64,000 nt of DNA from Tagaea sp. (GTDB lineage Bacteria > Pseudomonadota > Alphaproteobacteria > CACIAM-22H2). The position numbers were made by a program, and so were the translations under genes. Position 1 is the first letter of the stretch. The number at the start of each line of letters is the position of its first letter. The stretch lies in assembly GCA_965279525.1 (NCBI GenBank), contig CBDIIB010000005.1:832001-896000 (forward strand). Direction: 5' to 3'. This document shows, one piece after another, positions 1-64,000 of the stretch. The notes under the pieces are model-generated. The model was not told the origin of the DNA and searched no databases. It saw only the letters and a program-made list of their open reading frames with translations.

Positions 1-1
1 T

Positions 2-343
2 TCGTTCGGGAATGATCCTTCGAAGATCGATTCCTATGCCTGGACCATGCGCAACTCCCAAGAACGGTCGCATCCGGTCGGCGCCAAGCTTCCCAACAAG
101 TTCGGGCTATTTGACATGCACGGCAACGCCTGGGAGTGGGTGCAAGACTGCTGGCATGAAAACTACGAGGGCGCACCGCGAGACGGCGGCGCCGCAGCAG
201 AATTCCCGGGATGTCTCCGGGCCTTTCGCAGTGGCTCCTGGGCAAGCAATCCGCCGGGAAATCGATCCGCTCGCCGCGAGCGTGGCGAACCCACGCTCGC
301 GCGTGAGTGGCTTGGATTGCGCGTCGCGAGATCCCTGCCATAG
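2..343 (+). CDS. Formylglycine-generating-enzyme (SUMF1/EgtB/PvdO) domain protein, 5'-partial
   Basis: Open frame from the window edge (SFGNDPSKIDSYAW...) with the family motifs PVGAKLPNKFGLFDMHGNAWEWVQD, RSGSW and terminal GLRVAR. Confidence 0.85.
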   Translation, partial: SFGNDPSKIDSYAWTMRNSQERSHPVGAKLPNKFGLFDMHGNAWEWVQDCWHENYEGAPRDGGAAAEFPGCLRAFRSGSWASNPPGNRSARRERGEPTLAREWLGLRVARSLP

Positions 344-403
344 ATTCGTGCGCAGAACTGCCGTCATGCGATGGCGGCAAGAGCGGCGGAACGGGCCGCC
401 CGC

Positions 404-1117
404 CTAGATTAGCTCCATTACAGTATGCTTCATCGACGGATCCGTTGAAATTCGCCAGCGGCGCCTGAGGTTTGCGCGCAGGAACTCGACATTGTTTGCA
501 CGCCCGTCCACGATCAGCAAACATCCGGGATTGAGCGATGTTTCGTACAGCAATATGTCCGCCGCAATTATGCTGCGATTGGCGCCATCTTCCGTCGGAA
601 ATTTAAGGCCGTGAAATTCACCTTCGACCGTTTTGGGGTCCGGCCCATCCAGATAGATCAGGTCGGGGACAATGTTCGGAAGACGCTCGAACAGCGACAC
701 GATCTGACCACCGAGAAAGTGCAGTTGCGCGCGCGAGAACCTCAAGTCGGCATATTTCTCGAGGTTGCTGCCGATTTTCGAACGCGTGTTCTCAATCCAG
801 TGCTCGCTGGTGTCGATCGAGTGAATGCGTCCGGAGCCGTTGCGCGCGATCGCATCTGCCATAATGACCGTCGAGAACCCGCAGCCGAACTCAAGGACCG
901 TGAGAGGGCGGCGCTTCCTGATCGCCCGGTGAAGGAAGGCGAGATCCCAGATATCGGCCCTGATCTCGCTGCCGTCGCGTGAGACCAGCAACTTATGAAG
1001 ATCGTTCTCGGAAAAATACGCCTCTGCATTCCGTACCCGCCTCGAGCGGAACTTCGACAGGACCGCCCGGCGGGGTGTACGAACAAGAGTCCGAATTTTA
1101 CGGATTAGGGTTCTCAT
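404..1117 (-). CDS. Class I SAM-dependent methyltransferase (Methyltransf_24-like)
   Basis: VLEFGCGFST motif I, IHSIDTS, DLIYLDGP, LIVDGR. Confidence 0.75.
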   Translation of the reverse strand: MRTLIRKIRTLVRTPRRAVLSKFRSRRVRNAEAYFSENDLHKLLVSRDGSEIRADIWDLAFLHRAIRKRRPLTVLEFGCGFSTVIMADAIARNGSGRIHSIDTSEHWIENTRSKIGSNLEKYADLRFSRAQLHFLGGQIVSLFERLPNIVPDLIYLDGPDPKTVEGEFHGLKFPTEDGANRSIIAADILLYETSLNPGCLLIVDGRANNVEFLRANLRRRWRISTDPSMKHTVMELI

Positions 1118-1235
1118 TTTCTTCTCGCGACGTTTTATGCGTGCAATGGGGCGGCAGCTGGCTGCCCCGCGGGGAACGAATATCTCTCAACGCATTCCGG
1201 TCGATGTCCGTCGAGATAGCGTCTGGCTCAACACG

Positions 1236-2159
1236 TCACGCCATCTGGAGGCGCAGTAGCTTGCGAGAGATCCGGCGCGCGTGTGACAGCATGCGCTTCA
1301 CGGGCGGGAGCTGATCGGGAAGATTCTTAAAGACGAAACCAGCATCTACAAAATGGTAGCGCGCGATATAGCGCTCGCCGGAAGCGATTTTCCCACCACC
1401 GTGGATGCCGGCCGTGTCGAAAATGACGACCGTTCCAGGCCCGCCCGCCACGACATACTCGTACGACTTTTCCGGGTTCCGCTCTAGGCCCTGCAGCAGC
1501 TGGAACGTTTCATGAGCCTGCGGATCTGCAATCAGGTCCGGATTTTCCTCGATGGTCTTGAGAAGGTCGCCCAGATGGTTCTCCTCGACCATCTTCGTAC
1601 CGGGCTTGTACATCTTTGGCAATGCCGCACGCGCTAGGAGATGCGTGCGCGGGACGTAGCGAAACGCGCCGTTCTCGCGGCTGCCCGCGTTCAGGTACAC
1701 GTAGACCTTCATGCACAAATTACCCTGAAACACGTCGAAGTGCAGCTTGAAGAGCTCATCGGCACTTGGCGCCTTGGAATAGTTGTAGATGAAGCTCGAC
1801 ATGCCCCACCCTCGTCCAAGGTAGCCGTCGGCGGTTTCCCGCACGACCGGCAGGGATTTGATCCGCTCGACACTCGGTACGCGATCCCAGCCGGCATTGC
1901 GGGTCAACCTAACCGGAATGAGATTGAGCAGAAACGAACCGTCGGCGCCGGGATCTTCGTGCCGTCGTACGAACGGCGGCATATCGGCCAGCAGGCTGCG
2001 CCCTTCGGCCGCAATCGCCTCGATCTCGCCGCTGGGCAGGAACTCCGGCAGGACGCAGATGCCTTCGCGACGGACGGCTTCCAGCACCTTGCCTGCATCG
2101 AATGCCGTGCTTTTGTTCATCTCGGAATCCGCCTTATATCGATCTGGTGCGTGCGACAT
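1236..2159 (-). CDS. PhyH-family Fe(II)/2-oxoglutarate dioxygenase
   Basis: EGICVLPEFL N-terminus, LHFD (HxD), YVYLN...ENGAFRYVPRTH, GTVVIFDTAGIHGG (distal His); alternative start at 2120. Confidence 0.75.
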   Translation of the reverse strand: MSHAPDRYKADSEMNKSTAFDAGKVLEAVRREGICVLPEFLPSGEIEAIAAEGRSLLADMPPFVRRHEDPGADGSFLLNLIPVRLTRNAGWDRVPSVERIKSLPVVRETADGYLGRGWGMSSFIYNYSKAPSADELFKLHFDVFQGNLCMKVYVYLNAGSRENGAFRYVPRTHLLARAALPKMYKPGTKMVEENHLGDLLKTIEENPDLIADPQAHETFQLLQGLERNPEKSYEYVVAGGPGTVVIFDTAGIHGGGKIASGERYIARYHFVDAGFVFKNLPDQLPPVKRMLSHARRISRKLLRLQMA

Positions 2160-2185
2160 GCTCCCGGCGAACCGCCTGCGCTGGC

Positions 2186-2980
2186 TTAGAGGGAATCATG
2201 GGCAGGCGGCATGCCGGCCGTCTTTTGCGCAACGACGTGATGCGCTGTCTGCTTGCCACCACGGGAATTGACGAACTCGCGCGCGCTGGAGAAGCAAATC
2301 GTGAAGCCGGCTGCTTCAAGGCTCGATCGCATAGATTTTCCGGAGACGCGCATCGTCGCGAGATCGTCGCTTTCCGGGAAGTAGCTGTGGGTAAAGGCAA
2401 GTCGCCCGCCCGGCCGCATCACGCGCGCAATCCCGCGAAAGCAGCCGTCCAGGTCCTTGGCATAGGTCAGCGTGTTGGAGGACAGAACCGAATCGAAGTT
2501 GTTCTCGCCAAAAGTCATCGCCTCCATGTTCATGATCTCGATCTTCGGATTCGTCGAGTAGAGATCGATGGCGGATATGTTGCGCCATGCAAATCCGTAC
2601 AGCCAGCAAAGATAGAGTTCCTGGACAGTCCGCGGTCCGATGACCAGCAGCTTCTCGGAGGCAAGATCGCGCAAAGGAAGAACGAGCGCAGGTAGCAAAT
2701 TCTCTGCAGCGCGCCCTGTCGTAATCATTCGCGAGAGCGTTTGGCTAAGATTGTAGTCGTGCCACTGGACATAGTAGTCATCTGCCGGTGCGCCAGCCGA
2801 TGATGATTGACGCTTCGCCAGTTCCCGCAGCCGCCCGAAGTCGACAATCTGCATCAGTGTCGCCACCGGCTCAAACAGACGCGGATGCCGCAGCAGGCTG
2901 CGCAGTGGCATCATCGGTGCACGCGCCGGTTCGGGCGCGAATAGTGCCTTTCGCAGGAATGCAATCGTGTCCTTAAGCAT
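2186..2980 (-). CDS. Class I SAM-dependent methyltransferase (type 11-like)
   Basis: LLVIGPR, AIDL, NMEAMTFGENNFDSV, IARVMRPGGRL; start set at the ATG of MLKDTIA. Confidence 0.7.
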   Translation of the reverse strand: MLKDTIAFLRKALFAPEPARAPMMPLRSLLRHPRLFEPVATLMQIVDFGRLRELAKRQSSSAGAPADDYYVQWHDYNLSQTLSRMITTGRAAENLLPALVLPLRDLASEKLLVIGPRTVQELYLCWLYGFAWRNISAIDLYSTNPKIEIMNMEAMTFGENNFDSVLSSNTLTYAKDLDGCFRGIARVMRPGGRLAFTHSYFPESDDLATMRVSGKSMRSSLEAAGFTICFSSAREFVNSRGGKQTAHHVVAQKTAGMPPAHDSL

Positions 2981-3123
2981 CGATCTACCTATCTTCAGGC
3001 CATGGTTGTTTCGGGCCGAACGCCGTCGAGCACTGCCGTCAATTCCGATCAAGGGAGCGGCGGCAGCAATATGCGATACGCCCCGATACTGGACCCACGA
3101 GATTCATCATCGGCAATGCGGTG

Positions 3124-4269
3124 TTACTCGTAAGCTAGGCGCTTGTTCAGTTCGAGCGGCACTTGCGCCAAGACTTCTGCGATCTTCTGGCCGGCACGGC
3201 CGTTGCCGTAAATATGCGCCGTGCGATAGGGGCCGTGTGCCAGTTGACGGCGGATCGCCGCCGAGATCGCACCGCTTGCCGGCGGTACGTCGATGACATT
3301 GGCCCCGCGCTCGCGGCCTTCCTGGCGCGTCCCGATGTTCACAACTGGCACGCCGAGAAACTCCGCCTCTCGCAATCCGCTTGACGAATTCCCTACAAGA
3401 CAGCGGGTGCGCCGGAGCAGTCGAGCATAGCTTTCAATCTGGAGGCTTGAGTAGAACCAGACGGACATATCGGCACGCTCGGCGACATCGTCGAGCGCGC
3501 GGCGCACGCCATCGCCACCGGCATCCATATTGGGACGGATCCAGATGGCCGGTAGCCCGATCGTGGCAAGGGCATCCGCCGTCTCGCGGATTTGGGTCCG
3601 GGCATCTGCATACTCCGTGACAACGGGATGCTGCGAGACGACGATGAAGTCACGATCGAGGTCCGGCAACGGCCGACCATCGCTAACGCCGAGTTCCGGC
3701 ACAGACGCGTAGTCGAGATCGGCGATAATGTCGAGACTGGGCGTCCCGACAACGAAGATGCGTTCGTCCGCCTCCCCCATCCGGCGCAGAATGTCGGCCG
3801 CGCCGGGCGTCGCCGGAAAATGCACGTGCGCGAGCTTCGTAATCGCGTGCCGTAGACGCTCATCGATCGAGCCCGATACTTCACCGCCTTCGAGATGGGC
3901 GATCGGGACGTTCATGCAGGTTGCCGCAAACGCCAGCGAGAGCGCCTCGTAGCGGTCGGCGATGATCAGGGCCACGTCGGCCCGCAGATATCCAAGCGCC
4001 TGCCCGAACGTGCGGGTTGCAGCAGCGGCAGAAGCCGTCATGCTTGCAAGTGTTTCCCCGCCGTCGACGAGAAAATCGATCTCGGCGGCGATGCGGAACC
4101 CGTCGGCTTCGATCGCGGGGCGGAAATCCCCGAAGCGGCTCTGCAGGATGCCGCCCCCGACGACGAGCGCCAACTCGAGGTCGGACCGCGCCTCGATCGC
4201 CCGCATGGTCGACTTCATTTTCGCGTAGTTGCCGCGCGTCGTCAGCGCGATCGCAACTCGGCGGGTCAT
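3124..4269 (-). CDS. neuC: UDP/GDP-N-acetylglucosamine 2-epimerase, hydrolysing (NeuC/LegG family)
   Basis: TTRGNY, ADRYEAL, HLEGGEVSGSIDERLRHAITKLAHVHF, GNSSSGLREA, NIGTRQEGRE, IYGNG. Confidence 0.93.
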   Translation of the reverse strand: MTRRVAIALTTRGNYAKMKSTMRAIEARSDLELALVVGGGILQSRFGDFRPAIEADGFRIAAEIDFLVDGGETLASMTASAAAATRTFGQALGYLRADVALIIADRYEALSLAFAATCMNVPIAHLEGGEVSGSIDERLRHAITKLAHVHFPATPGAADILRRMGEADERIFVVGTPSLDIIADLDYASVPELGVSDGRPLPDLDRDFIVVSQHPVVTEYADARTQIRETADALATIGLPAIWIRPNMDAGGDGVRRALDDVAERADMSVWFYSSLQIESYARLLRRTRCLVGNSSSGLREAEFLGVPVVNIGTRQEGRERGANVIDVPPASGAISAAIRRQLAHGPYRTAHIYGNGRAGQKIAEVLAQVPLELNKRLAYE

Positions 4270-4302
4270 CGTCCGGTCCAGTGCCCGCAATTCGCCAAGC
4301 CG

Positions 4303-5469
4303 CTAGCGGACCGCCGCATTGCTGTCCCACTTGATCTTCGGCATGAAGCTTTCCGCATCGACATGGCTGCAATTGGCGCGCACGGTCGCCAGCATTTCGT
4401 CGAGCGTGGCATCGGTCAGCAGATACGGCTTCAAGCCCAGATCGAGCAGGGCCGTGTGCTTGGCGTTGTAGTAGTGCTCTTCGAGTTCGACGCGCGGGTT
4501 GGCGACGGTCTCGACCGCGACGGCAAGCCCCGCGCGCTTACCCGCCGCGACCACCTTGTCGGCGATCTGGCGGACCGAGAACTGCTCTGTGAACTGGTTG
4601 AAAACGCGAAACTCGGCAGGTGCCGCCGGGTTGTCGACCGACAGCGCGACGCACGCGATCGTATCGCGGATGTTGAGGAATCCGCGCGTCTGGCCGCCCC
4701 GCCCGTAGACGGTCAGCGGCTTGCCGACGGCGGCCTGCACGAGGAAGCGGTTGAGGACGGTCCCGAACACGCTGTCGTAGTGGAACGAGGTGCGCAGCTC
4801 CGGATCGAGGCGCGTATGATCGGTGTCAGTGCCGTAGACGACGCCCTGGTTGAGATCGGTCGCACGCATCTTCCATACCCGGCAGGCGAATTCGATGTTC
4901 GCGGAATCGTGGACCTTAGACAGGTGATAGAAGCTGCCCGGCTTCTTGGGGTAGAGCACGCGGTCCTGGCGGCCGTTGTGGGTCAGTTCGAGCCAGCCTT
5001 CCTCGATGTCGATGTTCGGCGTGCCGTATTCCCCCATGGTGCCGAGCTTGACGAGATGCGCGTTCGGCGCGAATCGCTTCATCGCGAACAGCACGTTGAG
5101 CGTGCCGACGATGTTGTTGACCTGGCTGTAGACAGCCGTCGAACGCGACTGCATCGAATAGGGTGCCGATGGCTGTTCGCCGTAGTGAACGATCGCGTCG
5201 GGGCGATAGGTCTCGATCAAGCCGTAGACGAAGCGCGGCTGCGCAAGGTCGCCGACCTCCATCTTGACGGCGCGCCCCGACACCTCCTGCCAGCGGCGCA
5301 CCCGCCGATGCAGCGTCGGCACCGGCAGCAGCGGCTCGACGCCTTCTTCCATCTCCCATTGGCGCTTGGCGAAGTTGTCGACGACGACCACCTCGTCGCC
5401 ACGCGCGGAAAAGTGCATCGCTGTCGGCCAACCGAGATAGCCGTCGCCGCCGAGAATCATAACCTTCAT
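4303..5469 (-). CDS. sqdB: UDP-sulfoquinovose synthase (SqdB/SQD1/Agl3 family)
   Basis: ILGGDGYLGWPTAMHFS, HYGEQPSAPYSM, HLVKLGTMGEYGTPNIDIEEG, PGSFYHLSKVHDS, TDLNQGVVYG, FRVFNQFTEQFSV, NPRVELEEHYYN. Confidence 0.92.
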   Translation of the reverse strand: MKVMILGGDGYLGWPTAMHFSARGDEVVVVDNFAKRQWEMEEGVEPLLPVPTLHRRVRRWQEVSGRAVKMEVGDLAQPRFVYGLIETYRPDAIVHYGEQPSAPYSMQSRSTAVYSQVNNIVGTLNVLFAMKRFAPNAHLVKLGTMGEYGTPNIDIEEGWLELTHNGRQDRVLYPKKPGSFYHLSKVHDSANIEFACRVWKMRATDLNQGVVYGTDTDHTRLDPELRTSFHYDSVFGTVLNRFLVQAAVGKPLTVYGRGGQTRGFLNIRDTIACVALSVDNPAAPAEFRVFNQFTEQFSVRQIADKVVAAGKRAGLAVAVETVANPRVELEEHYYNAKHTALLDLGLKPYLLTDATLDEMLATVRANCSHVDAESFMPKIKWDSNAAVR

Positions 5470-5574
5470 AGGAGTCTCCGGATCGAGTTGCAGAAGATCA
5501 GCCTGCGGCTTCTCTGCGAAGTTACTGGGTTTTTTGGGGGTGCGCGCAAGGCAGACCGGCGCGCGACGGGTCGT

Positions 5575-7797
5575 TCAGTTCTGCAGCCCCGACAGTTGGT
5601 AGCGTAGCGCGCCCGTGTCGGGAGCGATGCTGGATGCGTCAACGACTCCGTGGCGCATGAGCTTCTTGGTATGGACTTTCGACAGGATACGCCCGATACC
5701 CACGGGCGTTCGGCCGTAGATCGCAAGGAAGCGCGCGATCACATCACGCTGCGCTTCGTCCAGCACAAACCGGATCTGGCGCGGATCAGAAAAGCGGTAC
5801 GATTCGATGGGCCGGGGGTTGGCGTCGGCATAGAACGCGGCCAGATCGAAGCGGAATTCGGCAGCGATCTCGGTGTCGGATCCGTCGAACAGGTTGGTCA
5901 TTCGTAGCTCGTGATAGCGCACGGCATCCGCAACGAACTCGCGCACCGCTTCCCCATCCCTTCCCTCGGCAGCAAGAACCTTAAGCACACTTGCAGCCGC
6001 AAGCGTCGCTAGATCGGGAGCGAATTCGGTGATTGCGCGCGTCTTGTGGACGAACAGCAGATTGTTCCCCAGCTCTCCGTCGATGAACCTCTGCACTACG
6101 CCCGGCTCCTGGACAAATTCCTCGAGCGTTGTCTTTTCCTGCCAAAGCTCGGTTGCCGTCGCTTCGGCGAAACGGTCGAAAAGCGCCTGCAGTCCCGGTG
6201 GCGCCGGCGTTTCCAGCAGGGCTTCGATCCATTTCCAGCGCGAGATGCCGAGTACGCCCAGCAACTTCAGAATCGTCGAGAAGACGCTATCGTTGTAAAA
6301 GATCGTTACCATGAGATGCATCTTGCGGCAGGCGATGTAGTCGTCGAACGACAGCGTGCTGTGCGCGACGCATACTTCCTCGATCTCCGCTGCAACGATC
6401 GGTTCACCGCACAGCTCGAAGTGGCCGTAGCAGCGCGGCAGCACGCGGTAACGCGTGTCCATGCGATACTTGTCCTTGGTCGCGCGCGTCGCTAGGTCCG
6501 TGCCCGGCAGCAGCATGAGCTGGAACAAGTAGATGTTCGTGAATCCCGCCTCGAGCACGGTCCGCACGGTCTTGAAGTGTTTCTCGCGCGAGTCGCCGGG
6601 CAGGGCCAGAATAATCTCGGAATAGGAGTTCGCGCCGACCTCGCTGGCCGACAAGGCGAGATCCATCAGCCCGTCGGCAGAAATGTTCGACCTCTTGATA
6701 TTTTCGAGAACCTCGGGATCGAGGCTCTGGACGGAGCCGGACAGGCGCAGCGCGCCGTCGATGAGGCGGCTTGCCTCCAGCACTCGCTCCTTCTGATTCT
6801 TGCCCGTCGCAACATTGATGTATTCGGGCCAACCATACTCCGTACGCGCGTCTTTCAATGAACGGCAGACGTCGAGATCCTCGCGGTACATGCCGAAGTT
6901 CGAGTCCGCGATGAAAAGGTCATTGCGGCCGCCTTTGCTGCGGGCCGCCTTCATGTGCCGGCCGATATACGCGATCTCTGCCGCAGCTTTGGCGCCGGCG
7001 CCCCGATTGACCTTGTTGTAGTATCGTTCGCCTTCCACGCAGAACGTGCAGGAGAACGGGCAACCTCGATTTGTCTGGATGATCGGCATCAACGCGCCGT
7101 CGAAAAACTCGTCGAGACGGCCGCTGAGATAGGGCGAGGGAATGTCAGAGAGATTTGTGATGCGGGCCACCGGCGGCCTGAGATGGGCCGTGCCGCCGCG
7201 CGTCATCGCGTGGACCGATCCCAGGTCCTTTCTTTTCACGCTTTCGACATCTCCTTGCGAATCGAGCAGCGCCTCGAGGAGGCGCGCAAAGGCGATCTCG
7301 CCTTCCTTCTCGACGTAGAAATCGAGGGCCGGACGCGACTGCAGGAATTGCGTCTGCTCCTCGGCGGTGATCGGATAGTTCGGCCCACCCATCACGGTCA
7401 CTGTTGAAGGCCAGTTTTTCTTGATCGACTCGCAGAAGCGATACGACAGATTGTGGTTCCACACGTAGTTCGAAAATCCGATCAATGTCGGAGCACCGAA
7501 ACGCTCGAGAAATTCGATCAGTTTCTCGGGGTACTTGATGATCCGGATGGGTTCCTTCAGCGCAAAGTACGCTTCGGCATATGCCGCGATGCCCCCGACC
7601 GCCTGCGGCATGACGTCGGCTGCGATCGTCTGCTGCGTGTAGGTCAAATCGACCAGCCACACGGTGACGTCCCTGGCGTCGCGCCGCAGCGTCTCATGCG
7701 TCCTAGTTTCTGGCGTTTGCGTCGTCACCGCATTTCCCGTCTTAAAGGCGTTGCGTCCGAAAATCGCCGATAACTCCGGCGCTGCATAGCACGTCAC
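5575..7797 (-). CDS. Cobalamin-binding domain radical SAM protein
   Basis: N-terminal B12-binding-like region (IGFSNYVWN, VMGGPNY, EGEIAF), then QTNRGCPFSCTFC (CxxxCxxC), FIADSNFG, SVQSLDPEVLENIKR, ILALPGDS; start uncertain. Confidence 0.88.
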   Translation of the reverse strand: MTCYAAPELSAIFGRNAFKTGNAVTTQTPETRTHETLRRDARDVTVWLVDLTYTQQTIAADVMPQAVGGIAAYAEAYFALKEPIRIIKYPEKLIEFLERFGAPTLIGFSNYVWNHNLSYRFCESIKKNWPSTVTVMGGPNYPITAEEQTQFLQSRPALDFYVEKEGEIAFARLLEALLDSQGDVESVKRKDLGSVHAMTRGGTAHLRPPVARITNLSDIPSPYLSGRLDEFFDGALMPIIQTNRGCPFSCTFCVEGERYYNKVNRGAGAKAAAEIAYIGRHMKAARSKGGRNDLFIADSNFGMYREDLDVCRSLKDARTEYGWPEYINVATGKNQKERVLEASRLIDGALRLSGSVQSLDPEVLENIKRSNISADGLMDLALSASEVGANSYSEIILALPGDSREKHFKTVRTVLEAGFTNIYLFQLMLLPGTDLATRATKDKYRMDTRYRVLPRCYGHFELCGEPIVAAEIEEVCVAHSTLSFDDYIACRKMHLMVTIFYNDSVFSTILKLLGVLGISRWKWIEALLETPAPPGLQALFDRFAEATATELWQEKTTLEEFVQEPGVVQRFIDGELGNNLLFVHKTRAITEFAPDLATLAAASVLKVLAAEGRDGEAVREFVADAVRYHELRMTNLFDGSDTEIAAEFRFDLAAFYADANPRPIESYRFSDPRQIRFVLDEAQRDVIARFLAIYGRTPVGIGRILSKVHTKKLMRHGVVDASSIAPDTGALRYQLSGLQN

Positions 7798-7837
7798 CTG
7801 TGCCCCAACAATGGGGCCGGATGGCCTGCCTTCGTGG

Positions 7838-8566
7838 CTAGGGCTTCACGCCGATGACCAGCGCCTGGCGTTCCTTGGACCAGCGAAGCCACTTGCCGCG
7901 CGGCGGCAGCGGCAGATGCAGCGTTATGTCCGACAGAAGCCGGAAAAACGCCGAACGCCAGACGATCGGAAGCTGGACCAGCGACCGGCCGCGAATATGC
8001 CCAAAACCGTAGACAGTCAGGCAATGCACCAGCGAACCCACGGTATAGGGCGTGCAATGCGTGAATCCACCAAAGAAGCTACGCCAGCAATAGTACCAGT
8101 CGGGCGAAACAAGCACCAGAACCCCGCCCGGCTTCAGGACCCGTTTGATCTCTTTCATGTAGTGCGGCAACTCGAAGTAATAGAGGTGCTCGATCACGGA
8201 TTTCGAGAAAATCAGGTCGACACTGTTGTCGGCAAACGGCAGCGTTTCGACCGCGAAGTCGCACACAACATGCTGGTCGGGTACCACGAGAGATTGTTCG
8301 CTTTGCACTTCGCGATCGACACCGACAGCCCTGAAACCGAGCGCTTCGAGCGCGCGCACGTGATCGCCGCGGCCACAGCCCAGATCGACGGCGAACCCGC
8401 CCGGGAGACCGACGAGATCACGCACGATGTACGCCATGAGCTGGTGCGGGTAGTTCGACCTCGGCTTGGTCTCCAGACTGTAGGCAACGACCGATATGTC
8501 CGGGCGATCCGGACGCTCGGCGGCGCCGGTAGCATTCGGCTCAGGCATTCTTGTATCCGATGTCAT
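7838..8566 (-). CDS. Class I SAM-dependent methyltransferase
   Basis: VDLGCGRG, LPFADNSVDLIFSKSVIEHL, EIKRVLKPGG. Confidence 0.85.
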   Translation of the reverse strand: MTSDTRMPEPNATGAAERPDRPDISVVAYSLETKPRSNYPHQLMAYIVRDLVGLPGGFAVDLGCGRGDHVRALEALGFRAVGVDREVQSEQSLVVPDQHVVCDFAVETLPFADNSVDLIFSKSVIEHLYYFELPHYMKEIKRVLKPGGVLVLVSPDWYYCWRSFFGGFTHCTPYTVGSLVHCLTVYGFGHIRGRSLVQLPIVWRSAFFRLLSDITLHLPLPPRGKWLRWSKERQALVIGVKP

Positions 8567-8567
8567 C

Positions 8568-9989
8568 CTAAACCATCCGTAATTCGAGATTGTCGCCGGG
8601 TGCGCGGGTCAACTCCTCCGCCAGGGCGGCCAGACGTGCCGGATATCCCGGCCCCTCCATCTCGACATGCCGATGCGCATGCGCAAGGAGGCCGGCGCGG
8701 ACGCGCGGATCATGCGCCTGGGCCATCATGCGACTGGCGGCCTCGGCGAATGCTTCCGGCTCTTCGCAGATATTGATGCCCTCCACGCCCCAGAATTCCT
8801 CGAAATGAATCAGGCGCGAAACGATCGCCGTATGGCGCTGGGAGGCCGAGGCCATGTCCTTGCGCGGGAAATACATCAGCACCGGCTTGCCCAGCAAGGT
8901 CGCCTCGAGAAGCATCGTCGACAGCGGCGAGATTACCGCCTCGACCAGTTCCAGCAGCTTTCGCGTGGTGCGATAGTCTACCATTTCAAATGCATCGACG
9001 CGGCCAGCCACGCAGCGGCGATAATAGTCTTCGAGATGAGGGTCGAGCGTGATGTGCTTGGGATTGATCTCGTAGAGCGATTGCTCGCCTTCAGCCATTT
9101 CACCGCGCCACGGATGGGGCCGGTAGATCACGTGGCAGTCGGGGATATCCCCGCGCTCGATGCAATCATCAAGCAGTTTCAGATACTTGGACTCGTGCAC
9201 CCCTTTGCTCGAACCCGCGTACAGAATAATGCGCTTGCCGGCCGGCACGCGGAATAACGCTCGCAACTCGGCGTCCGTCTCGCTCACCTTTTGGCGATAC
9301 ACCTCGAACTGGGCAGCACCGAGACAGGCAATCCGCTCTTCGGGCAGCTTCATGAACTCGATCGCATGACGCTTGGTCTGCTCGCCCCACACCACCAGTC
9401 GGGTCGGCTCGGCGGACAGCACGGCCTTGCTCGACGGATTGTCCCAGCTATTCATCAGCAGCACGCAAGGAATGCTCAATTCTGCACTCGCCAGCACGAG
9501 ATCGTTTATGAAGTAGCCGGCGAGAATCGTCGGATGCAGCACGATGTCGGGCTTGTGCGCAGACAGGAAATCGCGGATGCCCGCGTGGGTTCCGAGTCCA
9601 GCAAGCAACAGGCGACGCACGAGCCAGAAAAACGGCGGCAGCGAAGCGAACTCGTAGAGCCGTACCCGCCATTCGCCGCGCCGATTGGCTGCCAACATAC
9701 GGCGAATTGCGTCGTAATTCGCGGTCCCTCGCTGGTGGTGAAGCATCGTGATGCAGAACAGCCGGTCCCATGCGCCCATGCGCGCGCGCGGCACGTCGAG
9801 CGTCAGCGTCCGCGCAAGGCCTAGAGCGCGCCAATCGGCGTGGATGCCGCGTTTGGCCGCGTTCTCGGATTCATGGAAGACGTACGTTACCTCAAACTTC
9901 TTTTCCAGATCGGCAAATGCGCCCGACTGGATGAAATGCCGAATCGCGACGTCGAAATCGATCAGGACAAAGGCACGCTTTTTCTGCAT
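8568..9989 (-). CDS. Putative GT-B transferase (CDP-glycerol glycerophosphotransferase-like / candidate nonulosonate transferase)
   Basis: SWDNPSSK, VVWGEQTK, IYRPHPW, STMLLEATLLGKP; lies directly after neuA. Confidence 0.55.
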   Translation of the reverse strand: MQKKRAFVLIDFDVAIRHFIQSGAFADLEKKFEVTYVFHESENAAKRGIHADWRALGLARTLTLDVPRARMGAWDRLFCITMLHHQRGTANYDAIRRMLAANRRGEWRVRLYEFASLPPFFWLVRRLLLAGLGTHAGIRDFLSAHKPDIVLHPTILAGYFINDLVLASAELSIPCVLLMNSWDNPSSKAVLSAEPTRLVVWGEQTKRHAIEFMKLPEERIACLGAAQFEVYRQKVSETDAELRALFRVPAGKRIILYAGSSKGVHESKYLKLLDDCIERGDIPDCHVIYRPHPWRGEMAEGEQSLYEINPKHITLDPHLEDYYRRCVAGRVDAFEMVDYRTTRKLLELVEAVISPLSTMLLEATLLGKPVLMYFPRKDMASASQRHTAIVSRLIHFEEFWGVEGINICEEPEAFAEAASRMMAQAHDPRVRAGLLAHAHRHVEMEGPGYPARLAALAEELTRAPGDNLELRMV

Positions 9990-9997
9990 TTCCGGAC

Positions 9998-10732
9998 CTA
10001 GCTGGCGCTATCGCGCGGCGGCTTGAAGGGATGTGCCAGACCCCGCTCGATCAGCGCTTCGGCCAACGGGATGTCTTCCGCGCGATCGAGATCGAAGTTG
10101 GACGGGTAGGAAATCTCGGTCGTCGCCATCGGCGAGGCGAAGAATCCCTCGCCGCGCAGAAGCGCCTCGCAGCGTGCGGCGACGAGATTGCCGAAATAGA
10201 AGCACCTCGGCTTGCGCTGTTTGTTGTAGCCGGCCGCGCGCTGTTCGGCGAAGACGAAACGCACGCGGCCGCCCTCGACTTCCCGGCTGTTCCACGCGTG
10301 GAAATTGTGCGGCGCTTGCGTCACGTTGTGACCGCTTTGAGCCGATGGATCGGCCGCCAGGACTGTCAGCAGTGCGCGGACATCTTCTGGCTGCAGAAAG
10401 GGCGATGTCGGCTGCACGAGAACCAGTATCTCCGGCAACTTCACGGTCTGGCGCGCGAGAAACTCCGCTGCGACGTCGGCAACGCCAACGTCGTCACCGC
10501 AAAGATCGGCCGGCCGATGATCGACCTCGATTCCGTGCCGTCGCGCCAGATCCGCAATCGGCGCCGACTCGGTCGAGCAGACAATCCGCTGCAGCACACT
10601 GCTGTGCTGGGCCGCCCAGATGCCGTAACTCATCAACGGCACGCCTGCCAGCGGCACCAGATTCTTTAGCGGAATGCTCTTCGAGCCACCGCGCGCCGGG
10701 ACCAGCGCCCAGGCTGTCGGAAGATCCGTCAC
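9998..10732 (-). CDS. neuA: Acylneuraminate cytidylyltransferase (CMP-nonulosonate synthetase)
   Basis: LVPARGGSKSIPLKNL, VCSTES, LVQPTSPF, FDLDRAED. Confidence 0.88.
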   Translation of the reverse strand: MTDLPTAWALVPARGGSKSIPLKNLVPLAGVPLMSYGIWAAQHSSVLQRIVCSTESAPIADLARRHGIEVDHRPADLCGDDVGVADVAAEFLARQTVKLPEILVLVQPTSPFLQPEDVRALLTVLAADPSAQSGHNVTQAPHNFHAWNSREVEGGRVRFVFAEQRAAGYNKQRKPRCFYFGNLVAARCEALLRGEGFFASPMATTEISYPSNFDLDRAEDIPLAEALIERGLAHPFKPPRDSAS

Positions 10733-11703
10733 GATGCACCGCCCGCCTGTAGCGCACGCAGCGCCTTGTCGATGACGAAACGTTCGGTCTCACGCCACGC
10801 ATCGACGGTGGAACCGCCGATATGCGGCGTCAGCAGCAGATTGGCGTGCGTTCGCGCATAGCCCAGCAGCCGCGAACTGCCAAAGGAACGAACAAAATCA
10901 GGATCGTACTCGCCGTCCACGGTATCGAGAGCGGCCCCGGCCAGATGGCCGGATTCCAGAAGGTCCAACACGGCCTGCACGTCGAGAAGCTCGCCGCGCG
11001 CGGTGTTCACAACTACCGCACCGCGCGGCAAGGCCTGCAGCACCGCCCGCGACACAAGTCCGGCGGTTTCAGAGTTTGCGACGGCATGAAGACTCAGGAC
11101 GTCGCTTCGGGCAGCCAGATCGAGCAGGTCCTTCGCCCCACCCGGGACATGCGGATCATAGAAGGCGACCTGCATTCCCATCGCTTCGGCAATCCGGGCG
11201 ACCTTGCGGCCCAGGCGCCCGTAGCCAACGAGTCCCAGACGCATGCGCGACAGCATGCGGGGCGCGGGCCACGGCCGCCTGTCCCACTGGCCGGCGAGCA
11301 CGGCTTGCGACGCCTGCGGAATGCGGCGCCAGAGAGCGAGCAGCAGGCCGATGGTGTGTTCAGCCGTCGGCGTGATCGTTTCGAGAAATGCCTGCTCGTC
11401 GTGCAGCGCGCAAACCGCGACGCCGCGGCGGCGCGCTTCGATGGCGTCAATGTGCGGAATGCCGGTCGTGTTCGAAATAACGGCTCGTAGGCGCGGGCAG
11501 CGCGCCAACTTGGCGGCATCGACCCGGAAACCCAACGGCGCACAAAGTAATGCAATCTCGCGCAGGACGTCGCCGTCGTCCTGGCGCGGATCGTCGCATT
11601 CGACCAGATCGAGGGCCGCGCGCAGCACCGCCAGGTTCTCGGGCTGGTACTGCATCACGCGATAGTAGAGGCCCTTGGGCCGCGGCTGCGCGGGAACGCC
11701 CAT
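10729..11703 (-). CDS. D-isomer-specific 2-hydroxyacid dehydrogenase (phosphoglycerate dehydrogenase-like)
   Basis: LGLVGYGRLG, VVNTARGELLD, AALDT, LLTPHIGGST. Confidence 0.88.
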   Translation of the reverse strand: MGVPAQPRPKGLYYRVMQYQPENLAVLRAALDLVECDDPRQDDGDVLREIALLCAPLGFRVDAAKLARCPRLRAVISNTTGIPHIDAIEARRRGVAVCALHDEQAFLETITPTAEHTIGLLLALWRRIPQASQAVLAGQWDRRPWPAPRMLSRMRLGLVGYGRLGRKVARIAEAMGMQVAFYDPHVPGGAKDLLDLAARSDVLSLHAVANSETAGLVSRAVLQALPRGAVVVNTARGELLDVQAVLDLLESGHLAGAALDTVDGEYDPDFVRSFGSSRLLGYARTHANLLLTPHIGGSTVDAWRETERFVIDKALRALQAGGAS

Positions 11704-11707
11704 TGAC

Positions 11708-12748
11708 TCACCGCGTCAGCAGGTCGGCTTCGAGCAGCGGCTCGTCGGCTTTCAATGCGCGTACCAACGTGCACCCCAGGACCTCATCGATGCGATTGGG
11801 AAGAATGCCGTCGCCCGGGCGCTTGGCCGCAAGATCTTCGGCATGCAGCACATGACCCGCAGGCAGGTCGCGACGTGCCACCAGCGATTTCAGGGCCCAA
11901 GCCATCCCGGCCTTCTCGCTGGGTGCCGGAACCTTGCTGCCGTGACCGAGCATACGCTCGACGCGCCGGATCTCCTCGACGAACTGCGCAAAGTCCTCGG
12001 GTCCTGCCGAAACCTTCCAGTCCTGCGCGTTGGGTACGTTGCGCAGGATCGTGATGTGTTTTTCGACGATCTTGGCGCCACGGCCGACCGCCAGAAGAAT
12101 CGCGAGATGATCTGGTGTGTGATCCGAATAGCCGACGGGTCCGGGGAACAATGCCCGCAGACGGTCCATGGCACGCAGATTGACGTCTTCGTCGGGCGCC
12201 GGGTAGCTGGTCACGCAATGCAGCAGCGCAAGCTCACGACAGCCGCCGCGCGCGCAAGCCGCGATCGCCTCCGCGACGTCTGCTTCGCCGTACATACCCG
12301 TTGAAACCGTCATGGGCTTGCCGAGTCCGGCAAGCTTCTGCAGAAAAGCGGGATTGTTGCGCTCGCCCGAGCCCACTTTCACCATCGGCACGTCGAGTTC
12401 GGCCAGCCACGATATCCGCGATTCGTCGTGGGCCGTCGACATGAATGCTATTCCGCGCTTGTCGCAGCGGTCCTTGAGGGCGCGCGCCTGCTTGAAGTCG
12501 AGATTTCGGGGCCGCAGCCGTTCACGCCACTCCGGCGCGCGTGCGGCAATCAGCTCGTCGACATCGAAGAACTGCGTCTTGAACGCGTCGGCACCGGCAT
12601 CGGCCGCAAGATCGACCAGTTGGCAGGCAAGATCCCAGTCACCGAAGTGTGCCACACCGGCTTCGGCAATTACGAAACATGGCGCATCTCCGCCGATCGC
12701 ACGCCCGGCGGCCGCGAAAGTCGGTTCGAAATCCGATGCTCTGGTCAT
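11708..12748 (-). CDS. neuB: N-acetylneuraminate/nonulosonate synthase (NeuB family, C-terminal SAF domain), atypical copy
   Basis: VIAEAGVAHFGD, KVGSGE, STGM, LHCVTSYP, GYSDHT, VEKHIT, KRPGDG. Confidence 0.88.
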   Translation of the reverse strand: MTRASDFEPTFAAAGRAIGGDAPCFVIAEAGVAHFGDWDLACQLVDLAADAGADAFKTQFFDVDELIAARAPEWRERLRPRNLDFKQARALKDRCDKRGIAFMSTAHDESRISWLAELDVPMVKVGSGERNNPAFLQKLAGLGKPMTVSTGMYGEADVAEAIAACARGGCRELALLHCVTSYPAPDEDVNLRAMDRLRALFPGPVGYSDHTPDHLAILLAVGRGAKIVEKHITILRNVPNAQDWKVSAGPEDFAQFVEEIRRVERMLGHGSKVPAPSEKAGMAWALKSLVARRDLPAGHVLHAEDLAAKRPGDGILPNRIDEVLGCTLVRALKADEPLLEADLLTR

Positions 12749-14577
12749 TCTGCTGCCGATCTCTGCTGGTTTTTCGCCATGTCGCGGAACAGTTCGTCGC
12801 TGTCAATGAGCTCTTGATAGGTTCCACGCGCACGCACGCGGCCGTTCTCCATCACGAAAATCCCGTCACAGCGCGCCACCGTCGTCAACCGGTGCGCGAT
12901 GACCACGACGGTCATCCTGCCGCGCAGCTTGTCCAGCGTCCTCTGGATGGAGGTTTCGGTGAGTGTGTCGAGCGCGCTGGTCGCCTCGTCAAGCACCAGG
13001 ATCTCTGGGTTCCGGTAAAGGGCGCGCGCAATCGCCAGGCGCTGGCGCTGTCCGCCCGACAGGCGCAGGCCGCGATCGCCGACCGGCGCGCCGAGCCCCT
13101 GCGACAGGCCCTCGACCATGTCTTCGATCGCCGCCATCTTGATCACTTCGGCCAGACGCGTCTCGTCGATTTCGGCTGGCGCAACGCCGAAGGCGATGTT
13201 GGCCCTTATCGTGCCATCGATCAGGAACGGCGACTGGGCCACATAGCCAATGCGCATACGCCATTGCGCCAGATCGATATTGGCGAGATCGCGGTCTTCG
13301 ACGCGGATGCGCCCGTGCGTCGGCACGAGAAGCCCCAGAAGCAGATCGACGGCCGTGCTCTTGCCCGCACCAGAAGGTCCGACCAAACCGTAGAAGCAAC
13401 CTCTTTGGAACACAAAATCAAGCTCCTGCACAGCGGCCGATTTACTCTTCGAGTAGGCAAACGAAACGTCCTCGAACGTAATTCTGCACCAGTCGGGGAC
13501 GGCAAGCTTTCCCTCGGATCGATCGTCTGAAGGCAGTGTCTTGAGCTGGGTCACAACCTGGGACAGCTTTTCGATCCACGGGAGCAGCCCCAAGAGACTC
13601 GTGAGAGCGCCGTGGAAGCGGTTGACTGCCGGAACGACCCGCGACGAGATTAGAACCAGCAGCGCGATCTGGAACGTGATCGATCCCGCAGTCTCGCCGA
13701 CGAGCCAGATCAGATAGGCGATCGCAATCAGCGCGATCTGGCCAAGCAGCAACAGCACCACGCCCGCACTCTGGTTCCAGTTGCTGATATGCGCGTAATT
13801 GCGCACGACGATGCCGTATGTCGATGCAAACGCCTCGGAGAATAGACCCGGTCCCCCGCTCAGCTTAATGTCCTTGATCCCGGCCAGCGCTTCGGACGCC
13901 AGTTGCGTGACCCGGTCCTGGGCGCGCCTTCTGTCGGCAATATATCGCCGGGTCCGGAGGCGGATCATGTAGATCAGCGCAACCCCGAGAACACCGAGCA
14001 CGAGCATCGTGCCGATGCCGACCTGTGGCGAAAGCGTCATCAGTAGGCCCGTCGGCAGCAGAATCATTGCGCCGTCCTTAACTAGGATGAGGCTTCGCAT
14101 GACGAATTCGCGCCCCCATATCGAGACTTCGTTCTGGAAGGTCTGGGCAAGCACCGCATGGTTGCGCGCGGCAATCCAGTTGTACGGGGCCGCGACATAG
14201 GCCTGCATCAGTTCGCGCGACAGCCGCAGTTGACAGTCGGCGCCGAAATGGCTGAACTTGGACTGGACCCAGATGCTCGCGAGACTGCTGCATGCGAGGA
14301 GCACGATGGACCCCGCGCCCAGCACGCTCAAGACGACAAAGAAGCTGGGCGCGCCAAATTGGGCATGGATCGCCACCGCCTTTGCGCTACGCGTCAAGAG
14401 GTCGGGGTCGATCACCAGCGAAATGAACGGCATCACTGATCCAAGGGCCGCAAGGTCGAGAAATGCATGTGCCACGCTCGCCGCAACCAGCCAATAGCCG
14501 GTCTTGCGCTGGGTGGCAGAAAGCAGCCCGAAGCCACCAGACACAATCGCGAGAACGGATTTAAGGCGCGCAATCAT
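12745..14577 (-). CDS. ABC transporter fused permease/ATPase (PglK/WlaB-like glycan flippase)
   Basis: N-terminal TM helices, Walker A GPSGAGKST, LSGGQRQR signature, LVLDEATSALD, IAHRL; PglK-like N-terminus (SVMPFISLVIDP). Confidence 0.88.
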   Translation of the reverse strand: MIARLKSVLAIVSGGFGLLSATQRKTGYWLVAASVAHAFLDLAALGSVMPFISLVIDPDLLTRSAKAVAIHAQFGAPSFFVVLSVLGAGSIVLLACSSLASIWVQSKFSHFGADCQLRLSRELMQAYVAAPYNWIAARNHAVLAQTFQNEVSIWGREFVMRSLILVKDGAMILLPTGLLMTLSPQVGIGTMLVLGVLGVALIYMIRLRTRRYIADRRRAQDRVTQLASEALAGIKDIKLSGGPGLFSEAFASTYGIVVRNYAHISNWNQSAGVVLLLLGQIALIAIAYLIWLVGETAGSITFQIALLVLISSRVVPAVNRFHGALTSLLGLLPWIEKLSQVVTQLKTLPSDDRSEGKLAVPDWCRITFEDVSFAYSKSKSAAVQELDFVFQRGCFYGLVGPSGAGKSTAVDLLLGLLVPTHGRIRVEDRDLANIDLAQWRMRIGYVAQSPFLIDGTIRANIAFGVAPAEIDETRLAEVIKMAAIEDMVEGLSQGLGAPVGDRGLRLSGGQRQRLAIARALYRNPEILVLDEATSALDTLTETSIQRTLDKLRGRMTVVVIAHRLTTVARCDGIFVMENGRVRARGTYQELIDSDELFRDMAKNQQRSAAE

Positions 14578-16232
14578 GCTGCGAAAGCCGCCGACCTTCT
14601 CATCTTAAAGGAATGCAGGTGGGAATCCGGCGCATGGTACCAATCGGAGATCGCGGCGCATTCGGCCGCCAGTGCCGGGCCATTCGCAGCGATCAGCGAC
14701 TGAAAGTCTGCCCAAAGCTTTTGCTGACGGAAATCGTCATCGGCCAGGAAGCTGCCCTGCCAATCGGGATGGCCGAAGAACCAGCCCGCGAATATCTCGG
14801 CCCTGCGGCGACGGTCCTGCATGTCGCTCTTCAGCCAGTCGCCATTTAGCAGCGCGGCCTTGTAGACCGCCCTGTCGGCACTCGCCACCGCAAAGCCGGA
14901 CTTGTCGTACCAGCCCTTGTCGGCAATCAGCGCTGGCTTGCCCAGGCAAGAATATTCGATCGCGGCCGTGCCGTGCATCGTGACCACGCCGTCTGCAATC
15001 GCCATCACCGCGGCACCATTCCAGCGCTTGGGACTCAGACGAACGTTCGGCAATCCGCGATCCGACACCAGATCGTCGAGCGTGATGCCGCCGTACCATT
15101 CGTCGCACGGGTGTGGCCGGAACAGCCAGTTCACATCGCGATTGGCCGTTGCCTGCGCGAGCGTGAATTCGATCCAGTCTAGAAAATCCCGGAACTGGGA
15201 TGCGCCGAAACTCTTGGGATAGTCGAACCAATTGGCGGCATAGACGGCCACAATCGGCTTGGCTGGATCCCAGCCAAACCGTTCGGCGACCGCAGCGCGG
15301 TCGATCTTCTGATCCGACACGCCGAATGCGTAGACGGCCCCGTGATCGGTGGTCTGACCCGCAAGCCGCTTTCGGATATAGTCGCGGCCGACATCCCCGA
15401 GTGCCTTCTGTGCGTGCACGGGCAGCGCGTCCATTTCCGCCGCAGTCAGCCCATCGAGCGGCCGGAAGATGCCGTCGCCGGGCAGCACCTTCCAGAAGCG
15501 CGCGACGCCGAAGCAGCCGTAGAGCGCCACGACAGGGATGCCGCGCTGGGCGGCGATCCATGCGAGCGTGCCGCAGTCGAAATTTATGGCGCTGCTGAGT
15601 ACGACGAGCGTCGGCTTCACCGCGTCGAGTAGCCGCCTCGATGCCTCAAGCGACACGAGCAACTCGCAGACGAGGGCGGGCAATCGCGGATCCCGGGGAT
15701 CGACCTGCGCGGTACGCAGGTTCTTGAGGAATGTGTCGTAGGCACACGCTGCCGGGTAGTCGCCCGGAAGCCGCCACCTGCCCACGTCGTCCGGCCCGAC
15801 CGAGGCGGCGATGAGCTCGTCGGCCTGACGCCGCGCATCGGCGCTCGCGGGACGGAAGTCGACGTAGCGTACGAACGCATCGACGCCGAGGTCGCGCATG
15901 GCCATGCGGCTAGCACGCTTCTGGTAGCGCCCGAGGAACCCGACCTCGTGCGCCTTGGCCGTTCCCAAGGCTCGACGCAGCAGCGTCAGCCGCCACCAGT
16001 AGTTGGGGTTGTACCAGCTCCCGTCGATCAGCACCGTACCCGAAAATACCGCCGTCGTGCTGCGGCCGAGATCGCGCATCTGAGCCAAAGCCGTATCGCG
16101 GTGGCGCGCGATCTCGGCTTGACTACGCCGATAGGCGGGGTCGAATTTGCGCACGAAATCTACGCCCTCGCCCCACGCGGCACGCGCGGCGTCGGCAACT
16201 GGAACCGGCAAACGGTCGAGAAGCGCGTTCAC
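14574..16232 (-). CDS. Putative capsule-biosynthesis-type (KpsS/KpsC-like) GT-B transferase
   Basis: WLFRPHPCD, VVTMHGTAAIEYSCLGKP; GTG start overlaps the upstream stop (GTGA). Confidence 0.6.
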   Translation of the reverse strand: MNALLDRLPVPVADAARAAWGEGVDFVRKFDPAYRRSQAEIARHRDTALAQMRDLGRSTTAVFSGTVLIDGSWYNPNYWWRLTLLRRALGTAKAHEVGFLGRYQKRASRMAMRDLGVDAFVRYVDFRPASADARRQADELIAASVGPDDVGRWRLPGDYPAACAYDTFLKNLRTAQVDPRDPRLPALVCELLVSLEASRRLLDAVKPTLVVLSSAINFDCGTLAWIAAQRGIPVVALYGCFGVARFWKVLPGDGIFRPLDGLTAAEMDALPVHAQKALGDVGRDYIRKRLAGQTTDHGAVYAFGVSDQKIDRAAVAERFGWDPAKPIVAVYAANWFDYPKSFGASQFRDFLDWIEFTLAQATANRDVNWLFRPHPCDEWYGGITLDDLVSDRGLPNVRLSPKRWNGAAVMAIADGVVTMHGTAAIEYSCLGKPALIADKGWYDKSGFAVASADRAVYKAALLNGDWLKSDMQDRRRRAEIFAGWFFGHPDWQGSFLADDDFRQQKLWADFQSLIAANGPALAAECAAISDWYHAPDSHLHSFKMRRSAAFAA

Positions 16233-17197
16233 GATGCCGCCGCCCCGGGCGCAGCCATCGCAATCTCGGCATCGGCGAAATCGGGTGACTTCGGCAGCCC
16301 CCGCGACTTGGCGATGCCGTGTTGCCGATAGAGAGCGTAACGCATCGGATGGATCGACGGGTAGAGGTGCAGGACGCAAGCGTAGCGCACATGCCCCGGC
16401 TGCACGAACCCGCCGCGGTGCAAAATGTTGTTGCGGAATGCGATCACGGTCCCGGCTCTGCCGGTGACATGGACGGCACGCGATTTGAAGTCAGCTTCGA
16501 TCCGTCGACCATAGTAGGCGTCGCGGACGTAATTGATCCGCTCGTTCGGCGGCAGATCGGAGGGGACGTCGATCGCACCCATGCGCGTGATCGCCGATCG
16601 CTCGTCGCGAAAGATCGCAAGTGAATCCTGCCACGGCAGACACTCCATCGCGCCATTTTCGGCCGACGTATCGACTAGCGTAAACATCACGTTGATACAC
16701 GTGCCGGGTCCGCCGTCCGAGTGCCAGATCTGGGAATCGCGCCGCATATCGGCCCGTCGCTCGGATTTGTACATAAGGCCGTAGAACACCTTGCAATGCG
16801 CACTGTAGACTCGTTCAACGAACGGGACGACCGCATGGCGCAGCATCTCTTCGATCTGCGGAAACTTCGTGTAGAGCTCGCCGCCCGTGTACCGCATGTC
16901 GCTGTTCCAAAGCGCGGCCCCACGCACGGCTTCCTCGGCGCGAACGACCGCTAGCATCTCGCTCGCCAAAGCGCCCAGCGTGGGCGTCCAGAACGACGCG
17001 AAACTGCGCTCGAGAAACTCAACCGCCTTGCCTTCCAGTTCAGGTGGCAAATCGCCCGATCCGGAAAATCGCGCGCGAGCTTGCGCCAGATAGCGCGTAA
17101 ACGGTGGCGCGTCGATACGTCCCATGCGCGAGCCGTGCGTTTCGAGCGCATGCAGCCACAGATACTCGCTCACCTTGTTTCGCAGCGTTTTCAGCAT
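16229..17197 (-). CDS. PhyH-family Fe(II)/2-oxoglutarate dioxygenase
   Basis: SQIWHSD (HxD), INVMFTLVDTSAENGAMECLP, GRAGTVIAFRNNILHRGG. Confidence 0.72.
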   Translation of the reverse strand: MLKTLRNKVSEYLWLHALETHGSRMGRIDAPPFTRYLAQARARFSGSGDLPPELEGKAVEFLERSFASFWTPTLGALASEMLAVVRAEEAVRGAALWNSDMRYTGGELYTKFPQIEEMLRHAVVPFVERVYSAHCKVFYGLMYKSERRADMRRDSQIWHSDGGPGTCINVMFTLVDTSAENGAMECLPWQDSLAIFRDERSAITRMGAIDVPSDLPPNERINYVRDAYYGRRIEADFKSRAVHVTGRAGTVIAFRNNILHRGGFVQPGHVRYACVLHLYPSIHPMRYALYRQHGIAKSRGLPKSPDFADAEIAMAAPGAAAS

Positions 17198-17205
17198 CGA
17201 TCGTC

Positions 17206-18249
17206 CTAGCTCTCGACCGGACCGTCTTCAGCCGCCGCAAGATCGTTCGGCCGGCCGACATCGATCCAGTATTCATGCAGCGGGAAAGTACCGATCTTGA
17301 GGCCCATTTCAACCGACATCGTTAACAGGTCGGGCATGTCGATCGGACGATCGCCTGGGGTCACCGCAACAGCCGACGGCGAGAAGACATAGATACCCGC
17401 GAGGATCGGGAAATGTTTCGTCGGTTTCTCGTCCACCCCTGAGAAGGCGCCGCGCAGGTCGTGCCGCACCACGCCGAACGGGATTTTGTGCTCATAGTTC
17501 GCCACGCACGCGGTCACGTCATTGGTGTGCTCGGCGTGGAATCGCGCAAGTGCAGCAAGATTGATGCTGCTCAGCACGTCGCCGTTCATGACGAGGATGT
17601 CTCCGACTTGCTGCGTCAGCAGCGCCAGGGCACCGGCGGTCCCGCGCATTTCCGGCTCGTGCAGAAGATGCGTTCGCGCCCGGCTCTGGCGCCTGCGCAG
17701 GAAATCGGCGATCTGTTCGTGCAGGTAGTGGACCGAGACGTGGATCTGCTGAATACCAGCATCCTCGATCTGGCTCAGGATGTGCTCGAGTATTGGCTTT
17801 CCGCGCACCTGTAGAAGGGGCTTGGGTGTATTGAGCGTACGGCTGCCGAGGCGGCGCCCGAAACCGCCGGCCATGACGAGGGCAGCCGCAATCGGCGACG
17901 CGGCGTCGGAAGCGACAAGTACCTCGCGTACGATTCCGGCCACGTCCAGCAGGGGCAGAAATGTGATGCCGCGCGGCCGTTCCGATGTGTCCCAGCGGTC
18001 GCCCACCTTGCCCACGACGGGATTGCTCTTCATGCACGCCGCGGCCGACGCCTCGAGACCCGCACCCGCCAGAAGTGCGCGCCGGACGTCGCCGTCGGTG
18101 ATCGTCCCGAGCAGCCGTCCCTCGACGTCGCGTACGAGGCGGAACGGATAGTGCGCGGTATTGAAGGTATGCATCACTTCGCGCAATAGCGTGTCCGGCG
18201 AAACGCTGACCACTTGGGGCGCGACGGAATGGACGATGACCGGACTCAT
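17206..18249 (-). CDS. CBS-domain sugar-phosphate nucleotidyltransferase (PtmE-like)
   Basis: CBS region LLGTITDGDVRRALL, then LVMAGGFGRRL, TPKPLL, LVMNGDVL, YWIDVGRP; start at MSPVIV. Confidence 0.88.
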   Translation of the reverse strand: MSPVIVHSVAPQVVSVSPDTLLREVMHTFNTAHYPFRLVRDVEGRLLGTITDGDVRRALLAGAGLEASAAACMKSNPVVGKVGDRWDTSERPRGITFLPLLDVAGIVREVLVASDAASPIAAALVMAGGFGRRLGSRTLNTPKPLLQVRGKPILEHILSQIEDAGIQQIHVSVHYLHEQIADFLRRRQSRARTHLLHEPEMRGTAGALALLTQQVGDILVMNGDVLSSINLAALARFHAEHTNDVTACVANYEHKIPFGVVRHDLRGAFSGVDEKPTKHFPILAGIYVFSPSAVAVTPGDRPIDMPDLLTMSVEMGLKIGTFPLHEYWIDVGRPNDLAAAEDGPVES

Positions 18250-18935
18250 GCACCGGTCTCCGCCAGAAACTCGCGCACCAGCATAAAGCGCTCGGCCGCC
18301 GCCACGCCGAAACTTGCGCCGCAGACGCGTGCGTGGGCAGCCACGATGTCCGGCATGCGCGCCGTGCCCGGGGTGATTTCGCTCCTGTAGAACTCCAGAA
18401 TCTCCAGCTTCCGGCGGAGATAGGGTGCAATATCGACGCAGACAGTCGGCAGGAACTGGCGCGCCGGCACCGGCGGTGCGGCGTCCGTTTCGGACAGAAT
18501 CTCCATTGCCCAGAGCCTTTCGACGCCAAGCGGGCGCATGCGTTGCGCCTTTGCCGCTGCCGCAACGACGGCAAATGTTGCGGCATGATCGTCGTGTGCA
18601 TCGCCTGCGTGCGGCAGCAGGATGGTCTTCGGCCTGAGCGTGGCCAGTAGCTCGCGCATCCGATCGACCAATACACCCGTGTCGGCCTTGGCAAGACCCG
18701 ACGCCGGCTCGCGCCACCAATGAAAGCTATCGAAGGGATAGGCCTTGCGCACGGCTTCGATCTGGTCGGCTTGGGTCCGGACATAGGTAGCACCCCAGCG
18801 CGCCTCGGTCGCCGCCGTGACGACAAGCCAATGGATCGCTGCGCCGCTCGCTTTGGCGCGCAGCAGCGTGCCGCCGGCGCCGAGCGTTTCGTCGTCGGGA
18901 TGCGGTGCCACGACAAGGATGTCGCCAGTCATCAT
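18246..18935 (-). CDS. PIG-L/LmbE family N-deacetylase
   Basis: VVAPHPDDETLGAGG, DAHDDH, EILSET, AERFML. Confidence 0.88.
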   Translation of the reverse strand: MMTGDILVVAPHPDDETLGAGGTLLRAKASGAAIHWLVVTAATEARWGATYVRTQADQIEAVRKAYPFDSFHWWREPASGLAKADTGVLVDRMRELLATLRPKTILLPHAGDAHDDHAATFAVVAAAAKAQRMRPLGVERLWAMEILSETDAAPPVPARQFLPTVCVDIAPYLRRKLEILEFYRSEITPGTARMPDIVAAHARVCGASFGVAAAERFMLVREFLAETGA

Positions 18936-19837
18936 AGGAACCACGTTCCTGGTTGAAGCGGTGCGGAAAAGCTGTGCGCACGTAGTACCACGGCGCCGTC
19001 CGCGCACGCGACGACGGGTCCCTGCAGATCGGCCGCGACGATGCGGCCAGGTTCCGCGTAGAGCGCGCCGGGCGGCCGCTGTCGCGAAGCGACACTCCAG
19101 ATCTTGCCCGCCCCGCCGACGCTGTGGATGGCATCGGCGCCCGGATACGGCTTGCCTAGGGCGCGCACCAGGCGGTCGATCGCATCCATCGACATGCGGA
19201 AATCGACGTGACCGTCGCTCGGCTCGCGCTTCCGCCAGTCAGTCGCGAGCGCGGGGTTCTGCGGAGTACCGCGCAGCCCCTGAGTGCCAACATGCGCCAG
19301 CAGTTCCGGTATTGCCGCAACACCCGCAGCGATAGCCTTCTCCATCAGGCTGCCTGCAGTCTCGTCGGGTGCGACGGTAAAATCGCGACGCGCCAAAATC
19401 TCGCCATCGTCGGCGGCTCCGCCGAGACGGAAGAAGCAGGCGGCGCTTTCTCGCAACGCAAGCAGGATCGTCCATATCAGCGGATGGCGGCCGCGACCGA
19501 CCGGCAGCGGCGAAGGGTGGAAGCCGATCCCGCCCAATCTTGCGTGGGCAAGCGCTTGCTCCGAAACCAGGCGGGACCAACCGAATACACACAGGATATC
19601 GGGCTTCGCTGCGGCCAGAATCGGCTCCAGTGCGTCGGAAGCACTGAGTTGATGGCACGTCACGCGGTACCGTGCGGCAAGAGGCACCAGATCCTCATAG
19701 TCAGCATGGCGGCCTACACCGGCTTCCGGTCGCAACGTGACCACAGCGCCAATGTCCGCCCCAGCTGCCACGAGCGCTTCGAGAAACGCGGCCGTCGAGC
19801 GGACGGCACCAACAAGTACAAGTTTCGGCTTCGCCAT
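18932..19837 (-). CDS. Sugar N-formyltransferase (methionyl-tRNA formyltransferase-like)
   Basis: VFGWSRLV, GFHPSPLPVGRGRHPLIW, ADDGEI, LVRALGKPYPGA. Confidence 0.85.
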   Translation of the reverse strand: MAKPKLVLVGAVRSTAAFLEALVAAGADIGAVVTLRPEAGVGRHADYEDLVPLAARYRVTCHQLSASDALEPILAAAKPDILCVFGWSRLVSEQALAHARLGGIGFHPSPLPVGRGRHPLIWTILLALRESAACFFRLGGAADDGEILARRDFTVAPDETAGSLMEKAIAAGVAAIPELLAHVGTQGLRGTPQNPALATDWRKREPSDGHVDFRMSMDAIDRLVRALGKPYPGADAIHSVGGAGKIWSVASRQRPPGALYAEPGRIVAADLQGPVVACADGAVVLRAHSFSAPLQPGTWFL

Positions 19838-20718
19838 CACGCGGTAACGCCGACCATGCGATCGACATCCGAAAACCAAACTCCGGGCGTTGCACAGGCC
19901 GCAGCGATCGCGGCGGCGAAACGGCCGGGTTCCCGGGCGACTTCCTCCGCCAGTCGGTCGGCACCGCTCCCATAGGCGCGAAGCGCCGCATGATCGGGAA
20001 ATGCGCGCGCTTGCGCCGCAACCATGCGACAGCGGCGCGCGAAGGCCAATGGATCAGGGTCGGTCAGCGCGCCAAGCACGGCATCGCGGCGGTGGCGATA
20101 CTGTGTCACCGGTCGCGCCGTCCTGGCAGCGACGAATCCGGCATCGAGAAGCGACGTGAAAAGCCACCAGTCGAAGGCCATAACGTCCGCACTCGGCAAC
20201 GTGCGATCGAATGCTCCCAGCGGAGCTGCCGCAAGGGCCGTATTCGTAAGCCCCATGAAATTGACGCGCGCCAGAACCGACGGACCTTCGACGCGCGCCG
20301 GAACTTCCGTCCCGGAGAAGAAAAGACGCCTCAAGGCCGCCCCGTCTTCGTCGATGACGGCCATATCACCGAATGAAATGTCGGCATCAACAAGCGTGCC
20401 GCAATGGCTGTCAAGCGCGTCGGGCGACGGCACGTCGTCGGCATCGACCAGAACCACCGCATCGGGGTCGCGCGCACGCGCGGCGCGCAACATCGCGATG
20501 CGAATTGCCGACGGCGTGCCACTAGCCGCAAAAAACCGGACACCCTGTCCGGCTCCGAGGGCTGGCATGGCGGCACGCGCGGATTCCTCGTCGATCCCGT
20601 CAAGTGCCACGACAGCCTCGCGGCCCGGCTCCGACAAGAGTTGCGCGAGAGCCACGCCGAACGCCACGAGCCATTGCGGACGCATGGGATACAATGTCGT
20701 CGCAACCACGATCGTCAC
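19837..20718 (-). CDS. Putative GT-A/GT2-like glycosyltransferase
   Basis: VVLVDADD (DxD), NFMGLTNT, AFDWW, TQYRH; coupled within the operon. Confidence 0.5.
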   Translation of the reverse strand: MTIVVATTLYPMRPQWLVAFGVALAQLLSEPGREAVVALDGIDEESARAAMPALGAGQGVRFFAASGTPSAIRIAMLRAARARDPDAVVLVDADDVPSPDALDSHCGTLVDADISFGDMAVIDEDGAALRRLFFSGTEVPARVEGPSVLARVNFMGLTNTALAAAPLGAFDRTLPSADVMAFDWWLFTSLLDAGFVAARTARPVTQYRHRRDAVLGALTDPDPLAFARRCRMVAAQARAFPDHAALRAYGSGADRLAEEVAREPGRFAAAIAAACATPGVWFSDVDRMVGVTA

Positions 20719-20731
20719 GAGCGTTGACTCT

Positions 20732-21769
20732 TTATTCCGGAGCTAGGTCCGACAAGCTCAGGCGCGTATCAGCTTGGATGGCACGGGCGGCACGGCGACC
20801 GACCACGAGGTCGATCAGCGAAGGATCAATACCCGTTCCCGGGCGGCGGAGATCGAGATCCTCAGGGGCGATGATCTGGCCCGCCTGAATGTCGCGTGCC
20901 GAAACGACCGAGCGGCGATACTCGGCGCTGCGCGAGAGTTCGCGCGCCGACGGGCGCCGGCGCGAAGTGCCCAAGGCAGGATAGATGCGGTCGCGGCTAC
21001 GCATGATCGCCTTCATCTCCTGCGGATCGGCCGACATATGATGGTCCCAGCCGAACATTGCCTTGTCGAGCGTGAAATGCTTTTCGAGGATGACGGCGCG
21101 CTTCGCGATCGATGCCACCGCGATTTCCACGCCCAGCGTATGGTCCGAAAAGCCCACCGGGTAGCCGAAGGTGGCGCGCAGCATGTCCATGTTGTCGAGA
21201 TTCACCTCGTCGTCGTTCGGTGGATACAGCGACACGCAGTGCAGCAGCACGATGTTCGAGCTTCCGGTCGCTTCGACCCAGCCGACGGCCCGGTCGATTT
21301 CGGCTAACGTGCCGAATCCCGTCGACAGCACGATCGTACGCCCGGTTTCGCCGGCCGCCTTGAGCAGGCGCTGGTTGTTCAGGTCCATGGACGCAATCTT
21401 GATGTAAGGCGGGTCGAGTGCGACGAGCTCGTGGAGCTGCGAAACGGAGAATGGCGTCGACGAGAAGGCGATGCCGACCTGCTTGCAGTAGGCGTTGAGC
21501 TCGCCGAGGCTTGCCGGGCTCAATGCGAACTTCTCCATGATCTCCTTGAGCGTGAAATCCTTGCGCTTACGGTAGTCGTCGCCGAGAAAGAAGTTCTTCT
21601 CATAGACCTCCTTGGCGAACAGCGTCGTGTCCCACGACTGGAACTTGACCGCATCGCACCCCAGCGCCTTGGCAGCATCGATCATCTGGCGGGCCAACGA
21701 CATCTCGCCGTTGTGGTTGGCGCCGATTTCGGCGATCACATAGGTCGGTCGGTCCGCTTCAAAGCGCAT
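20732..21769 (-). CDS. neuB: Nonulosonate synthase (NeuB/LegI family)
   Basis: YVIAEIGANHNG, DAVKFQ, STPF, KIASMD, LSTG, LHCVSLYP, GFSDHT, EKHFTLDK, DHHMS, RRS, RRPGTGI. Confidence 0.92.
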   Translation of the reverse strand: MRFEADRPTYVIAEIGANHNGEMSLARQMIDAAKALGCDAVKFQSWDTTLFAKEVYEKNFFLGDDYRKRKDFTLKEIMEKFALSPASLGELNAYCKQVGIAFSSTPFSVSQLHELVALDPPYIKIASMDLNNQRLLKAAGETGRTIVLSTGFGTLAEIDRAVGWVEATGSSNIVLLHCVSLYPPNDDEVNLDNMDMLRATFGYPVGFSDHTLGVEIAVASIAKRAVILEKHFTLDKAMFGWDHHMSADPQEMKAIMRSRDRIYPALGTSRRRPSARELSRSAEYRRSVVSARDIQAGQIIAPEDLDLRRPGTGIDPSLIDLVVGRRAARAIQADTRLSLSDLAPE

Positions 21770-22364
21770 GGCTGTTGGATTCCTTGCTCGAAAGTTGAAA
21801 GATATCACCCGCGCGCGCAATCGTGCCCGCGGGAACCTCGGCACCGGGCAGTACGATCGCCCGGGTTCCGACGATCGCGAAGGCGCCGACGCGGCAGCCG
21901 CCGAGGACGACGGCGCCGGGCCCGATATGCGCACCCTCCTCCACCATGCAGTCGTGTTCGACGATCGCGCCAGTATTGACGATGACGCCGCGACCCAACT
22001 GCGTGTTCGGCTGTACGACCGCACCCGCCAGCACCATTGCGCCGGGCCCCAGCACGGCCGAGGGACTCACGATTGCCGTCGGATGGATGACCCCGGGCGC
22101 GATCGCTCCGCGGCCGAGATAGGCATCCAAAACCGCGACGCGGCGGCGTAGCTGTGCGACCGTAAGGCCGCCCATCCCGAGCACAAGATTGCCGGCTGTC
22201 GGGTCCGCGTCGGCGTCGGTCGCGATGCGCCGTGCGTCCGGCAGCCAGACGGCAGGCTGTGGATCAACATAGGCAGCGATCCTTTCGCCGCGGGCAATCA
22301 GCCCTTCGACGACGGCCTTCGCATGTCCGCCCGCACCGATCAGGATCCAGTCCCGCGCGGTCAT
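21759..22364 (-). CDS. NeuD/PglD-family sugar acetyltransferase (left-handed beta-helix)
   Basis: ILIGAGGHAKAV, IHPTAIVS, hexapeptide repeats, NTGAIVEHDC. Confidence 0.88.
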   Translation of the reverse strand: MTARDWILIGAGGHAKAVVEGLIARGERIAAYVDPQPAVWLPDARRIATDADADPTAGNLVLGMGGLTVAQLRRRVAVLDAYLGRGAIAPGVIHPTAIVSPSAVLGPGAMVLAGAVVQPNTQLGRGVIVNTGAIVEHDCMVEEGAHIGPGAVVLGGCRVGAFAIVGTRAIVLPGAEVPAGTIARAGDIFQLSSKESNSHAL

Positions 22365-23473
22365 GGCAGAGCCGCGAGCACGTCTTCGATCACGCGTGTC
22401 TGCTCGTCCGACGCAAGGAAGCTCGAGCAGGGCAACGAAACCACCCGCCCCGACAGGTCGTCTGCAACTCCGCGCGCGAAACGCTCGGCCCCGCTGTAGG
22501 GCGCCTGACGCGACAGGCTGCGCCAGAACCGGCGCGCGCCGATCTTCCGTGCGGCCAGGCGACGCACCACCCGATCAGCCAGGGCGGCATCCGCAAACGC
22601 GACTGAATAGAGCCAGCACGAGCTTTCCGCCCATGCCAAGCGCGGCATGAGGCCGACATCTTCGCGGGTGGAGAATGCCGCATCGTAACGCGCGGCGATC
22701 CCGCGGCGCGCGGCAACCATCTCGTCCAGACGCTCAAACTGAGCCAGTCCGATCGCGGCATTCACGTTCGTCATGCGGTAGTTGAAGCCAACCGCATCGT
22801 GCTCGTATTCCTCACCGGGACGCGCCTGCGTGCTCAGATGGCGCGCGCGCGCCAGAATAGGTGCCGAGTCGGAGAGCAGCATGCCACCTCCCCCCGCCGT
22901 GATCACCTTGTTGCCGTTGAAACTGATCGTGCCGATGTCGGCAAGCCCGCCCGCCGGCCGACCCTTGTAGCGCGCCCCGAGCGCGCCTGCCGCGTCCTCG
23001 ATCAACAGGATGTCGTGTCCGGCGACCGCAGCACGGATAGTATCCCAGTCGGCCGGATGCCCGAGCACGTCGACCGCGATCACGGCTTTGGGCGCGATCC
23101 TTTTCGCGGCGAGCAGTTCGGCAAGCATCCCCGCGTCGAGGCACCAGGACTCCGGATCGATATCGACGAACACCGGTACGGCGCCGGCATGCAGAACTGC
23201 ATTCGCCGTCGCGGCGAAGGTCCAGTCGGGCAGCACCACCTGATCGCCGGGGCGAATACCGCCGCTCAGCAATGCAAGATGCAGGGCCGCCGTGCCGTTG
23301 ACAGCCGCGACCGCATGGGCCTGACGCACATACGCCGCAAGCCGGTTCTCCAGTTCTGTGACGAACGGTCCGGCCGACGAGACCCAATTGTCTTCGACGC
23401 AACGGCGCAGATACTCGATCTCGCGGCCGCGCAGGTCCGGGACCGAAAGCGGAATGAATCCGTCGTTGCTCAC
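22361..23473 (-). CDS. legC: LegC-family DegT/DnrJ aminotransferase
   Basis: IPLSVPDL, NWVSSAGPFV, NGTAALHLAL, IEDAAGALG, SFNGNKVITAGGGG, GFNYRMTNVNAA; GTGA overlap at the start. Confidence 0.88.
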   Translation of the reverse strand: MSNDGFIPLSVPDLRGREIEYLRRCVEDNWVSSAGPFVTELENRLAAYVRQAHAVAAVNGTAALHLALLSGGIRPGDQVVLPDWTFAATANAVLHAGAVPVFVDIDPESWCLDAGMLAELLAAKRIAPKAVIAVDVLGHPADWDTIRAAVAGHDILLIEDAAGALGARYKGRPAGGLADIGTISFNGNKVITAGGGGMLLSDSAPILARARHLSTQARPGEEYEHDAVGFNYRMTNVNAAIGLAQFERLDEMVAARRGIAARYDAAFSTREDVGLMPRLAWAESSCWLYSVAFADAALADRVVRRLAARKIGARRFWRSLSRQAPYSGAERFARGVADDLSGRVVSLPCSSFLASDEQTRVIEDVLAALP

Positions 23474-24162
23474 TTCTTGCCTTCCAGATAAGTCAGCACG
23501 TCGTTCATCTTGAAAACCTGCCCCTCGACAAACAGCGCGTCGAAAATGCCGCGCATGAATACAACGTCGGCCGGCTCGTCGACGGTCCAACCGTGCCGGC
23601 TGAGATCGACGCCGTTCTCGATCGACACGACCCGGAACTGCGTGGGGTGGTCGCGCAGATAGAGCGCAAACAGCTCGCGTTCTTCGGCGCGGATCAGGTT
23701 TTCATGGCACCAGCGCGTGGCGCGGCGTGACACGACGTCGGCCGACAGGCCCAGCGGATAGCTCCACTTCACCCGGTTCGACACGAAATCGCCGTCGGTT
23801 GCCACAGCCGTGCGCACCATCCGGTCGAGAAGGTCTGGATCGATCAGAGGGCAATCGCCGCCGACCTTGAGGAGAAAATCAGTATCCGTGAGATCGAAGA
23901 CCTTGGCGATGCGAGCCGCGAGATCGTCTTCCACCGGTTCGCGAACCGCCGGAACGCCCTGCGTTGCTGCATAGGCCACCATCGGATCGTTCCGCGGATC
24001 GGCGGTCGTCGCAAGCACGATCGTCTCAAGCCCCGGCACGCGCCGCAGGCGGTCGATCAGGTGCCAAAGCATCGGCTTACCGCCGAATTCGAGCATTACC
24101 TTTCCCGGTACGCGGCTCGATCCCATGCGCGCCTGGATCGCGCCTGCAACGCGGGCGTTCAT
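23470..24162 (-). CDS. SpsF-type cytidylyltransferase
   Basis: IQARMGSSRVPGKVM, GGDCPLIDP, YPLGL, WTVDEPAD. Confidence 0.85.
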   Translation of the reverse strand: MNARVAGAIQARMGSSRVPGKVMLEFGGKPMLWHLIDRLRRVPGLETIVLATTADPRNDPMVAYAATQGVPAVREPVEDDLAARIAKVFDLTDTDFLLKVGGDCPLIDPDLLDRMVRTAVATDGDFVSNRVKWSYPLGLSADVVSRRATRWCHENLIRAEERELFALYLRDHPTQFRVVSIENGVDLSRHGWTVDEPADVVFMRGIFDALFVEGQVFKMNDVLTYLEGKK

Positions 24163-25151
24163 GCGGCCAACTCGAGCACGGCTCGCGCCAGTCGGTCGAC
24201 GCTGCCATGCAGCGCGGCGGCCAGGTCGTCACGCCCGCTGCTGCGCGGGTGCTCCATTGCCGTTGCCAGCGCGGCTTCGCTGTCGACGCGGTCGATGAAG
24301 CCGTGGCGGCTGAGCGGACACTGGTCGGGGCCGATCGCCCCCGGCTGCACGCTGACAACCGCGCGCCCCGCAAGGAACGCGTCGATCATCGGCGAAGAGA
24401 ACATGCCCAGCACCGTTCCGACCCGATCGAGCAGCCCGCGCTCGAACGGCATCAAGATCGCGCCGGCCAGCAGCGCCGGCTCCGGGCGCTTCTGAACCGG
24501 ATGCGCGGAATACAGGAGTTCGGCGAAAAGGTCAGGACGCCGGGCGCGCAGATTCGTCACAAGGCGCCAGCTCTCGTCTTCGGTGTAGCCAAGCGTGCGG
24601 CCGTAGCCGTCCGACACCGGCGCGCTCAGGTAAAGCACGCTGTCTCTGCGCGCCGGCGGCATCGGCGTGACGAATTCCCAACTCGGCTGGCCGACGACGG
24701 CGAACCGGTCAACCGGCAGCCCCGCCTCAGCAGCTTCGCGCACGGCATTGGCATCGATCACGAATATGCGCTCACCCACCACCAGGCCCTCCGGCCCTTC
24801 GAAGCGGCGGCGATAGTTTGTCCAGGTGTCGATGAACTGTGCACGCGGGTGCCCGGCAGCGGCTTCCATCGCAGCGAATTCGAGTGGATGGCCGGCCGCC
24901 GACACTACGAACGCGTCGGGCATCCATCCGGCCTGCGCCAGCCGCCCGTATGCTGCCGCAAACCCTGCCGCCGTATTCTCTGTCACAAGGCGCGCAAGTC
25001 CCGGCGCCAGCTTGCGCACGCATTCTTCGGCGTAGGGGCCAACGATCAAGCGCCAGTCGATCTCGGCGCCTGCCCGCTGCCAGTGCGAAAGCAAAGGCAC
25101 CACGAAAGCCGCCGCATTCGTTTCGACGGCGACGAAGATGACGCGCTTCAC
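24159..25151 (-). CDS. Putative GT-B transferase (candidate nonulosonate transferase)
   Basis: FIDTWTNY, VVGQPSW, YSAHP, VLGMFSSPMIDAFLAG; coupled between an aminotransferase and a cytidylyltransferase. Confidence 0.45.
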   Translation of the reverse strand: MKRVIFVAVETNAAAFVVPLLSHWQRAGAEIDWRLIVGPYAEECVRKLAPGLARLVTENTAAGFAAAYGRLAQAGWMPDAFVVSAAGHPLEFAAMEAAAGHPRAQFIDTWTNYRRRFEGPEGLVVGERIFVIDANAVREAAEAGLPVDRFAVVGQPSWEFVTPMPPARRDSVLYLSAPVSDGYGRTLGYTEDESWRLVTNLRARRPDLFAELLYSAHPVQKRPEPALLAGAILMPFERGLLDRVGTVLGMFSSPMIDAFLAGRAVVSVQPGAIGPDQCPLSRHGFIDRVDSEAALATAMEHPRSSGRDDLAAALHGSVDRLARAVLELAA

Positions 25152-26470
25152 GAGGCCGCGCGTTCCGTTGCTGAGGGTTCGCTGCGAGAACCCAACAGGG
25201 CCTGGCGCTGGTCAAGGACCTTGCGGCAGGCGGCCGCGAACAGATCCATGTCTTCCTCGGTCTGCGGAGGCTGCATGATGTAAGTCAGCACGAAGTCGCG
25301 GCCGGCAAGCCGCTCGCAGACCGGATAGGAGGACGGGTCGTAGCCCAGCAGATCCGGCCGGGCGTTTGCCGTGAAGGGAAAGCCGTTGGCTCCGAAAGCG
25401 ATGCGGCTGCGGTAGACCGGCTCGCGATACATCGGCTTCAGATAGCCGGCCCGGATGGCCGCACCCTCGGCAGCCATCGCCTCGACGAAGAGGTTGCGCG
25501 GCAGGCCGGTCTCTCGTTCGTCGTAGAGGATTGGAAACATATAGTAGACGTGGCGGCCACCCGCGCGAACCACCGGCGGGCGGAGACCCGGCAGGTCTCG
25601 GAGACCCAACGCCAGACGGTTGGCAAGGCGAATCCGCTCCTCATTGAGCGCACCCAGCTTCTTGAACTGCTCAAAAGCGACCGCCGCCTCCATTTCGGTC
25701 ATGCGCAGATTGAGGCCGACGGTATTGACCAAATCCTCCACGCCCATCGCCTCGACGACAGCCTCGCCGTGGTTACGCAGCAGCGCCGCCTTGAGCGCGA
25801 TCTTGTCGCTGTTCGTGACCAAGACGCCGCCTTCGCCGGACTGCACCACCTTGTGCCGATTGAAGCTGAAAATTCCTGCATCGCCGATCGTGCCCGTATA
25901 TCGGCCATCGTGGCGGCCGTCCGGGGCCTGGGCATTGTCCTCCACCAGGAAAAGGCCGTGCCGATCTGCGATCGCGCGCAACTCGGTCAGGCGACAGGGA
26001 TGGCCAAAAATATTGACGGCAAAGATACCCTTGGTGCGGGGTGTGATCTTCGCTTCGACAGCGCGCGGATCGAGACCGAAGGTTTCGTCCTCGATGTCCG
26101 CGAAAATCGGAACCGCACCCGTGAACAGGATGGCCGAGGCCGTGGCGCTCATCGTCCAGGGCGAGGTGATCACCTCGTCGCCGGGTCCGATGCCCATCGC
26201 CGACGCCGCCGCGTGCAACGCCGAGGTCGCCGAATTGAATCCGAGCGCATGGCGCACGCCATAATGGCTACAGAATTTCTTTTCTAGGGCGCGCACGCGC
26301 GGGCCACCGTAGAACGCGTCGCCGGGCGATGCGATGAAGCCCGACAGCTCGCCGCTGTCGAGCACGGCCATGACCGCGTCCTTTTCCTCTTTGCCGATCG
26401 AGCGATTGAACTGGAAGGGCTTGCGGATAAGGGGCGTGCCGCCCAGGAGTGCCAGGCTTTCAGACGACAT
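25148..26470 (-). CDS. DegT/DnrJ/EryC1/StrS aminotransferase
   Basis: LALLGGTP, NSATSALHAA, VEDNAQA, SFNRHKVVQSGEGG, NLRMTEMEAA. Confidence 0.9.
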   Translation of the reverse strand: MSSESLALLGGTPLIRKPFQFNRSIGKEEKDAVMAVLDSGELSGFIASPGDAFYGGPRVRALEKKFCSHYGVRHALGFNSATSALHAAASAMGIGPGDEVITSPWTMSATASAILFTGAVPIFADIEDETFGLDPRAVEAKITPRTKGIFAVNIFGHPCRLTELRAIADRHGLFLVEDNAQAPDGRHDGRYTGTIGDAGIFSFNRHKVVQSGEGGVLVTNSDKIALKAALLRNHGEAVVEAMGVEDLVNTVGLNLRMTEMEAAVAFEQFKKLGALNEERIRLANRLALGLRDLPGLRPPVVRAGGRHVYYMFPILYDERETGLPRNLFVEAMAAEGAAIRAGYLKPMYREPVYRSRIAFGANGFPFTANARPDLLGYDPSSYPVCERLAGRDFVLTYIMQPPQTEEDMDLFAAACRKVLDQRQALLGSRSEPSATERAAS

Positions 26471-26475
26471 TGATC

Positions 26476-27477
26476 TCACCTGTTTTGCAAGAACGGAGTG
26501 GGCGCCGCCGGCGCCCCGTGATTTCCCGCCGACACGCGCGCCGCGTCGAGAACGGCAGCGACGTGCGCTGCTGCATGCCCGCTGCAGCCTTCAAGTGCTG
26601 CACCGGACGCGAGAAACCGCGTCGCCGCCGCATAGAGTTCAAGAAAGCCCTGCACGGGTCCTTCGTCGGCCAGAGCCGGGACATCGCCCAGATGCCGATA
26701 GTCTTTGTAGAACCGTCCGTCGATCGGCGTTCGCCAAGCGATCGCCGCGCCGCCAGCGCGCCATTCCAGAATGCCGTCGGCGGCCACGATGTCCATTTCG
26801 AGCTGGTCGTACCCAAGCCCGTCGAGACCGACAAAGAAGACATCGAACCCCGCTTCCATCCGGCAAAGGAAGGGCAGTGTCCAGTCGGCCGCTCCGAACG
26901 CACGCGACGGTCCCAAGGCCTGCACCGAGACGATCTGGCCGTACCAGTCTACCAACAGGTCGACGGCGTGGCTTGCGTAGTTGAGAAGCCCTTTGCCATA
27001 ACGGCAAGTCGCCGCCAGCGGCCGTTGCGGCCGGCGCGTGCGCCATGCGCGATGGCGCACATCGAAGCGCCGGTTGTAGTTCACACGCAACGGAACGCCT
27101 ACCGCGTCGGCAAGGTGTGCAATCCGCGCTGCCGATGCAGCGTCGTCGGCGATCGGCTTCTCCAGCACAAGCAGCCCCGGGCGGCGCGCAAGAAGTGCGG
27201 ACACCATCGGTTCGCGGCCCGCACTCGGTGTCGCGAGCGTCACGATGGCGCCAGGCTCGAACGACATATCCTGCCAGTCCGCCACAAGCACACGAGCGAG
27301 ATCCGGATGGCGTGCCGCGACGCGGTCGCGGGCAGCCGCATCGGGATCAGCAAGCCCCGCAATCCGGATGCCGCCCGCGCGCAACAATGCGGCGAGATGG
27401 CTGAGCGGAGCATCGCCCGCCAGATCGCTGTTGCCCGCTCCGATCCGTCCCAGCCCGATGAGGTAGGCCGGGATCAT
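26476..27477 (-). CDS. Gfo/Idh/MocA family oxidoreductase
   Basis: LIGLGRIG, LATPS, VLEKPIA, VNYNRRF, NYASHAVDL. Confidence 0.85.
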   Translation of the reverse strand: MIPAYLIGLGRIGAGNSDLAGDAPLSHLAALLRAGGIRIAGLADPDAAARDRVAARHPDLARVLVADWQDMSFEPGAIVTLATPSAGREPMVSALLARRPGLLVLEKPIADDAASAARIAHLADAVGVPLRVNYNRRFDVRHRAWRTRRPQRPLAATCRYGKGLLNYASHAVDLLVDWYGQIVSVQALGPSRAFGAADWTLPFLCRMEAGFDVFFVGLDGLGYDQLEMDIVAADGILEWRAGGAAIAWRTPIDGRFYKDYRHLGDVPALADEGPVQGFLELYAAATRFLASGAALEGCSGHAAAHVAAVLDAARVSAGNHGAPAAPTPFLQNR

Positions 27478-28022
27478 CTCGTGGCGTCGTATTCGTCCCG
27501 CAGCACACTCATGACCGCCATGTCGTAGTAGCGGCCATTGCGGTAGATGAACTGGCGACGCATGCCTTCATGCACGAATCCGGCCTTCTCGTAGCAGCGG
27601 ACGGCGCGTTTGTTGTCCGCATTGACGCCGAGCTGAACCGAATTGAGATTGAGCTTCGCGAACGCGTAGTCGAGGCAAAGCCCGGTCGCCTCCGCGCCGT
27701 AGCCCTTGCCCCACGCGGCGGGCTCGCCGATCAGGATATTGAACTGCGCGCGCCGGCACGCCCACTGCACGAGATAGAGTCCGCACGTGCCGACTAGATG
27801 TCCGTCGGCGAGACTGTCCATCGCAAAGACGATCGCGTCCTCGCTTTCGTTGGCCAGCCGCAAGAACGCCTCGCGCTCGCCGCGCCGCGCCGGACGCAGG
27901 CCCATTTCGAGATACTCGGTCACGGCTGCGTCGTCGAGCCAGCGCGAATACGCCTCCGCGTCCGAATCGGCCACCGCGCGCAAGCCCAGGCGCGCTCCGC
28001 GGATGAAATAGCTCGGCGCCAT
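27474..28022 (-). CDS. GNAT (RimJ/PseH-like) N-acetyltransferase
   Basis: ILIGEPAAWGKGYG, LNLNSVQLGV, NKRAVRCYEKAGFVHEG; TGATG coupling to the hisF-like gene. Confidence 0.85.
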   Translation of the reverse strand: MAPSYFIRGARLGLRAVADSDAEAYSRWLDDAAVTEYLEMGLRPARRGEREAFLRLANESEDAIVFAMDSLADGHLVGTCGLYLVQWACRRAQFNILIGEPAAWGKGYGAEATGLCLDYAFAKLNLNSVQLGVNADNKRAVRCYEKAGFVHEGMRRQFIYRNGRYYDMAVMSVLRDEYDATR

Positions 28023-28783
28023 CAGATCGGCCTCACGTTGATGCCGGCCGTCTGCATGAATGCCTTGGCCTTGATCGGTTTGTTGTCGCTGAAAGCGAAC
28101 AGACTCGAGCATGCGACCGACGAGGCGCGCCCCAGCGCGATCGCGTCGACAAGGTCCTGCAGCAGGCCGCATCCGCCCGCGGCAATCACGGGAATGCCGA
28201 CTGAATTGGCGACTTGGCGGATCAGCTCGAGATCATAGCCCTCCATCGTTCCGTCGCGATCGATGGAATTGATCAGGATCTCGCCGGCCCCCAGTCGCTC
28301 CATCTCGCGCGCATAGGATACAGGATCGCGCCCCGTCGGCGTGAACCCGCCGTCGACGAAGACTTCGCAATCGCCATTCGGCATGCGCCTGGCGTCGATC
28401 GACACGACGATGCACTGGGTGCCAAACGATTCGGCAGCTTTGACAAGAAATGCGGGATCCCGGAACGCCGCCGTGTTGAGCGCCACCTTATCGGCGCCGA
28501 TCTGCAGCATTCGGCGAATGTGATCGATGCTTGAAACCCCGCCGCCGATGGTGAGCGGCATGACGCATTCCTCCGCAAACTCGGAGATGGACGTCCAGTC
28601 CGGCTCGCGCTTCTCCTGGGTCGCCGTGATGTCTAGAAAAATCAGTTCGTCGACGTCCTGGCTGTCGAACACCTTGCCCATCGTCATCGGATGCCCGATG
28701 TCGCGATATTCGTCGAACCGGATCGTCTTGATGATCCGCCTATTCTTGAGGGTGAGAACCGGGATGAGGCGCGCGTAGGACAT
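28022..28783 (-). CDS. hisF: HisF-like cyclase subunit of a sugar amidotransferase complex (WbuZ-like)
   Basis: DELIFLDI, PLTIGGG, GADKVALN, FGTQCIVVSID, GAGEILINSIDRDGTMEGYD; the catalytic Asp of IPCLD is replaced (IPVLT). Confidence 0.88.
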   Translation of the reverse strand: MSYARLIPVLTLKNRRIIKTIRFDEYRDIGHPMTMGKVFDSQDVDELIFLDITATQEKREPDWTSISEFAEECVMPLTIGGGVSSIDHIRRMLQIGADKVALNTAAFRDPAFLVKAAESFGTQCIVVSIDARRMPNGDCEVFVDGGFTPTGRDPVSYAREMERLGAGEILINSIDRDGTMEGYDLELIRQVANSVGIPVIAAGGCGLLQDLVDAIALGRASSVACSSLFAFSDNKPIKAKAFMQTAGINVRPI

Positions 28784-29427
28784 CAGACAAGCCCACTGTT
28801 GACGAAATTTAGAAGCATAAGAAAGCCGTTGGCCTGGCTCTTCTCGGGATGGAACTGCGCACCGTAGATATTGTCGCGACGTACCATCGCGCAGAAATCG
28901 TGACCGTAGTTGGCCGTCGCCACGACGATTTCAGGATCGTGGGCAACCATGTAGTAGCTGTGCACAAAGTAGTAGGTCGAACCGTCGTCCACGCGGTCGG
29001 TCAACGCGCAGTCGTTACGCACTATCTTGACCCGGTTCCAGCCGACATGCGGCACACGGATTCCTTTGCTGCGGTCGAAAACCTGCATGGACGCCTTGAT
29101 CCAACCCAATCCCTTAGTCGGCCGGACCTCGTCGCTCGATTCCGCGAGAAGACCCATCCCGAGGCAAATGCCCAGAAACGGCTTGCGTTTGCCCAGCACC
29201 TGCTCCTCGAGCACGCCGATGAGGCCCGCAGCTTGCAGATTCTGCATCGCGTCCGGAAAGGCGCCCACACCCGGCAGGATGATCCGGTCGGCGGCACGGA
29301 TCTGTGCCGGATCCGACGTAACTACGGCGTCGGCGCCGGTCCGCGAAACGATCTTCGCGACGGAGCGCAGATTGCCCATGCCGTAGTCGACGATCGCGAC
29401 GGTGGTGGACGGAACGGCTTGCGCCAT
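28783..29427 (-). CDS. hisH: HisH-like glutamine amidotransferase (WbuY-like)
   Basis: IVDYGMGNLRSV, LPGVGAF, GICLGM (catalytic Cys), YFVHSY, QFHPEKS. Confidence 0.9.
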   Translation of the reverse strand: MAQAVPSTTVAIVDYGMGNLRSVAKIVSRTGADAVVTSDPAQIRAADRIILPGVGAFPDAMQNLQAAGLIGVLEEQVLGKRKPFLGICLGMGLLAESSDEVRPTKGLGWIKASMQVFDRSKGIRVPHVGWNRVKIVRNDCALTDRVDDGSTYYFVHSYYMVAHDPEIVVATANYGHDFCAMVRRDNIYGAQFHPEKSQANGFLMLLNFVNSGLV

Positions 29428-29434
29428 CTTCTCT

Positions 29435-30718
29435 CTACTCCTTCTTCGACGAAGCCGAGGCACCAGTATCGGCCAGCGCTGCATCGGGATCGATGTCCCA
29501 GAGCAGACGCTCCGCCCACGACGCATGGTCGGGGACGCCCTTCTGCGCGTGCCGCGTCGTGCTGGGGTCGTGCACGTGGGGATAGATCTGATGCGAAGCC
29601 GCGATCGCGTTGAACTCGTTCTCGTCGATTCCGAGATAGGGCAGCAGGATGTCGAGGCTGGCCGGGCGCTGCGCATCGTAGTGGATCATCGCCTCGGCTT
29701 CGTCACGGGTCATTTCGCCGCGGCGCACATCGAGATTGGCGCGCTGCACGGTCCGCGAATAGCCGCGCTTCATGTAGCGCAGATAATCGCGGGTACCCTG
29801 CAGGAAGCATTCGACTTTCTCGTAATGGTACTTGGGATGGAGATTTTCGACTTCCGCTTCTTCCCATCCCAGTTCGCGCTTGATGATCTCGACTTGGGGG
29901 CCTGCGTTCCATTTCGTGTAGTCGCCGAGATGGATCGATTCGACACCGAGGTCGCGCATCTTCTCCCACGGCGGCAGCCGAAATGGTTCGAGGTCGCGCA
30001 GATTGACGTCAACAAATCCCGCCATGTCCTCGGCGTTGATGCCGAGATTGATCTGGCGATTGAACCAGCGCTCGTCGGGAGGGGTTTTTGTCTTGTAGTT
30101 GTAGTACCCGCCGCTGTACTCGCTGCCGGGCTCGCCCCAGATGATCAGGGGCACCTGGTACTGCAGCGCCGCCTTGAAGGGCGTCGCGACCACGCCGGTG
30201 TGGCAGAACCAGCAGAAATCGCCGCGCCGCTTCAGGCTTTCCAGCATCGTCTTCTTGATCGCATTCTGGCCCGCGCGATAGGTCATGTGATCGCAGCCGA
30301 GCCGACGCACGATGTTTTCGATGTTCTGCAGATGCAGTGGGCGGCGGAAATTCGAATCGAAAGTGACAAGCAGGATTTTGAGCTTGAGTTTCACGACGCA
30401 GACATACGCCGTCCAGGCACTGTCTTTGCCGCCGCTGAACGGCACGATCGCATCGTAAAGATACTTGCCGCGATGGCGGGCGAGGATTTCCTCGAGTTCG
30501 GCCTCTCGCGCGGCCCAGTCGATCTCTTCGTCGCGGGCGCCCGCGACTTGGCAAAGATTGCAAACGCCGTGCGCATCGAACGTGATGGTCTGTTCGGTTT
30601 CCGGCATTAGGCATTTGGTGCAGCGGCGCAGGGGGCCGGAACGGCCACCGCGGGCCGCGGAGCGTTTTGCGACGGCATCCATAGGCTCGAATGCGATGGG
30701 TGACGTACGACGGGTCAC
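29435..30718 (-). CDS. N-acetyl sugar amidotransferase (WbuX/PseA-like, acetamidino formation)
   Basis: CTKCLMP, CNLC, PP-loop PFSGGKDS, FCWFCH, IIWGE, YLRYMKRGY, DVRRGEMTRDEA; GTG start preceded by GAAGGG. Confidence 0.87.
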   Translation of the reverse strand: MTRRTSPIAFEPMDAVAKRSAARGGRSGPLRRCTKCLMPETEQTITFDAHGVCNLCQVAGARDEEIDWAAREAELEEILARHRGKYLYDAIVPFSGGKDSAWTAYVCVVKLKLKILLVTFDSNFRRPLHLQNIENIVRRLGCDHMTYRAGQNAIKKTMLESLKRRGDFCWFCHTGVVATPFKAALQYQVPLIIWGEPGSEYSGGYYNYKTKTPPDERWFNRQINLGINAEDMAGFVDVNLRDLEPFRLPPWEKMRDLGVESIHLGDYTKWNAGPQVEIIKRELGWEEAEVENLHPKYHYEKVECFLQGTRDYLRYMKRGYSRTVQRANLDVRRGEMTRDEAEAMIHYDAQRPASLDILLPYLGIDENEFNAIAASHQIYPHVHDPSTTRHAQKGVPDHASWAERLLWDIDPDAALADTGASASSKKE

Positions 30719-30737
30719 GTGGATATCCCTTCGGCGT

Positions 30738-31562
30738 TCAGAGGTTGACGGTGCGGACCTGGCCGGCATCGTCGATGAACGACAGATGCCCGGCCTTCTT
30801 TGCGGTGCGCGACCAGTATTCCGCTTCAACGTGCAGATTGTGCCCGACAAGGTCGGGATTGGCATTCAGATACGCGACGACTTCGGCGTGGGATGCCGGG
30901 CGGCCGGGCTTTTCGAGCGCTTCGAAAATTTTCGCGAAGACCTCGAAGTCAGCCGGGTAGTCGAGCGTGAGTCGGGCCGTGTTCTGGATGTGCTGGGGGC
31001 CAAGCGGACCGATCGTGACGTGGTTGCAAAGGCCCGACTTCGTGAAGAAATAGATGAAGCCCGTGTCGTTCTGCTCGGTGCGGTACTGTGCAAAGACCTT
31101 GTCCATCGCGCGCCGCGTGAAGCTCTTGACGGCAGTTCCGAGCGGCAGGCCATCGCACGTCACGATGTCGATCGCAGGATCCGACAGCAGGCGATCCATG
31201 CTGGCGTCCATATATTCGGTCGCACTTAGCGGATCGTCGCCGTCAACCTGGACGACCGCTTCGAAACCGTGCGCCACCATCGCGTCGCGAAAGCGGCGGA
31301 TAATGTCGTCACGCGAGCCGCGGAAGACGCGCGCGCCATACGCCTCCACGGCCGTCGCAAGGCCGTCGTCGCCAGGATCTTCCGTCGTGCAAACGACCGT
31401 GCGCTCCGGCGCCAGATAGCGGCACGCGAAGACGCGGTCGAGAAGATAGTGGACGATCGGCTTCCCCCTGACCTGCATCAGCGCCTTGCCGGGAAGACGC
31501 TCGGAAGACATGCGGATCGGAATGAGTGCCCCCAGACGGGGCGCGTTCGCGGTTCCGGTCAT
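30738..31562 (-). CDS. SpsF-type cytidylyltransferase
   Basis: IPIRMSSERLPGKAL, FRGSRDDIIRRF, VDGDDPL, LPLG, RLTLDYPAD. Confidence 0.85.
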   Translation of the reverse strand: MTGTANAPRLGALIPIRMSSERLPGKALMQVRGKPIVHYLLDRVFACRYLAPERTVVCTTEDPGDDGLATAVEAYGARVFRGSRDDIIRRFRDAMVAHGFEAVVQVDGDDPLSATEYMDASMDRLLSDPAIDIVTCDGLPLGTAVKSFTRRAMDKVFAQYRTEQNDTGFIYFFTKSGLCNHVTIGPLGPQHIQNTARLTLDYPADFEVFAKIFEALEKPGRPASHAEVVAYLNANPDLVGHNLHVEAEYWSRTAKKAGHLSFIDDAGQVRTVNL

Positions 31563-32758
31563 GCGAAATACGCGATCGCTTTGCGCAGTGCTTCGACCTG
31601 CACCGAGGCCTCCTCTTTGCTGCCATAGTTGTTCACGAACTGCATGATCTTGGGCTGAATCGCCTCGGCATTCGGGCAAAGACCTTTCGCCGGGTACTCG
31701 ATCGGCCCGTAGAGCGGCGGACAGCGCCGCTTCCACTCGCCGGAAGCGAACAACGTCTCGTGATACAGCAGCGACCACGCCGCGTAGATGCCGTCGCCGC
31801 CGAAGTCGATATGCTTGAAACGGAAGTCCTGCCACGACACGTCGGTGCGCTCGTAGCGCATGGCAACCGTCCAAAACGAGCTGCCGTAGCCGTCGGGGAC
31901 TTTCTGAGGCACGAGATAGTCGCAGTCGCGCACCGCGTCGAGATACATCTGCGAGATGCTGTTGCGCAAGGCGATGAAGTGCTCCAGGCGCTCGGTCTGG
32001 GCAAGGCCGACCGCTGCCGCGACCTCGGGCATGCGGTAGTTGTATCCGAACGCATCGTGTCGCCGGTAATTCGGGTTCTGGAAAATATCCTTGTTCGACC
32101 GGATGCGCCCGTCCGTGGCCTTGAGGGCCGCATAGCCGAGGCTGCCGAACTTGCGCATGCGCGCCGCATAGTCAGCGTTGTTGGTGACGATGATGCCGCC
32201 GTCGCCGGTGGTGATGTGCTTGGAGTTCTCGAGCGAATAGCTCGTGATGTCGGCCAGGGCCGCGATCGGCTGCCCCTTGTAGGTCGTGCCGAAGGCTTGA
32301 GCCGCGTCGTTGATTACTGCCAGATTGTGCTTGGCAGCAAGCGCGTTGATCGCGTCGAGATCGCAGCTCAGCCCGTAAAGCGAAATCGGCATGATCGCCT
32401 TGGTGCGCGGCGTGATGCGGCGCGCGATGTCTGCCGGATCGATGTTGAAAGTGCCCGGATCGACGTCGGCAAACACCGGGATCGCGTTCTGCGCCAGAAT
32501 GACGTCGAGATTCGAGATCACGGTCAACGGCGAGGTAATGACTTCGTCACCGTAGCCAACGCCGACCGCGTCGAGCCCGGCATGCAGCGTCGAGGTGCCG
32601 GAATTGAACGTGATCGCGTACTTGGAGCCGACCGCACGCGCGAAAGCCTCCTCGAACCTGTTATTCATGGATCCGGACGTGCCCGAGCCGAGGCCCGAAT
32701 CAAGCACTTCGCGGACATACTGCAGCTCTTGGCTGCCAAATCGCCAGGTGTTCTTCAC
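31559..32758 (-). CDS. DegT/DnrJ/EryC1/StrS aminotransferase
   Basis: NSGTSTLHAGL, GDEVI, INDAAQA, SLENSKHITTGDGG, GYNYRMPEVAAA. Confidence 0.9.
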   Translation of the reverse strand: MKNTWRFGSQELQYVREVLDSGLGSGTSGSMNNRFEEAFARAVGSKYAITFNSGTSTLHAGLDAVGVGYGDEVITSPLTVISNLDVILAQNAIPVFADVDPGTFNIDPADIARRITPRTKAIMPISLYGLSCDLDAINALAAKHNLAVINDAAQAFGTTYKGQPIAALADITSYSLENSKHITTGDGGIIVTNNADYAARMRKFGSLGYAALKATDGRIRSNKDIFQNPNYRRHDAFGYNYRMPEVAAAVGLAQTERLEHFIALRNSISQMYLDAVRDCDYLVPQKVPDGYGSSFWTVAMRYERTDVSWQDFRFKHIDFGGDGIYAAWSLLYHETLFASGEWKRRCPPLYGPIEYPAKGLCPNAEAIQPKIMQFVNNYGSKEEASVQVEALRKAIAYFA

Positions 32759-33366
32759 GTTTGCCCTCGAACATTGCGGTGGAGCGATCGAAATTCGTCG
32801 CGAAATACGCCGAACAGCAGATGGTCGCAATAGCCGTCGTCGACGGCATCTTGGCGGCGCAGCACCGCCTCGCGGCGGAAACCCAGATTCTCGAACAGCC
32901 GGACGACCGCCGGGTTAATCGCCATGGCGCCGGCCGTGAGTTTGCGCAGGCCGACCCGTTCGAACAGGTGCTCGCACAGCGTCGAGACGGCATCGCCGCC
33001 GAGCCCGCGGCCCCAGCGGTCGCGGCGCCCGATCATGATCCCGATATCCGCAGTTCCTGCGTGCCAGGAAACGTGGCCAGCCTTGGCCGTGCCGACGAAC
33101 GCGCCGTCCGCCAGATCGTGGATCGCGAGATAAAGGTCGTTCGGAGACGCCATGAGTCCTTCGCAGTAGACGCGGAGCGTTTCGAACGCGACGCCCCCGC
33201 GATACGCGGGAAGATTGAGCGTTCGCACGACAGCCGGATCGTTGAGCCAGGACGCGTAGTCGGGCGCTTCGAGATGGCGGCGGGTAAAGCGCACGCAGCG
33301 CACGCGGCTGCCTGCGAGTTCAAGACCATCGTCGCCGAGCCGCAACGCGGTCAAATCGCCGTCCAC
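32755..33366 (-). CDS. GNAT (RimJ-like) N-acetyltransferase
   Basis: YASWLNDP, ADIGIMIGRRDRWGRGLG, LRKLTAGAMAIN, FENLGF; start is GTG 33366 or TTG 33354. Confidence 0.82.
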   Translation of the reverse strand: MDGDLTALRLGDDGLELAGSRVRCVRFTRRHLEAPDYASWLNDPAVVRTLNLPAYRGGVAFETLRVYCEGLMASPNDLYLAIHDLADGAFVGTAKAGHVSWHAGTADIGIMIGRRDRWGRGLGGDAVSTLCEHLFERVGLRKLTAGAMAINPAVVRLFENLGFRREAVLRRQDAVDDGYCDHLLFGVFRDEFRSLHRNVRGQT

Positions 33367-34112
33367 CCGCCGTCGATCGGCAGCAGCGCCCCGGTCACAT
33401 AGGACGCGGCGGCACTGCATAGAAAAGCCACGGGTGGCCCGATTTCCTCGGCCCGAGCCATGCGTCCGAGCGCGGTGCGGCGCGAGTAGGCGGCGACGAA
33501 ACGTTCATCTTGGCCCGCCGCCACGCCGCCCGGTGCCACGACATTGACCCGGACATTGTCGCGGCCGTAGTGCGCCGCAAGATAGCGCGTATGTGCGATC
33601 AGCCCACCCTTGATCGCGGCGTAGGCCGCCGGGGTCGTCATCGTGGTTCCTTCGTAGATCGCGAAATCCGGCGCCACCATGCCGTAGATCGAAGCGACGT
33701 TGACGATCGCCCCGCCGCCGCGTCGCGCGAGGACCCCTGCGGCTCGCTCGGATGCGCGGCAGACAGCCGTCAACTGCATTTCGAGATTGCGTCGCCAGCT
33801 TTCGGTGCTGTCGCCGACTCCGTGCCGACCCCAATCCGCCGTGCGCGGGTAGGCCGCATTGACCCAAGCGGCAAAGCCGTGCGCCGCGTCGATGCGGTCG
33901 ACGAGTTCGGCCACATTGTCCGGATCGGAGACGTCGGCTGCGACCGGCGTCACGTGTTCGCGCGATACGACAGGCAGCTGCCTGTCGACTGAGACGACAC
34001 GCGCCCCGCAGGCGACCAAAGCCGCAACCGCAGCCGCGCCGATGCGGCCGTCTCCGCCCGTGACGACGACGGTCGAACCGTCGAGCCGAAAGGGATGGGA
34101 CGCGTATGTCAT
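33351..34112 (-). CDS. SDR oxidoreductase, PtmA-like
   Basis: VTGGDGRIG, WVNAAYPRTADWG, NVASIYG, YAAIKGG, RVNVVAPGG, IDGGW. Confidence 0.85.
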   Translation of the reverse strand: MTYASHPFRLDGSTVVVTGGDGRIGAAAVAALVACGARVVSVDRQLPVVSREHVTPVAADVSDPDNVAELVDRIDAAHGFAAWVNAAYPRTADWGRHGVGDSTESWRRNLEMQLTAVCRASERAAGVLARRGGGAIVNVASIYGMVAPDFAIYEGTTMTTPAAYAAIKGGLIAHTRYLAAHYGRDNVRVNVVAPGGVAAGQDERFVAAYSRRTALGRMARAEEIGPPVAFLCSAAASYVTGALLPIDGGWTAI

Positions 34113-34130
34113 GCAGAGGGCCGCCCTGCC

Positions 34131-34159
34131 TTGCAATCGCACTGCATCGCGTGTACACG
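34131..34159 (+). promoter_or_regulatory. Candidate sigma70 promoter of legB
   Basis: TTGCAA-N17-TACACG, followed by a purine-rich SD (GGAAGGA) before ATG 34190. Confidence 0.4.
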
Positions 34160-34189
34160 GCTGCTCGATAGGCCCGGAAGGAAGGAACG

Positions 34190-35215
34190 ATGGACACCCC
34201 CCATAAGCGAATCGACTATCGCCAAATGGCTGCACTGGTGACCGGTGCCGACGGCTTCATCGGCTCGCATCTCGTCGAAGCGCTGGTGCGCGAGGGCGCG
34301 CGCGTGACGGCCGTGGCACAGTACAATTCGTTCGGCACCAACGGCTGGCTCGACTCGCTGGCTGCCGACGTTCTCGCGAACGTCGAGATCCATCGCGCCG
34401 ACATACGCGACCGAACCCACATGGTCGAACTCAGCCGCGGCAAACAAGTCATTTTCCACCTGGCTGCGCTGATTAGCGTACCCTACTCGTTCCATTCCGC
34501 GCAGAGTTTCGTCGAGACGAACGTACTCGGCACGCTTAACATGCTCGAAGCGGCGCGCGCCAACGGCGTTGCGCGCATCGTCTGTACGTCCACGTCCGAA
34601 GTCTACGGCACGGCCCAGACCGTGCCGATTGGCGAAACCCATCGACTTCACGCGCAGTCGCCCTACGCCGCCAGCAAGATCGGTGCCGACATGCTGGCGC
34701 AATCCTTCGCGCTCACACATGGCCTGCAGGTCGTTCTGCTGCGGCCCTTCAACACGTTCGGTCCGCGCCAGAGCGAACGCGCGGTCATCGCCAGCGTCAT
34801 TCGCCAGGCGATCGATCCCAATTGCAGCGAAATTCGCGTCGGCAGCCTCGTGCCGCGCCGCGACTTCAACTATGTCGGCGACATTGCCGACGCGTTCCTG
34901 GCGGCGGGCAAGGCCGACATCGCAACGGGCGATGCCTACAATGTAGGAACGGGCGATGCGATCAGCATCGGTGAGCTTTGCACGCGCGTGCTGTCCTTCA
35001 CTGGTACCAACAAAAGCGTCGTGCAGGAAGACACGCGCCTTCGCCCCGACACGGCCGAGGTGTTCGAATTGGTCGCCGACGCCGCGCGTTTTCGCAATGC
35101 GAGCGGTTGGGCGCCGAAAACGGATTTCGATCAGGGACTGCAAAACACCATTGCCTGGTGGCGGGAACGGTTGACGGCGGGCGGCTTTCGCCGCTCGCGC
35201 GACTATGTCGTCTGA
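34190..35215 (+). CDS. legB: NAD-dependent 4,6-dehydratase, LegB family
   Basis: LVTGADGFIGSHLVE, QYNSFGTNGWLDSL, HLAALISVPYS, TSTSEVYGTAQTVPI, SPYAASKIGAD, RPFNTFGPRQSERAVI. Confidence 0.9.
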   Translation: MDTPHKRIDYRQMAALVTGADGFIGSHLVEALVREGARVTAVAQYNSFGTNGWLDSLAADVLANVEIHRADIRDRTHMVELSRGKQVIFHLAALISVPYSFHSAQSFVETNVLGTLNMLEAARANGVARIVCTSTSEVYGTAQTVPIGETHRLHAQSPYAASKIGADMLAQSFALTHGLQVVLLRPFNTFGPRQSERAVIASVIRQAIDPNCSEIRVGSLVPRRDFNYVGDIADAFLAAGKADIATGDAYNVGTGDAISIGELCTRVLSFTGTNKSVVQEDTRLRPDTAEVFELVADAARFRNASGWAPKTDFDQGLQNTIAWWRERLTAGGFRRSRDYVV

Positions 35216-36327
35216 AGTGCTGCCGTCAGGGCTGCGACGACACGATCTTGGTCGGCCTGCGACAGATAGGGGTGCATCGGCAGGCTCAGCACTTCGCCCG
35301 CCAGCGCGTCGCTGACCGGCAGGCCGTTGTTGGCCACGGGGAAACGCGCATAGGCGGTCTGCCGATGCATGGGCTTCGCGTAGTAGATGGCGGTCGGGAT
35401 GCCTGCCTTCTTGAGCTTGGCGGCGACCGCGTTGCGCCGGCCGCCACCGATGCGGATCGTGTACTGCGCCCAAACGCTCGTGAGTCCCTGGGGCACGCGC
35501 GGCACGATGCAGTGTTCTTCGAGCGCGTCGGAATAGCGCTGGGCGATTCGGTTTCGTGCTTCGATCTCGCCCGGAAACAGCTTCAACTTCTCGATCAGCA
35601 CGGCCGCTTGAATCGTGTCCATGCGCCCGTTCATGCCGATCCGCACATTGTCGTACTTGTCCACACCCTGCCCGTGCACGCGTAGCGATACGAGCGTCTC
35701 GCGAAGAGCATCGTCGTCGAAGAAAATCGCCCCGCCGTCGCCGTAGCAGCCGAGCGGCTTGGCCGGAAAGAACGAAGTTGCCGCAATGCGGCCGATCGAA
35801 CCGGTCTTGCGGCCCTTGTAGCTTCCACCGTAGCCCTGTGCCGTATCGGCCAGTATCCACAGATTGTGGGCGGCACAGATTGGCTCGATCGAATCGTAGT
35901 CGGCCGGCAGGCCGAACAGATCGACCGGGATCACGCCGACCGGCTCGAGCCCTAGCCGCTTGGCCGTGGTAATGCCGGCTTCGAGGCTCCTCGGGTCCAT
36001 GTTGAAAGTGTCGGGCAGGCAGTCGACGAAAATCGGCGTCGCGCCTAACCACACCACCACCTCGCCGGTCGCGGCGAAGGTGAACGAGGGCACAAGTACC
36101 GCGTGGCGCGGTTTCACGTCGAAGGCCATAAGCGCCAAGGCGAGCGCATCCGTGCCGTTGGCAACCGTGAGTGCGTGCTTGGCGCCGCAGTAGGCCGCAA
36201 GCTGCGACTCCAGCGTGGCGATCTCGGGACCCATAATGTACTGGCCGCTGCGCACGACCTTGAGAACGGCCTCTTCCAGTTCAGCGCCGAGATGCGCGCG
36301 CTGGGCCTGCAGGTCGATAAATTGCAT
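35203..36327 (-). CDS. DegT-family aminotransferase, WbpE-like
   Basis: MQFIDLQAQ, GQYIMGPEI, ANGTDALALAL, PVDLFGLPAD, TSFFPAKPLGCYGDGG, NGRMDTIQAAVL, LSLPMHPYL. Confidence 0.88.
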   Translation of the reverse strand: MQFIDLQAQRAHLGAELEEAVLKVVRSGQYIMGPEIATLESQLAAYCGAKHALTVANGTDALALALMAFDVKPRHAVLVPSFTFAATGEVVVWLGATPIFVDCLPDTFNMDPRSLEAGITTAKRLGLEPVGVIPVDLFGLPADYDSIEPICAAHNLWILADTAQGYGGSYKGRKTGSIGRIAATSFFPAKPLGCYGDGGAIFFDDDALRETLVSLRVHGQGVDKYDNVRIGMNGRMDTIQAAVLIEKLKLFPGEIEARNRIAQRYSDALEEHCIVPRVPQGLTSVWAQYTIRIGGGRRNAVAAKLKKAGIPTAIYYAKPMHRQTAYARFPVANNGLPVSDALAGEVLSLPMHPYLSQADQDRVVAALTAALQTT

Positions 36328-36364
36328 GCATGTTCTTCCTTGAAGAGCCGCGCCCGAATACTGC

Positions 36365-36376
36365 CATGCTACCGCA
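36365..36376 (-). promoter_or_regulatory. ops-like (RfaH-recruiting) element
   Basis: Minus strand reads TGCGGTAGCATG, against consensus GGCGGTAGnnTG (only the first base differs); intergenic, just after the RfaH-like gene and 37 nt before the next start. Confidence 0.6.
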
Positions 36377-36437
36377 GCCCGGGTGACAGCGCTGCCGCCC
36401 GGCGATCAAAAGACAGGCCCGCTACGTCCGGCGCCTC

Positions 36438-36941
36438 CTAAACGGCGACCACCGCGCGGCTGGGCAGACGCACGCGTACTTCTCGACCCAGAAGATCGAG
36501 CAGCACCACCACGCGCTCAGCGTCCGCCAAGCCCTGAAACTTGCCGACGAGATCGGCAAACGGCCCGGCGAGCACGCGAATACCGGCTCCGACCGTGAAC
36601 TTGCGCGCCGGCTCCAGCGACTCGTCGAACATCCGCTCGGATTCGCCGCGCTGCAGGCCTTCGATCACGCGCGTCGGCACCGGCAGCGGCGTATCTCCGA
36701 TGCGCACAAGGCCGCTAACACCGAACGTGCCGAGGATGGGGCGCCAGCGGTCCACCGCCGGATCAAAGCGCACGAACAGGTAGCGCGGAAACAATGGCCG
36801 CTCGACGAGTTCGACGCGCCGCGCATGGCTGCGGCGACGGCGATAGAGCGGCAGATAGGTTTCGTAGCCCTGGCGGCGCAGGTTGCTCGCAGCCCGCTGC
36901 TCGGCCAGCGGCTGGCAATGCACAGCGTACCAAGCGCTCAT
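36438..36941 (-). CDS. rfaH: RfaH-like NusG paralogue (transcription antiterminator)
   Basis: WYAVHCQP..EQRAASNLRRQGYETYLP, PLFPRYLFVRF, TFGVSGLV, KOW region VLAGPFADLVG, VVVLLDLLGR; ATGA overlap with the upstream regulator. Confidence 0.85.
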   Translation of the reverse strand: MSAWYAVHCQPLAEQRAASNLRRQGYETYLPLYRRRRSHARRVELVERPLFPRYLFVRFDPAVDRWRPILGTFGVSGLVRIGDTPLPVPTRVIEGLQRGESERMFDESLEPARKFTVGAGIRVLAGPFADLVGKFQGLADAERVVVLLDLLGREVRVRLPSRAVVAV

Positions 36942-37621
36942 GCCGCATTCTCCGAGCTGTGGCTCACGGCATCGTCGCTTGCGGGCGTTCGCAAGCGAAG
37001 TAAGGCGGGCCCGACCACGCGCGACGCATCGAGTCCGAGAGCGGCGGAATCTTCGAGCGCTTGCAGATACGCTCTTTGCGGATCGCGCATGTCGCACAGC
37101 ACGACTGCGTCGGGCACGCGCCCCAACGCGCGCAGGTCGCCGGCCACATTCAGGCCGACATGCAACTGCCCGGCCTGTGCGGCATCGACCAAACCGACGA
37201 TCTCGACCGACGCCTCGCGCGCCGACAGCAGAGCCGCCTCGGCAAGTTCCGAGGCACCGACTAGGACGATGCGCGTCAGGCCGCGCGCGGCGAAGCCGAC
37301 AAAAATCGCGTGGTACTGGCGGCGCGCATCGCGGAACAGATCGAACGACACACGCAGATACTCGGCCGTCAGCCGCGCTTTTTCGCTGAAGCCAGTCGGC
37401 GTCAGGTAATAGGCATACCGGTTCAAGGGTGCCGTCGAGATCTTTATCAGCCCCTTGCGCACGCACCGTTTCAGGACAGCGTTGGCAAGGCCCAACGCGA
37501 CGCCCAACTGGCTCGACATGGAGCGCTGGGTAACCCGCGAATTGCGCTCAACAGCCGACAAAACGCCCAACAGCAAGGCGGTCGATTCACGCTCGATTTT
37601 GGGGGTGGCAGGTTCGCTCAT
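36938..37621 (-). CDS. Winged-helix (MarR-EPS-associated type) transcriptional regulator with C-terminal Rossmann-like domain
   Basis: VTQRSMSSQLGVALGLANAVLKRCVRKGLIK, RYAYYLTPTGFSEKARLT, IVLVGASELAE. Confidence 0.85.
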   Translation of the reverse strand: MSEPATPKIERESTALLLGVLSAVERNSRVTQRSMSSQLGVALGLANAVLKRCVRKGLIKISTAPLNRYAYYLTPTGFSEKARLTAEYLRVSFDLFRDARRQYHAIFVGFAARGLTRIVLVGASELAEAALLSAREASVEIVGLVDAAQAGQLHVGLNVAGDLRALGRVPDAVVLCDMRDPQRAYLQALEDSAALGLDASRVVGPALLRLRTPASDDAVSHSSENAA

Positions 37622-37630
37622 TGGGTCGTC

Positions 37631-37660
37631 ACTATATCGCGTTCAAAGCCTGAACGTCAA
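37631..37660 (-). promoter_or_regulatory. sigma70-like promoter of the wHTH-rfaH operon
   Basis: Minus strand TTGACG-N18-TATAGT, ending 9 nt before the regulator ATG (near-leaderless). Confidence 0.6.
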
Positions 37661-37748
37661 CGCCGTTCAAAAATTGAACATCTTTGTTTTTCAATTACTT
37701 AAAAATCACTCGGGTGAACTTTACTATACCTCTGTTCACAAAATGAAC
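37641..37748. repeat. Three GTTCA-N5-TGAAC inverted-repeat boxes (candidate operators)
   Basis: 37641-37655 GTTCAaagccTGAAC; 37665-37679 GTTCAaaaatTGAAC; 37734-37748 GTTCAcaaaaTGAAC, all within the AT-rich divergent intergenic region. Confidence 0.8.
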
Positions 37749-37768
37749 GTTGCGCTAGCTTGCCAGCT

Positions 37769-39700
37769 ATGTGTGGAATCAGCGGCATTCTCGATCGGCG
37801 CCAGCGGTATGGCACACAAGAGCTTGCGGCGCATTTGCGCCGCATGAACAAAACGATCGCGCATCGCGGGCCAGATGGCGACGGGATCTGGACCGACACG
37901 GTCGCCGGGATCGCGCTCGGCCACCGTCGCCTAGCGATCGTAGACTTGTCCCCGACGGGCGTCCAGCCGATGCATTCCGCCGACGGGCGATGGGTCGTCA
38001 CCTACAACGGCGAGATCTTCAATTTCGGCGATCTGCGTACGGAGCTGGCGCGGGCCGGCGTGCAGTTCCGCGGCACCTCCGACACCGAAGTGATGCTCGA
38101 AGGATTCGCGCGCTGGGGCGTGCGCGAGACCCTGATGCGGCTCGTCGGCATGTTCGCGATCGCGCTCTGGGACCGGAAGGAGCGCACGCTCTGGCTCGTG
38201 CGCGATCGTCTGGGCGTCAAGCCGCTCTACTACGCCTGCGACGGCACGCGCCTGGTTTTCGGTTCGGAACTGAAGGCGCTGCGCGCCGCGCCGGGCTTCG
38301 CCCCGTCGATCGACCGCGATGCGCTTGTCGCGTATTTTCGGCACGCGAACGTGCCCGGCGCCGCGACGATCTACCGGGAATCGCGCAAGCTGCTGCCGGG
38401 CACGCTGCTTGTCTGGCGCGAAGGAAGCGAGCCATCGACGGAGATCTACTGGTCCGCCCGCACGGCGGCAGAACGGGGCCGCGCGCATTGGAACGCGCCC
38501 GTCGATCGCGACGGCGCCGTCGAGACGCTCGACGCGCTGCTGCGCGACGCCGTCGCCCGGCGCATGGTCGCCGACGTGCCGCTTGGCGCCTTTCTTTCCG
38601 GCGGCATCGATTCGTCGACGGTCGTGGCGCTGATGCAGGCGCAGAGCAGCCGTCCGGTGCGCACCTTCACGATCGGCTACGACCGCACCGACTACGACGA
38701 AGCGCGACACGCCGCCGCGGTTGCCGCGCATCTGGGCACCGATCACACGGAACTGCGCGTCGACCCGTCGCTCGCCCGCGATGTCATTCCGCTCCTGCCC
38801 GAGATGTACGACGAACCTTTCGCCGACGCCTCGCAGATCCCGACTTACCTTGTCGCGCGGATGACCCGCGCGCATGTGACGGTGGCACTGTCCGGCGACG
38901 GCGGCGACGAGGTCTTTGCGGGCTACAACCGGCATGTCTGGGCAAGCAGGCTCGAACGCCTCGTGCGCCTGCCGCACGGGCTGCGCCGGTTCGCCGCGTG
39001 CGCGCTGCGCACCGCACCGGCCGGAATTCTCGAAGCACTCCTGCTGCCGATTCCAGCCGCACGGCGGCCGGTGCGGCCGGCCGAGAAGGCCGCAAAGCTG
39101 GCAGCACTGCTCGAAGCGGACGATGCCCAGGCACTCTATCGCGAGCTGGTGAGCCAGTGGCCCGATCCGGCCGGGCTGGTCCCCGGTGCGCATGAGGGGC
39201 TCGGTCCCGCCGACGATCCCGGGATCGCGGAGTCGATTCCGGAATTCGGCCCGCGCATGCAGCTTCTCGACACGCTGGGCTACCTGCCCGACGACGTGCT
39301 GACGAAGGTCGATCGCGCGACGATGGCGGTGGCGCTCGAGGCGCGGAACCCCTTCCTCGACCACCGCGTCGTCGAGCATGCATGGACGCTGCCGCCCGAG
39401 TTCAAGGTCCGTGACGGCGCAGGCAAATGGATCCTGCGCGAGGTGCTGTCGCGCTATGTCCCGCGCAGCCTGTTCGAGCGGCCCAAGATGGGCTTCGCGG
39501 TTCCTGTCGGCGAATGGCTGCGCGGGCCGTTGCGCGAATGGGCCGAAGACCTGCTCGCACCCGCCGCGATCGCCGCGGACGGAATCCTCGATCCGGCACC
39601 CGTCGCGCGCGCATGGCGCGCCCATCTCGACGGTGCCGACCGGACTTACCGGCTCTGGACCGTGCTGATGTTCCGCGCCTGGCAGAAGCGCTGGGCATAG
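37769..39700 (+). CDS. asnB: Asparagine synthase (glutamine-hydrolysing) family amidotransferase, glycan-associated
   Basis: MCGISG, HRGPDG, LGHRRLAIVDLS, YNGEIFN, RDRLGVKPLYY, FLSGGIDSS, LSGDGGDEVFAGY, KVDRATM. Confidence 0.92.
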   Translation: MCGISGILDRRQRYGTQELAAHLRRMNKTIAHRGPDGDGIWTDTVAGIALGHRRLAIVDLSPTGVQPMHSADGRWVVTYNGEIFNFGDLRTELARAGVQFRGTSDTEVMLEGFARWGVRETLMRLVGMFAIALWDRKERTLWLVRDRLGVKPLYYACDGTRLVFGSELKALRAAPGFAPSIDRDALVAYFRHANVPGAATIYRESRKLLPGTLLVWREGSEPSTEIYWSARTAAERGRAHWNAPVDRDGAVETLDALLRDAVARRMVADVPLGAFLSGGIDSSTVVALMQAQSSRPVRTFTIGYDRTDYDEARHAAAVAAHLGTDHTELRVDPSLARDVIPLLPEMYDEPFADASQIPTYLVARMTRAHVTVALSGDGGDEVFAGYNRHVWASRLERLVRLPHGLRRFAACALRTAPAGILEALLLPIPAARRPVRPAEKAAKLAALLEADDAQALYRELVSQWPDPAGLVPGAHEGLGPADDPGIAESIPEFGPRMQLLDTLGYLPDDVLTKVDRATMAVALEARNPFLDHRVVEHAWTLPPEFKVRDGAGKWILREVLSRYVPRSLFERPKMGFAVPVGEWLRGPLREWAEDLLAPAAIAADGILDPAPVARAWRAHLDGADRTYRLWTVLMFRAWQKRWA

Positions 39701-39708
39701 GAGCCGCC

Positions 39709-40842
39709 ATGAAGATCCTGCAGCTCTGCGCCGTCGACTTCACGCTCTACCACTTCCTGCTGCCGTTGATGCGCGGCCTGCGCGACGCGGGGCACGAAGT
39801 TGTCGGTGCCTGCAGTCCAGGGCCGCTCGCCGCGAAGGTCGAGGCCGAGGGCTTCCGCGTGATCGGCATCGACATTCGTCGATCGGCAAATCCGCTGGCA
39901 CTGTGGCGAACGCATCGCGCGATCCACTCGATGCTGCGGGCAGAAAGGTTCGACGTCGCCCATTTCCACACGCCGGTCGCGGCGCTTGCGGGCCGCTTTG
40001 CGGCCTGGCGGGCGGGCGTGCCGCAGATCGTCTACACGGCGCACGGTTTCTACTTCCACGATCGCATGCCTTGGCCGCTGCGCGCCGCGCATGTCGGGCT
40101 CGAATGGGCGGCCGGACGCGTCACGGACCTGCTGATGACGCAGGCCGAGGAGGATGCGGCGAGCGCGCGCCGCCTTGGTCTCGCCCGCGGCCAGGTCCAC
40201 GCGATCGGCAACGGCTCGGATCCGGCGCGCTTCCGGCCCGGCGGACCTGCCGATGACGACCGGGCACGCCTGCGTGCGCAGATCGGAACGTCGCCGGACC
40301 GGCCGGTAATCCTCATGGTTGGGCGCCTCGTCGCGGAAAAGGGTTATCCCGAACTGCTTGCGGCGATGCGCGATGTCGATGCGGAGCTCTGGATTGCCGG
40401 CGGCCGCCTCGACTCCGACCACGCGGGTGCCGTCGATGCGGTACTTGCGGCAGCCCTTGCCGATCCGGTATACGCCGGACGGATCCGTGCGCTGGGCTAT
40501 CGGCAGGATGTGCCCGAGCTGCTGCGCGCCGCCGACATCTTCGTCCTGCCCTCCCATCGCGAAGGCATGCCGCGATCGATCATCGAAGCCATGCTGACCG
40601 GCCTTCCGGTCGTCGCCACGGATATCCGCGGCAGCCGTGAAGAAGTGGTCGAAGGCGAGACGGGCCTGCTCGTGCCAGTCGCGGACGCCGCGGCACTCGC
40701 CGCAGCCCTTGGCCACCTTGCCGGCGATCCCGCGCTGCGCGCTCGTTTGGGGAAGGCCGGGCGGTTGCGGGCACTCGAGCACTACGATGAATCGAAAATT
40801 GTCGCCCGGCAGATCGAACTGCTGGAAGCGATCGCGCCCTAG
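39709..40842 (+). CDS. Glycosyltransferase family 4
   Basis: HFHTPVA, YTAHGFYF, VGRLVAEKG, LPSHREGMPRSIIEAM, ATDIRGSREEV; GGAG SD. Confidence 0.9.
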   Translation: MKILQLCAVDFTLYHFLLPLMRGLRDAGHEVVGACSPGPLAAKVEAEGFRVIGIDIRRSANPLALWRTHRAIHSMLRAERFDVAHFHTPVAALAGRFAAWRAGVPQIVYTAHGFYFHDRMPWPLRAAHVGLEWAAGRVTDLLMTQAEEDAASARRLGLARGQVHAIGNGSDPARFRPGGPADDDRARLRAQIGTSPDRPVILMVGRLVAEKGYPELLAAMRDVDAELWIAGGRLDSDHAGAVDAVLAAALADPVYAGRIRALGYRQDVPELLRAADIFVLPSHREGMPRSIIEAMLTGLPVVATDIRGSREEVVEGETGLLVPVADAAALAAALGHLAGDPALRARLGKAGRLRALEHYDESKIVARQIELLEAIAP

Positions 40843-40852
40843 CGTCGAGCCA

Positions 40853-41950
40853 TCAGAGCGTGGCGAGCCATTCCGCGACGCGGCGACCGATCTCGTAGTG
40901 GCCGGCGCGCGACAGGTGGCCGTTGCCGGTCAGGGCATTGAGTTCGACGGACCAGTGGAGGAAATAGTATCTCTGCGCTGGATCTTCGGAAGCCACGAAG
41001 GCCGGCATCAGATCGAGGAACGGCACGCCGAGTTCCTGGCTGAGGCGCTCGGCGAGCGGGCCGACCTCGGCCGTCTGCCCTTCCGCAAGCACGCTGGGCG
41101 ACGGAATGGCGATGACGGCCACGGCGATGCCGGCTTTCTTCGCCAGTTGCACGAACTCGCGAAAATCGCGCTCGTAGAATTCGGTGTATTGCTTGAGTTG
41201 GGCGGCTTCGACGTCCGGTCGGGCGCGCGCCGCATCACCCTCGCCGCGCACGATGTCGGCATTCGCAGAGCGCATCTCCCACTGGCGACGCAGCTGGGCG
41301 GCCAGCGCATATAGTGCGAGATTGCGCAGGAAACCCGTCCGCAAATCGCGTGCGAAAGTCTCGACCGCGCCGAGGCCGTCCGGAGACGAGACCGGGCGCA
41401 GCCCCCGGCCGGTCGTGATGCGCCGATAGTCGAGGATATCGTTCTCGAAGACGCCGAGCACGACCAAGTCCGGCTTGAGTGCGAGTCCCTTTTCGCGAAG
41501 CCACGCCAGTTCGTCGGCAAGCGTGTAGCCGGAAACGCCACCGTTGTGGACCTGGACCTTCCCGAGCAACCGCTGCCGGCGGAGCTCCGACTGGATCCAC
41601 GCCGGCCAGGTATCCTCGGTCGCGACATAGGGGCCGAATGTCTGCGAATCGCCGATCGCGACGATCTGGCGGAATCCTGGCTGCGGCTCCTCGAGCGAAC
41701 GAAAGCCTTGGCTGTTCGTGACGACGTGATACGGGCGACGCCACCACACGACCCAATGGCCGTCCTGGCCGGGTACGAGATCGCCGGGTACGTCGGGCGC
41801 GAAGGCATAGCGGGAATTTCCGAGCCTATCGCCGGCCGGTTCGGCGCCGAGCGTGCTCGGCGTCCACAGCCACAGCCGAGCCCCGAGTTCGCTGGCGACT
41901 AAGGTCGCGACGACGATGGCACCGGTAACGAGAACGCTCTTGATCGACAT
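40853..41950 (-). CDS. SGNH/GDSL hydrolase-fold protein with N-terminal membrane anchor (candidate O-acyltransferase/esterase)
   Basis: TNSQGFRS, AIGDSQTFG, HNGGVSGY, FENDI, NGHLSRAGH. Confidence 0.75.
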   Translation of the reverse strand: MSIKSVLVTGAIVVATLVASELGARLWLWTPSTLGAEPAGDRLGNSRYAFAPDVPGDLVPGQDGHWVVWWRRPYHVVTNSQGFRSLEEPQPGFRQIVAIGDSQTFGPYVATEDTWPAWIQSELRRQRLLGKVQVHNGGVSGYTLADELAWLREKGLALKPDLVVLGVFENDILDYRRITTGRGLRPVSSPDGLGAVETFARDLRTGFLRNLALYALAAQLRRQWEMRSANADIVRGEGDAARARPDVEAAQLKQYTEFYERDFREFVQLAKKAGIAVAVIAIPSPSVLAEGQTAEVGPLAERLSQELGVPFLDLMPAFVASEDPAQRYYFLHWSVELNALTGNGHLSRAGHYEIGRRVAEWLATL

Positions 41951-42081
41951 GGTCCGAACCGCCAAAGGTGTGACGCTCAGTTATTACACGCTGTCCGGAT
42001 TTCTGACAAAGCACGACTGGACGGCCGGAAATCCCTCCACTAGCATTCGCCGCCATTTCTACCGAGCAGGCATTTCGTCAG

Positions 42082-43317
42082 ATGGAAGCATCCCTCAAGA
42101 CCCGACCGGCGCGCAACTCGGTGCAGTTCGTCGCGCGGCAGGTGTTCTTCTGGGCTCTCGGACTTGTGGGACCGGTCGCGGCGATTGCGCCAAACGGACT
42201 GGCGGTCCTGTTCGTGGTCATGGGGCTTGCGGTAATCGTCGGCGAGCCGGCCGCCCGTAGACTCGCCGGCGTTCCCAAGGCAGCGGCACTGCCGCTCGTC
42301 GGCCTGCTTGGGTGGGCGTGGGTCACGACATTATGGACGCCGGATCCCGGGTTGGCGGCTTTCACGCTGACGCGCCTCGTCTTCGCGATATACGCCGGCC
42401 TTGCGATCGTGTCCCGTGCGCTGGCGCTCGACGCAGCCGAGATCGCGCAGGCGGAGCGCTTTTTCCTTGTCGGGTACGTCGCGGGACTTGCGATTCTCTC
42501 CGCGGAAATCGCCAGCCAGCTTGTTTTCGGGAACAGCAAATCGCTCTACGTCCAGTTTGTCGGCCCCCGTGCCGCCATCGAATCCTTCCTCAACCGGTCG
42601 AAGACAATCCTTTCGATTCTGCTTCCACTCGCCATCTCGGTCGCCTGGCGGCGACACGGATGGGCGGCTGCGGCGCTCCTCGTGGCAGCCTGCCTGGCGA
42701 TATTCATCGTCGGCGAAAGCCTCGCCTCGGCCGCCGGCCTTGTCGTGGCGGCCGTCGCTGCCGTCATGGCCGCGGCATTGGGCAGCAGGCTCGGGCCACG
42801 CCTATCTGCCGTCGGCATCGTCGCCATATTCATGGCCGCACCGTTTGTCGCACGGCTTCCGGCATTGGCGGAACTGGCGCAGCGCCACGACATCACGGTC
42901 TCGATTTACCACCGCGCGGCGATTTGGGGCTTCGTCGCCGAGCGTATCGCAGAACATCCGTTTACCGGCTGGGGCATGGAGTCCTCGCGCAACATCCCCA
43001 ACGCCCACAATCTGCTCCGCGCCTTTACTGAACTTCTGCCTCTGCATCCGCACAACGCGCCACTGCAATACTGGCTTGAGCTCGGCGCGGTCGGCGCGGC
43101 ACTTGCCGCAGCGCTTGTCGCGGCCCTGGCACTGCGCACCGGCGGGTCGCTGGCACGCCGCGTGGCGGTCATGCCGACTTTCGTGACGGCGGTTTTCGTC
43201 GCCTGCATTAGCTACGGGCTGTGGCAAGGGTGGTGGTATTCGTCGCTTTGGATTGTCGGCGCGCTTGCCACGATCGTCGGGCGCGGGGCGGAACGCACGG
43301 GTCACCACATCGGGTAG
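42082..43317 (+). CDS. O-antigen ligase (Wzy_C/WaaL-like) membrane protein
   Basis: Multi-TM protein; SIYHRAAIW, HPFTGWGMESSR, LHPHNAPLQYWLELGAVG. Confidence 0.85.
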   Translation: MEASLKTRPARNSVQFVARQVFFWALGLVGPVAAIAPNGLAVLFVVMGLAVIVGEPAARRLAGVPKAAALPLVGLLGWAWVTTLWTPDPGLAAFTLTRLVFAIYAGLAIVSRALALDAAEIAQAERFFLVGYVAGLAILSAEIASQLVFGNSKSLYVQFVGPRAAIESFLNRSKTILSILLPLAISVAWRRHGWAAAALLVAACLAIFIVGESLASAAGLVVAAVAAVMAAALGSRLGPRLSAVGIVAIFMAAPFVARLPALAELAQRHDITVSIYHRAAIWGFVAERIAEHPFTGWGMESSRNIPNAHNLLRAFTELLPLHPHNAPLQYWLELGAVGAALAAALVAALALRTGGSLARRVAVMPTFVTAVFVACISYGLWQGWWYSSLWIVGALATIVGRGAERTGHHIG

Positions 43318-43444
43318 ATGTCGTCCTTCGTCGGCTTCCGGGAATTCGCGCGTCGCTTGCGCCAGACCCGATAACCCCAAGTGGCCAATGCGGCCGTAGC
43401 CGCTGCCGCCAATATGATCAATTCCATCCGCCAAGCTCCCGCCG

Positions 43445-44515
43445 TCATCGTGCCGACGCTGAAGGTAGCAACGCCTGATCCAGAATCGCCTTGGCGATGA
43501 TTTTAGCAGCCTCGTCTGCACCCGTCGCCGAGAAGTGAACGGGATCGAGGTGATGAGGCGTCGGGAAATCCTCGCGACGATCAGGATAAGGAAAGACTCC
43601 GGCAAGATCGCACAAGCCCGCAGCAACCTCGCGTGCCAGCGTTTCCACGATGCGCCGGTGTTCCCATACGGCACGAAAGGCGACATTGACTTTCCTGGGA
43701 TCGACTTCACCCGGGCCAAGTTCATCATTCAGCGCAAGATCGCGATAAGGAGGATTCACGTACATGGTGCGCACGCCGGCTGCACGCAGGATCGCATCCA
43801 TCGCGCGCAGATTCCCCTCGAACGCAATGGGCGGATTGGCGGCAATGTTGCGCGAGGGTCGTTTCCCGCCGTGCGCCTCGGTCCGGCGTACCAATTCACC
43901 AATGTCGCCGAGCGCGAGCGCGTGAGCGCGATTGACCGCGCCGGCAATGCGTCCGCCGGAATGGGGCTCGAACCAACTGCGCGAATACTCCCGATAATCA
44001 CGCGACAGTTTTGGATACCTGCGAGGATGCACGTCATTGTGCGTATAGTAATAGATGACCAAATCTGGGCGCAGCGGAACCACATCGAACAGTGCCCGCA
44101 GTACGTTTTCGGCGGTTGTAAACCCCTCGACCGCAGCATTGATCACTTCGATCGGACGACTCCGGTCAGTCGCGCGCAGATGGACCTCAAGTCGAGCGGG
44201 ATAAGTACGAGAATCCTCGCCGATGCCCGAGCCGTAGGTCGACGACTCGCCCATGCAAACGACCCGTATCGTTCCCGATGGCTTCTCAGTCGAAACTTCC
44301 ACTCCGCGGAAGCCGAGAGAGTTGTGCCTCGACAGGCCATCGGGCGAGCGCCACACCGGGTTGGGCGAATAGAGCATGTATGGGTGCGGTAGATAACGCG
44401 GCGTACGCATGCCGAAGACCCGTGCGAGCAGTCCAGGCCCGCCCGAGCGCAACATTTCGCCGTCGCCCAAGAGCATGAAACCTAGCGCCAGCCGCGCGCG
44501 TGCCAAGCTTCTCAC
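43445..44515 (-). CDS. SGNH/GDSL hydrolase-fold protein
   Basis: HNSLGFRG, VCMGESSTYG, EVINAAVEGF, THNDV, DPVHFS; GTGA overlap with the upstream gene. Confidence 0.75.
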   Translation of the reverse strand: MRSLARARLALGFMLLGDGEMLRSGGPGLLARVFGMRTPRYLPHPYMLYSPNPVWRSPDGLSRHNSLGFRGVEVSTEKPSGTIRVVCMGESSTYGSGIGEDSRTYPARLEVHLRATDRSRPIEVINAAVEGFTTAENVLRALFDVVPLRPDLVIYYYTHNDVHPRRYPKLSRDYREYSRSWFEPHSGGRIAGAVNRAHALALGDIGELVRRTEAHGGKRPSRNIAANPPIAFEGNLRAMDAILRAAGVRTMYVNPPYRDLALNDELGPGEVDPRKVNVAFRAVWEHRRIVETLAREVAAGLCDLAGVFPYPDRREDFPTPHHLDPVHFSATGADEAAKIIAKAILDQALLPSASAR

Positions 44516-46701
44516 CTCGTCCGCTCCTGTCCATTTGGCTCCGACACACCCTGCACCACGCACCCTACCAGCAATCCGATCGCCAGCCACCAGATACGCT
44601 GATACGCGACATCGTGCACGAGCGAGAAGACGCCGAAGAAGGCGAGCAGAAGAACCACTGCGGTCGCCACGGTCTCGCGCGCACCGGGCGGTCGCATTCG
44701 CCTGCGCCACACGAGCCAGACCGGGAGCGACGCGACGACAGTTGCACCGACAAGTCCGAATTCGGCAAGGATCCAGACCGGCGTGGAATGCACGACCAGG
44801 ATCGATCCGTCGAGCCCGAGACCCTGCCGGGCGACGGCCCCGAGACCGGCCCCGACGAGCGGGTTCTGCATGAACAGGTCGAGGCCGACTTCCACGCTGC
44901 GCAGCCGTCCCTCGGTCGAGGTTCCCGCAAGCACTTCGCTCGGGTCGAAGATCGCACCCTTCTCGGTCGCCACCTTGGCGCTGCGCGCGGGTGCCAGATA
45001 TGTCGGGATCGCCCACCACGCGACGGCAAACGCAAGCGCAATGACAGACATGCGCGCGAGGAACGGCCGCAGCGCCGGGCGGAAGAAGCCCGCCAGCGAA
45101 ACGACGAGTCCGCCCGCGAGCAGGCCGGCGATCGATCCGGTCTGCCAGAGTCCGAGCATCAGGGCGCCGGCAAGCACCGTCCAGCCGGCGAGTGAACGCG
45201 CACGACGCCGCGTCTCGGCATAGGCGATCGCGAAACACAGGCCGACGAGGATCTGGAAGGAAAAGGTGTTCCGGTTGCCCGAGTAGCCCTGGAAATTCGT
45301 CGTCATGTGATGGTCCATGACCTCGAATGCCAGCAGCAGCCGCTCGAGGCTGTAGACCGCCAGCACGGCGACGGCGGTCACGATGAGCGTCTCGGCCACG
45401 CGGCGGCGGCCATGCGCGCCGAGTTCGGCGCAGACGAACGCGCCGCACGCAATATAACCAAGCAGGATCAGGCCACCGACCAGGCGGTTTGCGAACGCCC
45501 AGTCGGAAAAGCCGTACGCGAAATAGCCGTGCGCGAACGCGGCGAGGAGGATTGCACCGAGGGCCGCGATCCACACGACGAAGGTGCGCGGCAGCCGCAG
45601 CGGGATCGTGCGCGTTGCCGCGAGCGAGACGACCACGAGGCAGAGGGCGAGGACTGCCAGCGGATCGGCGAGATTGAGCGAGATCCAGCCGTCGGCGATA
45701 CGCGCCTGGACTTGGAAGAATAGGAAATAGGCCGACAGATGACCAAGCAGCAGGGCCGACGCGCGCGCGAAATGGCGGCCGTCTTCGGCAACCGTCGCAT
45801 CGCCCGACGCCTGCCCAACCGGGGCCGTCGGCCGGATCAGGAGCAGCGGTGCGGCGAAGCCCACCACCACCGTCGAGCACAGCCCGATGAGGACCGACGC
45901 GGCGACGGCCTCGGCAGCACCCACGCCGAGTGCGCCGAACGCGTAGACCGACGCGAGTTCCCGGATGCCCCATCCGTTGACCGAAAGCGGCATGCTCGCC
46001 GCAAGCGTCACGATGGCGGCGGCGGCGAGTGCACCTTCCCAGCCGACCTGCGGTGCAAGCCCGCGCACCGCTGCGGCATAGGCCGCGAAGACGGCGAGAT
46101 TTGCGACGAACGTCAGTCCGGCGATCGCGCTGGCGCGCGCCAGCGCCGACGGCGTCACGAGACGGCGCAACAGGTCCAGTTCCCGCTGGGGCCGCGCGAT
46201 CGCGAACGAGAGGGCGAGTGCGAGCGGCAGCACGATCGCCGCCGGCAGCAGCGGCGTGCGTTCGATGGCCGAGCGCACCGCGTCGGCGCCGAAGATCACG
46301 TGGAATCCCAATGCCGCCAGCACCAGCCCGACCAGCGCCATCACGAAGCGTTCGTAGCCCGAGACCAGGACGACGGCCGATGCCGAAACGCCGTACGAGC
46401 GAAGCGCGTGATGCCGCCCCAGGATCGTGCCGAAGAGATTGAAGACGAACAGACTGGAGACGAGGCCCGTGGCACCGGCGCGAAGCGATACGGCCCACGG
46501 CACGTGCACGCCGGTATGGTGCAGGGTCCAGTGAAGCCGGACCAGCACCAGCACCAGGTTAACCGTGAGCATCAGCATGATGCCGGCCGCCGTCGCGGGC
46601 GGCACGCTCGAAAGTGCCTGCCAGAGTTCGGCCGGGCCGACGTGCCAGACGATCGCGCCCGAGATGACGAGTGTGATGCAGACCGAGAGGAGGCGCAGCA
46701 T
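44512..46701 (-). CDS. Fusion of a lysylphosphatidylglycerol-synthase TM (flippase-like, UPF0104) domain and an O-antigen-ligase-like domain
   Basis: N-half: LVLVRLHW, ERFVM, MPLSVNGWGIRE; C-half: GYSGNRNTF, STEGRL, NPLVGAGLG, VHSTPVWILAEFGLVG. Confidence 0.72.
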   Translation of the reverse strand: MLRLLSVCITLVISGAIVWHVGPAELWQALSSVPPATAAGIMLMLTVNLVLVLVRLHWTLHHTGVHVPWAVSLRAGATGLVSSLFVFNLFGTILGRHHALRSYGVSASAVVLVSGYERFVMALVGLVLAALGFHVIFGADAVRSAIERTPLLPAAIVLPLALALSFAIARPQRELDLLRRLVTPSALARASAIAGLTFVANLAVFAAYAAAVRGLAPQVGWEGALAAAAIVTLAASMPLSVNGWGIRELASVYAFGALGVGAAEAVAASVLIGLCSTVVVGFAAPLLLIRPTAPVGQASGDATVAEDGRHFARASALLLGHLSAYFLFFQVQARIADGWISLNLADPLAVLALCLVVVSLAATRTIPLRLPRTFVVWIAALGAILLAAFAHGYFAYGFSDWAFANRLVGGLILLGYIACGAFVCAELGAHGRRRVAETLIVTAVAVLAVYSLERLLLAFEVMDHHMTTNFQGYSGNRNTFSFQILVGLCFAIAYAETRRRARSLAGWTVLAGALMLGLWQTGSIAGLLAGGLVVSLAGFFRPALRPFLARMSVIALAFAVAWWAIPTYLAPARSAKVATEKGAIFDPSEVLAGTSTEGRLRSVEVGLDLFMQNPLVGAGLGAVARQGLGLDGSILVVHSTPVWILAEFGLVGATVVASLPVWLVWRRRMRPPGARETVATAVVLLLAFFGVFSLVHDVAYQRIWWLAIGLLVGCVVQGVSEPNGQERTR

Positions 46702-46710
46702 GCGGGTTGC

Positions 46711-47442
46711 CTACTCGCCCCCTGCCACGACGAGGATGGCGCCGGTCGTGTACCGGGACATGGCGCCGGCAAGGAACAGGATTGCGGCCGCGATCTCGTC
46801 GGGTCGGGCAGCGCGGCCGACCGGAACGCGGGCACTGCGCGCGGCAAACTTCAGCCGGTCCGGATCGTCGGGCCAGCGGTTGAGGTCGGTATCGACCACG
46901 CCGGGCCGTACCGCGTTGACACGGATGCCCGTCGGCCCACCGGCCAGCGCGAAATTCCGCGTCGCCTGTTCGAGGCCGGCCTTCGCGACGGAATATCCGG
47001 CGAGCCGCGCCGACGCGGCGCGTCCCGCCACGGTGCTCGACACGTTGACGACGCACCCGCCGCCACCGGCAAGGAAATGCGGCCACGCCCGCTCGATGAG
47101 TGCGACCGGCGAATCGAGGTTGAGCGTGCGGATCGCGTCGGCCCCGTCCGGAACGCCGCCGGCATTGTTGACGAGAATGTCGACACCGCCCGCCCAGTCG
47201 AGGAAAGCGTCGAGGAGCGGTCCGGCGGTTCCCTGGCGGGACAGGTCGGCCTCGAAGACCCGGCTGTCCGGGCAGGCCGCGCAGACCGCGTCTGCGGCGG
47301 CTCCGGCAGTCCGGCAATGGATCCCGACCCGTGCCCCCATCGCCGAAAAAATGCGTGCCGAAGCCGCACCGATACCGCGTGAAGCGCCGGTTACAATGAC
47401 CCGTTTTCCACGAATCCCGTCGTCTGGCGCGATTGGCCGCAT
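46711..47442 (-). CDS. SDR family oxidoreductase
   Basis: VTGASRGIG, DILVNNAG, VNVSS, YSVAKAG, IRVNAVRPGVVDT. Confidence 0.85.
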   Translation of the reverse strand: MRPIAPDDGIRGKRVIVTGASRGIGAASARIFSAMGARVGIHCRTAGAAADAVCAACPDSRVFEADLSRQGTAGPLLDAFLDWAGGVDILVNNAGGVPDGADAIRTLNLDSPVALIERAWPHFLAGGGGCVVNVSSTVAGRAASARLAGYSVAKAGLEQATRNFALAGGPTGIRVNAVRPGVVDTDLNRWPDDPDRLKFAARSARVPVGRAARPDEIAAAILFLAGAMSRYTTGAILVVAGGE

Positions 47443-47595
47443 TGCTTGGCGTAATAAAGCCCTGCCAAGCCCGCGGCAAGCCCTTCTTCGCTGGACGCCG
47501 TCTGGCCCCGGGATTAGATAGGGGCCTCCAATCGTTAAGCGGGTGCGGCCAGCTTTGCCTTGCATTGTGCCCCCCTGCGAAAGGTCCCCTCCGTC

Positions 47596-49035
47596 GTGCC
47601 TATCGAGTACTCAATCGCCGACCATTCCGTCTCGGAACGCGACACGCTTGGCGAGGCGGCAGCCCGCCTCGCCAGCAACGCGCTTGCCGTCGCCTACGTC
47701 ACCGACGGCAATGGCAAGGTCGCCGGCAGCCTGACGCCGCACGACGTGGAGGCGGCACTCGCCCGCGGCGCGGCGCGCGACGCGAAGGTCGCGGCCGCAA
47801 TGACGCCGGCCGGCAGCGGCGTCGACGGCGTCGACGGCGTCATGCCGGTCCTCGACACGGCGAACCGGCTGGCCGGCGTGCGCACGCCCGTCGGCGAACG
47901 CAAGATCCCGATCGCCGAGCCGACGCTCGGGGGCAACGAACTTCGCTACGTGACCGAGTGCGTCGAGACGAACTGGATCTCGAGCCAGGGCAGTTTCGTA
48001 CGCCGGTTCGAAGCCGAGTTCGCGGCACGTCTGGGCGTGCCCCACGCGCTCGCGGTCTCGAACGGCACGGTGGCCCTGCATCTGGCGCTGGCCGCCTTCG
48101 GCATCGGACCGGGCGACGAAGTCGTTGTCCCCAACCTCACCTTCGCCGCGACGATCAACGCGGTCATCTATACCGGCGCGACGCCGGTCATCGTCGACGT
48201 GGCACCCGATACCTGGAACATGGATCCCGACGCGTTCGTTGCCGCGATCACGCCGCGCACGAAGGCCGTCATCCCGGTCCATCTCTACGGCCAGCCCGCC
48301 GACATGGCGCCGATCTGCGCGATCGCGAAGCGGCGCGGAATATTCGTCGTCGAGGACGCGGCGGAAGCCGTCGGATCGAAGCTCGAAGGTACGGCGTGCG
48401 GCGCCATCGGCGACTGCGGCACGTTCAGCTTCTATTCGAACAAGCTGATCACGACCGGCGAAGGCGGCATGGTCGTCTTCAAGGACGATGCCGTCGCGGC
48501 ACGCGCGCGCATGCTGCGCGACCACGGCATGAATCCCTCCAAGCGCTACTGGCACGACGAGGTCGGATTCAACTACCGCCTGACCAACCTTCAGGCCGCC
48601 ATCGGCTGCGCGCAGCTCGAACAGATCGACGGTTTCCTTGCCCGGAAGAAGAGCATCGCCGCGCGCTATGTCGCGCAGCTGGCCGGCACGCCCGAAATCG
48701 AGTGCCCGCACGTCATCGACGGGTTCGACAATTCCTACTGGGTCTTCTCGGTCGCCGTCGACCGCGCGAAAGTCGATCTCGACCGCGACGCGCTGATCGA
48801 ACGGCTGTCGAAAGCAGGCATCGATTCCCGCCCGCTTTTCTACTGCCTGGACGAGATGCCGCCCTATCGCGGCTATTCCGGCAACCGCGCCTTTCCGGTC
48901 GCCAAGCGGCTGTCGGATACCGGGCTGAGCCTGCCGTCGTCGACATCGATCAAGGACGAGGAAATCGACTTCGTCGCAGGCACGTTCAAGCGGATCGTCG
49001 CGGCCCGCCGCCTCGCCCGATCCCTCGCCGCCTGA
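47596..49035 (+). CDS. CBS-domain-fused DegT aminotransferase (perosamine synthase-like)
   Basis: N-terminal CBS-like region (AYVTDGNGKVAGSLTPHDV, MPVLD), then IPIAEP, NWISSQG, SNGTVALHLAL, EDAAEA, SFYSNKLITTGEGG, GFNYRLTNLQAA. Confidence 0.85.
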   Translation: MPIEYSIADHSVSERDTLGEAAARLASNALAVAYVTDGNGKVAGSLTPHDVEAALARGAARDAKVAAAMTPAGSGVDGVDGVMPVLDTANRLAGVRTPVGERKIPIAEPTLGGNELRYVTECVETNWISSQGSFVRRFEAEFAARLGVPHALAVSNGTVALHLALAAFGIGPGDEVVVPNLTFAATINAVIYTGATPVIVDVAPDTWNMDPDAFVAAITPRTKAVIPVHLYGQPADMAPICAIAKRRGIFVVEDAAEAVGSKLEGTACGAIGDCGTFSFYSNKLITTGEGGMVVFKDDAVAARARMLRDHGMNPSKRYWHDEVGFNYRLTNLQAAIGCAQLEQIDGFLARKKSIAARYVAQLAGTPEIECPHVIDGFDNSYWVFSVAVDRAKVDLDRDALIERLSKAGIDSRPLFYCLDEMPPYRGYSGNRAFPVAKRLSDTGLSLPSSTSIKDEEIDFVAGTFKRIVAARRLARSLAA

Positions 49036-49049
49036 CGGCCCCGTGGCCC

Positions 49050-49066
49050 CGCCCGCAAGGGCGTTT
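49050..49066 (+). terminator. Possible weak intrinsic terminator
   Basis: CGCCC-GCAA-GGGCG hairpin followed by TTT, just after the stop at 49035. Confidence 0.3.
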
Positions 49067-49122
49067 CGCGACTCGATCCCTGCATGCTAGGAGACTCGGC
49101 ATTCTGAAATGCCGGAGTCGCC

Positions 49123-50700
49123 ATGTCTTCCGTCCGCATACGTCGCGCGCTGATCTCGGTCTCCGACAAGACCGGCCTCGTCGAACTGGGCAAGGCGCTT
49201 GCCCGCCACGGCGTGGAAATCCTGTCGACCGGCGGATCCGCCAAGGCGCTGGCGGATGCCGGCGTCGCGGTCAAGGAAGTGGGCGCCCACACCGGCTTTC
49301 CCGAAATCATGGATGGCCGCGTCAAGACGCTGCACCCCACGGTGCATGGCGGCATCCTCGCAAGGCGGGATTCGAAGGACCACATGGGGGCGATGGAAAC
49401 GCACAAGATCGCGCCCATCGACCTCGTCGTCGTCAATCTCTACCCGTTCGCGGCGACGGTCGCCAAGGGTGCGGGCTTCGACGAGTGCATCGAGAACATC
49501 GACATCGGCGGGCCGGCGATGATCCGTTCGGCCGCCAAGAACCACGAGTTCGTCGCCGTCATGGTGGAGCCCGGCCAGTACGCGGGCCTGCTCGCCGAGA
49601 TGGACGCGCAGGGTGGTGCGACGTCGCTGGAACTGCGCAAGCGCTATGCCGCCGCGGCCTACGCGCATACCGGTGCCTATGACGCGATGATCTCCGGCTG
49701 GTTCGCCGGCCAGCTCGGCGAGACGTTCCCCGAGCGGCTGAACCTGACCGTGACGCGCCGCCAGGCGCTGCGCTACGGCGAGAACCCGCACCAGGACGCG
49801 GCGTTCTATGTCGACGGAACGAACCGCCCCGGTGTGGCGACCGCGCGCCAGCTGCAGGGCAAGGAGCTTTCCTACAACAACCTCAACGACACGGATGCCG
49901 CGTTCGAGGCGGTGGCCGAGTTCGAGAGCCCCGCCTGCGTCATCGTCAAGCACGCCAACCCGTGCGGCGTGGCGCTCGGGTCCGGCCTGCACGACGCGTA
50001 TCTGAAGGCCCTCGCCTGCGACCCCGTCTCGGCCTTCGGCGGCATCGTGGCGGTCAACCGCACGCTCGATGCCGCGACCGCCGCCGAGATCGCCAAGATC
50101 TTCGTCGAGGTGATCGTCGCCCCCGACGCCGACGAGGGTGCGCGTGCCGTGCTCGCGGCCAAGAAAAACCTGCGCCTGCTGCTGACCGGCGCCATGCCCG
50201 ATCCGCTCGCCAAGGGCATGACGGTCAAGACGGTGGCGGGCGGCATGCTCGTGCAGTCACGCGACGCCGGGCGCGTGGCCGCCGGCGATCTCAAGGTCGT
50301 CACGAAGCGCCAGCCCACCAAGGCCGAGCTCGACGACATGCTGTTCGCCTTCCGTGTGGCCAAGCACGTGAAGTCGAACGCGATCGTCTACGTCAAGGAT
50401 GCCGCGACGGTCGGCATCGGGGCCGGCCAGATGAGCCGCGTGGATTCCTCGCGCATCGCCGCGGCGAAGGCCGAAGAAGCCGCGAAGGCCGCCTGCGAGA
50501 AGCAGAGCCGCTGCATCGGTTCGGTCGTCGCGTCCGACGCGTTCTTCCCGTTCGCCGACGGGCTGCTGGCGGCGGCGGCGGCGGGTGCGACCGCGATCAT
50601 CCAGCCGGGTGGCTCGATGCGCGACAGCGAAGTGATCGCCGCGGCCGACGAGAAGGGCCTCGCGATGGTCATGACCGGGATGCGGCACTTCCGCCATTGA
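49123..50700 (+). CDS. purH: Bifunctional AICAR transformylase/IMP cyclohydrolase
   Basis: [63 protein letters not shown]. Confidence 0.98.
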
Positions 50701-50720
50701 TTTGCCAGCCTACTGCCTTT

Positions 50721-50736
50721 GTGTTACATGTAACAC
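50721..50736. promoter_or_regulatory. Perfect 16-bp palindrome, candidate TA operator overlapping the -10 box
   Basis: GTGTTACATGTAACAC; TTGCCA(50702)-N17-TACATG(50725) promoter candidate; GAGGAG SD follows. Confidence 0.7.
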
Positions 50737-50749
50737 GAGGAGCAAGGCA

Positions 50750-50974
50750 ATGCGTGCACCGACAAAGCCGAAAACGAATGTGAAGCGGGTCGCCGCCCAT
50801 CGCGCGCGCCTGCGCCAGGCTGGCCTGCGGCCGATCCAGATTTGGGTCCCCGATACCCGTATGCCGGGGTTCGCCGCGGAAGCCCGGCGCCAGTCACTCC
50901 GGGTGGCAAAGGCGCGCGGCGAATCGCAGGATCAAGCATTCATTGATTCGATTTCCGAACACGATCCGGCGTGA
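50750..50974 (+). CDS. Antitoxin, MazE-like (DUF3018 family)
   Basis: RVAAHRARLRQAGLRPIQIWVPDTR..FAAEARRQS; GTGA overlap with the toxin gene. Confidence 0.85.
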   Translation: MRAPTKPKTNVKRVAAHRARLRQAGLRPIQIWVPDTRMPGFAAEARRQSLRVAKARGESQDQAFIDSISEHDPA

Positions 50975-51300
50975 AACGCGGTGAAATATGGACGGTCGCT
51001 GGTGACGGCGACTACACCGGCAAACCGCGACCTGTCGTCATCATCCAAGACGACAGATATGTTTCGACCGTATCGGTCACGGTCGCGGTATTCACAAGCA
51101 CGGTCGTTGACGCCGAAATGCTGCGTATTCTCATCGTGCCGTCGCCCGGCAACGGCCTGAAGTCTGAAAGCTACCTGATGGTCGACAAAATCACGACCGT
51201 CCGGCGCGCAAAACTTGGCAGACGCGTGGGGCGCCTCGATCCGACCGACATGCAGCGGTTCGAGCGCGCTCTCGTTGTCTTCCTCGGCATCGCGCACTAG
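50971..51300 (+). CDS. mazF: PemK/MazF family toxin (endoribonuclease)
   Basis: MKRGEIW, GKPRPVVIIQ, NGLKSES, MVDKITTV, LGRRVGRL. Confidence 0.9.
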   Translation: MKRGEIWTVAGDGDYTGKPRPVVIIQDDRYVSTVSVTVAVFTSTVVDAEMLRILIVPSPGNGLKSESYLMVDKITTVRRAKLGRRVGRLDPTDMQRFERALVVFLGIAH

Positions 51301-51382
51301 ATGCGAGATTTCAAGAGGTTGTCCATCACAAGAAGGCCCGCCTGACACCGCATAGTCGAGCCGAACTGGCGCGGCGGCGCTA

Positions 51383-52633
51383 TCAGGCCATCGTTCCGGC
51401 GATCTGCGTCAGACCCATCGCGACGGAGAGCAGGTCCGAACCGCCCGCCAGGCGGGCGGACGGTGCGGCCTGAGCTATCGCCGCGCGGACGGACGGCACC
51501 CGGCTCGACCCACCGGTCAGGAAGACCGTGTCGATGGCGGACGGCGCAAGGCCTGCGGCGGCAATGCAATCAAGTGCAGTCGTGCGCAACCGGTCGATGC
51601 GGGACTCGATCGCGCGGTTGAACGCGGTACGTATCGCTGCGGCTTCGAGATCCGCTTCGAGGAAATCCAGCGGGATGGCTGCGCGGTCGTCGGCGCTCAG
51701 CGCGAGCTTGGCGTCCTCCACGGCGAACGCCAGACGGTGGCCAAGCCGCTGGCGCAGCACCTTGAGCAGGCGCTCCACCTTCTCCGGCTCGCAGGCGAGC
51801 GTGACCAGTTCGACGACCTCGCGCTCGTTCCTGTAGCCATAGGCGAAATTGATCGTCGGCCATGCGGCAAGCTCGTGATAGAGCGCGCTCGGCATCGGCA
51901 GGTCCTTCTCGACGAGCTGCGTGCCGAGCCCGAGGAGCGGCATCACCGCGGCGAGGCTCAGTGCGGCATCGAAATCGGTTCCGCCGACGCGAAGACCTGC
52001 ATTCGCGAGCACGTCGCGGCTGCGGTCTGCGCGTTCGCGGTGCTGCGGGCCGACACGGATGACGGAGAAGTCGCTCGTCCCGCCGCCGATGTCGGCGATC
52101 AGCGCCAGTTCCTCGCGCCGGACCGTCAGCTCGTAGTTCCGCGCGGCCGCGATCGGCTCGTACACGAACGCGACATCGCGGAAGCCCGCACGCCGCGCGA
52201 TGGCCTCCAGGACGCCCTGTGCGCGCGCGTCGGCCGCATCGTCGCCGTCGACGAAGCGCACCGGCCTGCCATGCACGACGGATGCGATCTCGTGGCCCGC
52301 GAACGCCTCGGCCTTCTTCTTCAGGTGCCGCACGAAGATCTCGACGATCCGCGTCAGCGGCACCTTGCGGCCGGCAAGGATCGTCTCCTCGTCGATCAGC
52401 GATGAACTCAGGATCGACTTCAGCGCCCGCATGAGCCGTCCGTCGGTCTGCGCGACATAGGCCGCGATGGCCTCGTTGCCGAACAGCGCGCGGCCCTTCT
52501 CCTCGTAGTCGACGAACACGGCGCTCGGAATCAGCGTGGCGCCCGCCTCGACGGGTACGAGGGCCGCGGCTCCGTCGCGGAACACGCCGATCGCCGAGTT
52601 CGACGTCCCGAAATCCAGACCGCAAGCGATCAT
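51383..52633 (-). CDS. yegD: Hsp70-family protein, YegD-like
   Basis: CGLDFGTSNS, GRLMRALKSIL, GRPVRF, EPIAAA, DIGGGTSDFS, VGGTDFD, LTGGSS. Confidence 0.88.
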   Translation of the reverse strand: MIACGLDFGTSNSAIGVFRDGAAALVPVEAGATLIPSAVFVDYEEKGRALFGNEAIAAYVAQTDGRLMRALKSILSSSLIDEETILAGRKVPLTRIVEIFVRHLKKKAEAFAGHEIASVVHGRPVRFVDGDDAADARAQGVLEAIARRAGFRDVAFVYEPIAAARNYELTVRREELALIADIGGGTSDFSVIRVGPQHRERADRSRDVLANAGLRVGGTDFDAALSLAAVMPLLGLGTQLVEKDLPMPSALYHELAAWPTINFAYGYRNEREVVELVTLACEPEKVERLLKVLRQRLGHRLAFAVEDAKLALSADDRAAIPLDFLEADLEAAAIRTAFNRAIESRIDRLRTTALDCIAAAGLAPSAIDTVFLTGGSSRVPSVRAAIAQAAPSARLAGGSDLLSVAMGLTQIAGTMA

Positions 52634-52641
52634 GTCCGTCC

Positions 52642-53586
52642 TCAGGCCGGCGCCAGGACCGCGGCGAACTGGTCGCCCCTGCCCTCGGCATTCAGCGTGC
52701 GGGCCTGCGTTTCCCAGCCATCGAGCTCGGCAGGCGCGAACATCGGCTTCTTCTTCGAATGCGCGTCCGGCGAATTCATCGGCACGTCGCGCCGGTACAT
52801 CTCCGATCCCCAGAACTGGAAGCCGTCGGAATCGTCCGCGATCCGCGCGATGCGAAGGCCGTGCGCCTCGGCCAGCCGGCGGAAGCTGTCGCGGCTGAAC
52901 AGGAACAGGTGACGGGGCGCGTCGAGCTGCACCCAGTCGATGCCGTAGGTCTCCCACGCCAGCGACGAACAGGTCGGCACGCGGATCAGCACATGGCCGT
53001 CTTTGGCGACGAGGCGGCGCGCCCCTTCCATCGCCGCGTGCGGATCGGGCAGATGCTCGAAACTGTGGTGGAACATGACGAGGCGATAGCTGCCGGAAAC
53101 GGAATCGAGCGTGGCCTTGCGCGCGATGATCCTGCCGTCGAGCGAAACATCGGCGTCGAGATGCGGGTCGATGCCTTCGGCGCGCGCGAAGCCGAACTGC
53201 CGCAGGCGTGCGACGCGCGCCCCTTTGCCGCAGCCGACATCGAGGATCGAATCGTCCTTCGCGATGCCGAGCTCGCCCAGCAGGCGCATCTCGGGATTGG
53301 GCTTCAGCGCGTGGCAGGCCCAGCCAAGCAGCCCGCCGTCGCGCGAATAGGCCCAGCCGGCGGCGAGCCGCCGTTTCCAGCTCGGCTTCTTCGGCAGGCC
53401 GCCATCGAGGCTGTAGTAGCCGGCGGGATAGTGCCGCGCCAGATCGGCCGGGATGTCGGCGATCTGCAGGCAGCCGCACGTGCCGCATTCGAAATAGCCG
53501 AAGTGCTCGCGCGAGCCGTACATCATCTCGCGCGCGGCATGGTGTGCCTTGGGCGCACCCCCGCAGATCCGGCAGATATCCGTCAT
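52642..53586 (-). CDS. Class I SAM-dependent methyltransferase with N-terminal Cys motifs
   Basis: CRICG, ECGTCGCLQI, ILDVGCGKG, HHSFEHL, QLDAPRHL. Confidence 0.85.
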   Translation of the reverse strand: MTDICRICGGAPKAHHAAREMMYGSREHFGYFECGTCGCLQIADIPADLARHYPAGYYSLDGGLPKKPSWKRRLAAGWAYSRDGGLLGWACHALKPNPEMRLLGELGIAKDDSILDVGCGKGARVARLRQFGFARAEGIDPHLDADVSLDGRIIARKATLDSVSGSYRLVMFHHSFEHLPDPHAAMEGARRLVAKDGHVLIRVPTCSSLAWETYGIDWVQLDAPRHLFLFSRDSFRRLAEAHGLRIARIADDSDGFQFWGSEMYRRDVPMNSPDAHSKKKPMFAPAELDGWETQARTLNAEGRGDQFAAVLAPA

Positions 53587-53595
53587 CGGGGCTTT

Positions 53596-54861
53596 CTAGC
53601 GGAGATCCGCCACCTTGCGCCACAGCACGATCAGGCCGACGAGGAAAAAGGGCAGGATCGTCGCCATGCCCGCACGCTGGCTGTCGAACGCGAGCGTGAC
53701 CGTGCCCAGGATCGCCGGCCCCATGAAGGCGGTGATGCGGCCCGAGAGTGCAAACAGGCCGAAGACCTGCGTGCGGTGCTCGGGCGGCGCCATGCGCGCG
53801 GCGAGCGAGCGGCTTGCCGCCTGCACCGGCCCGAAGAACGGGCCGATCAGTACGCCAAGGATCCAGAAGGCGGTCTTCGATTCGACCACGAGAAGGGCGG
53901 CCCCGATCGCGGTCAGGCAGACAAGTCCGATGGCGATCGTGCGGCGCGAGCCGATTCGGTCGTCGATCCACGCGAAGGCGAAGGCGCCAAGGCCGGCCGA
54001 CAGGTTCAGCGCGATGCCGAACACGATGACCTCCTCGAGCGCCATGCCGAAGCTGCCGGCGGCATAGATGGCGCCGAAGGCGAACAGCGTGGTGAGGCCG
54101 TCGGTATAGATCATGTTGGCGGCAAGGAACCACGCGATGTCGCGGCGCGCGCGCAGGAAGGCGAGCGTGCCGCGGATCTCGGCCAGCCCCTTGCGCAACG
54201 CCCCGGCCCAGCGTTCGCGCGGGCCGGTCTCGCGCAGCACCAGGAAAACCGGCAGCGAGAAGACCGCCCACCACAATGCCGTGAAAGGTCCCACGATCCG
54301 CACGTGCTCGGACGCGGACCGGTCGAGGCCGAGCGGCGGCGACGGGTTCTGCACGAAACCCACGAGGAGCACGCCAAGGCACACGATGCCGCCGACATAG
54401 CCCAGCCCCCAGCCCCAGCCCGACACGCGCCCCAGCCGCTCGGGCGAGGCGACCTTGGGCAGCAGCGAATTGTAGAAGACCGTCGCGATCTCGAACGCCA
54501 CCGTCGCGACGCCGAACGCGACGAGAGCGAAGAGTACATCCGCCGGATCCGGGCGCACGAACCACAAGGCGACGCACGCGGCGATCGCGATGGCGGTGAA
54601 GAAGGCGAGATACGGTTTCTGCCGTCCGCCATGGTCGGCGATGGCGCCGACGACCGGGGCGAGGATGGCGATGCACAGGCCGGCGATGGCCGTCGCATGG
54701 CCCCACATCGCGGTCCCGGTCACCGGATCGGGAGCAACACCTTGCGTGAAATAGGTGGCGAACACGAATGTCGTGATGACCGCCGGGAAAGCCGACGACG
54801 ACCAGTCGTAAAGGCACCACGCGGCGACGGCACCCTTGCCGGAATCCGGACCCTGCTTCAC
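53596..54861 (-). CDS. MFS transporter (UMF1/Atg22-like)
   Basis: AWCLYDWSSSAF, GAIAD, FYNSLLP, GRVSGWGWGLGYVGG, IYTDGL, QAASRS, FGLFALSGR. Confidence 0.88.
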   Translation of the reverse strand: MKQGPDSGKGAVAAWCLYDWSSSAFPAVITTFVFATYFTQGVAPDPVTGTAMWGHATAIAGLCIAILAPVVGAIADHGGRQKPYLAFFTAIAIAACVALWFVRPDPADVLFALVAFGVATVAFEIATVFYNSLLPKVASPERLGRVSGWGWGLGYVGGIVCLGVLLVGFVQNPSPPLGLDRSASEHVRIVGPFTALWWAVFSLPVFLVLRETGPRERWAGALRKGLAEIRGTLAFLRARRDIAWFLAANMIYTDGLTTLFAFGAIYAAGSFGMALEEVIVFGIALNLSAGLGAFAFAWIDDRIGSRRTIAIGLVCLTAIGAALLVVESKTAFWILGVLIGPFFGPVQAASRSLAARMAPPEHRTQVFGLFALSGRITAFMGPAILGTVTLAFDSQRAGMATILPFFLVGLIVLWRKVADLR

Positions 54862-57800
54862 CCGGCCACCAGCGCGCGCAGTTCGCGCCCGGCGACGGTG
54901 AGGGCCGCGAGATCCGCGGCCCCGCTGGCGCGCAGTTCGACGACCAGCGCTTCATAGCGCGCGAGCGGCACCGCATGGACGGCAAGATACGCGGCCGCCG
55001 GATCGTCGGCGGTTCCGTGTGCGGCAAGCGCGCGCCCGACAAGCTCGGCCTGCTGGGAATAGAGATCGTCGACCGTCGCTGCGACGGCACGGACCTGCCA
55101 GGCATTCTGTGCCGGGATCCTCGCGGCCGTGTCGCGCAGCCAGTCGAAGCCCAGCCTTGCGCCGAACGCGAAATAGCAGCGCGCGACCGTATCGATGGGG
55201 GCCTGCGCGTTCTGGGCGATGCGCACGAGATCGAGGCCGGCGCGCAGGTCGGCAAGCCCGGCAATGCCGGCAGCGAGGTCGGCGGGAACGCCGGCCGCCG
55301 CCAGCTTTTCCTGGCGCGCGGCGAAAGCGGCCTTGCGGCCTTCGTCGAGCGTCTCGGAAATACCGCGCTTCAACCCGTCGATCCCGCCGCCGAACACGGC
55401 GAGAGCCGCGGCCACGTCGATGCGGCCCGGGATGTGCCGCAACAGCCATGTCGTCGCGTGGTCGAGGATCGACATCGTCTCGCGCAGCATCGCGTACTGG
55501 ATTTCGGCCGGCACCTTGTTGTCGAGAGTTTCGATGGTGCCCCACATGTCGCGCAGGCCGAAGACCTGGCGCGCCACGATGTAGGCGCGCGCCACCTCCG
55601 CCGGCCCCGTCCCGCAGCGCTCGCCGACCTCGTGCACGAAGGCGATGCCGGCGCGGTTGACGATCGAGTTGGTCGCCACGGTCGCGATGATCTCGCGCCG
55701 CAGGCGGTGGCGCAGGATCGCGTCCTTGTGGTCGCGGCGAAGTTCGCGCGGGAAATACTTGACCAGGTCGTCGACCAGATAGGCGTCGTCGGGCAGGTCG
55801 CCGGCGAGCAGGTCGTCGTAGAGCGCCATCTTGGCGTAGGCGAGCATGACGGCAAGCTCCGGCCGAGTCAGGCCCTTGCCCGCCCCCACGCGCGCGGAAA
55901 TCTCGTCGTCGTCGGGCAGATATTCGATCGCCCGGTTGAGACGGCCGGTCTTCTCCTGCGCACGCATCAGCCGCGCGATGCGGTCCACGCCCGAAGCACC
56001 GTCGATCTCGGCAAGGCTCAGCGCCTGGGTCTGCAGGTAGTTGTCGCGCAGCACCTGCAGGCCGAGCTCGTCGGTCATGCGCGCCAGCAGCGCATCGCGC
56101 TGCTTCAGCGTCATGTCGCCGCGCTGGATCACGTCGCCGAGCAGCACCTTGATGTTGACCTCGTGGTCGGACGTGTCCACGCCGGCCGAATTGTCGATGG
56201 CGTCGGTATTGATCCGCCCGCCCTTGCCGCCGGCACCGGCCAGCGCGTACTCGATGCGCCCGCGCTGCGTGCAGCCGAGATTGGCGCCCTCGCCGATCAC
56301 GCGCGCGCGGATCTCCGATCCGTTGACACGGATCGAATCGTTGGCGCGGTCGCCGGCATCGGCGTTGGACTCGCCTGCCGCCTTGACGTAGTTGCCGATG
56401 CCGCCGAACCACAGCAGGTCCACCTCGGCCTTCAGCATCGCCTTCATCAGCTCGAACGGCGTGACGCTGTCGGCGGCAATGCCGAACAGCGCCTTGACCT
56501 GCGCCGACAGCTTGATCGACTTGGCCTTGCGGTCGAACACGCCGCCACCTTCGGAGATGAGCTTGGTGTCGTAATCCGCCCACGACGAACGCGGCAGCTT
56601 GAACATCCGCTCGCGCTCGGCGAAGGCCCGGCCGGCATCGGGGCTGGGGTCGAGGAAGATGTGGCGGTGGTCGAAAGCACCCACCAGCTTCGTGTGCGGC
56701 GAGCGCAGCAGGCCGTTGCCGAACACGTCGCCCGACATGTCGCCCACGCCCACGCAGGTGTGCGCGGCTTCCTGCGTGTCGAGGCCCAGCTCGCGGAAGT
56801 GGCGCTTGACCGCTTCCCAGGCCCCGCGCGCGGTGATGCCCATGCCCTTGTGGTCGTAGCCGGCCGAGCCGCCCGAGGCAAACGCGTCGCCCAGCCAGTG
56901 GCCGTATTCGACCGAGATCGCGTTGGCGATGTCGGAGAAGGTCGCAGTACCCTTGTCGGCCGCGACGACGAGATAGGGATCGTCGGCGTCGCGCCGGTGC
57001 ACGTTCTTCGGCGGCACGATGCCGCCGGGCGAGATGTTGTCGGTGATGTCGAGCAGGCCGCGCATCATGATCCGGTAGCAGGCGATCCCTTCGGCCTGGA
57101 ACGCCTCGCGGCCGGCTTCGGGGGCCGGCGGTTTCTTGACGAAGAAGCCGCCCTTCGAGCCGACCGGCACGATGACCGCGTTCTTGACCATCTGCGCCTT
57201 GATGAGGCCGAGGATCTCGGTGCGGAAATCCTCGCGCCGGTCCGACCAGCGGATACCGCCGCGCGCGACCTTGCCGCCGCGCAGGTGGACCGCCTCGACG
57301 CGCGTCGAATAGACCCAGATCTCGACCAGCGGGCGCGGCAGCGGCAGCTCGTCGATCTTCTGGCTGTCGAACTTGATCGACAGATAGTCCTTCGGCCTTC
57401 CGTCGGCGCCGGCCTGGAAATAGTTGGTGCGCAACGCGCACTGCAGAAGGTTGAGGAAGCGGCGCAGGATGCGGTCTTCGTCGAGATTGGCAACGCCATC
57501 CAGCATGTGCGCGATCTCGACGGCGAGCCCGCGCTCCTTCATCTCGCGGTCCTTGTCCGCGGCCGGATCGTGGCAGGCGAGGAAGAAATCGACGAGCCGG
57601 CGCGCGATCTTCGGATGGTGCGCCAGCGTGTCTTCCATGTAGCTCTGGCTGAACGTGATGCCGGCCTGGCGCAGATATGCCGCCAGTGCGCGCAGGACCG
57701 TCACCTCGCGGATCGACATCGCGGCCCCGAGGACGAGCCGGTTGAAGCCGTCGGAGGCCGCCTCGCCCGCCCACACGGCGGCGAACGCACCCTCGAACAG

Positions 57801-59720
57801 CGGCTTCAGGCGCGCGACATCGAGATCGCGCATCTCGCGCGCGACGAGCGATATGTCGTGCATGTAGACGTCGCCGGCGGGTCCTGCGGCGGCCGCATCG
57901 AGCGGCTGGATGCGGAACGGGTCTTCCGTCATCACCTTGAGGCCCATGCTCTCCAGCATCGGCAGCACGTCGGACAGCGGGACCGGCGCGTTGCGGTGGA
58001 AGATGCGCAGGCGAAGCTCGCTCTCGGAAGCCTCGACCGGGCGGTAGAGATTGAGGGCGAGCGACGTCTCGCCGGCCAGCGTCGTCTCGACGAGGGCGAT
58101 ATCGCCGACCGCCTGCTCGGGCGTGAAATGTTCGCGGTAGGCGGCCGGGAACGCGGCCTGGTAGCGGCGCAGGCGGGCAAGGCCCTTCTCCTCGCCTTCC
58201 GCGGCGATCAGAGCGTCCTTGAGCCGGTCGGCGAAGCCGCGCCCGGCCTCGACCAGTTCGGCCTCGACGTCTTCCACGCGCACATCGGGCACGGCACCGG
58301 GCGTCAGCCCGACGATGAAGTGGCAGCGCACGAGCGCGCTGTCGTCGGAGAGCTGCACGTAGAAGGCCGACTTACGGCCCGCATAGGCCTTGGCGAGGAT
58401 CGCGTGGAAGCGGTCGCGCAGTTCGGTGTTGAAGCGGTCGCGCGGCACGTAGACGAGCGCCGAGATGAAGCGGTCGAACGCGTCGCGGCGCAGGAAGAGC
58501 GCGATGCGCTGGCGTTCCTGCAAACGCAGGATGCCCAGCGCGATGTCGTAGAGCTCGTCGACCGAGCTCTGGAACAGTTCCTCGCGCGGATGGGTCTCGA
58601 GGATGTGCTGGAGCGCCTTGGCGTTGTGCCCGTCGGCCGAGAAATTCGCCTTCTTGACGACGGCGACGACCTTGTCGCGCAGCAGCGGGATCTCGCGCGG
58701 GCGCTGCATGTAGGCGGCCGACGTGAACAGGCCGAGGAACACCTTCTCGCCCACGACGATGCCATCGGGGCCGTAGACCTTGATGCCGATCGCGTCGAGA
58801 TAGGCCGAGCGGTGGACGGTCGAGCGGCGATTGGCCTTGGCCACGCGCAGCACGTCGGGGGCGCGCACGAAATGCTGTAGTGCAGGCAACTCGGCGATGC
58901 GGCGCAGCACGTCGAACACGACGAACTCGGAATTGCGCGCGAGCCCGAGCCCGCGCTCGGCGTTGACCACGCTGCGGAAGGTCGTGCCCTCGCCGTGATA
59001 CGCGTACTCGCGATAGCCCAGGAACGTGAAATTGTCGGCAGCGAGCCACGACAGGAAATCGCGCGTCGTGGCGATTTCGGCGGCCGGCCGCGGCGGCGGC
59101 GCGGTGTCGAGCCCGTCGAGCACCTCGCGCACACGCGCCAGCATCTGGCGCCAGTCGGCCACGCACGCACGCACGTCCGCGAGCACGCCTTCCACGCTCG
59201 TGCGGATCGAATCGAGCTGCGCCTGGTCGCCTTGAGCATCGATCTCCAGATGCATGAAGCTTTCGCGGCCCGCTCCGTCGGCAAGCGCCGTCGCCGTCCC
59301 GGTCGCGTCGCGCGCCACGGGAACGACCGGATGGATGACGAGATGCACCGACAGGTCGCGCCGGTTGATCTCGGCCGTGATCGAATCGACCAGGAACGGC
59401 ATGTCGTCATTGACGATCTCGACGACCGTATGGGTCGAGGCCCAGCCATGTTCGGACAGGCGCGGGTTGTAGACCCGGACCTTGGCGGTGCCGGCGGCGC
59501 GCGTGCGCCCGTATGCCCAAAGCGCGATGGCCGCCCCGTAGAGATCGTCGGGCGTGCGCTCCGCAAGATCGTCGACCGCGACGTTCGCATAGAACCTTCG
59601 GATGAAGGCTTCGGCCGTTTCGGCGCTGGCGATGGCGCCGCCGGCCGGCAGGCGCTGGCGGACCATCCCGGCGAGCCGGTCGAGGATCTCGGTCTTTCGA
59701 GCTTCGTCGCGCTTCGACAT
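54858..59720 (-). CDS. gdhB: Large NAD-specific glutamate dehydrogenase
   Basis: DDMPFLVDS, HLRGGKVARGGIRWSDRREDFRTEILGL, YLVVAADKGTATFSDIAN, FASGGSAGYDHK, GVGDMSGDVFGNG, GEGANLG, NTDAIDNSAGVD. Confidence 0.96.
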   Translation of the reverse strand: MSKRDEARKTEILDRLAGMVRQRLPAGGAIASAETAEAFIRRFYANVAVDDLAERTPDDLYGAAIALWAYGRTRAAGTAKVRVYNPRLSEHGWASTHTVVEIVNDDMPFLVDSITAEINRRDLSVHLVIHPVVPVARDATGTATALADGAGRESFMHLEIDAQGDQAQLDSIRTSVEGVLADVRACVADWRQMLARVREVLDGLDTAPPPRPAAEIATTRDFLSWLAADNFTFLGYREYAYHGEGTTFRSVVNAERGLGLARNSEFVVFDVLRRIAELPALQHFVRAPDVLRVAKANRRSTVHRSAYLDAIGIKVYGPDGIVVGEKVFLGLFTSAAYMQRPREIPLLRDKVVAVVKKANFSADGHNAKALQHILETHPREELFQSSVDELYDIALGILRLQERQRIALFLRRDAFDRFISALVYVPRDRFNTELRDRFHAILAKAYAGRKSAFYVQLSDDSALVRCHFIVGLTPGAVPDVRVEDVEAELVEAGRGFADRLKDALIAAEGEEKGLARLRRYQAAFPAAYREHFTPEQAVGDIALVETTLAGETSLALNLYRPVEASESELRLRIFHRNAPVPLSDVLPMLESMGLKVMTEDPFRIQPLDAAAAGPAGDVYMHDISLVAREMRDLDVARLKPLFEGAFAAVWAGEAASDGFNRLVLGAAMSIREVTVLRALAAYLRQAGITFSQSYMEDTLAHHPKIARRLVDFFLACHDPAADKDREMKERGLAVEIAHMLDGVANLDEDRILRRFLNLLQCALRTNYFQAGADGRPKDYLSIKFDSQKIDELPLPRPLVEIWVYSTRVEAVHLRGGKVARGGIRWSDRREDFRTEILGLIKAQMVKNAVIVPVGSKGGFFVKKPPAPEAGREAFQAEGIACYRIMMRGLLDITDNISPGGIVPPKNVHRRDADDPYLVVAADKGTATFSDIANAISVEYGHWLGDAFASGGSAGYDHKGMGITARGAWEAVKRHFRELGLDTQEAAHTCVGVGDMSGDVFGNGLLRSPHTKLVGAFDHRHIFLDPSPDAGRAFAERERMFKLPRSSWADYDTKLISEGGGVFDRKAKSIKLSAQVKALFGIAADSVTPFELMKAMLKAEVDLLWFGGIGNYVKAAGESNADAGDRANDSIRVNGSEIRARVIGEGANLGCTQRGRIEYALAGAGGKGGRINTDAIDNSAGVDTSDHEVNIKVLLGDVIQRGDMTLKQRDALLARMTDELGLQVLRDNYLQTQALSLAEIDGASGVDRIARLMRAQEKTGRLNRAIEYLPDDDEISARVGAGKGLTRPELAVMLAYAKMALYDDLLAGDLPDDAYLVDDLVKYFPRELRRDHKDAILRHRLRREIIATVATNSIVNRAGIAFVHEVGERCGTGPAEVARAYIVARQVFGLRDMWGTIETLDNKVPAEIQYAMLRETMSILDHATTWLLRHIPGRIDVAAALAVFGGGIDGLKRGISETLDEGRKAAFAARQEKLAAAGVPADLAAGIAGLADLRAGLDLVRIAQNAQAPIDTVARCYFAFGARLGFDWLRDTAARIPAQNAWQVRAVAATVDDLYSQQAELVGRALAAHGTADDPAAAYLAVHAVPLARYEALVVELRASGAADLAALTVAGRELRALVAG

Positions 59721-59849
59721 GGACGCATCCCCCGTCCGGCTTCGCGCCGGCGGGGCCAGCATAACGCCGGGACTTGGCCTGCCAATACCCCTATTTTACA
59801 GTCATTTAGTGATGATTTGTTGCGTATCGCTGGCGCCTCGGGCATTTTC

Positions 59850-59879
59850 CGGTAACATGCGGTAACACGCGGTAACAAT
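59850..59879. repeat. Triple 10-bp-period direct repeat CGGTAACA
   Basis: CGGTAACATG CGGTAACACG CGGTAACAAT in the divergent gdh/FkbM intergenic region. Confidence 0.75.
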
Positions 59880-59952
59880 CGGGCCAACCCCGGGGAATAG
59901 CGCGGGTATCTCCGCCGTTCGACTCTACGAACCGGCGGAGGAACTCGAGGAA

Positions 59953-60888
59953 ATGGCCCACCTGACGATGACCACTCCAGCCAACGAGATGCCTCTCTTG
60001 CCCGATTCCGCACCCCTCCGTTTCGAGCCGCCGCCGAATGCCGCTTCGTGGGTACCGGCGCTTGCGTGGATGACCCGCAACTTCCATCCCAAAGGCACCG
60101 ACCGGCTCGTGCGCGCCCTCCATCCGCCGGGCAATTCGCGCCCCGTGCGCACCGTGCTCGACTACGACGAGGGGATGGTCATCAACATCGACACCCACTC
60201 ATTCCTCGAGTGGTACATCTATTTCTACGGCGCCTTCCGCCCGCAGATCTCGAAGCTGCTCAACCGCATGCTGCGCCCGGGACAGGTCGCGTTCGACATC
60301 GGCTCGAACATCGGCATGCACGCGATGATCATGGCCAACCGCGTGGGCCCCACCGGCCGCGTGCACGTGTTCGAGCCCGATCCGCATCCGCTGGGCCGGC
60401 TCAAGGCGAACCTCGCCCTCAACGGTCTCGACAACGTGACGCTCAACCAGGCGGCCGTCGCCGGGCGCACGGAAACGCGCCAGCTCTTCCTGCACGACGA
60501 CACGATCGGCAACTTCGCCAACGCTTCGCTGCAGCAGTCGAATGTCGGCCGCTCGACCCGCTCGATCGACATGAAGGTGTGGAGCCTCGACGACTATGTC
60601 GCGGCCAACCCGATTCCCCGCCTCGACGCGATCAAGCTGCTTGCGCAGGGCGAAGAGTGGAACGCGCTGCAAGGCGGCATGGAAACGATCAAGCGTTTCC
60701 GCCCGAAGATCTTCTTCCTCTGGGAACCGTCTTATTGGGCACGCCAGTCGCTGTGCCTGATGGATGCCGTGCGGCTGTTCCGCGAACTCGGCTACTCGAC
60801 CTATCAGGTCGAGTTCGGCGCGCGCCGGCCGGTGACCGAAGAGATCCCGATGGGCCAGGTGCTGCTGGCCGTGCCGGACAGGCTCTGA
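59953..60888 (+). CDS. FkbM family methyltransferase
   Basis: AFDIGSNIG, VHVFEPDP, NLALNGL, SLDDYV, LQGGMETIKRFRP. Confidence 0.85.
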   Translation: MAHLTMTTPANEMPLLPDSAPLRFEPPPNAASWVPALAWMTRNFHPKGTDRLVRALHPPGNSRPVRTVLDYDEGMVINIDTHSFLEWYIYFYGAFRPQISKLLNRMLRPGQVAFDIGSNIGMHAMIMANRVGPTGRVHVFEPDPHPLGRLKANLALNGLDNVTLNQAAVAGRTETRQLFLHDDTIGNFANASLQQSNVGRSTRSIDMKVWSLDDYVAANPIPRLDAIKLLAQGEEWNALQGGMETIKRFRPKIFFLWEPSYWARQSLCLMDAVRLFRELGYSTYQVEFGARRPVTEEIPMGQVLLAVPDRL

Positions 60889-60923
60889 TTTTCAATTGAA
60901 GGGTCTCTGCGTTCCGCGGCGAC

Positions 60924-60998
60924 TGGAGCGGGAAAAGGGATTCGAACCCTCGACCCTCACGTTGGCAACGTGATGCTCTACCACTGAGCTATTCCCGC
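60924..60998 (-). tRNA. tRNA-Gly (anticodon GCC)
   Basis: GCGGGAATAGCTCAGTGGTAGAGCATCACGTTGCCAACGTGAGGGTCGAGGGTTCGAATCCCTTTTCCCGCTCCA: full cloverleaf, GTTCGAAT T-loop, encoded CCA. Confidence 0.97.
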
Positions 60999-61025
60999 CC
61001 GGTCGCCGTGGCGAAACGCGCCGGG

Positions 61026-61053
61026 ATAATAGGACGCGGCGCCCCGATTGCAA
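61026..61053 (-). promoter_or_regulatory. sigma70 promoter of tRNA-Gly
   Basis: Minus strand TTGCAA-N16-TATTAT followed by a GC-rich discriminator. Confidence 0.55.
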
Positions 61054-61152
61054 GACCTAAAACGGGGGGTCTGGGGGGTTGTCTTGGCCCCTGAAAACCG
61101 CCATTTTCCCCGCGGGTTCCCTGCGACAGACATTCGGGATACGGGACGGATC

Positions 61153-62064
61153 ATGGACCAGCTCATCGGGGCCGCGAAGGCCGGTGCCGCCGCGGCAGAC
61201 CTCATCAAGGACTCGACCGACGACGCGTTCGAGCAGGACGTGATCGCCGCATCGGCCAAGGTTCCGGTCATCGTCGATTTCTGGGCACCGTGGTGCGGGC
61301 CGTGCAAACAGCTCGGACCCCTGATCGAGAAGGTCGTCAAGGAAGCGGCCGGCGCGGTCAAGCTCGTCAAGATCAACATCGACGAGAACCCCTATTTCGC
61401 GCAGCAGCTGCGCGTGCAGTCGATCCCCGCCGTGTTCGCCTTCAAGGCCGGCCGCCCGGTCGACGCGTTCCTCGGTGCCTTGCCCGAAAGCGACATCCGC
61501 AAGTTCGTCAAGAAGCTGGGCGGTGCCGCCGGCCCCTCGCCGATCGAGCAGGCGCTCGAACAGGCCGCCGCCGCGATGACGGCCGAAGACTTCGCGACGG
61601 CGGCGGCGATCTACGCCCAGATCCTCCAGCACGAACCGGCCAACGCCAAGGCGATCGCCGGCCTTGCCAAGTGCCAGATCGCGGCCGGCGATCTCGATGC
61701 CGCACAAGCGCTGCTTGACGCCGCCCCGCCCGAAGCCGTCAAGGATGCCGAAGTGCTCGCGGCACGCACGGCGCTCGACGTGGCGCGCCAGGGCGAGAAG
61801 GCGGGCGACGTGGCGCCGCTGCTCGCCAAGCTCGAACAGAACCCGGCCGACCACCAGACGCGGCTCGACGCGGCACTCGCCTTGTTCGCCGGCGGCCAGG
61901 CGGAAGCGGCGATCGACCAGCTGCTCGAGCTGTTCAGGCGCGACCGCGCCTGGAACGACGGGGCCGCGCGCGCCCAGCTCGTCAAGTTCTTCGAAGCGCT
62001 GGGCAACAGCCACGCCGCAACCGTGCAGGGGCGCAAGCGCCTTTCCTCGCTGATGTTCGCCTGA
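61153..62064 (+). CDS. cnoX: Thioredoxin-TPR chaperedoxin (CnoX/YbbN)
   Basis: PVIVDFWAPWCGPCKQLGP, VQSIPAV, C-terminal TPR helices, GRKRLSSLMF. Confidence 0.92.
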   Translation: MDQLIGAAKAGAAAADLIKDSTDDAFEQDVIAASAKVPVIVDFWAPWCGPCKQLGPLIEKVVKEAAGAVKLVKINIDENPYFAQQLRVQSIPAVFAFKAGRPVDAFLGALPESDIRKFVKKLGGAAGPSPIEQALEQAAAAMTAEDFATAAAIYAQILQHEPANAKAIAGLAKCQIAAGDLDAAQALLDAAPPEAVKDAEVLAARTALDVARQGEKAGDVAPLLAKLEQNPADHQTRLDAALALFAGGQAEAAIDQLLELFRRDRAWNDGAARAQLVKFFEALGNSHAATVQGRKRLSSLMFA

Positions 62065-62083
62065 CGCCGGAAGCGGGTCGCCC

Positions 62084-62752
62084 ATGCCAACCACCGCCGG
62101 GCACCTGACCTTCGCCGACATGCCGGCAACGCTGCCGGTCTTCCCGCTGACCGGCGTCTTGCTGCTGCCGCGCGGCAAGCTGCCGCTCAACATCTTCGAG
62201 CCGCGCTATCTGGCGATGGTCGAGGACGTGCTCGGCACGCCCGACAAGCTGATCGGCATGATCCAGCCGACCGAGAAGGAGCGCAAAGGTGCCGTCCAGC
62301 CGCTCTATCCGGTGGGCTGCGCCGGGCGCATCACGAGCTGGTCGGAGACCGACGACGGGCGCTTCCTGATCCAGCTTTCCGGCATCGCGCGCTTCGCGCT
62401 CGGCGAAGAGATTTCCACGATGCGCGGCTATCGCCGCTTCCGCCCCGACTTCCAGCGCTTCGCCGGCGATTTCGAAGTGCCCGATTCCGGCGGCTTCGAC
62501 CGCAAGCGGCTGCTCGCGGGCCTCAAGGCGTTTTTCGCGGCCGAAGGGCTGCAGGGCGACTGGGATTCGATCGAGCAGGCGAGCGACGAGCGCATCGTCA
62601 GCACGCTTGCCATGCTGTGCCCGTTCAGTGCCGAAGAGAAGCAGAGCCTGCTCGAATGTGCGACACTCGCCGACCGGGCCAAGGCGATGACCGGGTTCTG
62701 CGAGGCGCGCACCGCCGGCGGCGAGCCGCCGCCCGGCGCGCTGCGCCACTGA
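62084..62752 (+). CDS. LON peptidase substrate-binding domain protein
   Basis: LPVFPLTGVLLLPRGKLPLNIFEPRYLAMV, VGCAGRI, EKQSLLE. Confidence 0.9.
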   Translation: MPTTAGHLTFADMPATLPVFPLTGVLLLPRGKLPLNIFEPRYLAMVEDVLGTPDKLIGMIQPTEKERKGAVQPLYPVGCAGRITSWSETDDGRFLIQLSGIARFALGEEISTMRGYRRFRPDFQRFAGDFEVPDSGGFDRKRLLAGLKAFFAAEGLQGDWDSIEQASDERIVSTLAMLCPFSAEEKQSLLECATLADRAKAMTGFCEARTAGGEPPPGALRH

Positions 62753-62776
62753 ACCGACGAAGAGGGAGCGACCGCG

Positions 62777-62986
62777 ATGGCCGAGAACGCGAACACCGAC
62801 CGGGGCGGCGTCGATCCGCGGCTTCTGGAAATCCTCGTCTGCCCGGTCACGAAGGGGCCGCTGCGCTACGACGCGGCGAAGGCCGAGCTGGTCAGCGAGC
62901 AGGCGGGCCTCGCCTTCCCGATCCGCGATGGCATCCCGATCATGCTGGTCGACGAGGCGCGCCGTCTCGATGCGACCGCGCCGTGA
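62777..62986 (+). CDS. Trm112 family protein (YcaR-like)
   Basis: [32 protein letters not shown]. Confidence 0.92.
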
Positions 62987-63372
62987 GCGATTTCGCGGTC
63001 CGGCACCGGCCGACCGAGATCCGGCTCAAGAAGGCCGAGAAGATCCTCGAGGTCGACTATGACGACGGCACGCGCGTGACGCTGCCCGCCGAACTGCTGC
63101 GCGTGGAAAGCCCGTCGGCCGAAGTGATGGGCCACGGGCCGGGCCAGAAGACGATCGTGCCGGGCCGCGCGGAAGTGGGGATCATGGATCTCGAACCCGT
63201 CGGCAACTACGCGATCCGCATCAAGTTCGACGACCTGCACGATACCGGCATCTACAGCTGGGACTATCTCTACGCGCTGGGGGCCGACAAGGACCGGCTC
63301 TATGCCGAATATCTCGCGGCCCTCGAGCGCATGGGCCTGTCGCGCGACCCGCGCGCGAAGAAGGCGAAATGA
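62983..63372 (+). CDS. DUF971 (gamma-butyrobetaine hydroxylase N-terminal-like) protein
   Basis: [44 protein letters not shown]; GTGA overlap. Confidence 0.88.
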
Positions 63373-63815
63373 CCCGCGTCGCCGCCATCCTCGCGGGCGA
63401 TCTCGACGCGCTCGTCCCGCTGTTCGATGCCTATCGCGTCTTCTACAAGCAGCCGTCCGACCCGGCACTCGCGCGCGACTATCTCGCCAAGCGCCTGGGT
63501 GCGGGCGAATATGTCGGCTTCCTCGCGCGCGATGCGGCTGGTACGGCCATCGGCTTCGCGCTGATGTCGCAGACCTTCTCGTCGGTGGGCCTGAAGCGCA
63601 TCTGGCTGCTCAACGACCTGTTCGTCGATCCTGCGGTGCGCAAGTCGGGTGCGGGTGCAGCACTGATGAAAGCGGTCGAGGATTTCGCCGGCACGACCGG
63701 GGCGGGCCGGCTCGACCTGTTCACCGCGCGCACCAACGCGACGGCTCAGGCCGTCTACCGCCGAGCCGGCTGGACCGAAGACACGGACTATCTGCGCTTC
63801 CAGAAAAGACTGTAA
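63369..63815 (+). CDS. GNAT family N-acetyltransferase
   Basis: LFDAYRVFYKQ, TFSSV, WLLNDLFVDPAVRKSGAG, NATAQAVY. Confidence 0.88.
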   Translation: MTRVAAILAGDLDALVPLFDAYRVFYKQPSDPALARDYLAKRLGAGEYVGFLARDAAGTAIGFALMSQTFSSVGLKRIWLLNDLFVDPAVRKSGAGAALMKAVEDFAGTTGAGRLDLFTARTNATAQAVYRRAGWTEDTDYLRFQKRL

Positions 63816-63823
63816 ACCAACGC

Positions 63824-64000
63824 CTATTCGGCGACGGCCGGCACCGGCCGGGTGGTGCGCAGGATGAAGTCGGGCAGGCCCTGCCCCATCGAATGCTCGA
63901 AGCGCATCGCCGCACGGCCCGGATTGAACTGGATGCCGAGCTGGGCGCGCACCGAACGTTCCACTTCCTCGCGAAGCTCGACCAGCTTCTCCGACGACAG
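63824..64000 (-). CDS. 3' end of a gene entering from the right edge (possibly a B12-binding radical SAM protein)
   Basis: Open frame LSSEKLVELREEVERSVRAQLGIQFNPGRAAMRFEHSMGQGLPDFILR...AE* with host-like codons; family guess is from memory of the FEHSMGQ tail only. Confidence 0.5.
   Translation of the reverse strand: MSSEKLVELREEVERSVRAQLGIQFNPGRAAMRFEHSMGQGLPDFILRTTRPVPAVAE

Follow-up and report, generated by a model that had tools for sequence, protein, structure and literature searches.

Two nonulosonate cassettes probably make up the variable core of a surface-glycan locus in Tagaea sp.

Do the nonulosonate genes at positions 404–36327 of the analyzed window (the whole 64,000-nucleotide stretch of Tagaea sp. 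DNA) form one pathway, and how many sugars are made? The first-pass annotation had described a single ~36-kb pathway and, from its surplus of enzymes, at least two or three CMP-ulosonates, probably undescribed. All gene classes that it listed are present as intact ORFs strongly supported by Pfam/NCBIfam HMMs, and its counts hold as well: two NeuB synthases, three PF02348 cytidylyltransferases, four DegT aminotransferases, two GNATs, two PhyH dioxygenases, and three SAM methyltransferases. The span comprises ~35 intact genes, including, beyond the earlier list, a D-2-hydroxyacid dehydrogenase, a Gfo/Idh/MocA oxidoreductase, a fused ABC exporter, and four ORFs without an assigned family (g08, g13, g17, and g22). 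Instead of a single pathway, we see two cassettes, A and B, each conserved alone in other genomes, and consider it quite probable that the core is explained by two nonulosonate cassettes joined end to end.

These ~35 genes are the variable core of a ~58-kb surface-glycan locus bounded on one side by lptD, outside the window, and on the other by purH (49123, ~49.1 kb). The locus exceeds the span at both ends: leftward it reaches ~8.8 kb past the window edge, and rightward it runs to ~49 kb. The right part (37760–49035) contains genes for an AsnB-type amidotransferase, GT4, GDSL, Wzy_C, LPG_synthase_TM, SDR, and a fifth DegT (47560–49035); the PLP lysine column is kept in the latter and in all four DegT proteins within 404–36327. 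The locus is hypervariable: its position is common to same-genus genomes and its content is not. In G444, G443, and G430, LptD (61% identity) lies at one end and the wHTH/RfaH/DegT/AsnB/GT4 block (58–69% identity) at the other, and the interiors differ. Moreover, contig C1 of the same Tagaea genome has the same flanks around NeuB3, NeuC, CMP-transferase, a g08 paralog, and GT4, with SqdB and the NeuB2-type synthase absent from this C1 locus; it is a natural swap of locus content within one genome.

Cassette B (404–16379) consists of the NeuB2, 2-hydroxyacid dehydrogenase, CMP-transferase, GT-B, B12 radical SAM, SqdB, and NeuC genes together with the ABC exporter and a KpsC/KpsS-like protein, the intergenic gaps from g13 to g08 being −4 to +8 bp; genes of both cassettes lie on the minus strand unless stated otherwise. 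The NeuB2 synthase of the SqdB-linked clade (g11, 11708–12748; PF03102, E 5.9e-65; TIGR03569, 301.6 bits, below the cut-off of 399.65) is accompanied by the D-2-hydroxyacid dehydrogenase (g10, 10729–11703; PF02826, E 6.9e-42), 71–73% identical to the copies in L032 and G432, and by a CMP-ulosonate synthetase-like cytidylyltransferase (g09, 9998–10732; PF02348, E 3.7e-19; PseF model TIGR03584, 94.6 bits, below the cut-off of 205.7). The UDP-sulfo-sugar synthase g05 (4303–5469), which is of the SQD1/SqdB type and falls in the nonulosonate-linked clade, scores 516 bits against Arabidopsis SQD1 (1qrr, residues 2–382) and 445 bits against the SqdB model NF041015 (below the cut-off of 575), and keeps the catalytic motifs GTMGEYG and YHLSK. 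The sole NeuC-type hydrolyzing NDP-HexNAc 2-epimerase of the window (g04, 3124–4290; TIGR03568, 345 bits against a cut-off of 235.9) is assigned to cassette B by synteny, since NeuC adjoins NeuB2/SqdB in 20 out of 28 loci and in L032–L034. A cobalamin-binding radical SAM protein (g06, 5575–7797; PF04055 and PF02310) with CPFSCTFC at residue 246 is a candidate C-methylase resembling TokK (154 bits) and CysS (114 bits), with homologs in L015, L018, L021, L022, L025, L032, G444, G430, and G432.

Further genes encode SAM methyltransferases g01 (Methyltransf_24, 404–1117; PF13578, E 1.6e-9), g03 (2186–3052; PF08241, E 1.1e-9), whose homologs adjoin PhyH/ABC/NeuB2 in L008, L025, G444, and G430, and g07 (7838–8566; PF08241, E 3e-18), as well as PhyH-type dioxygenases g02 (Fe/2OG, 1236–2159; PF05721, E 8.7e-7) and g14 (16229–17197; PF05721, E 5.4e-7). 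The fused ABC exporter (g12, 12745–14577; PF00005) is MsbA/PglK/HepA-like, its best NCBIfam matches all being below cut-offs. Two proteins are candidate transferases. The GT-B protein g08 (8568–9989) matches the BFO_1060 glycosyltransferase family weakly (NF046086, E 2.6e-6, 26.8 bits, cut-off 200), has a generic GT-B fold in the structure model (pLDDT 86.4) and an invariant YRPHPW motif, and is co-conserved in seven out of 28 loci, as well as in L032 and C1. For the KpsC/KpsS-like (Capsule_synth) protein g13 (14574–16232, start taken as GTG at 16232), Pfam, NCBIfam, and PDB searches yielded no match; its top Atlas clusters (scores 0.97–0.98) carry PF05159 on 24–61% of members, and L006, L024, and L032 each have a homolog of it beside the ABC gene.

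Cassette B recurs across several phyla. In 28 NeuB2 loci we counted CMP-transferase in 22, NeuC in 20, SqdB in 16, ABC in 13, 2-hydroxyacid dehydrogenase in ten, g08 in seven, and the B12 radical SAM gene in five; the full order g13–ABC–NeuB2–NeuC–2HADH–CMP-transferase–SqdB–rSAM–g08 is seen in L032. As these loci were found via NeuB2, their nonulosonate linkage is by design, and searches started from SqdB are unbiased in this respect. Such a search identified SqdB homologs in 32 out of 401 genomes of the class, this one included. Among 20 fetched loci, all three with SqdB identity of at least 71% adjoin NeuC, two of them also adjoining NeuB2 and CMP-transferase, and none of the 17 at 52% identity or less does so. 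In the order sample, all seven other SqdB matches are located 1.7–5.4 kb from a NeuB match, and in the tree 17 nonulosonate-linked SqdBs form one clade (SH-aLRT 90). SqdB is absent near some NeuB2-type synthases with flanks of at least 8 kb (L004, L009, L016/17, L019, and L021). Our literature search found no paper tying SqdB to nonulosonate pathways.

NeuB1 and NeuB2 are 34–35% identical, and each lies in its own cassette with its own PF02348 cytidylyltransferase. Residues Arg77, His107, and Lys245 are invariant in the NeuB2 clade (30 sequences), which also has a nine-residue deletion, whereas N. meningitidis NeuB has Ile82, Phe112, and Val249 at these positions. The comparison was grouped by identity; an earlier grouping by adjacency gave no column. 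As the three residues are situated near the sugar site and flank the equivalent of the conserved Asp247, we infer a remodeled, more basic sugar pocket in NeuB2.

Family membership suggests that cassette A (17206–36327) is legionaminic-acid-like, with most Leg-specific NCBIfam scores in the locus below the curated cut-offs. Most of its genes overlap by 4 bp. The presumed core includes a CBS-containing sugar-1-phosphate nucleotidyltransferase of PtmE-like architecture (g15, 17206–18249, start refined; PF00483, E 1.2e-28, and PF00571), the NeuB1 synthase (g18, 20732–21769; PF03102, E 2.8e-71; TIGR03569, 313.9 bits, cut-off 399.65), 58–67% identical to its copies in metagenome cassettes, a NeuD/LegH-like hexapeptide N-acetyltransferase (g19, 21759–22364; TIGR03570, 134.7 bits, cut-off 160.8), a LegC-like DegT aminotransferase retaining the PLP lysine (g20, 22361–23590; TIGR04181, 359.8 bits, cut-off 420), cytidylyltransferase 2 (g21, 23470–24162; PF02348, E 4.7e-20), and, on the plus strand, where it breaks the minus-strand run, a LegB-like NDP-HexNAc 4,6-dehydratase of the SDR family (g33, 34190–35215; TIGR04180, 379 bits, cut-off 475) with a readable RBS and ATG, convergent with g34.

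Other members are a PIG-L family de-N-acetylase (g15b, 18246–18935; PF02585, E 8.3e-20), overlaid by a longer spurious ORF, a formyltransferase (g16, 18932–19879; PF00551 and PF02911), DegT (g23, 25148–26479; PF01041, E 1.5e-87), Gfo/Idh/MocA oxidoreductase (g24, 26476–27477; PF01408, E 3.2e-7), GNAT N-acyltransferase (g25, 27474–28172; PF13302, E 8.9e-26), the WbuZ/HisH/WbuX acetamidino module (g26–g28, 28022–30865; TIGR03573, 304 bits, above 203; TIGR01855, 231 bits, above 105; TIGR03572, 283.6 bits, below 299.7), cytidylyltransferase 3 (g29, 30738–31874, the true start probably being near 31559; PF02348, E 2.5e-14, residues 116–253), a further DegT and GNAT pair (g30 and g31, 31559–33420; PF01041, E 1.9e-86; PF13302, E 4.7e-17), an SDR opening the long minus-strand run (g32, 33351–34112, start ATG at 34112; PF13561, E 3.5e-33), PtmA-like at the family level only (NF050062, 108 bits, cut-off 350), and DegT g34 of the conserved flank block (35203–36327; PF01041, E 1.7e-105), 62–64% identical in G444 and G443. 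The rare GT2-like protein g17 (19837–20718; PF13641 only, E 5e-4) has five homologs in a search of 5.8 billion proteins; in L066, L067, L071–73, and L075 it always comes after NeuB1.

The new GT-B family protein g22 (24159–25151) belongs to no sequence family and has 14 homologs. In the 11 metagenome loci with its relatives (the tables of L071–73 being identical), the order is GNAT–Gfo–DegT–g22–CMP-transferase–LegC–NeuD–NeuB1–g17–formyltransferase–PIG-L–CBS-nucleotidyltransferase; the Gfo/DegT/GNAT extras probably belong to the Leg-like pathway, since they co-travel with this cassette. None of the 11 loci contains a NeuC homolog, and the 19 best structural matches of the g22 model (pLDDT 93.5; search via VIA) are all NDP-sugar 2-epimerases (Z 19.5–21.1), so that we tentatively propose g22 for the LegG/NeuC step, release with 2-epimerization. 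Alternatively, g22 may be a glycosyltransferase: glycosyltransferases follow within about 1–2 Z of the epimerases, the protein carries an HP motif of a kind also seen in sialyltransferases, and profile comparison shows no relation to the NeuC family (probability 0.6%).

To the right of the core, also on the minus strand, a promoter-like TTGACG-18-TATAGT (37631–37660; 10 out of 12 consensus positions, a consensus match only) and a winged-helix regulator gene (36938–37621; PF13412, E 3.4e-7) precede an RfaH-like NusG paralog (36438–36941; PF02357, E 7.5e-21; TIGR01955, 126 bits, below 144.5). The ops-like element TGCGGTAGCATG in the g34 leader (36365–36376) is only suggestive of an ops site, because one-mismatch copies of the 8-mer are common across the window (90 matches observed, 61 expected).

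From the observed gene families, cassette structure, separate conservation, and locus position, we infer the substrates, products, and step order as follows. In cassette A, the CBS-nucleotidyltransferase would yield an NDP-HexNAc, subject to LegB-like 4,6-dehydration, LegC-like 4-amination, and NeuD-type N-acetylation; g22 may then release and 2-epimerize the sugar, NeuB1 would condense it with PEP, and CMP activation would follow, with tailoring by the acetamidino module, the PIG-L de-N-acetylase and formyltransferase, and two more oxidoreductase/aminotransferase/GNAT sets. In cassette B, the SQD1-type enzyme would add sulfonate at C6 of UDP-hexose or UDP-HexNAc, NeuC would release and epimerize the sulfonated sugar, NeuB2 with PEP would form a 9-deoxy-9-sulfo nonulosonate, and the PseF-like enzyme would activate it with CMP. 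Candidates for tailoring the product are the TokK-like B12 radical SAM enzyme, the SAM methyltransferases g01, g03, and g07, the PhyH dioxygenases g02 and g14, and the 2-hydroxyacid dehydrogenase; g08 and g13 could transfer it, and the ABC protein could export or flip it. Known SqdB enzymes use UDP-glucose, whereas a 2-acetamido sugar is required by the NeuC-type enzymes described so far, hence either g05 or g04 would need to differ from its characterized relatives.

At least two CMP-nonulosonates are likely made, given two divergent NeuBs in separately conserved cassettes with a cytidylyltransferase each; the enzyme surplus by itself sets no number, and some enzymes may serve other sugars, because at least seven glycosyltransferase-like genes belong to the ~58-kb heteropolysaccharide locus around the span. 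As to novelty, the earlier suggestion of undescribed sugars is partly preempted: N-formyl and free-amine Leg-type sugars in Ca. Kuenenia and "C10" ulosonic acids in M. gryphiswaldense have already been reported by mass spectrometry (2020 and 2026). A C-sulfonated and/or C-methylated nonulosonate is plausible, the sulfo decoration proposed earlier being backed by synteny and the remodeled NeuB2 pocket. Since cassette B includes an enzyme expected to add sulfonate and a candidate B12-dependent radical methylase, the cell surface probably carries chemically undescribed sugars.

Listing of ORFs, codon-position GC and Pfam and NCBIfam scans delimit about 35 intact genes within 404–36327, tightly packed and frequently overlapping by 4 bp, all of them on the minus strand except the gene for the LegB-like dehydratase g33 (34190–35215, plus strand). 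The first-pass annotation had interpreted this span as a single ~36-kb pathway for several decorated nonulosonic acids (NulOs). Every gene class that it named was found in 404–36327 by the Pfam and NCBIfam scans, including the PIG-L de-N-acetylase (18246–18935), and the PLP lysine is indeed kept, in the S-x-x-x-x-K column, in all four DegT aminotransferases of the span. The single pathway, however, resolves into two cassettes, the Leg-like cassette A (17206–36327) and cassette B (404–16379), each conserved separately, in the core of a larger locus. As most family models match under the NCBIfam cut-off, family names are to be read here as “-like”: only NeuC, WbuX, and HisH score above the cut-offs, whereas LegB, LegC, NeuD, both NeuBs, WbuZ, RfaH, and SqdB are best matches yet under them.

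The flanking genes identify the 36-kb span as the core of a ~58-kb surface-glycan locus, in which seven or more genes are glycosyltransferase-like. Between the span and purH (49.1 kb), on the right, lie genes for AsnB-type amidotransferase, GT4, GDSL, Wzy_C, LPG_synthase_TM, SDR, and DegT proteins, and to the left of the window, in the same genome, genes for two GT4 proteins, an SDR, a methyltransferase, and a GT2, followed by lptD. The GC content is 59–66% over 1–36 kb of the window and 64–70% further right. The fifth DegT, right of the span (47560–49035, plus strand), also has the lysine of the S-x-x-x-x-K column; it is LegC-like, 41% identical to g20 (LegC of cassette A), and carries an N-terminal extension of ~110 residues, which looks CBS-like in the alignment and is uncalled by Pfam. 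Beyond purH, the sole match of a 1293-residue ORF (51383–55264, minus strand) is an Hsp70/actin-like ATPase domain at residues 881–1102, its large N-terminal part being without a family. At the left edge, a ~940-bp gap with 60% GC (831462–832404 of contig C5, CBDIIB010000005.1, taking in the 1–404 side of the window) separates g01 from the next glycosyltransferase gene; it was found to contain no ORF assignable to a family or showing coding-type GC, and it could be a junction left from cassette exchange.

Upstream of the span genes and on the same strand are a winged-helix regulator, an RfaH-like NusG paralog (best hit TIGR01955, 126 bits, under the cut-off of 144.5) and, according to a consensus scan, a promoter-like site; in terminator and promoter scans of the window, sites were no more numerous than in shuffles. 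Since legB is convergent with the gene of the first DegT, g34, the long minus-strand run begins at the SDR gene g32 (ATG at 34112), in front of which there is a divergent gap of 77 bp. The ops element of RfaH systems is recognized as GGCGGTAGnnTG in the operon leader. The exact ops core GGCGGTAG was not found near the operon start, and the one-mismatch pattern was dropped as evidence, being too common in this GC-rich window. An ops-like TGCGGTAGCATG follows the regulator gene within the 110 bp that lead into g34, the first DegT gene; given that such a short pattern is common in the window, this element is suggestive only.

The locus is variable within the genus. NeuB genes occur in 19 out of 20 same-genus genomes of the order sample, with a top identity to the cassette A synthase NeuB1 of 44%, and in ten of the 20, two or three NeuBs lie within 41 kb on one contig. 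In the genomes G444, G443, and G430, LptD (61% identity) borders the locus on one side and the wHTH/RfaH/DegT/AsnB/GT4 block (58–69%) on the other, and the cassettes inside it differ; cassette B is present in G444, G430, and G432 at 46–73% identity. Thus, multi-synthase NulO loci are a trait of the genus, with the window representing one allele of a hypervariable site, and NulO cassettes are swapped at the site bounded by lptD and the rfaH block.

The cassette B synthase, NeuB2 (g11), was searched in one representative genome per species, yielding 28 loci (top identity 73%), mostly in uncultured Rhodospirillales-type MAGs and also in Sulfuritalea, Desulfovibrio-type, Syntrophaceae, Nitrospiraceae, SAR116, and archaeal genomes (one archaeon). 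These loci contain a PseF-like cytidylyltransferase (22 out of 28), NeuC (20), SqdB (16), ABC (13), D-2-hydroxyacid dehydrogenase (10), a GT4 family (8), the GT-B protein g08 (7), HisH (6), and the B12 radical SAM enzyme (5). The full order g13–ABC–NeuB2–NeuC–dehydrogenase–cytidylyltransferase–SqdB–radical SAM–g08 is seen in L032 from another alphaproteobacterium, where a sulfotransferase gene (L032:5182–6054) adjoins the g08 homolog. In L019, a single 569-residue ORF (L019:12199–13908) spans the dehydrogenase and cytidylyltransferase homologs; if this is a fusion, as it may be, the dehydrogenase would be linked to free or CMP-bound ulosonate. In L034 (9636–16159; genome G188), a flagellin gene is the immediate neighbor of an SqdB–NeuC pair that is accompanied by an RmlA-like nucleotidyltransferase and an SDR, and thus the sulfo-sugar route may serve flagellin in some lineages.

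Because the 28 loci had been selected via NeuB2, a reverse test was run from SqdB. Its homologs are encoded in 32 out of 401 genomes of the class, including the studied one, and 20 of the 31 foreign loci were fetched, the 11 omitted ones being all at most 44% identical. Among SqdBs with at least 71% identity, NeuC adjoins in three loci out of three, and NeuB2 and the cytidylyltransferase do so as well in two of them; at 52% identity or less, NeuC, NeuB2, or the cytidylyltransferase adjoin in none of 17 loci. In the order sample, the SqdB type is present in eight out of 50 genomes, and in all seven foreign ones it is located 1.7–5.4 kb from a NeuB match. On the tree, 17 NulO-linked SqdBs, including that of the window, form one clade (SH-aLRT 90), and the common alphaproteobacterial SqdBs a separate long branch; the linkage label requires three changes, two Desulfo-type linked genes being placed elsewhere. 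Among the papers searched, there was none linking SqdB to nonulosonate pathways and none in which “nonulosonic” and “sulfoquinovose” co-occur; papers with both “SqdB” and “NeuB” were irrelevant, and among the matches listed only a dehydratase review combined sulfoquinovose with Leg/Pse terms.

The SqdB of cassette B, g05, matches Arabidopsis SQD1 over residues 2–382 of 388 (516 bits) and keeps the motifs GTMGEYG and YHLSK, whose Thr, Tyr-His, and Lys we take to be the catalytic residues of SQD1; against the NF041015 equivalog it scores 445 bits, under the cut-off of 575. In the full-length match and the Thr/Tyr-His/Lys motifs it is thus similar to the SQD1/SqdB structures (PDB:1qrr, 1i24), but its clade resides inside NulO cassettes rather than in sulfolipid operons, its own neighbors being NulO genes, and it is just 38–44% identical to the common alphaproteobacterial SqdB type. 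Given the match and the retained motifs, sulfite-addition chemistry would be expected of g05.

The synthases themselves were examined by comparing residues of 30 NeuB2-type sequences with those of 13 other NeuBs from the same loci. In the alignment to N. meningitidis NeuB, E25, K53, Q55, K129, S132, S154, N184, Y186, H215, H236, and D247 line up as in the active site, where they are presumably the substrate contacts. The NeuB2 clade has a 9-residue deletion (positions 70–78 of the N. meningitidis protein) and invariant W74, R77, H107, T180, N240-A241-Q242, W244, K245, and W284; of these, R77, H107, and K245 align to I82, F112, and V249 of N. meningitidis NeuB, surrounding the equivalent of the conserved D247. 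This gives the clade three additional basic side chains close to the sugar site, which would fit an anionic substrate. An initial grouping of NeuBs by SqdB within 8 kb yielded no discriminating column; truncated contigs with NeuB2-type genes filled its “unlinked” group. The grouping by identity to NeuB2 was hence post hoc, which counts against a sulfonate on the nonulosonate. By NCBIfam and PDB bit scores, both synthases are about equally distant from all solved ones.

Whether cassette B makes a sulfonated nonulosonate is nearly an even question, tipped slightly toward the negative. In favor, SqdB is interleaved with NeuC, NeuB, and the cytidylyltransferase, in gene orders varying across phyla; no glycosyltransferase is recognizable in the five-gene cassettes L001–L003, and L034, with the order NTP-transferase–NeuC–SqdB, has no NeuB within 10 kb. 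On the other hand, the known SqdBs act on UDP-glucose and enzymes of the NeuC type depend on a 2-acetamido group, and NeuB2-type genes occur without SqdB in L004, L009, L016/17, L019, and L021, both of which count against a sulfonate on the nonulosonate. SqdB might then merely supply the donor UDP-sulfoquinovose, so that sulfoquinovose and a non-sulfonated NulO would be separate residues, with NeuB2, NeuC, and the cytidylyltransferase g09 making a Neu5Ac-like or other plain nonulosonate. This explanation agrees with the closeness of g05 to SQD1, a UDP-glucose enzyme, with the large number of glycosyltransferases in the locus, and with the GT4 family seen in eight out of 28 loci and, in the left flank, as C5:830211–831461, the cyanobacterial sulfolipid synthase SqdX being a GT4 too. 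Yet we consider it unlikely, as the interleaving and the composition of L001–L003 and L034 argue against it, and so does a second contig of the same genome, C1 (L052:1–17252). This contig, 17 kb long, repeats the left flank of the locus in diverged form (72–84% DNA identity); it may stem from a related strain as a second allele, represent a paralogous region, or be an unplaced fragment of a plasmid. The third NulO cassette, which it carries (ABC fragment–NeuB3–NeuC–cytidylyltransferase–pyruvyltransferase–g08 paralog–GT4, with PhyH and methyltransferases) has neither SqdB nor a NeuB2-type synthase, and thus the synthase type changes together with SqdB, while the synthase pocket gains basic residues; the conserved GT4, which on this explanation would be the sulfoquinovosyl transferase, is retained there beside the g08 paralog and hence follows g08, not SqdB.

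Cassette B also encodes a radical SAM enzyme, g06, which has the features of class B (cobalamin) enzymes, namely, a B12 domain (PF02310, 32.6 bits, cut-off 32.1), a radical SAM domain (PF04055, 38.8 bits, cut-off 29.5), and a CxxxCxxC motif (CPFSCTFC at residue 246). TokK and CysS, its nearest solved relatives (154 bits, PDB:7kdx, and 114 bits, PDB:9n1b, respectively), are cobalamin-dependent radical SAM enzymes of iterative sp3-carbon methylation; g06 shares both domains and the motif with them but belongs to a sugar pathway, not an antibiotic one, and it scores 152.7 bits against the KedN5 family of C-methyltransferases (NF033712), under the cut-off of 700. Homologs of g06 lie in the same cassette in L015, L018, L021, L022, L025, L032, G444, G430, and G432. 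Higher-carbon ulosonic acids have been reported for Magnetospirillum gryphiswaldense (Kleikamp 2020, PMC8157484), and the SugarBase preprint gives CMP-linked species of m/z 679.1983, 693.2139, and 707.2296, differing by CH2, with a C10 marker fragment (10.64898/2026.04.20.719630). According to the same sources, the CMP-NulOs of this alphaproteobacterium are diverse, acetamidino and methylated forms among them, and the backbone of the CH2-spaced series is extended; the C10 acids of the organism are known as chemistry alone, with masses lacking sulfur, and “radical,” “cobalamin,” and “B12” are absent from the preprint text. A TokK-like enzyme in NulO cassettes would be a natural candidate for the C10 series, whose CH2 spacing an iterative C-methylase in such a cassette would explain.

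The other cassette was traced through the GT-B protein g22, which has 14 relatives in a search of 5.8 billion proteins. A metagenome scan with its family yielded 11 loci (L071–L073 being identical in content) that, where long enough, share the order GNAT–Gfo–DegT–g22–cytidylyltransferase–LegC–NeuD–NeuB1–g17–formyltransferase–PIG-L–CBS-nucleotidyltransferase, with NeuB1 at 58–67% identity; WbuX/HisH/WbuZ stand in front of the cassette in L071–L073, and LegB follows it in L068 and L074. Cassette A is thus a unit of its own, to which the extra Gfo/DegT/GNAT set belongs. A NeuC homolog is present in none of the 11 loci, and the sole NeuC of the window (g04; TIGR03568, 345 bits, above 235.9) is a member of cassette B by synteny. 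With the usual LegG missing from cassette A, g22 is the best candidate for the LegG/NeuC step: in VIA-align comparisons of its confident model (pLDDT 93.5), the best 19 rows are all NDP-sugar 2-epimerases (Z 19.5–21.1), by a small margin, as GT1 and MurG-type transferases come next from Z 19.3 downward. There is room for a transferase role of g22 as well, given its HP motif, Atlas leads to polysialyltransferase and TagF-type families, and profile comparison showing no relation to the NeuC family (probability 0.6%); the comparison with g08 yielded no relation either (7.8%). No usable match to a solved structure came from sequence searches of g08, g13, g17, or g22.

Of the remaining members of cassette A, g33 has TIGR04180 as the best hit (379 bits, under the curated cut-off of 475) and g20, with the lysine column kept, TIGR04181 (359.8 bits, under 420). 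NeuB1 (g18) is above the Pfam cut-off with PF03102 (240 bits) and under that of the NeuB equivalog (313.9, cut-off 399.65), and the CMP-synthetase is above it with PF02348 (73 bits); the libraries searched hold no Leg-specific synthase or CMP-synthetase model. The WbuX/WbuY/WbuZ acetamidino module is represented by an N-acetyl sugar amidotransferase (TIGR03573, 304 bits, above 203) with HisH-like (TIGR01855, 231, above 105) and HisF-like (TIGR03572, 283.6, just under 299.7) partners, and hisH/hisF-like copies apart from it are found elsewhere on C5. A point of comparison is the CMP-legionaminic acid pathway of Campylobacter jejuni. Like this pathway, cassette A has LegB, LegC, and NeuD/LegH-type proteins as best hits, a NeuB, a cytidylyltransferase, a CBS-nucleotidyltransferase of PtmE architecture, and a WbuX-type amidotransferase. 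The differences are that the scores are under the NCBIfam cut-offs; NeuC/LegG is missing both in cassette A and in the 11 related loci, with g22 in place; Gfo/DegT/GNAT and SDR/DegT/GNAT sets and a second and third cytidylyltransferase are added; and the surrounding locus is of the polysaccharide rather than the flagellar kind. The C. jejuni enzymes named in the SugarBase preprint are LegB, LegC, LegH, LegG, LegI, LegF, PtmE, and the amidotransferase PtmG; the preprint also describes how, in the Leg-type cluster of Ca. Kuenenia stuttgartiensis, which makes free-amine and N-formyl Leg-type sugars, deacetylase and formyltransferase genes separate legB/legF/legC from neuB/legF/legG (10.64898/2026.04.20.719630). 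Compared by gene description, cassette A likewise has PIG-L and the formyltransferase directly beside NeuB1 and Leg-like genes, as well as two legF-like cytidylyltransferases, and differs in the added acetamidino module, g17, and g22 and in having no legG. By this analogy, CMP-sugars in free-amine and N-formyl form would be predicted for cassette A.

Transfer of the products may involve several proteins. The conserved GT-B family of g08 has an invariant YRPHPW motif and weakly matches the NCBIfam model BFO_1060 (26.8 bits, cut-off 200), which is named after Tannerella forsythia NulO-derivative transferases, those for Pse/Leg derivatives being Tanf_01245, TFUB4_00887, and BFO_1060 (PMC5420450). 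It shares with them this match, the HP motif, and the GT-B fold, its score being far under the cut-off; in profile comparison it is weakly related to a GT4 family (55%) and NeuC (11%), and as Foldseek gave generic GT-B matches only, naming a transferase family for g08 was abandoned. For g13, there is no Pfam match even at E 1 and no HMM match at all; it resembles the KpsC/KpsS Kdo transferases (PF05159, Capsule_synth) through its nearest Atlas (language-model) clusters, which bear this family on 24–61% of members, but not by the family HMM. Neither g08 nor g13 can be filed in the T. forsythia or KpsC/KpsS families. The third protein, g17, is GT2-like, rare, and associated with NeuB1. The fused ABC gene, Wzy_C, GT2 and GT4 genes, lptD, and the RfaH-like regulator make a surface polysaccharide (O-antigen or capsule-like) the likely destination.

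Two further explanations have to be weighed against these. The locus might make one NulO only, of the Leg type, with the second NeuB and the extra cytidylyltransferases redundant or serving 8-carbon (Kdo-like) or other sugars, and the surplus aminotransferases and acyltransferases building ordinary amino sugars of the repeat unit. Cytidylyltransferases g21 and g29 indeed match KdsB-type subfamily models best, Gfo, DegT, and acyltransferase sets of the WbpB/E/D kind are the usual makers of 3-amino sugars, and many residues are to be expected from seven or more glycosyltransferase-like genes. Nevertheless, this is improbable, as NeuB1 and NeuB2 are both intact (34–35% identity), each lies in its own cassette conserved separately elsewhere, and in metagenome contigs the Gfo/DegT/GNAT set is conserved alongside NeuB1/LegC/NeuD; these two cassettes bear out in part the initial interpretation of the enzyme surplus as a source of several ulosonates. 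An even slightly less probable option is a flagellin glycosylation island of the kind present in Campylobacter or Aeromonas. The genome has nine flagellin-family matches, the related SqdB–NeuC pair of L034 neighbors a flagellin gene, and PtmE/PtmA-like genes bear names from flagellin modification; but a family search found no Maf (PF01973) in this 97%-complete genome, the nearest flagellin match is ~44 kb left of the window start, and the lptD flank, Wzy_C, GT2/GT4, ABC exporter, KpsC/S-like gene, and RfaH-like regulator all indicate a polysaccharide locus.

A further-reaching proposal is that cassette B would make 9-deoxy-9-sulfo-Neu5Ac or its Kdn counterpart, the sulfonate being bound to carbon C9; in this genome the sugar would be further C-methylated by the TokK-like B12 radical SAM enzyme g06; the family of this enzyme would also stand behind the C10 acids, and g22 would replace LegG/NeuC in cassette A. 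As a whole, this proposal is tentative, with the balance of probability against it. If true, a sialic-acid-like sugar of this kind, sulfonated at C9, would be new to the literature; to our knowledge, known NulO chemistry comprises just N-/O-acyl, amidino, and methyl decoration. Here, a sulfite-adding enzyme and a radical C-methylase are found within a complete NulO pathway of a nearly closed genome. The 2026 SugarBase untargeted nucleotide-sugar workflow excluded compositions with both N and S (10.64898/2026.04.20.719630), and thus sulfonated amino-ulosonates could not be annotated and would be missed. C-sulfonated, chain-extended ulosonates are a possible new class of sugars. NulOs shape the recognition of bacteria by phages, predators, and immune systems, and the presence of two or more NeuBs within 41 kb in half of the same-genus genomes, none above 44% identity to NeuB1, points to strong diversifying selection on surface ulosonates.
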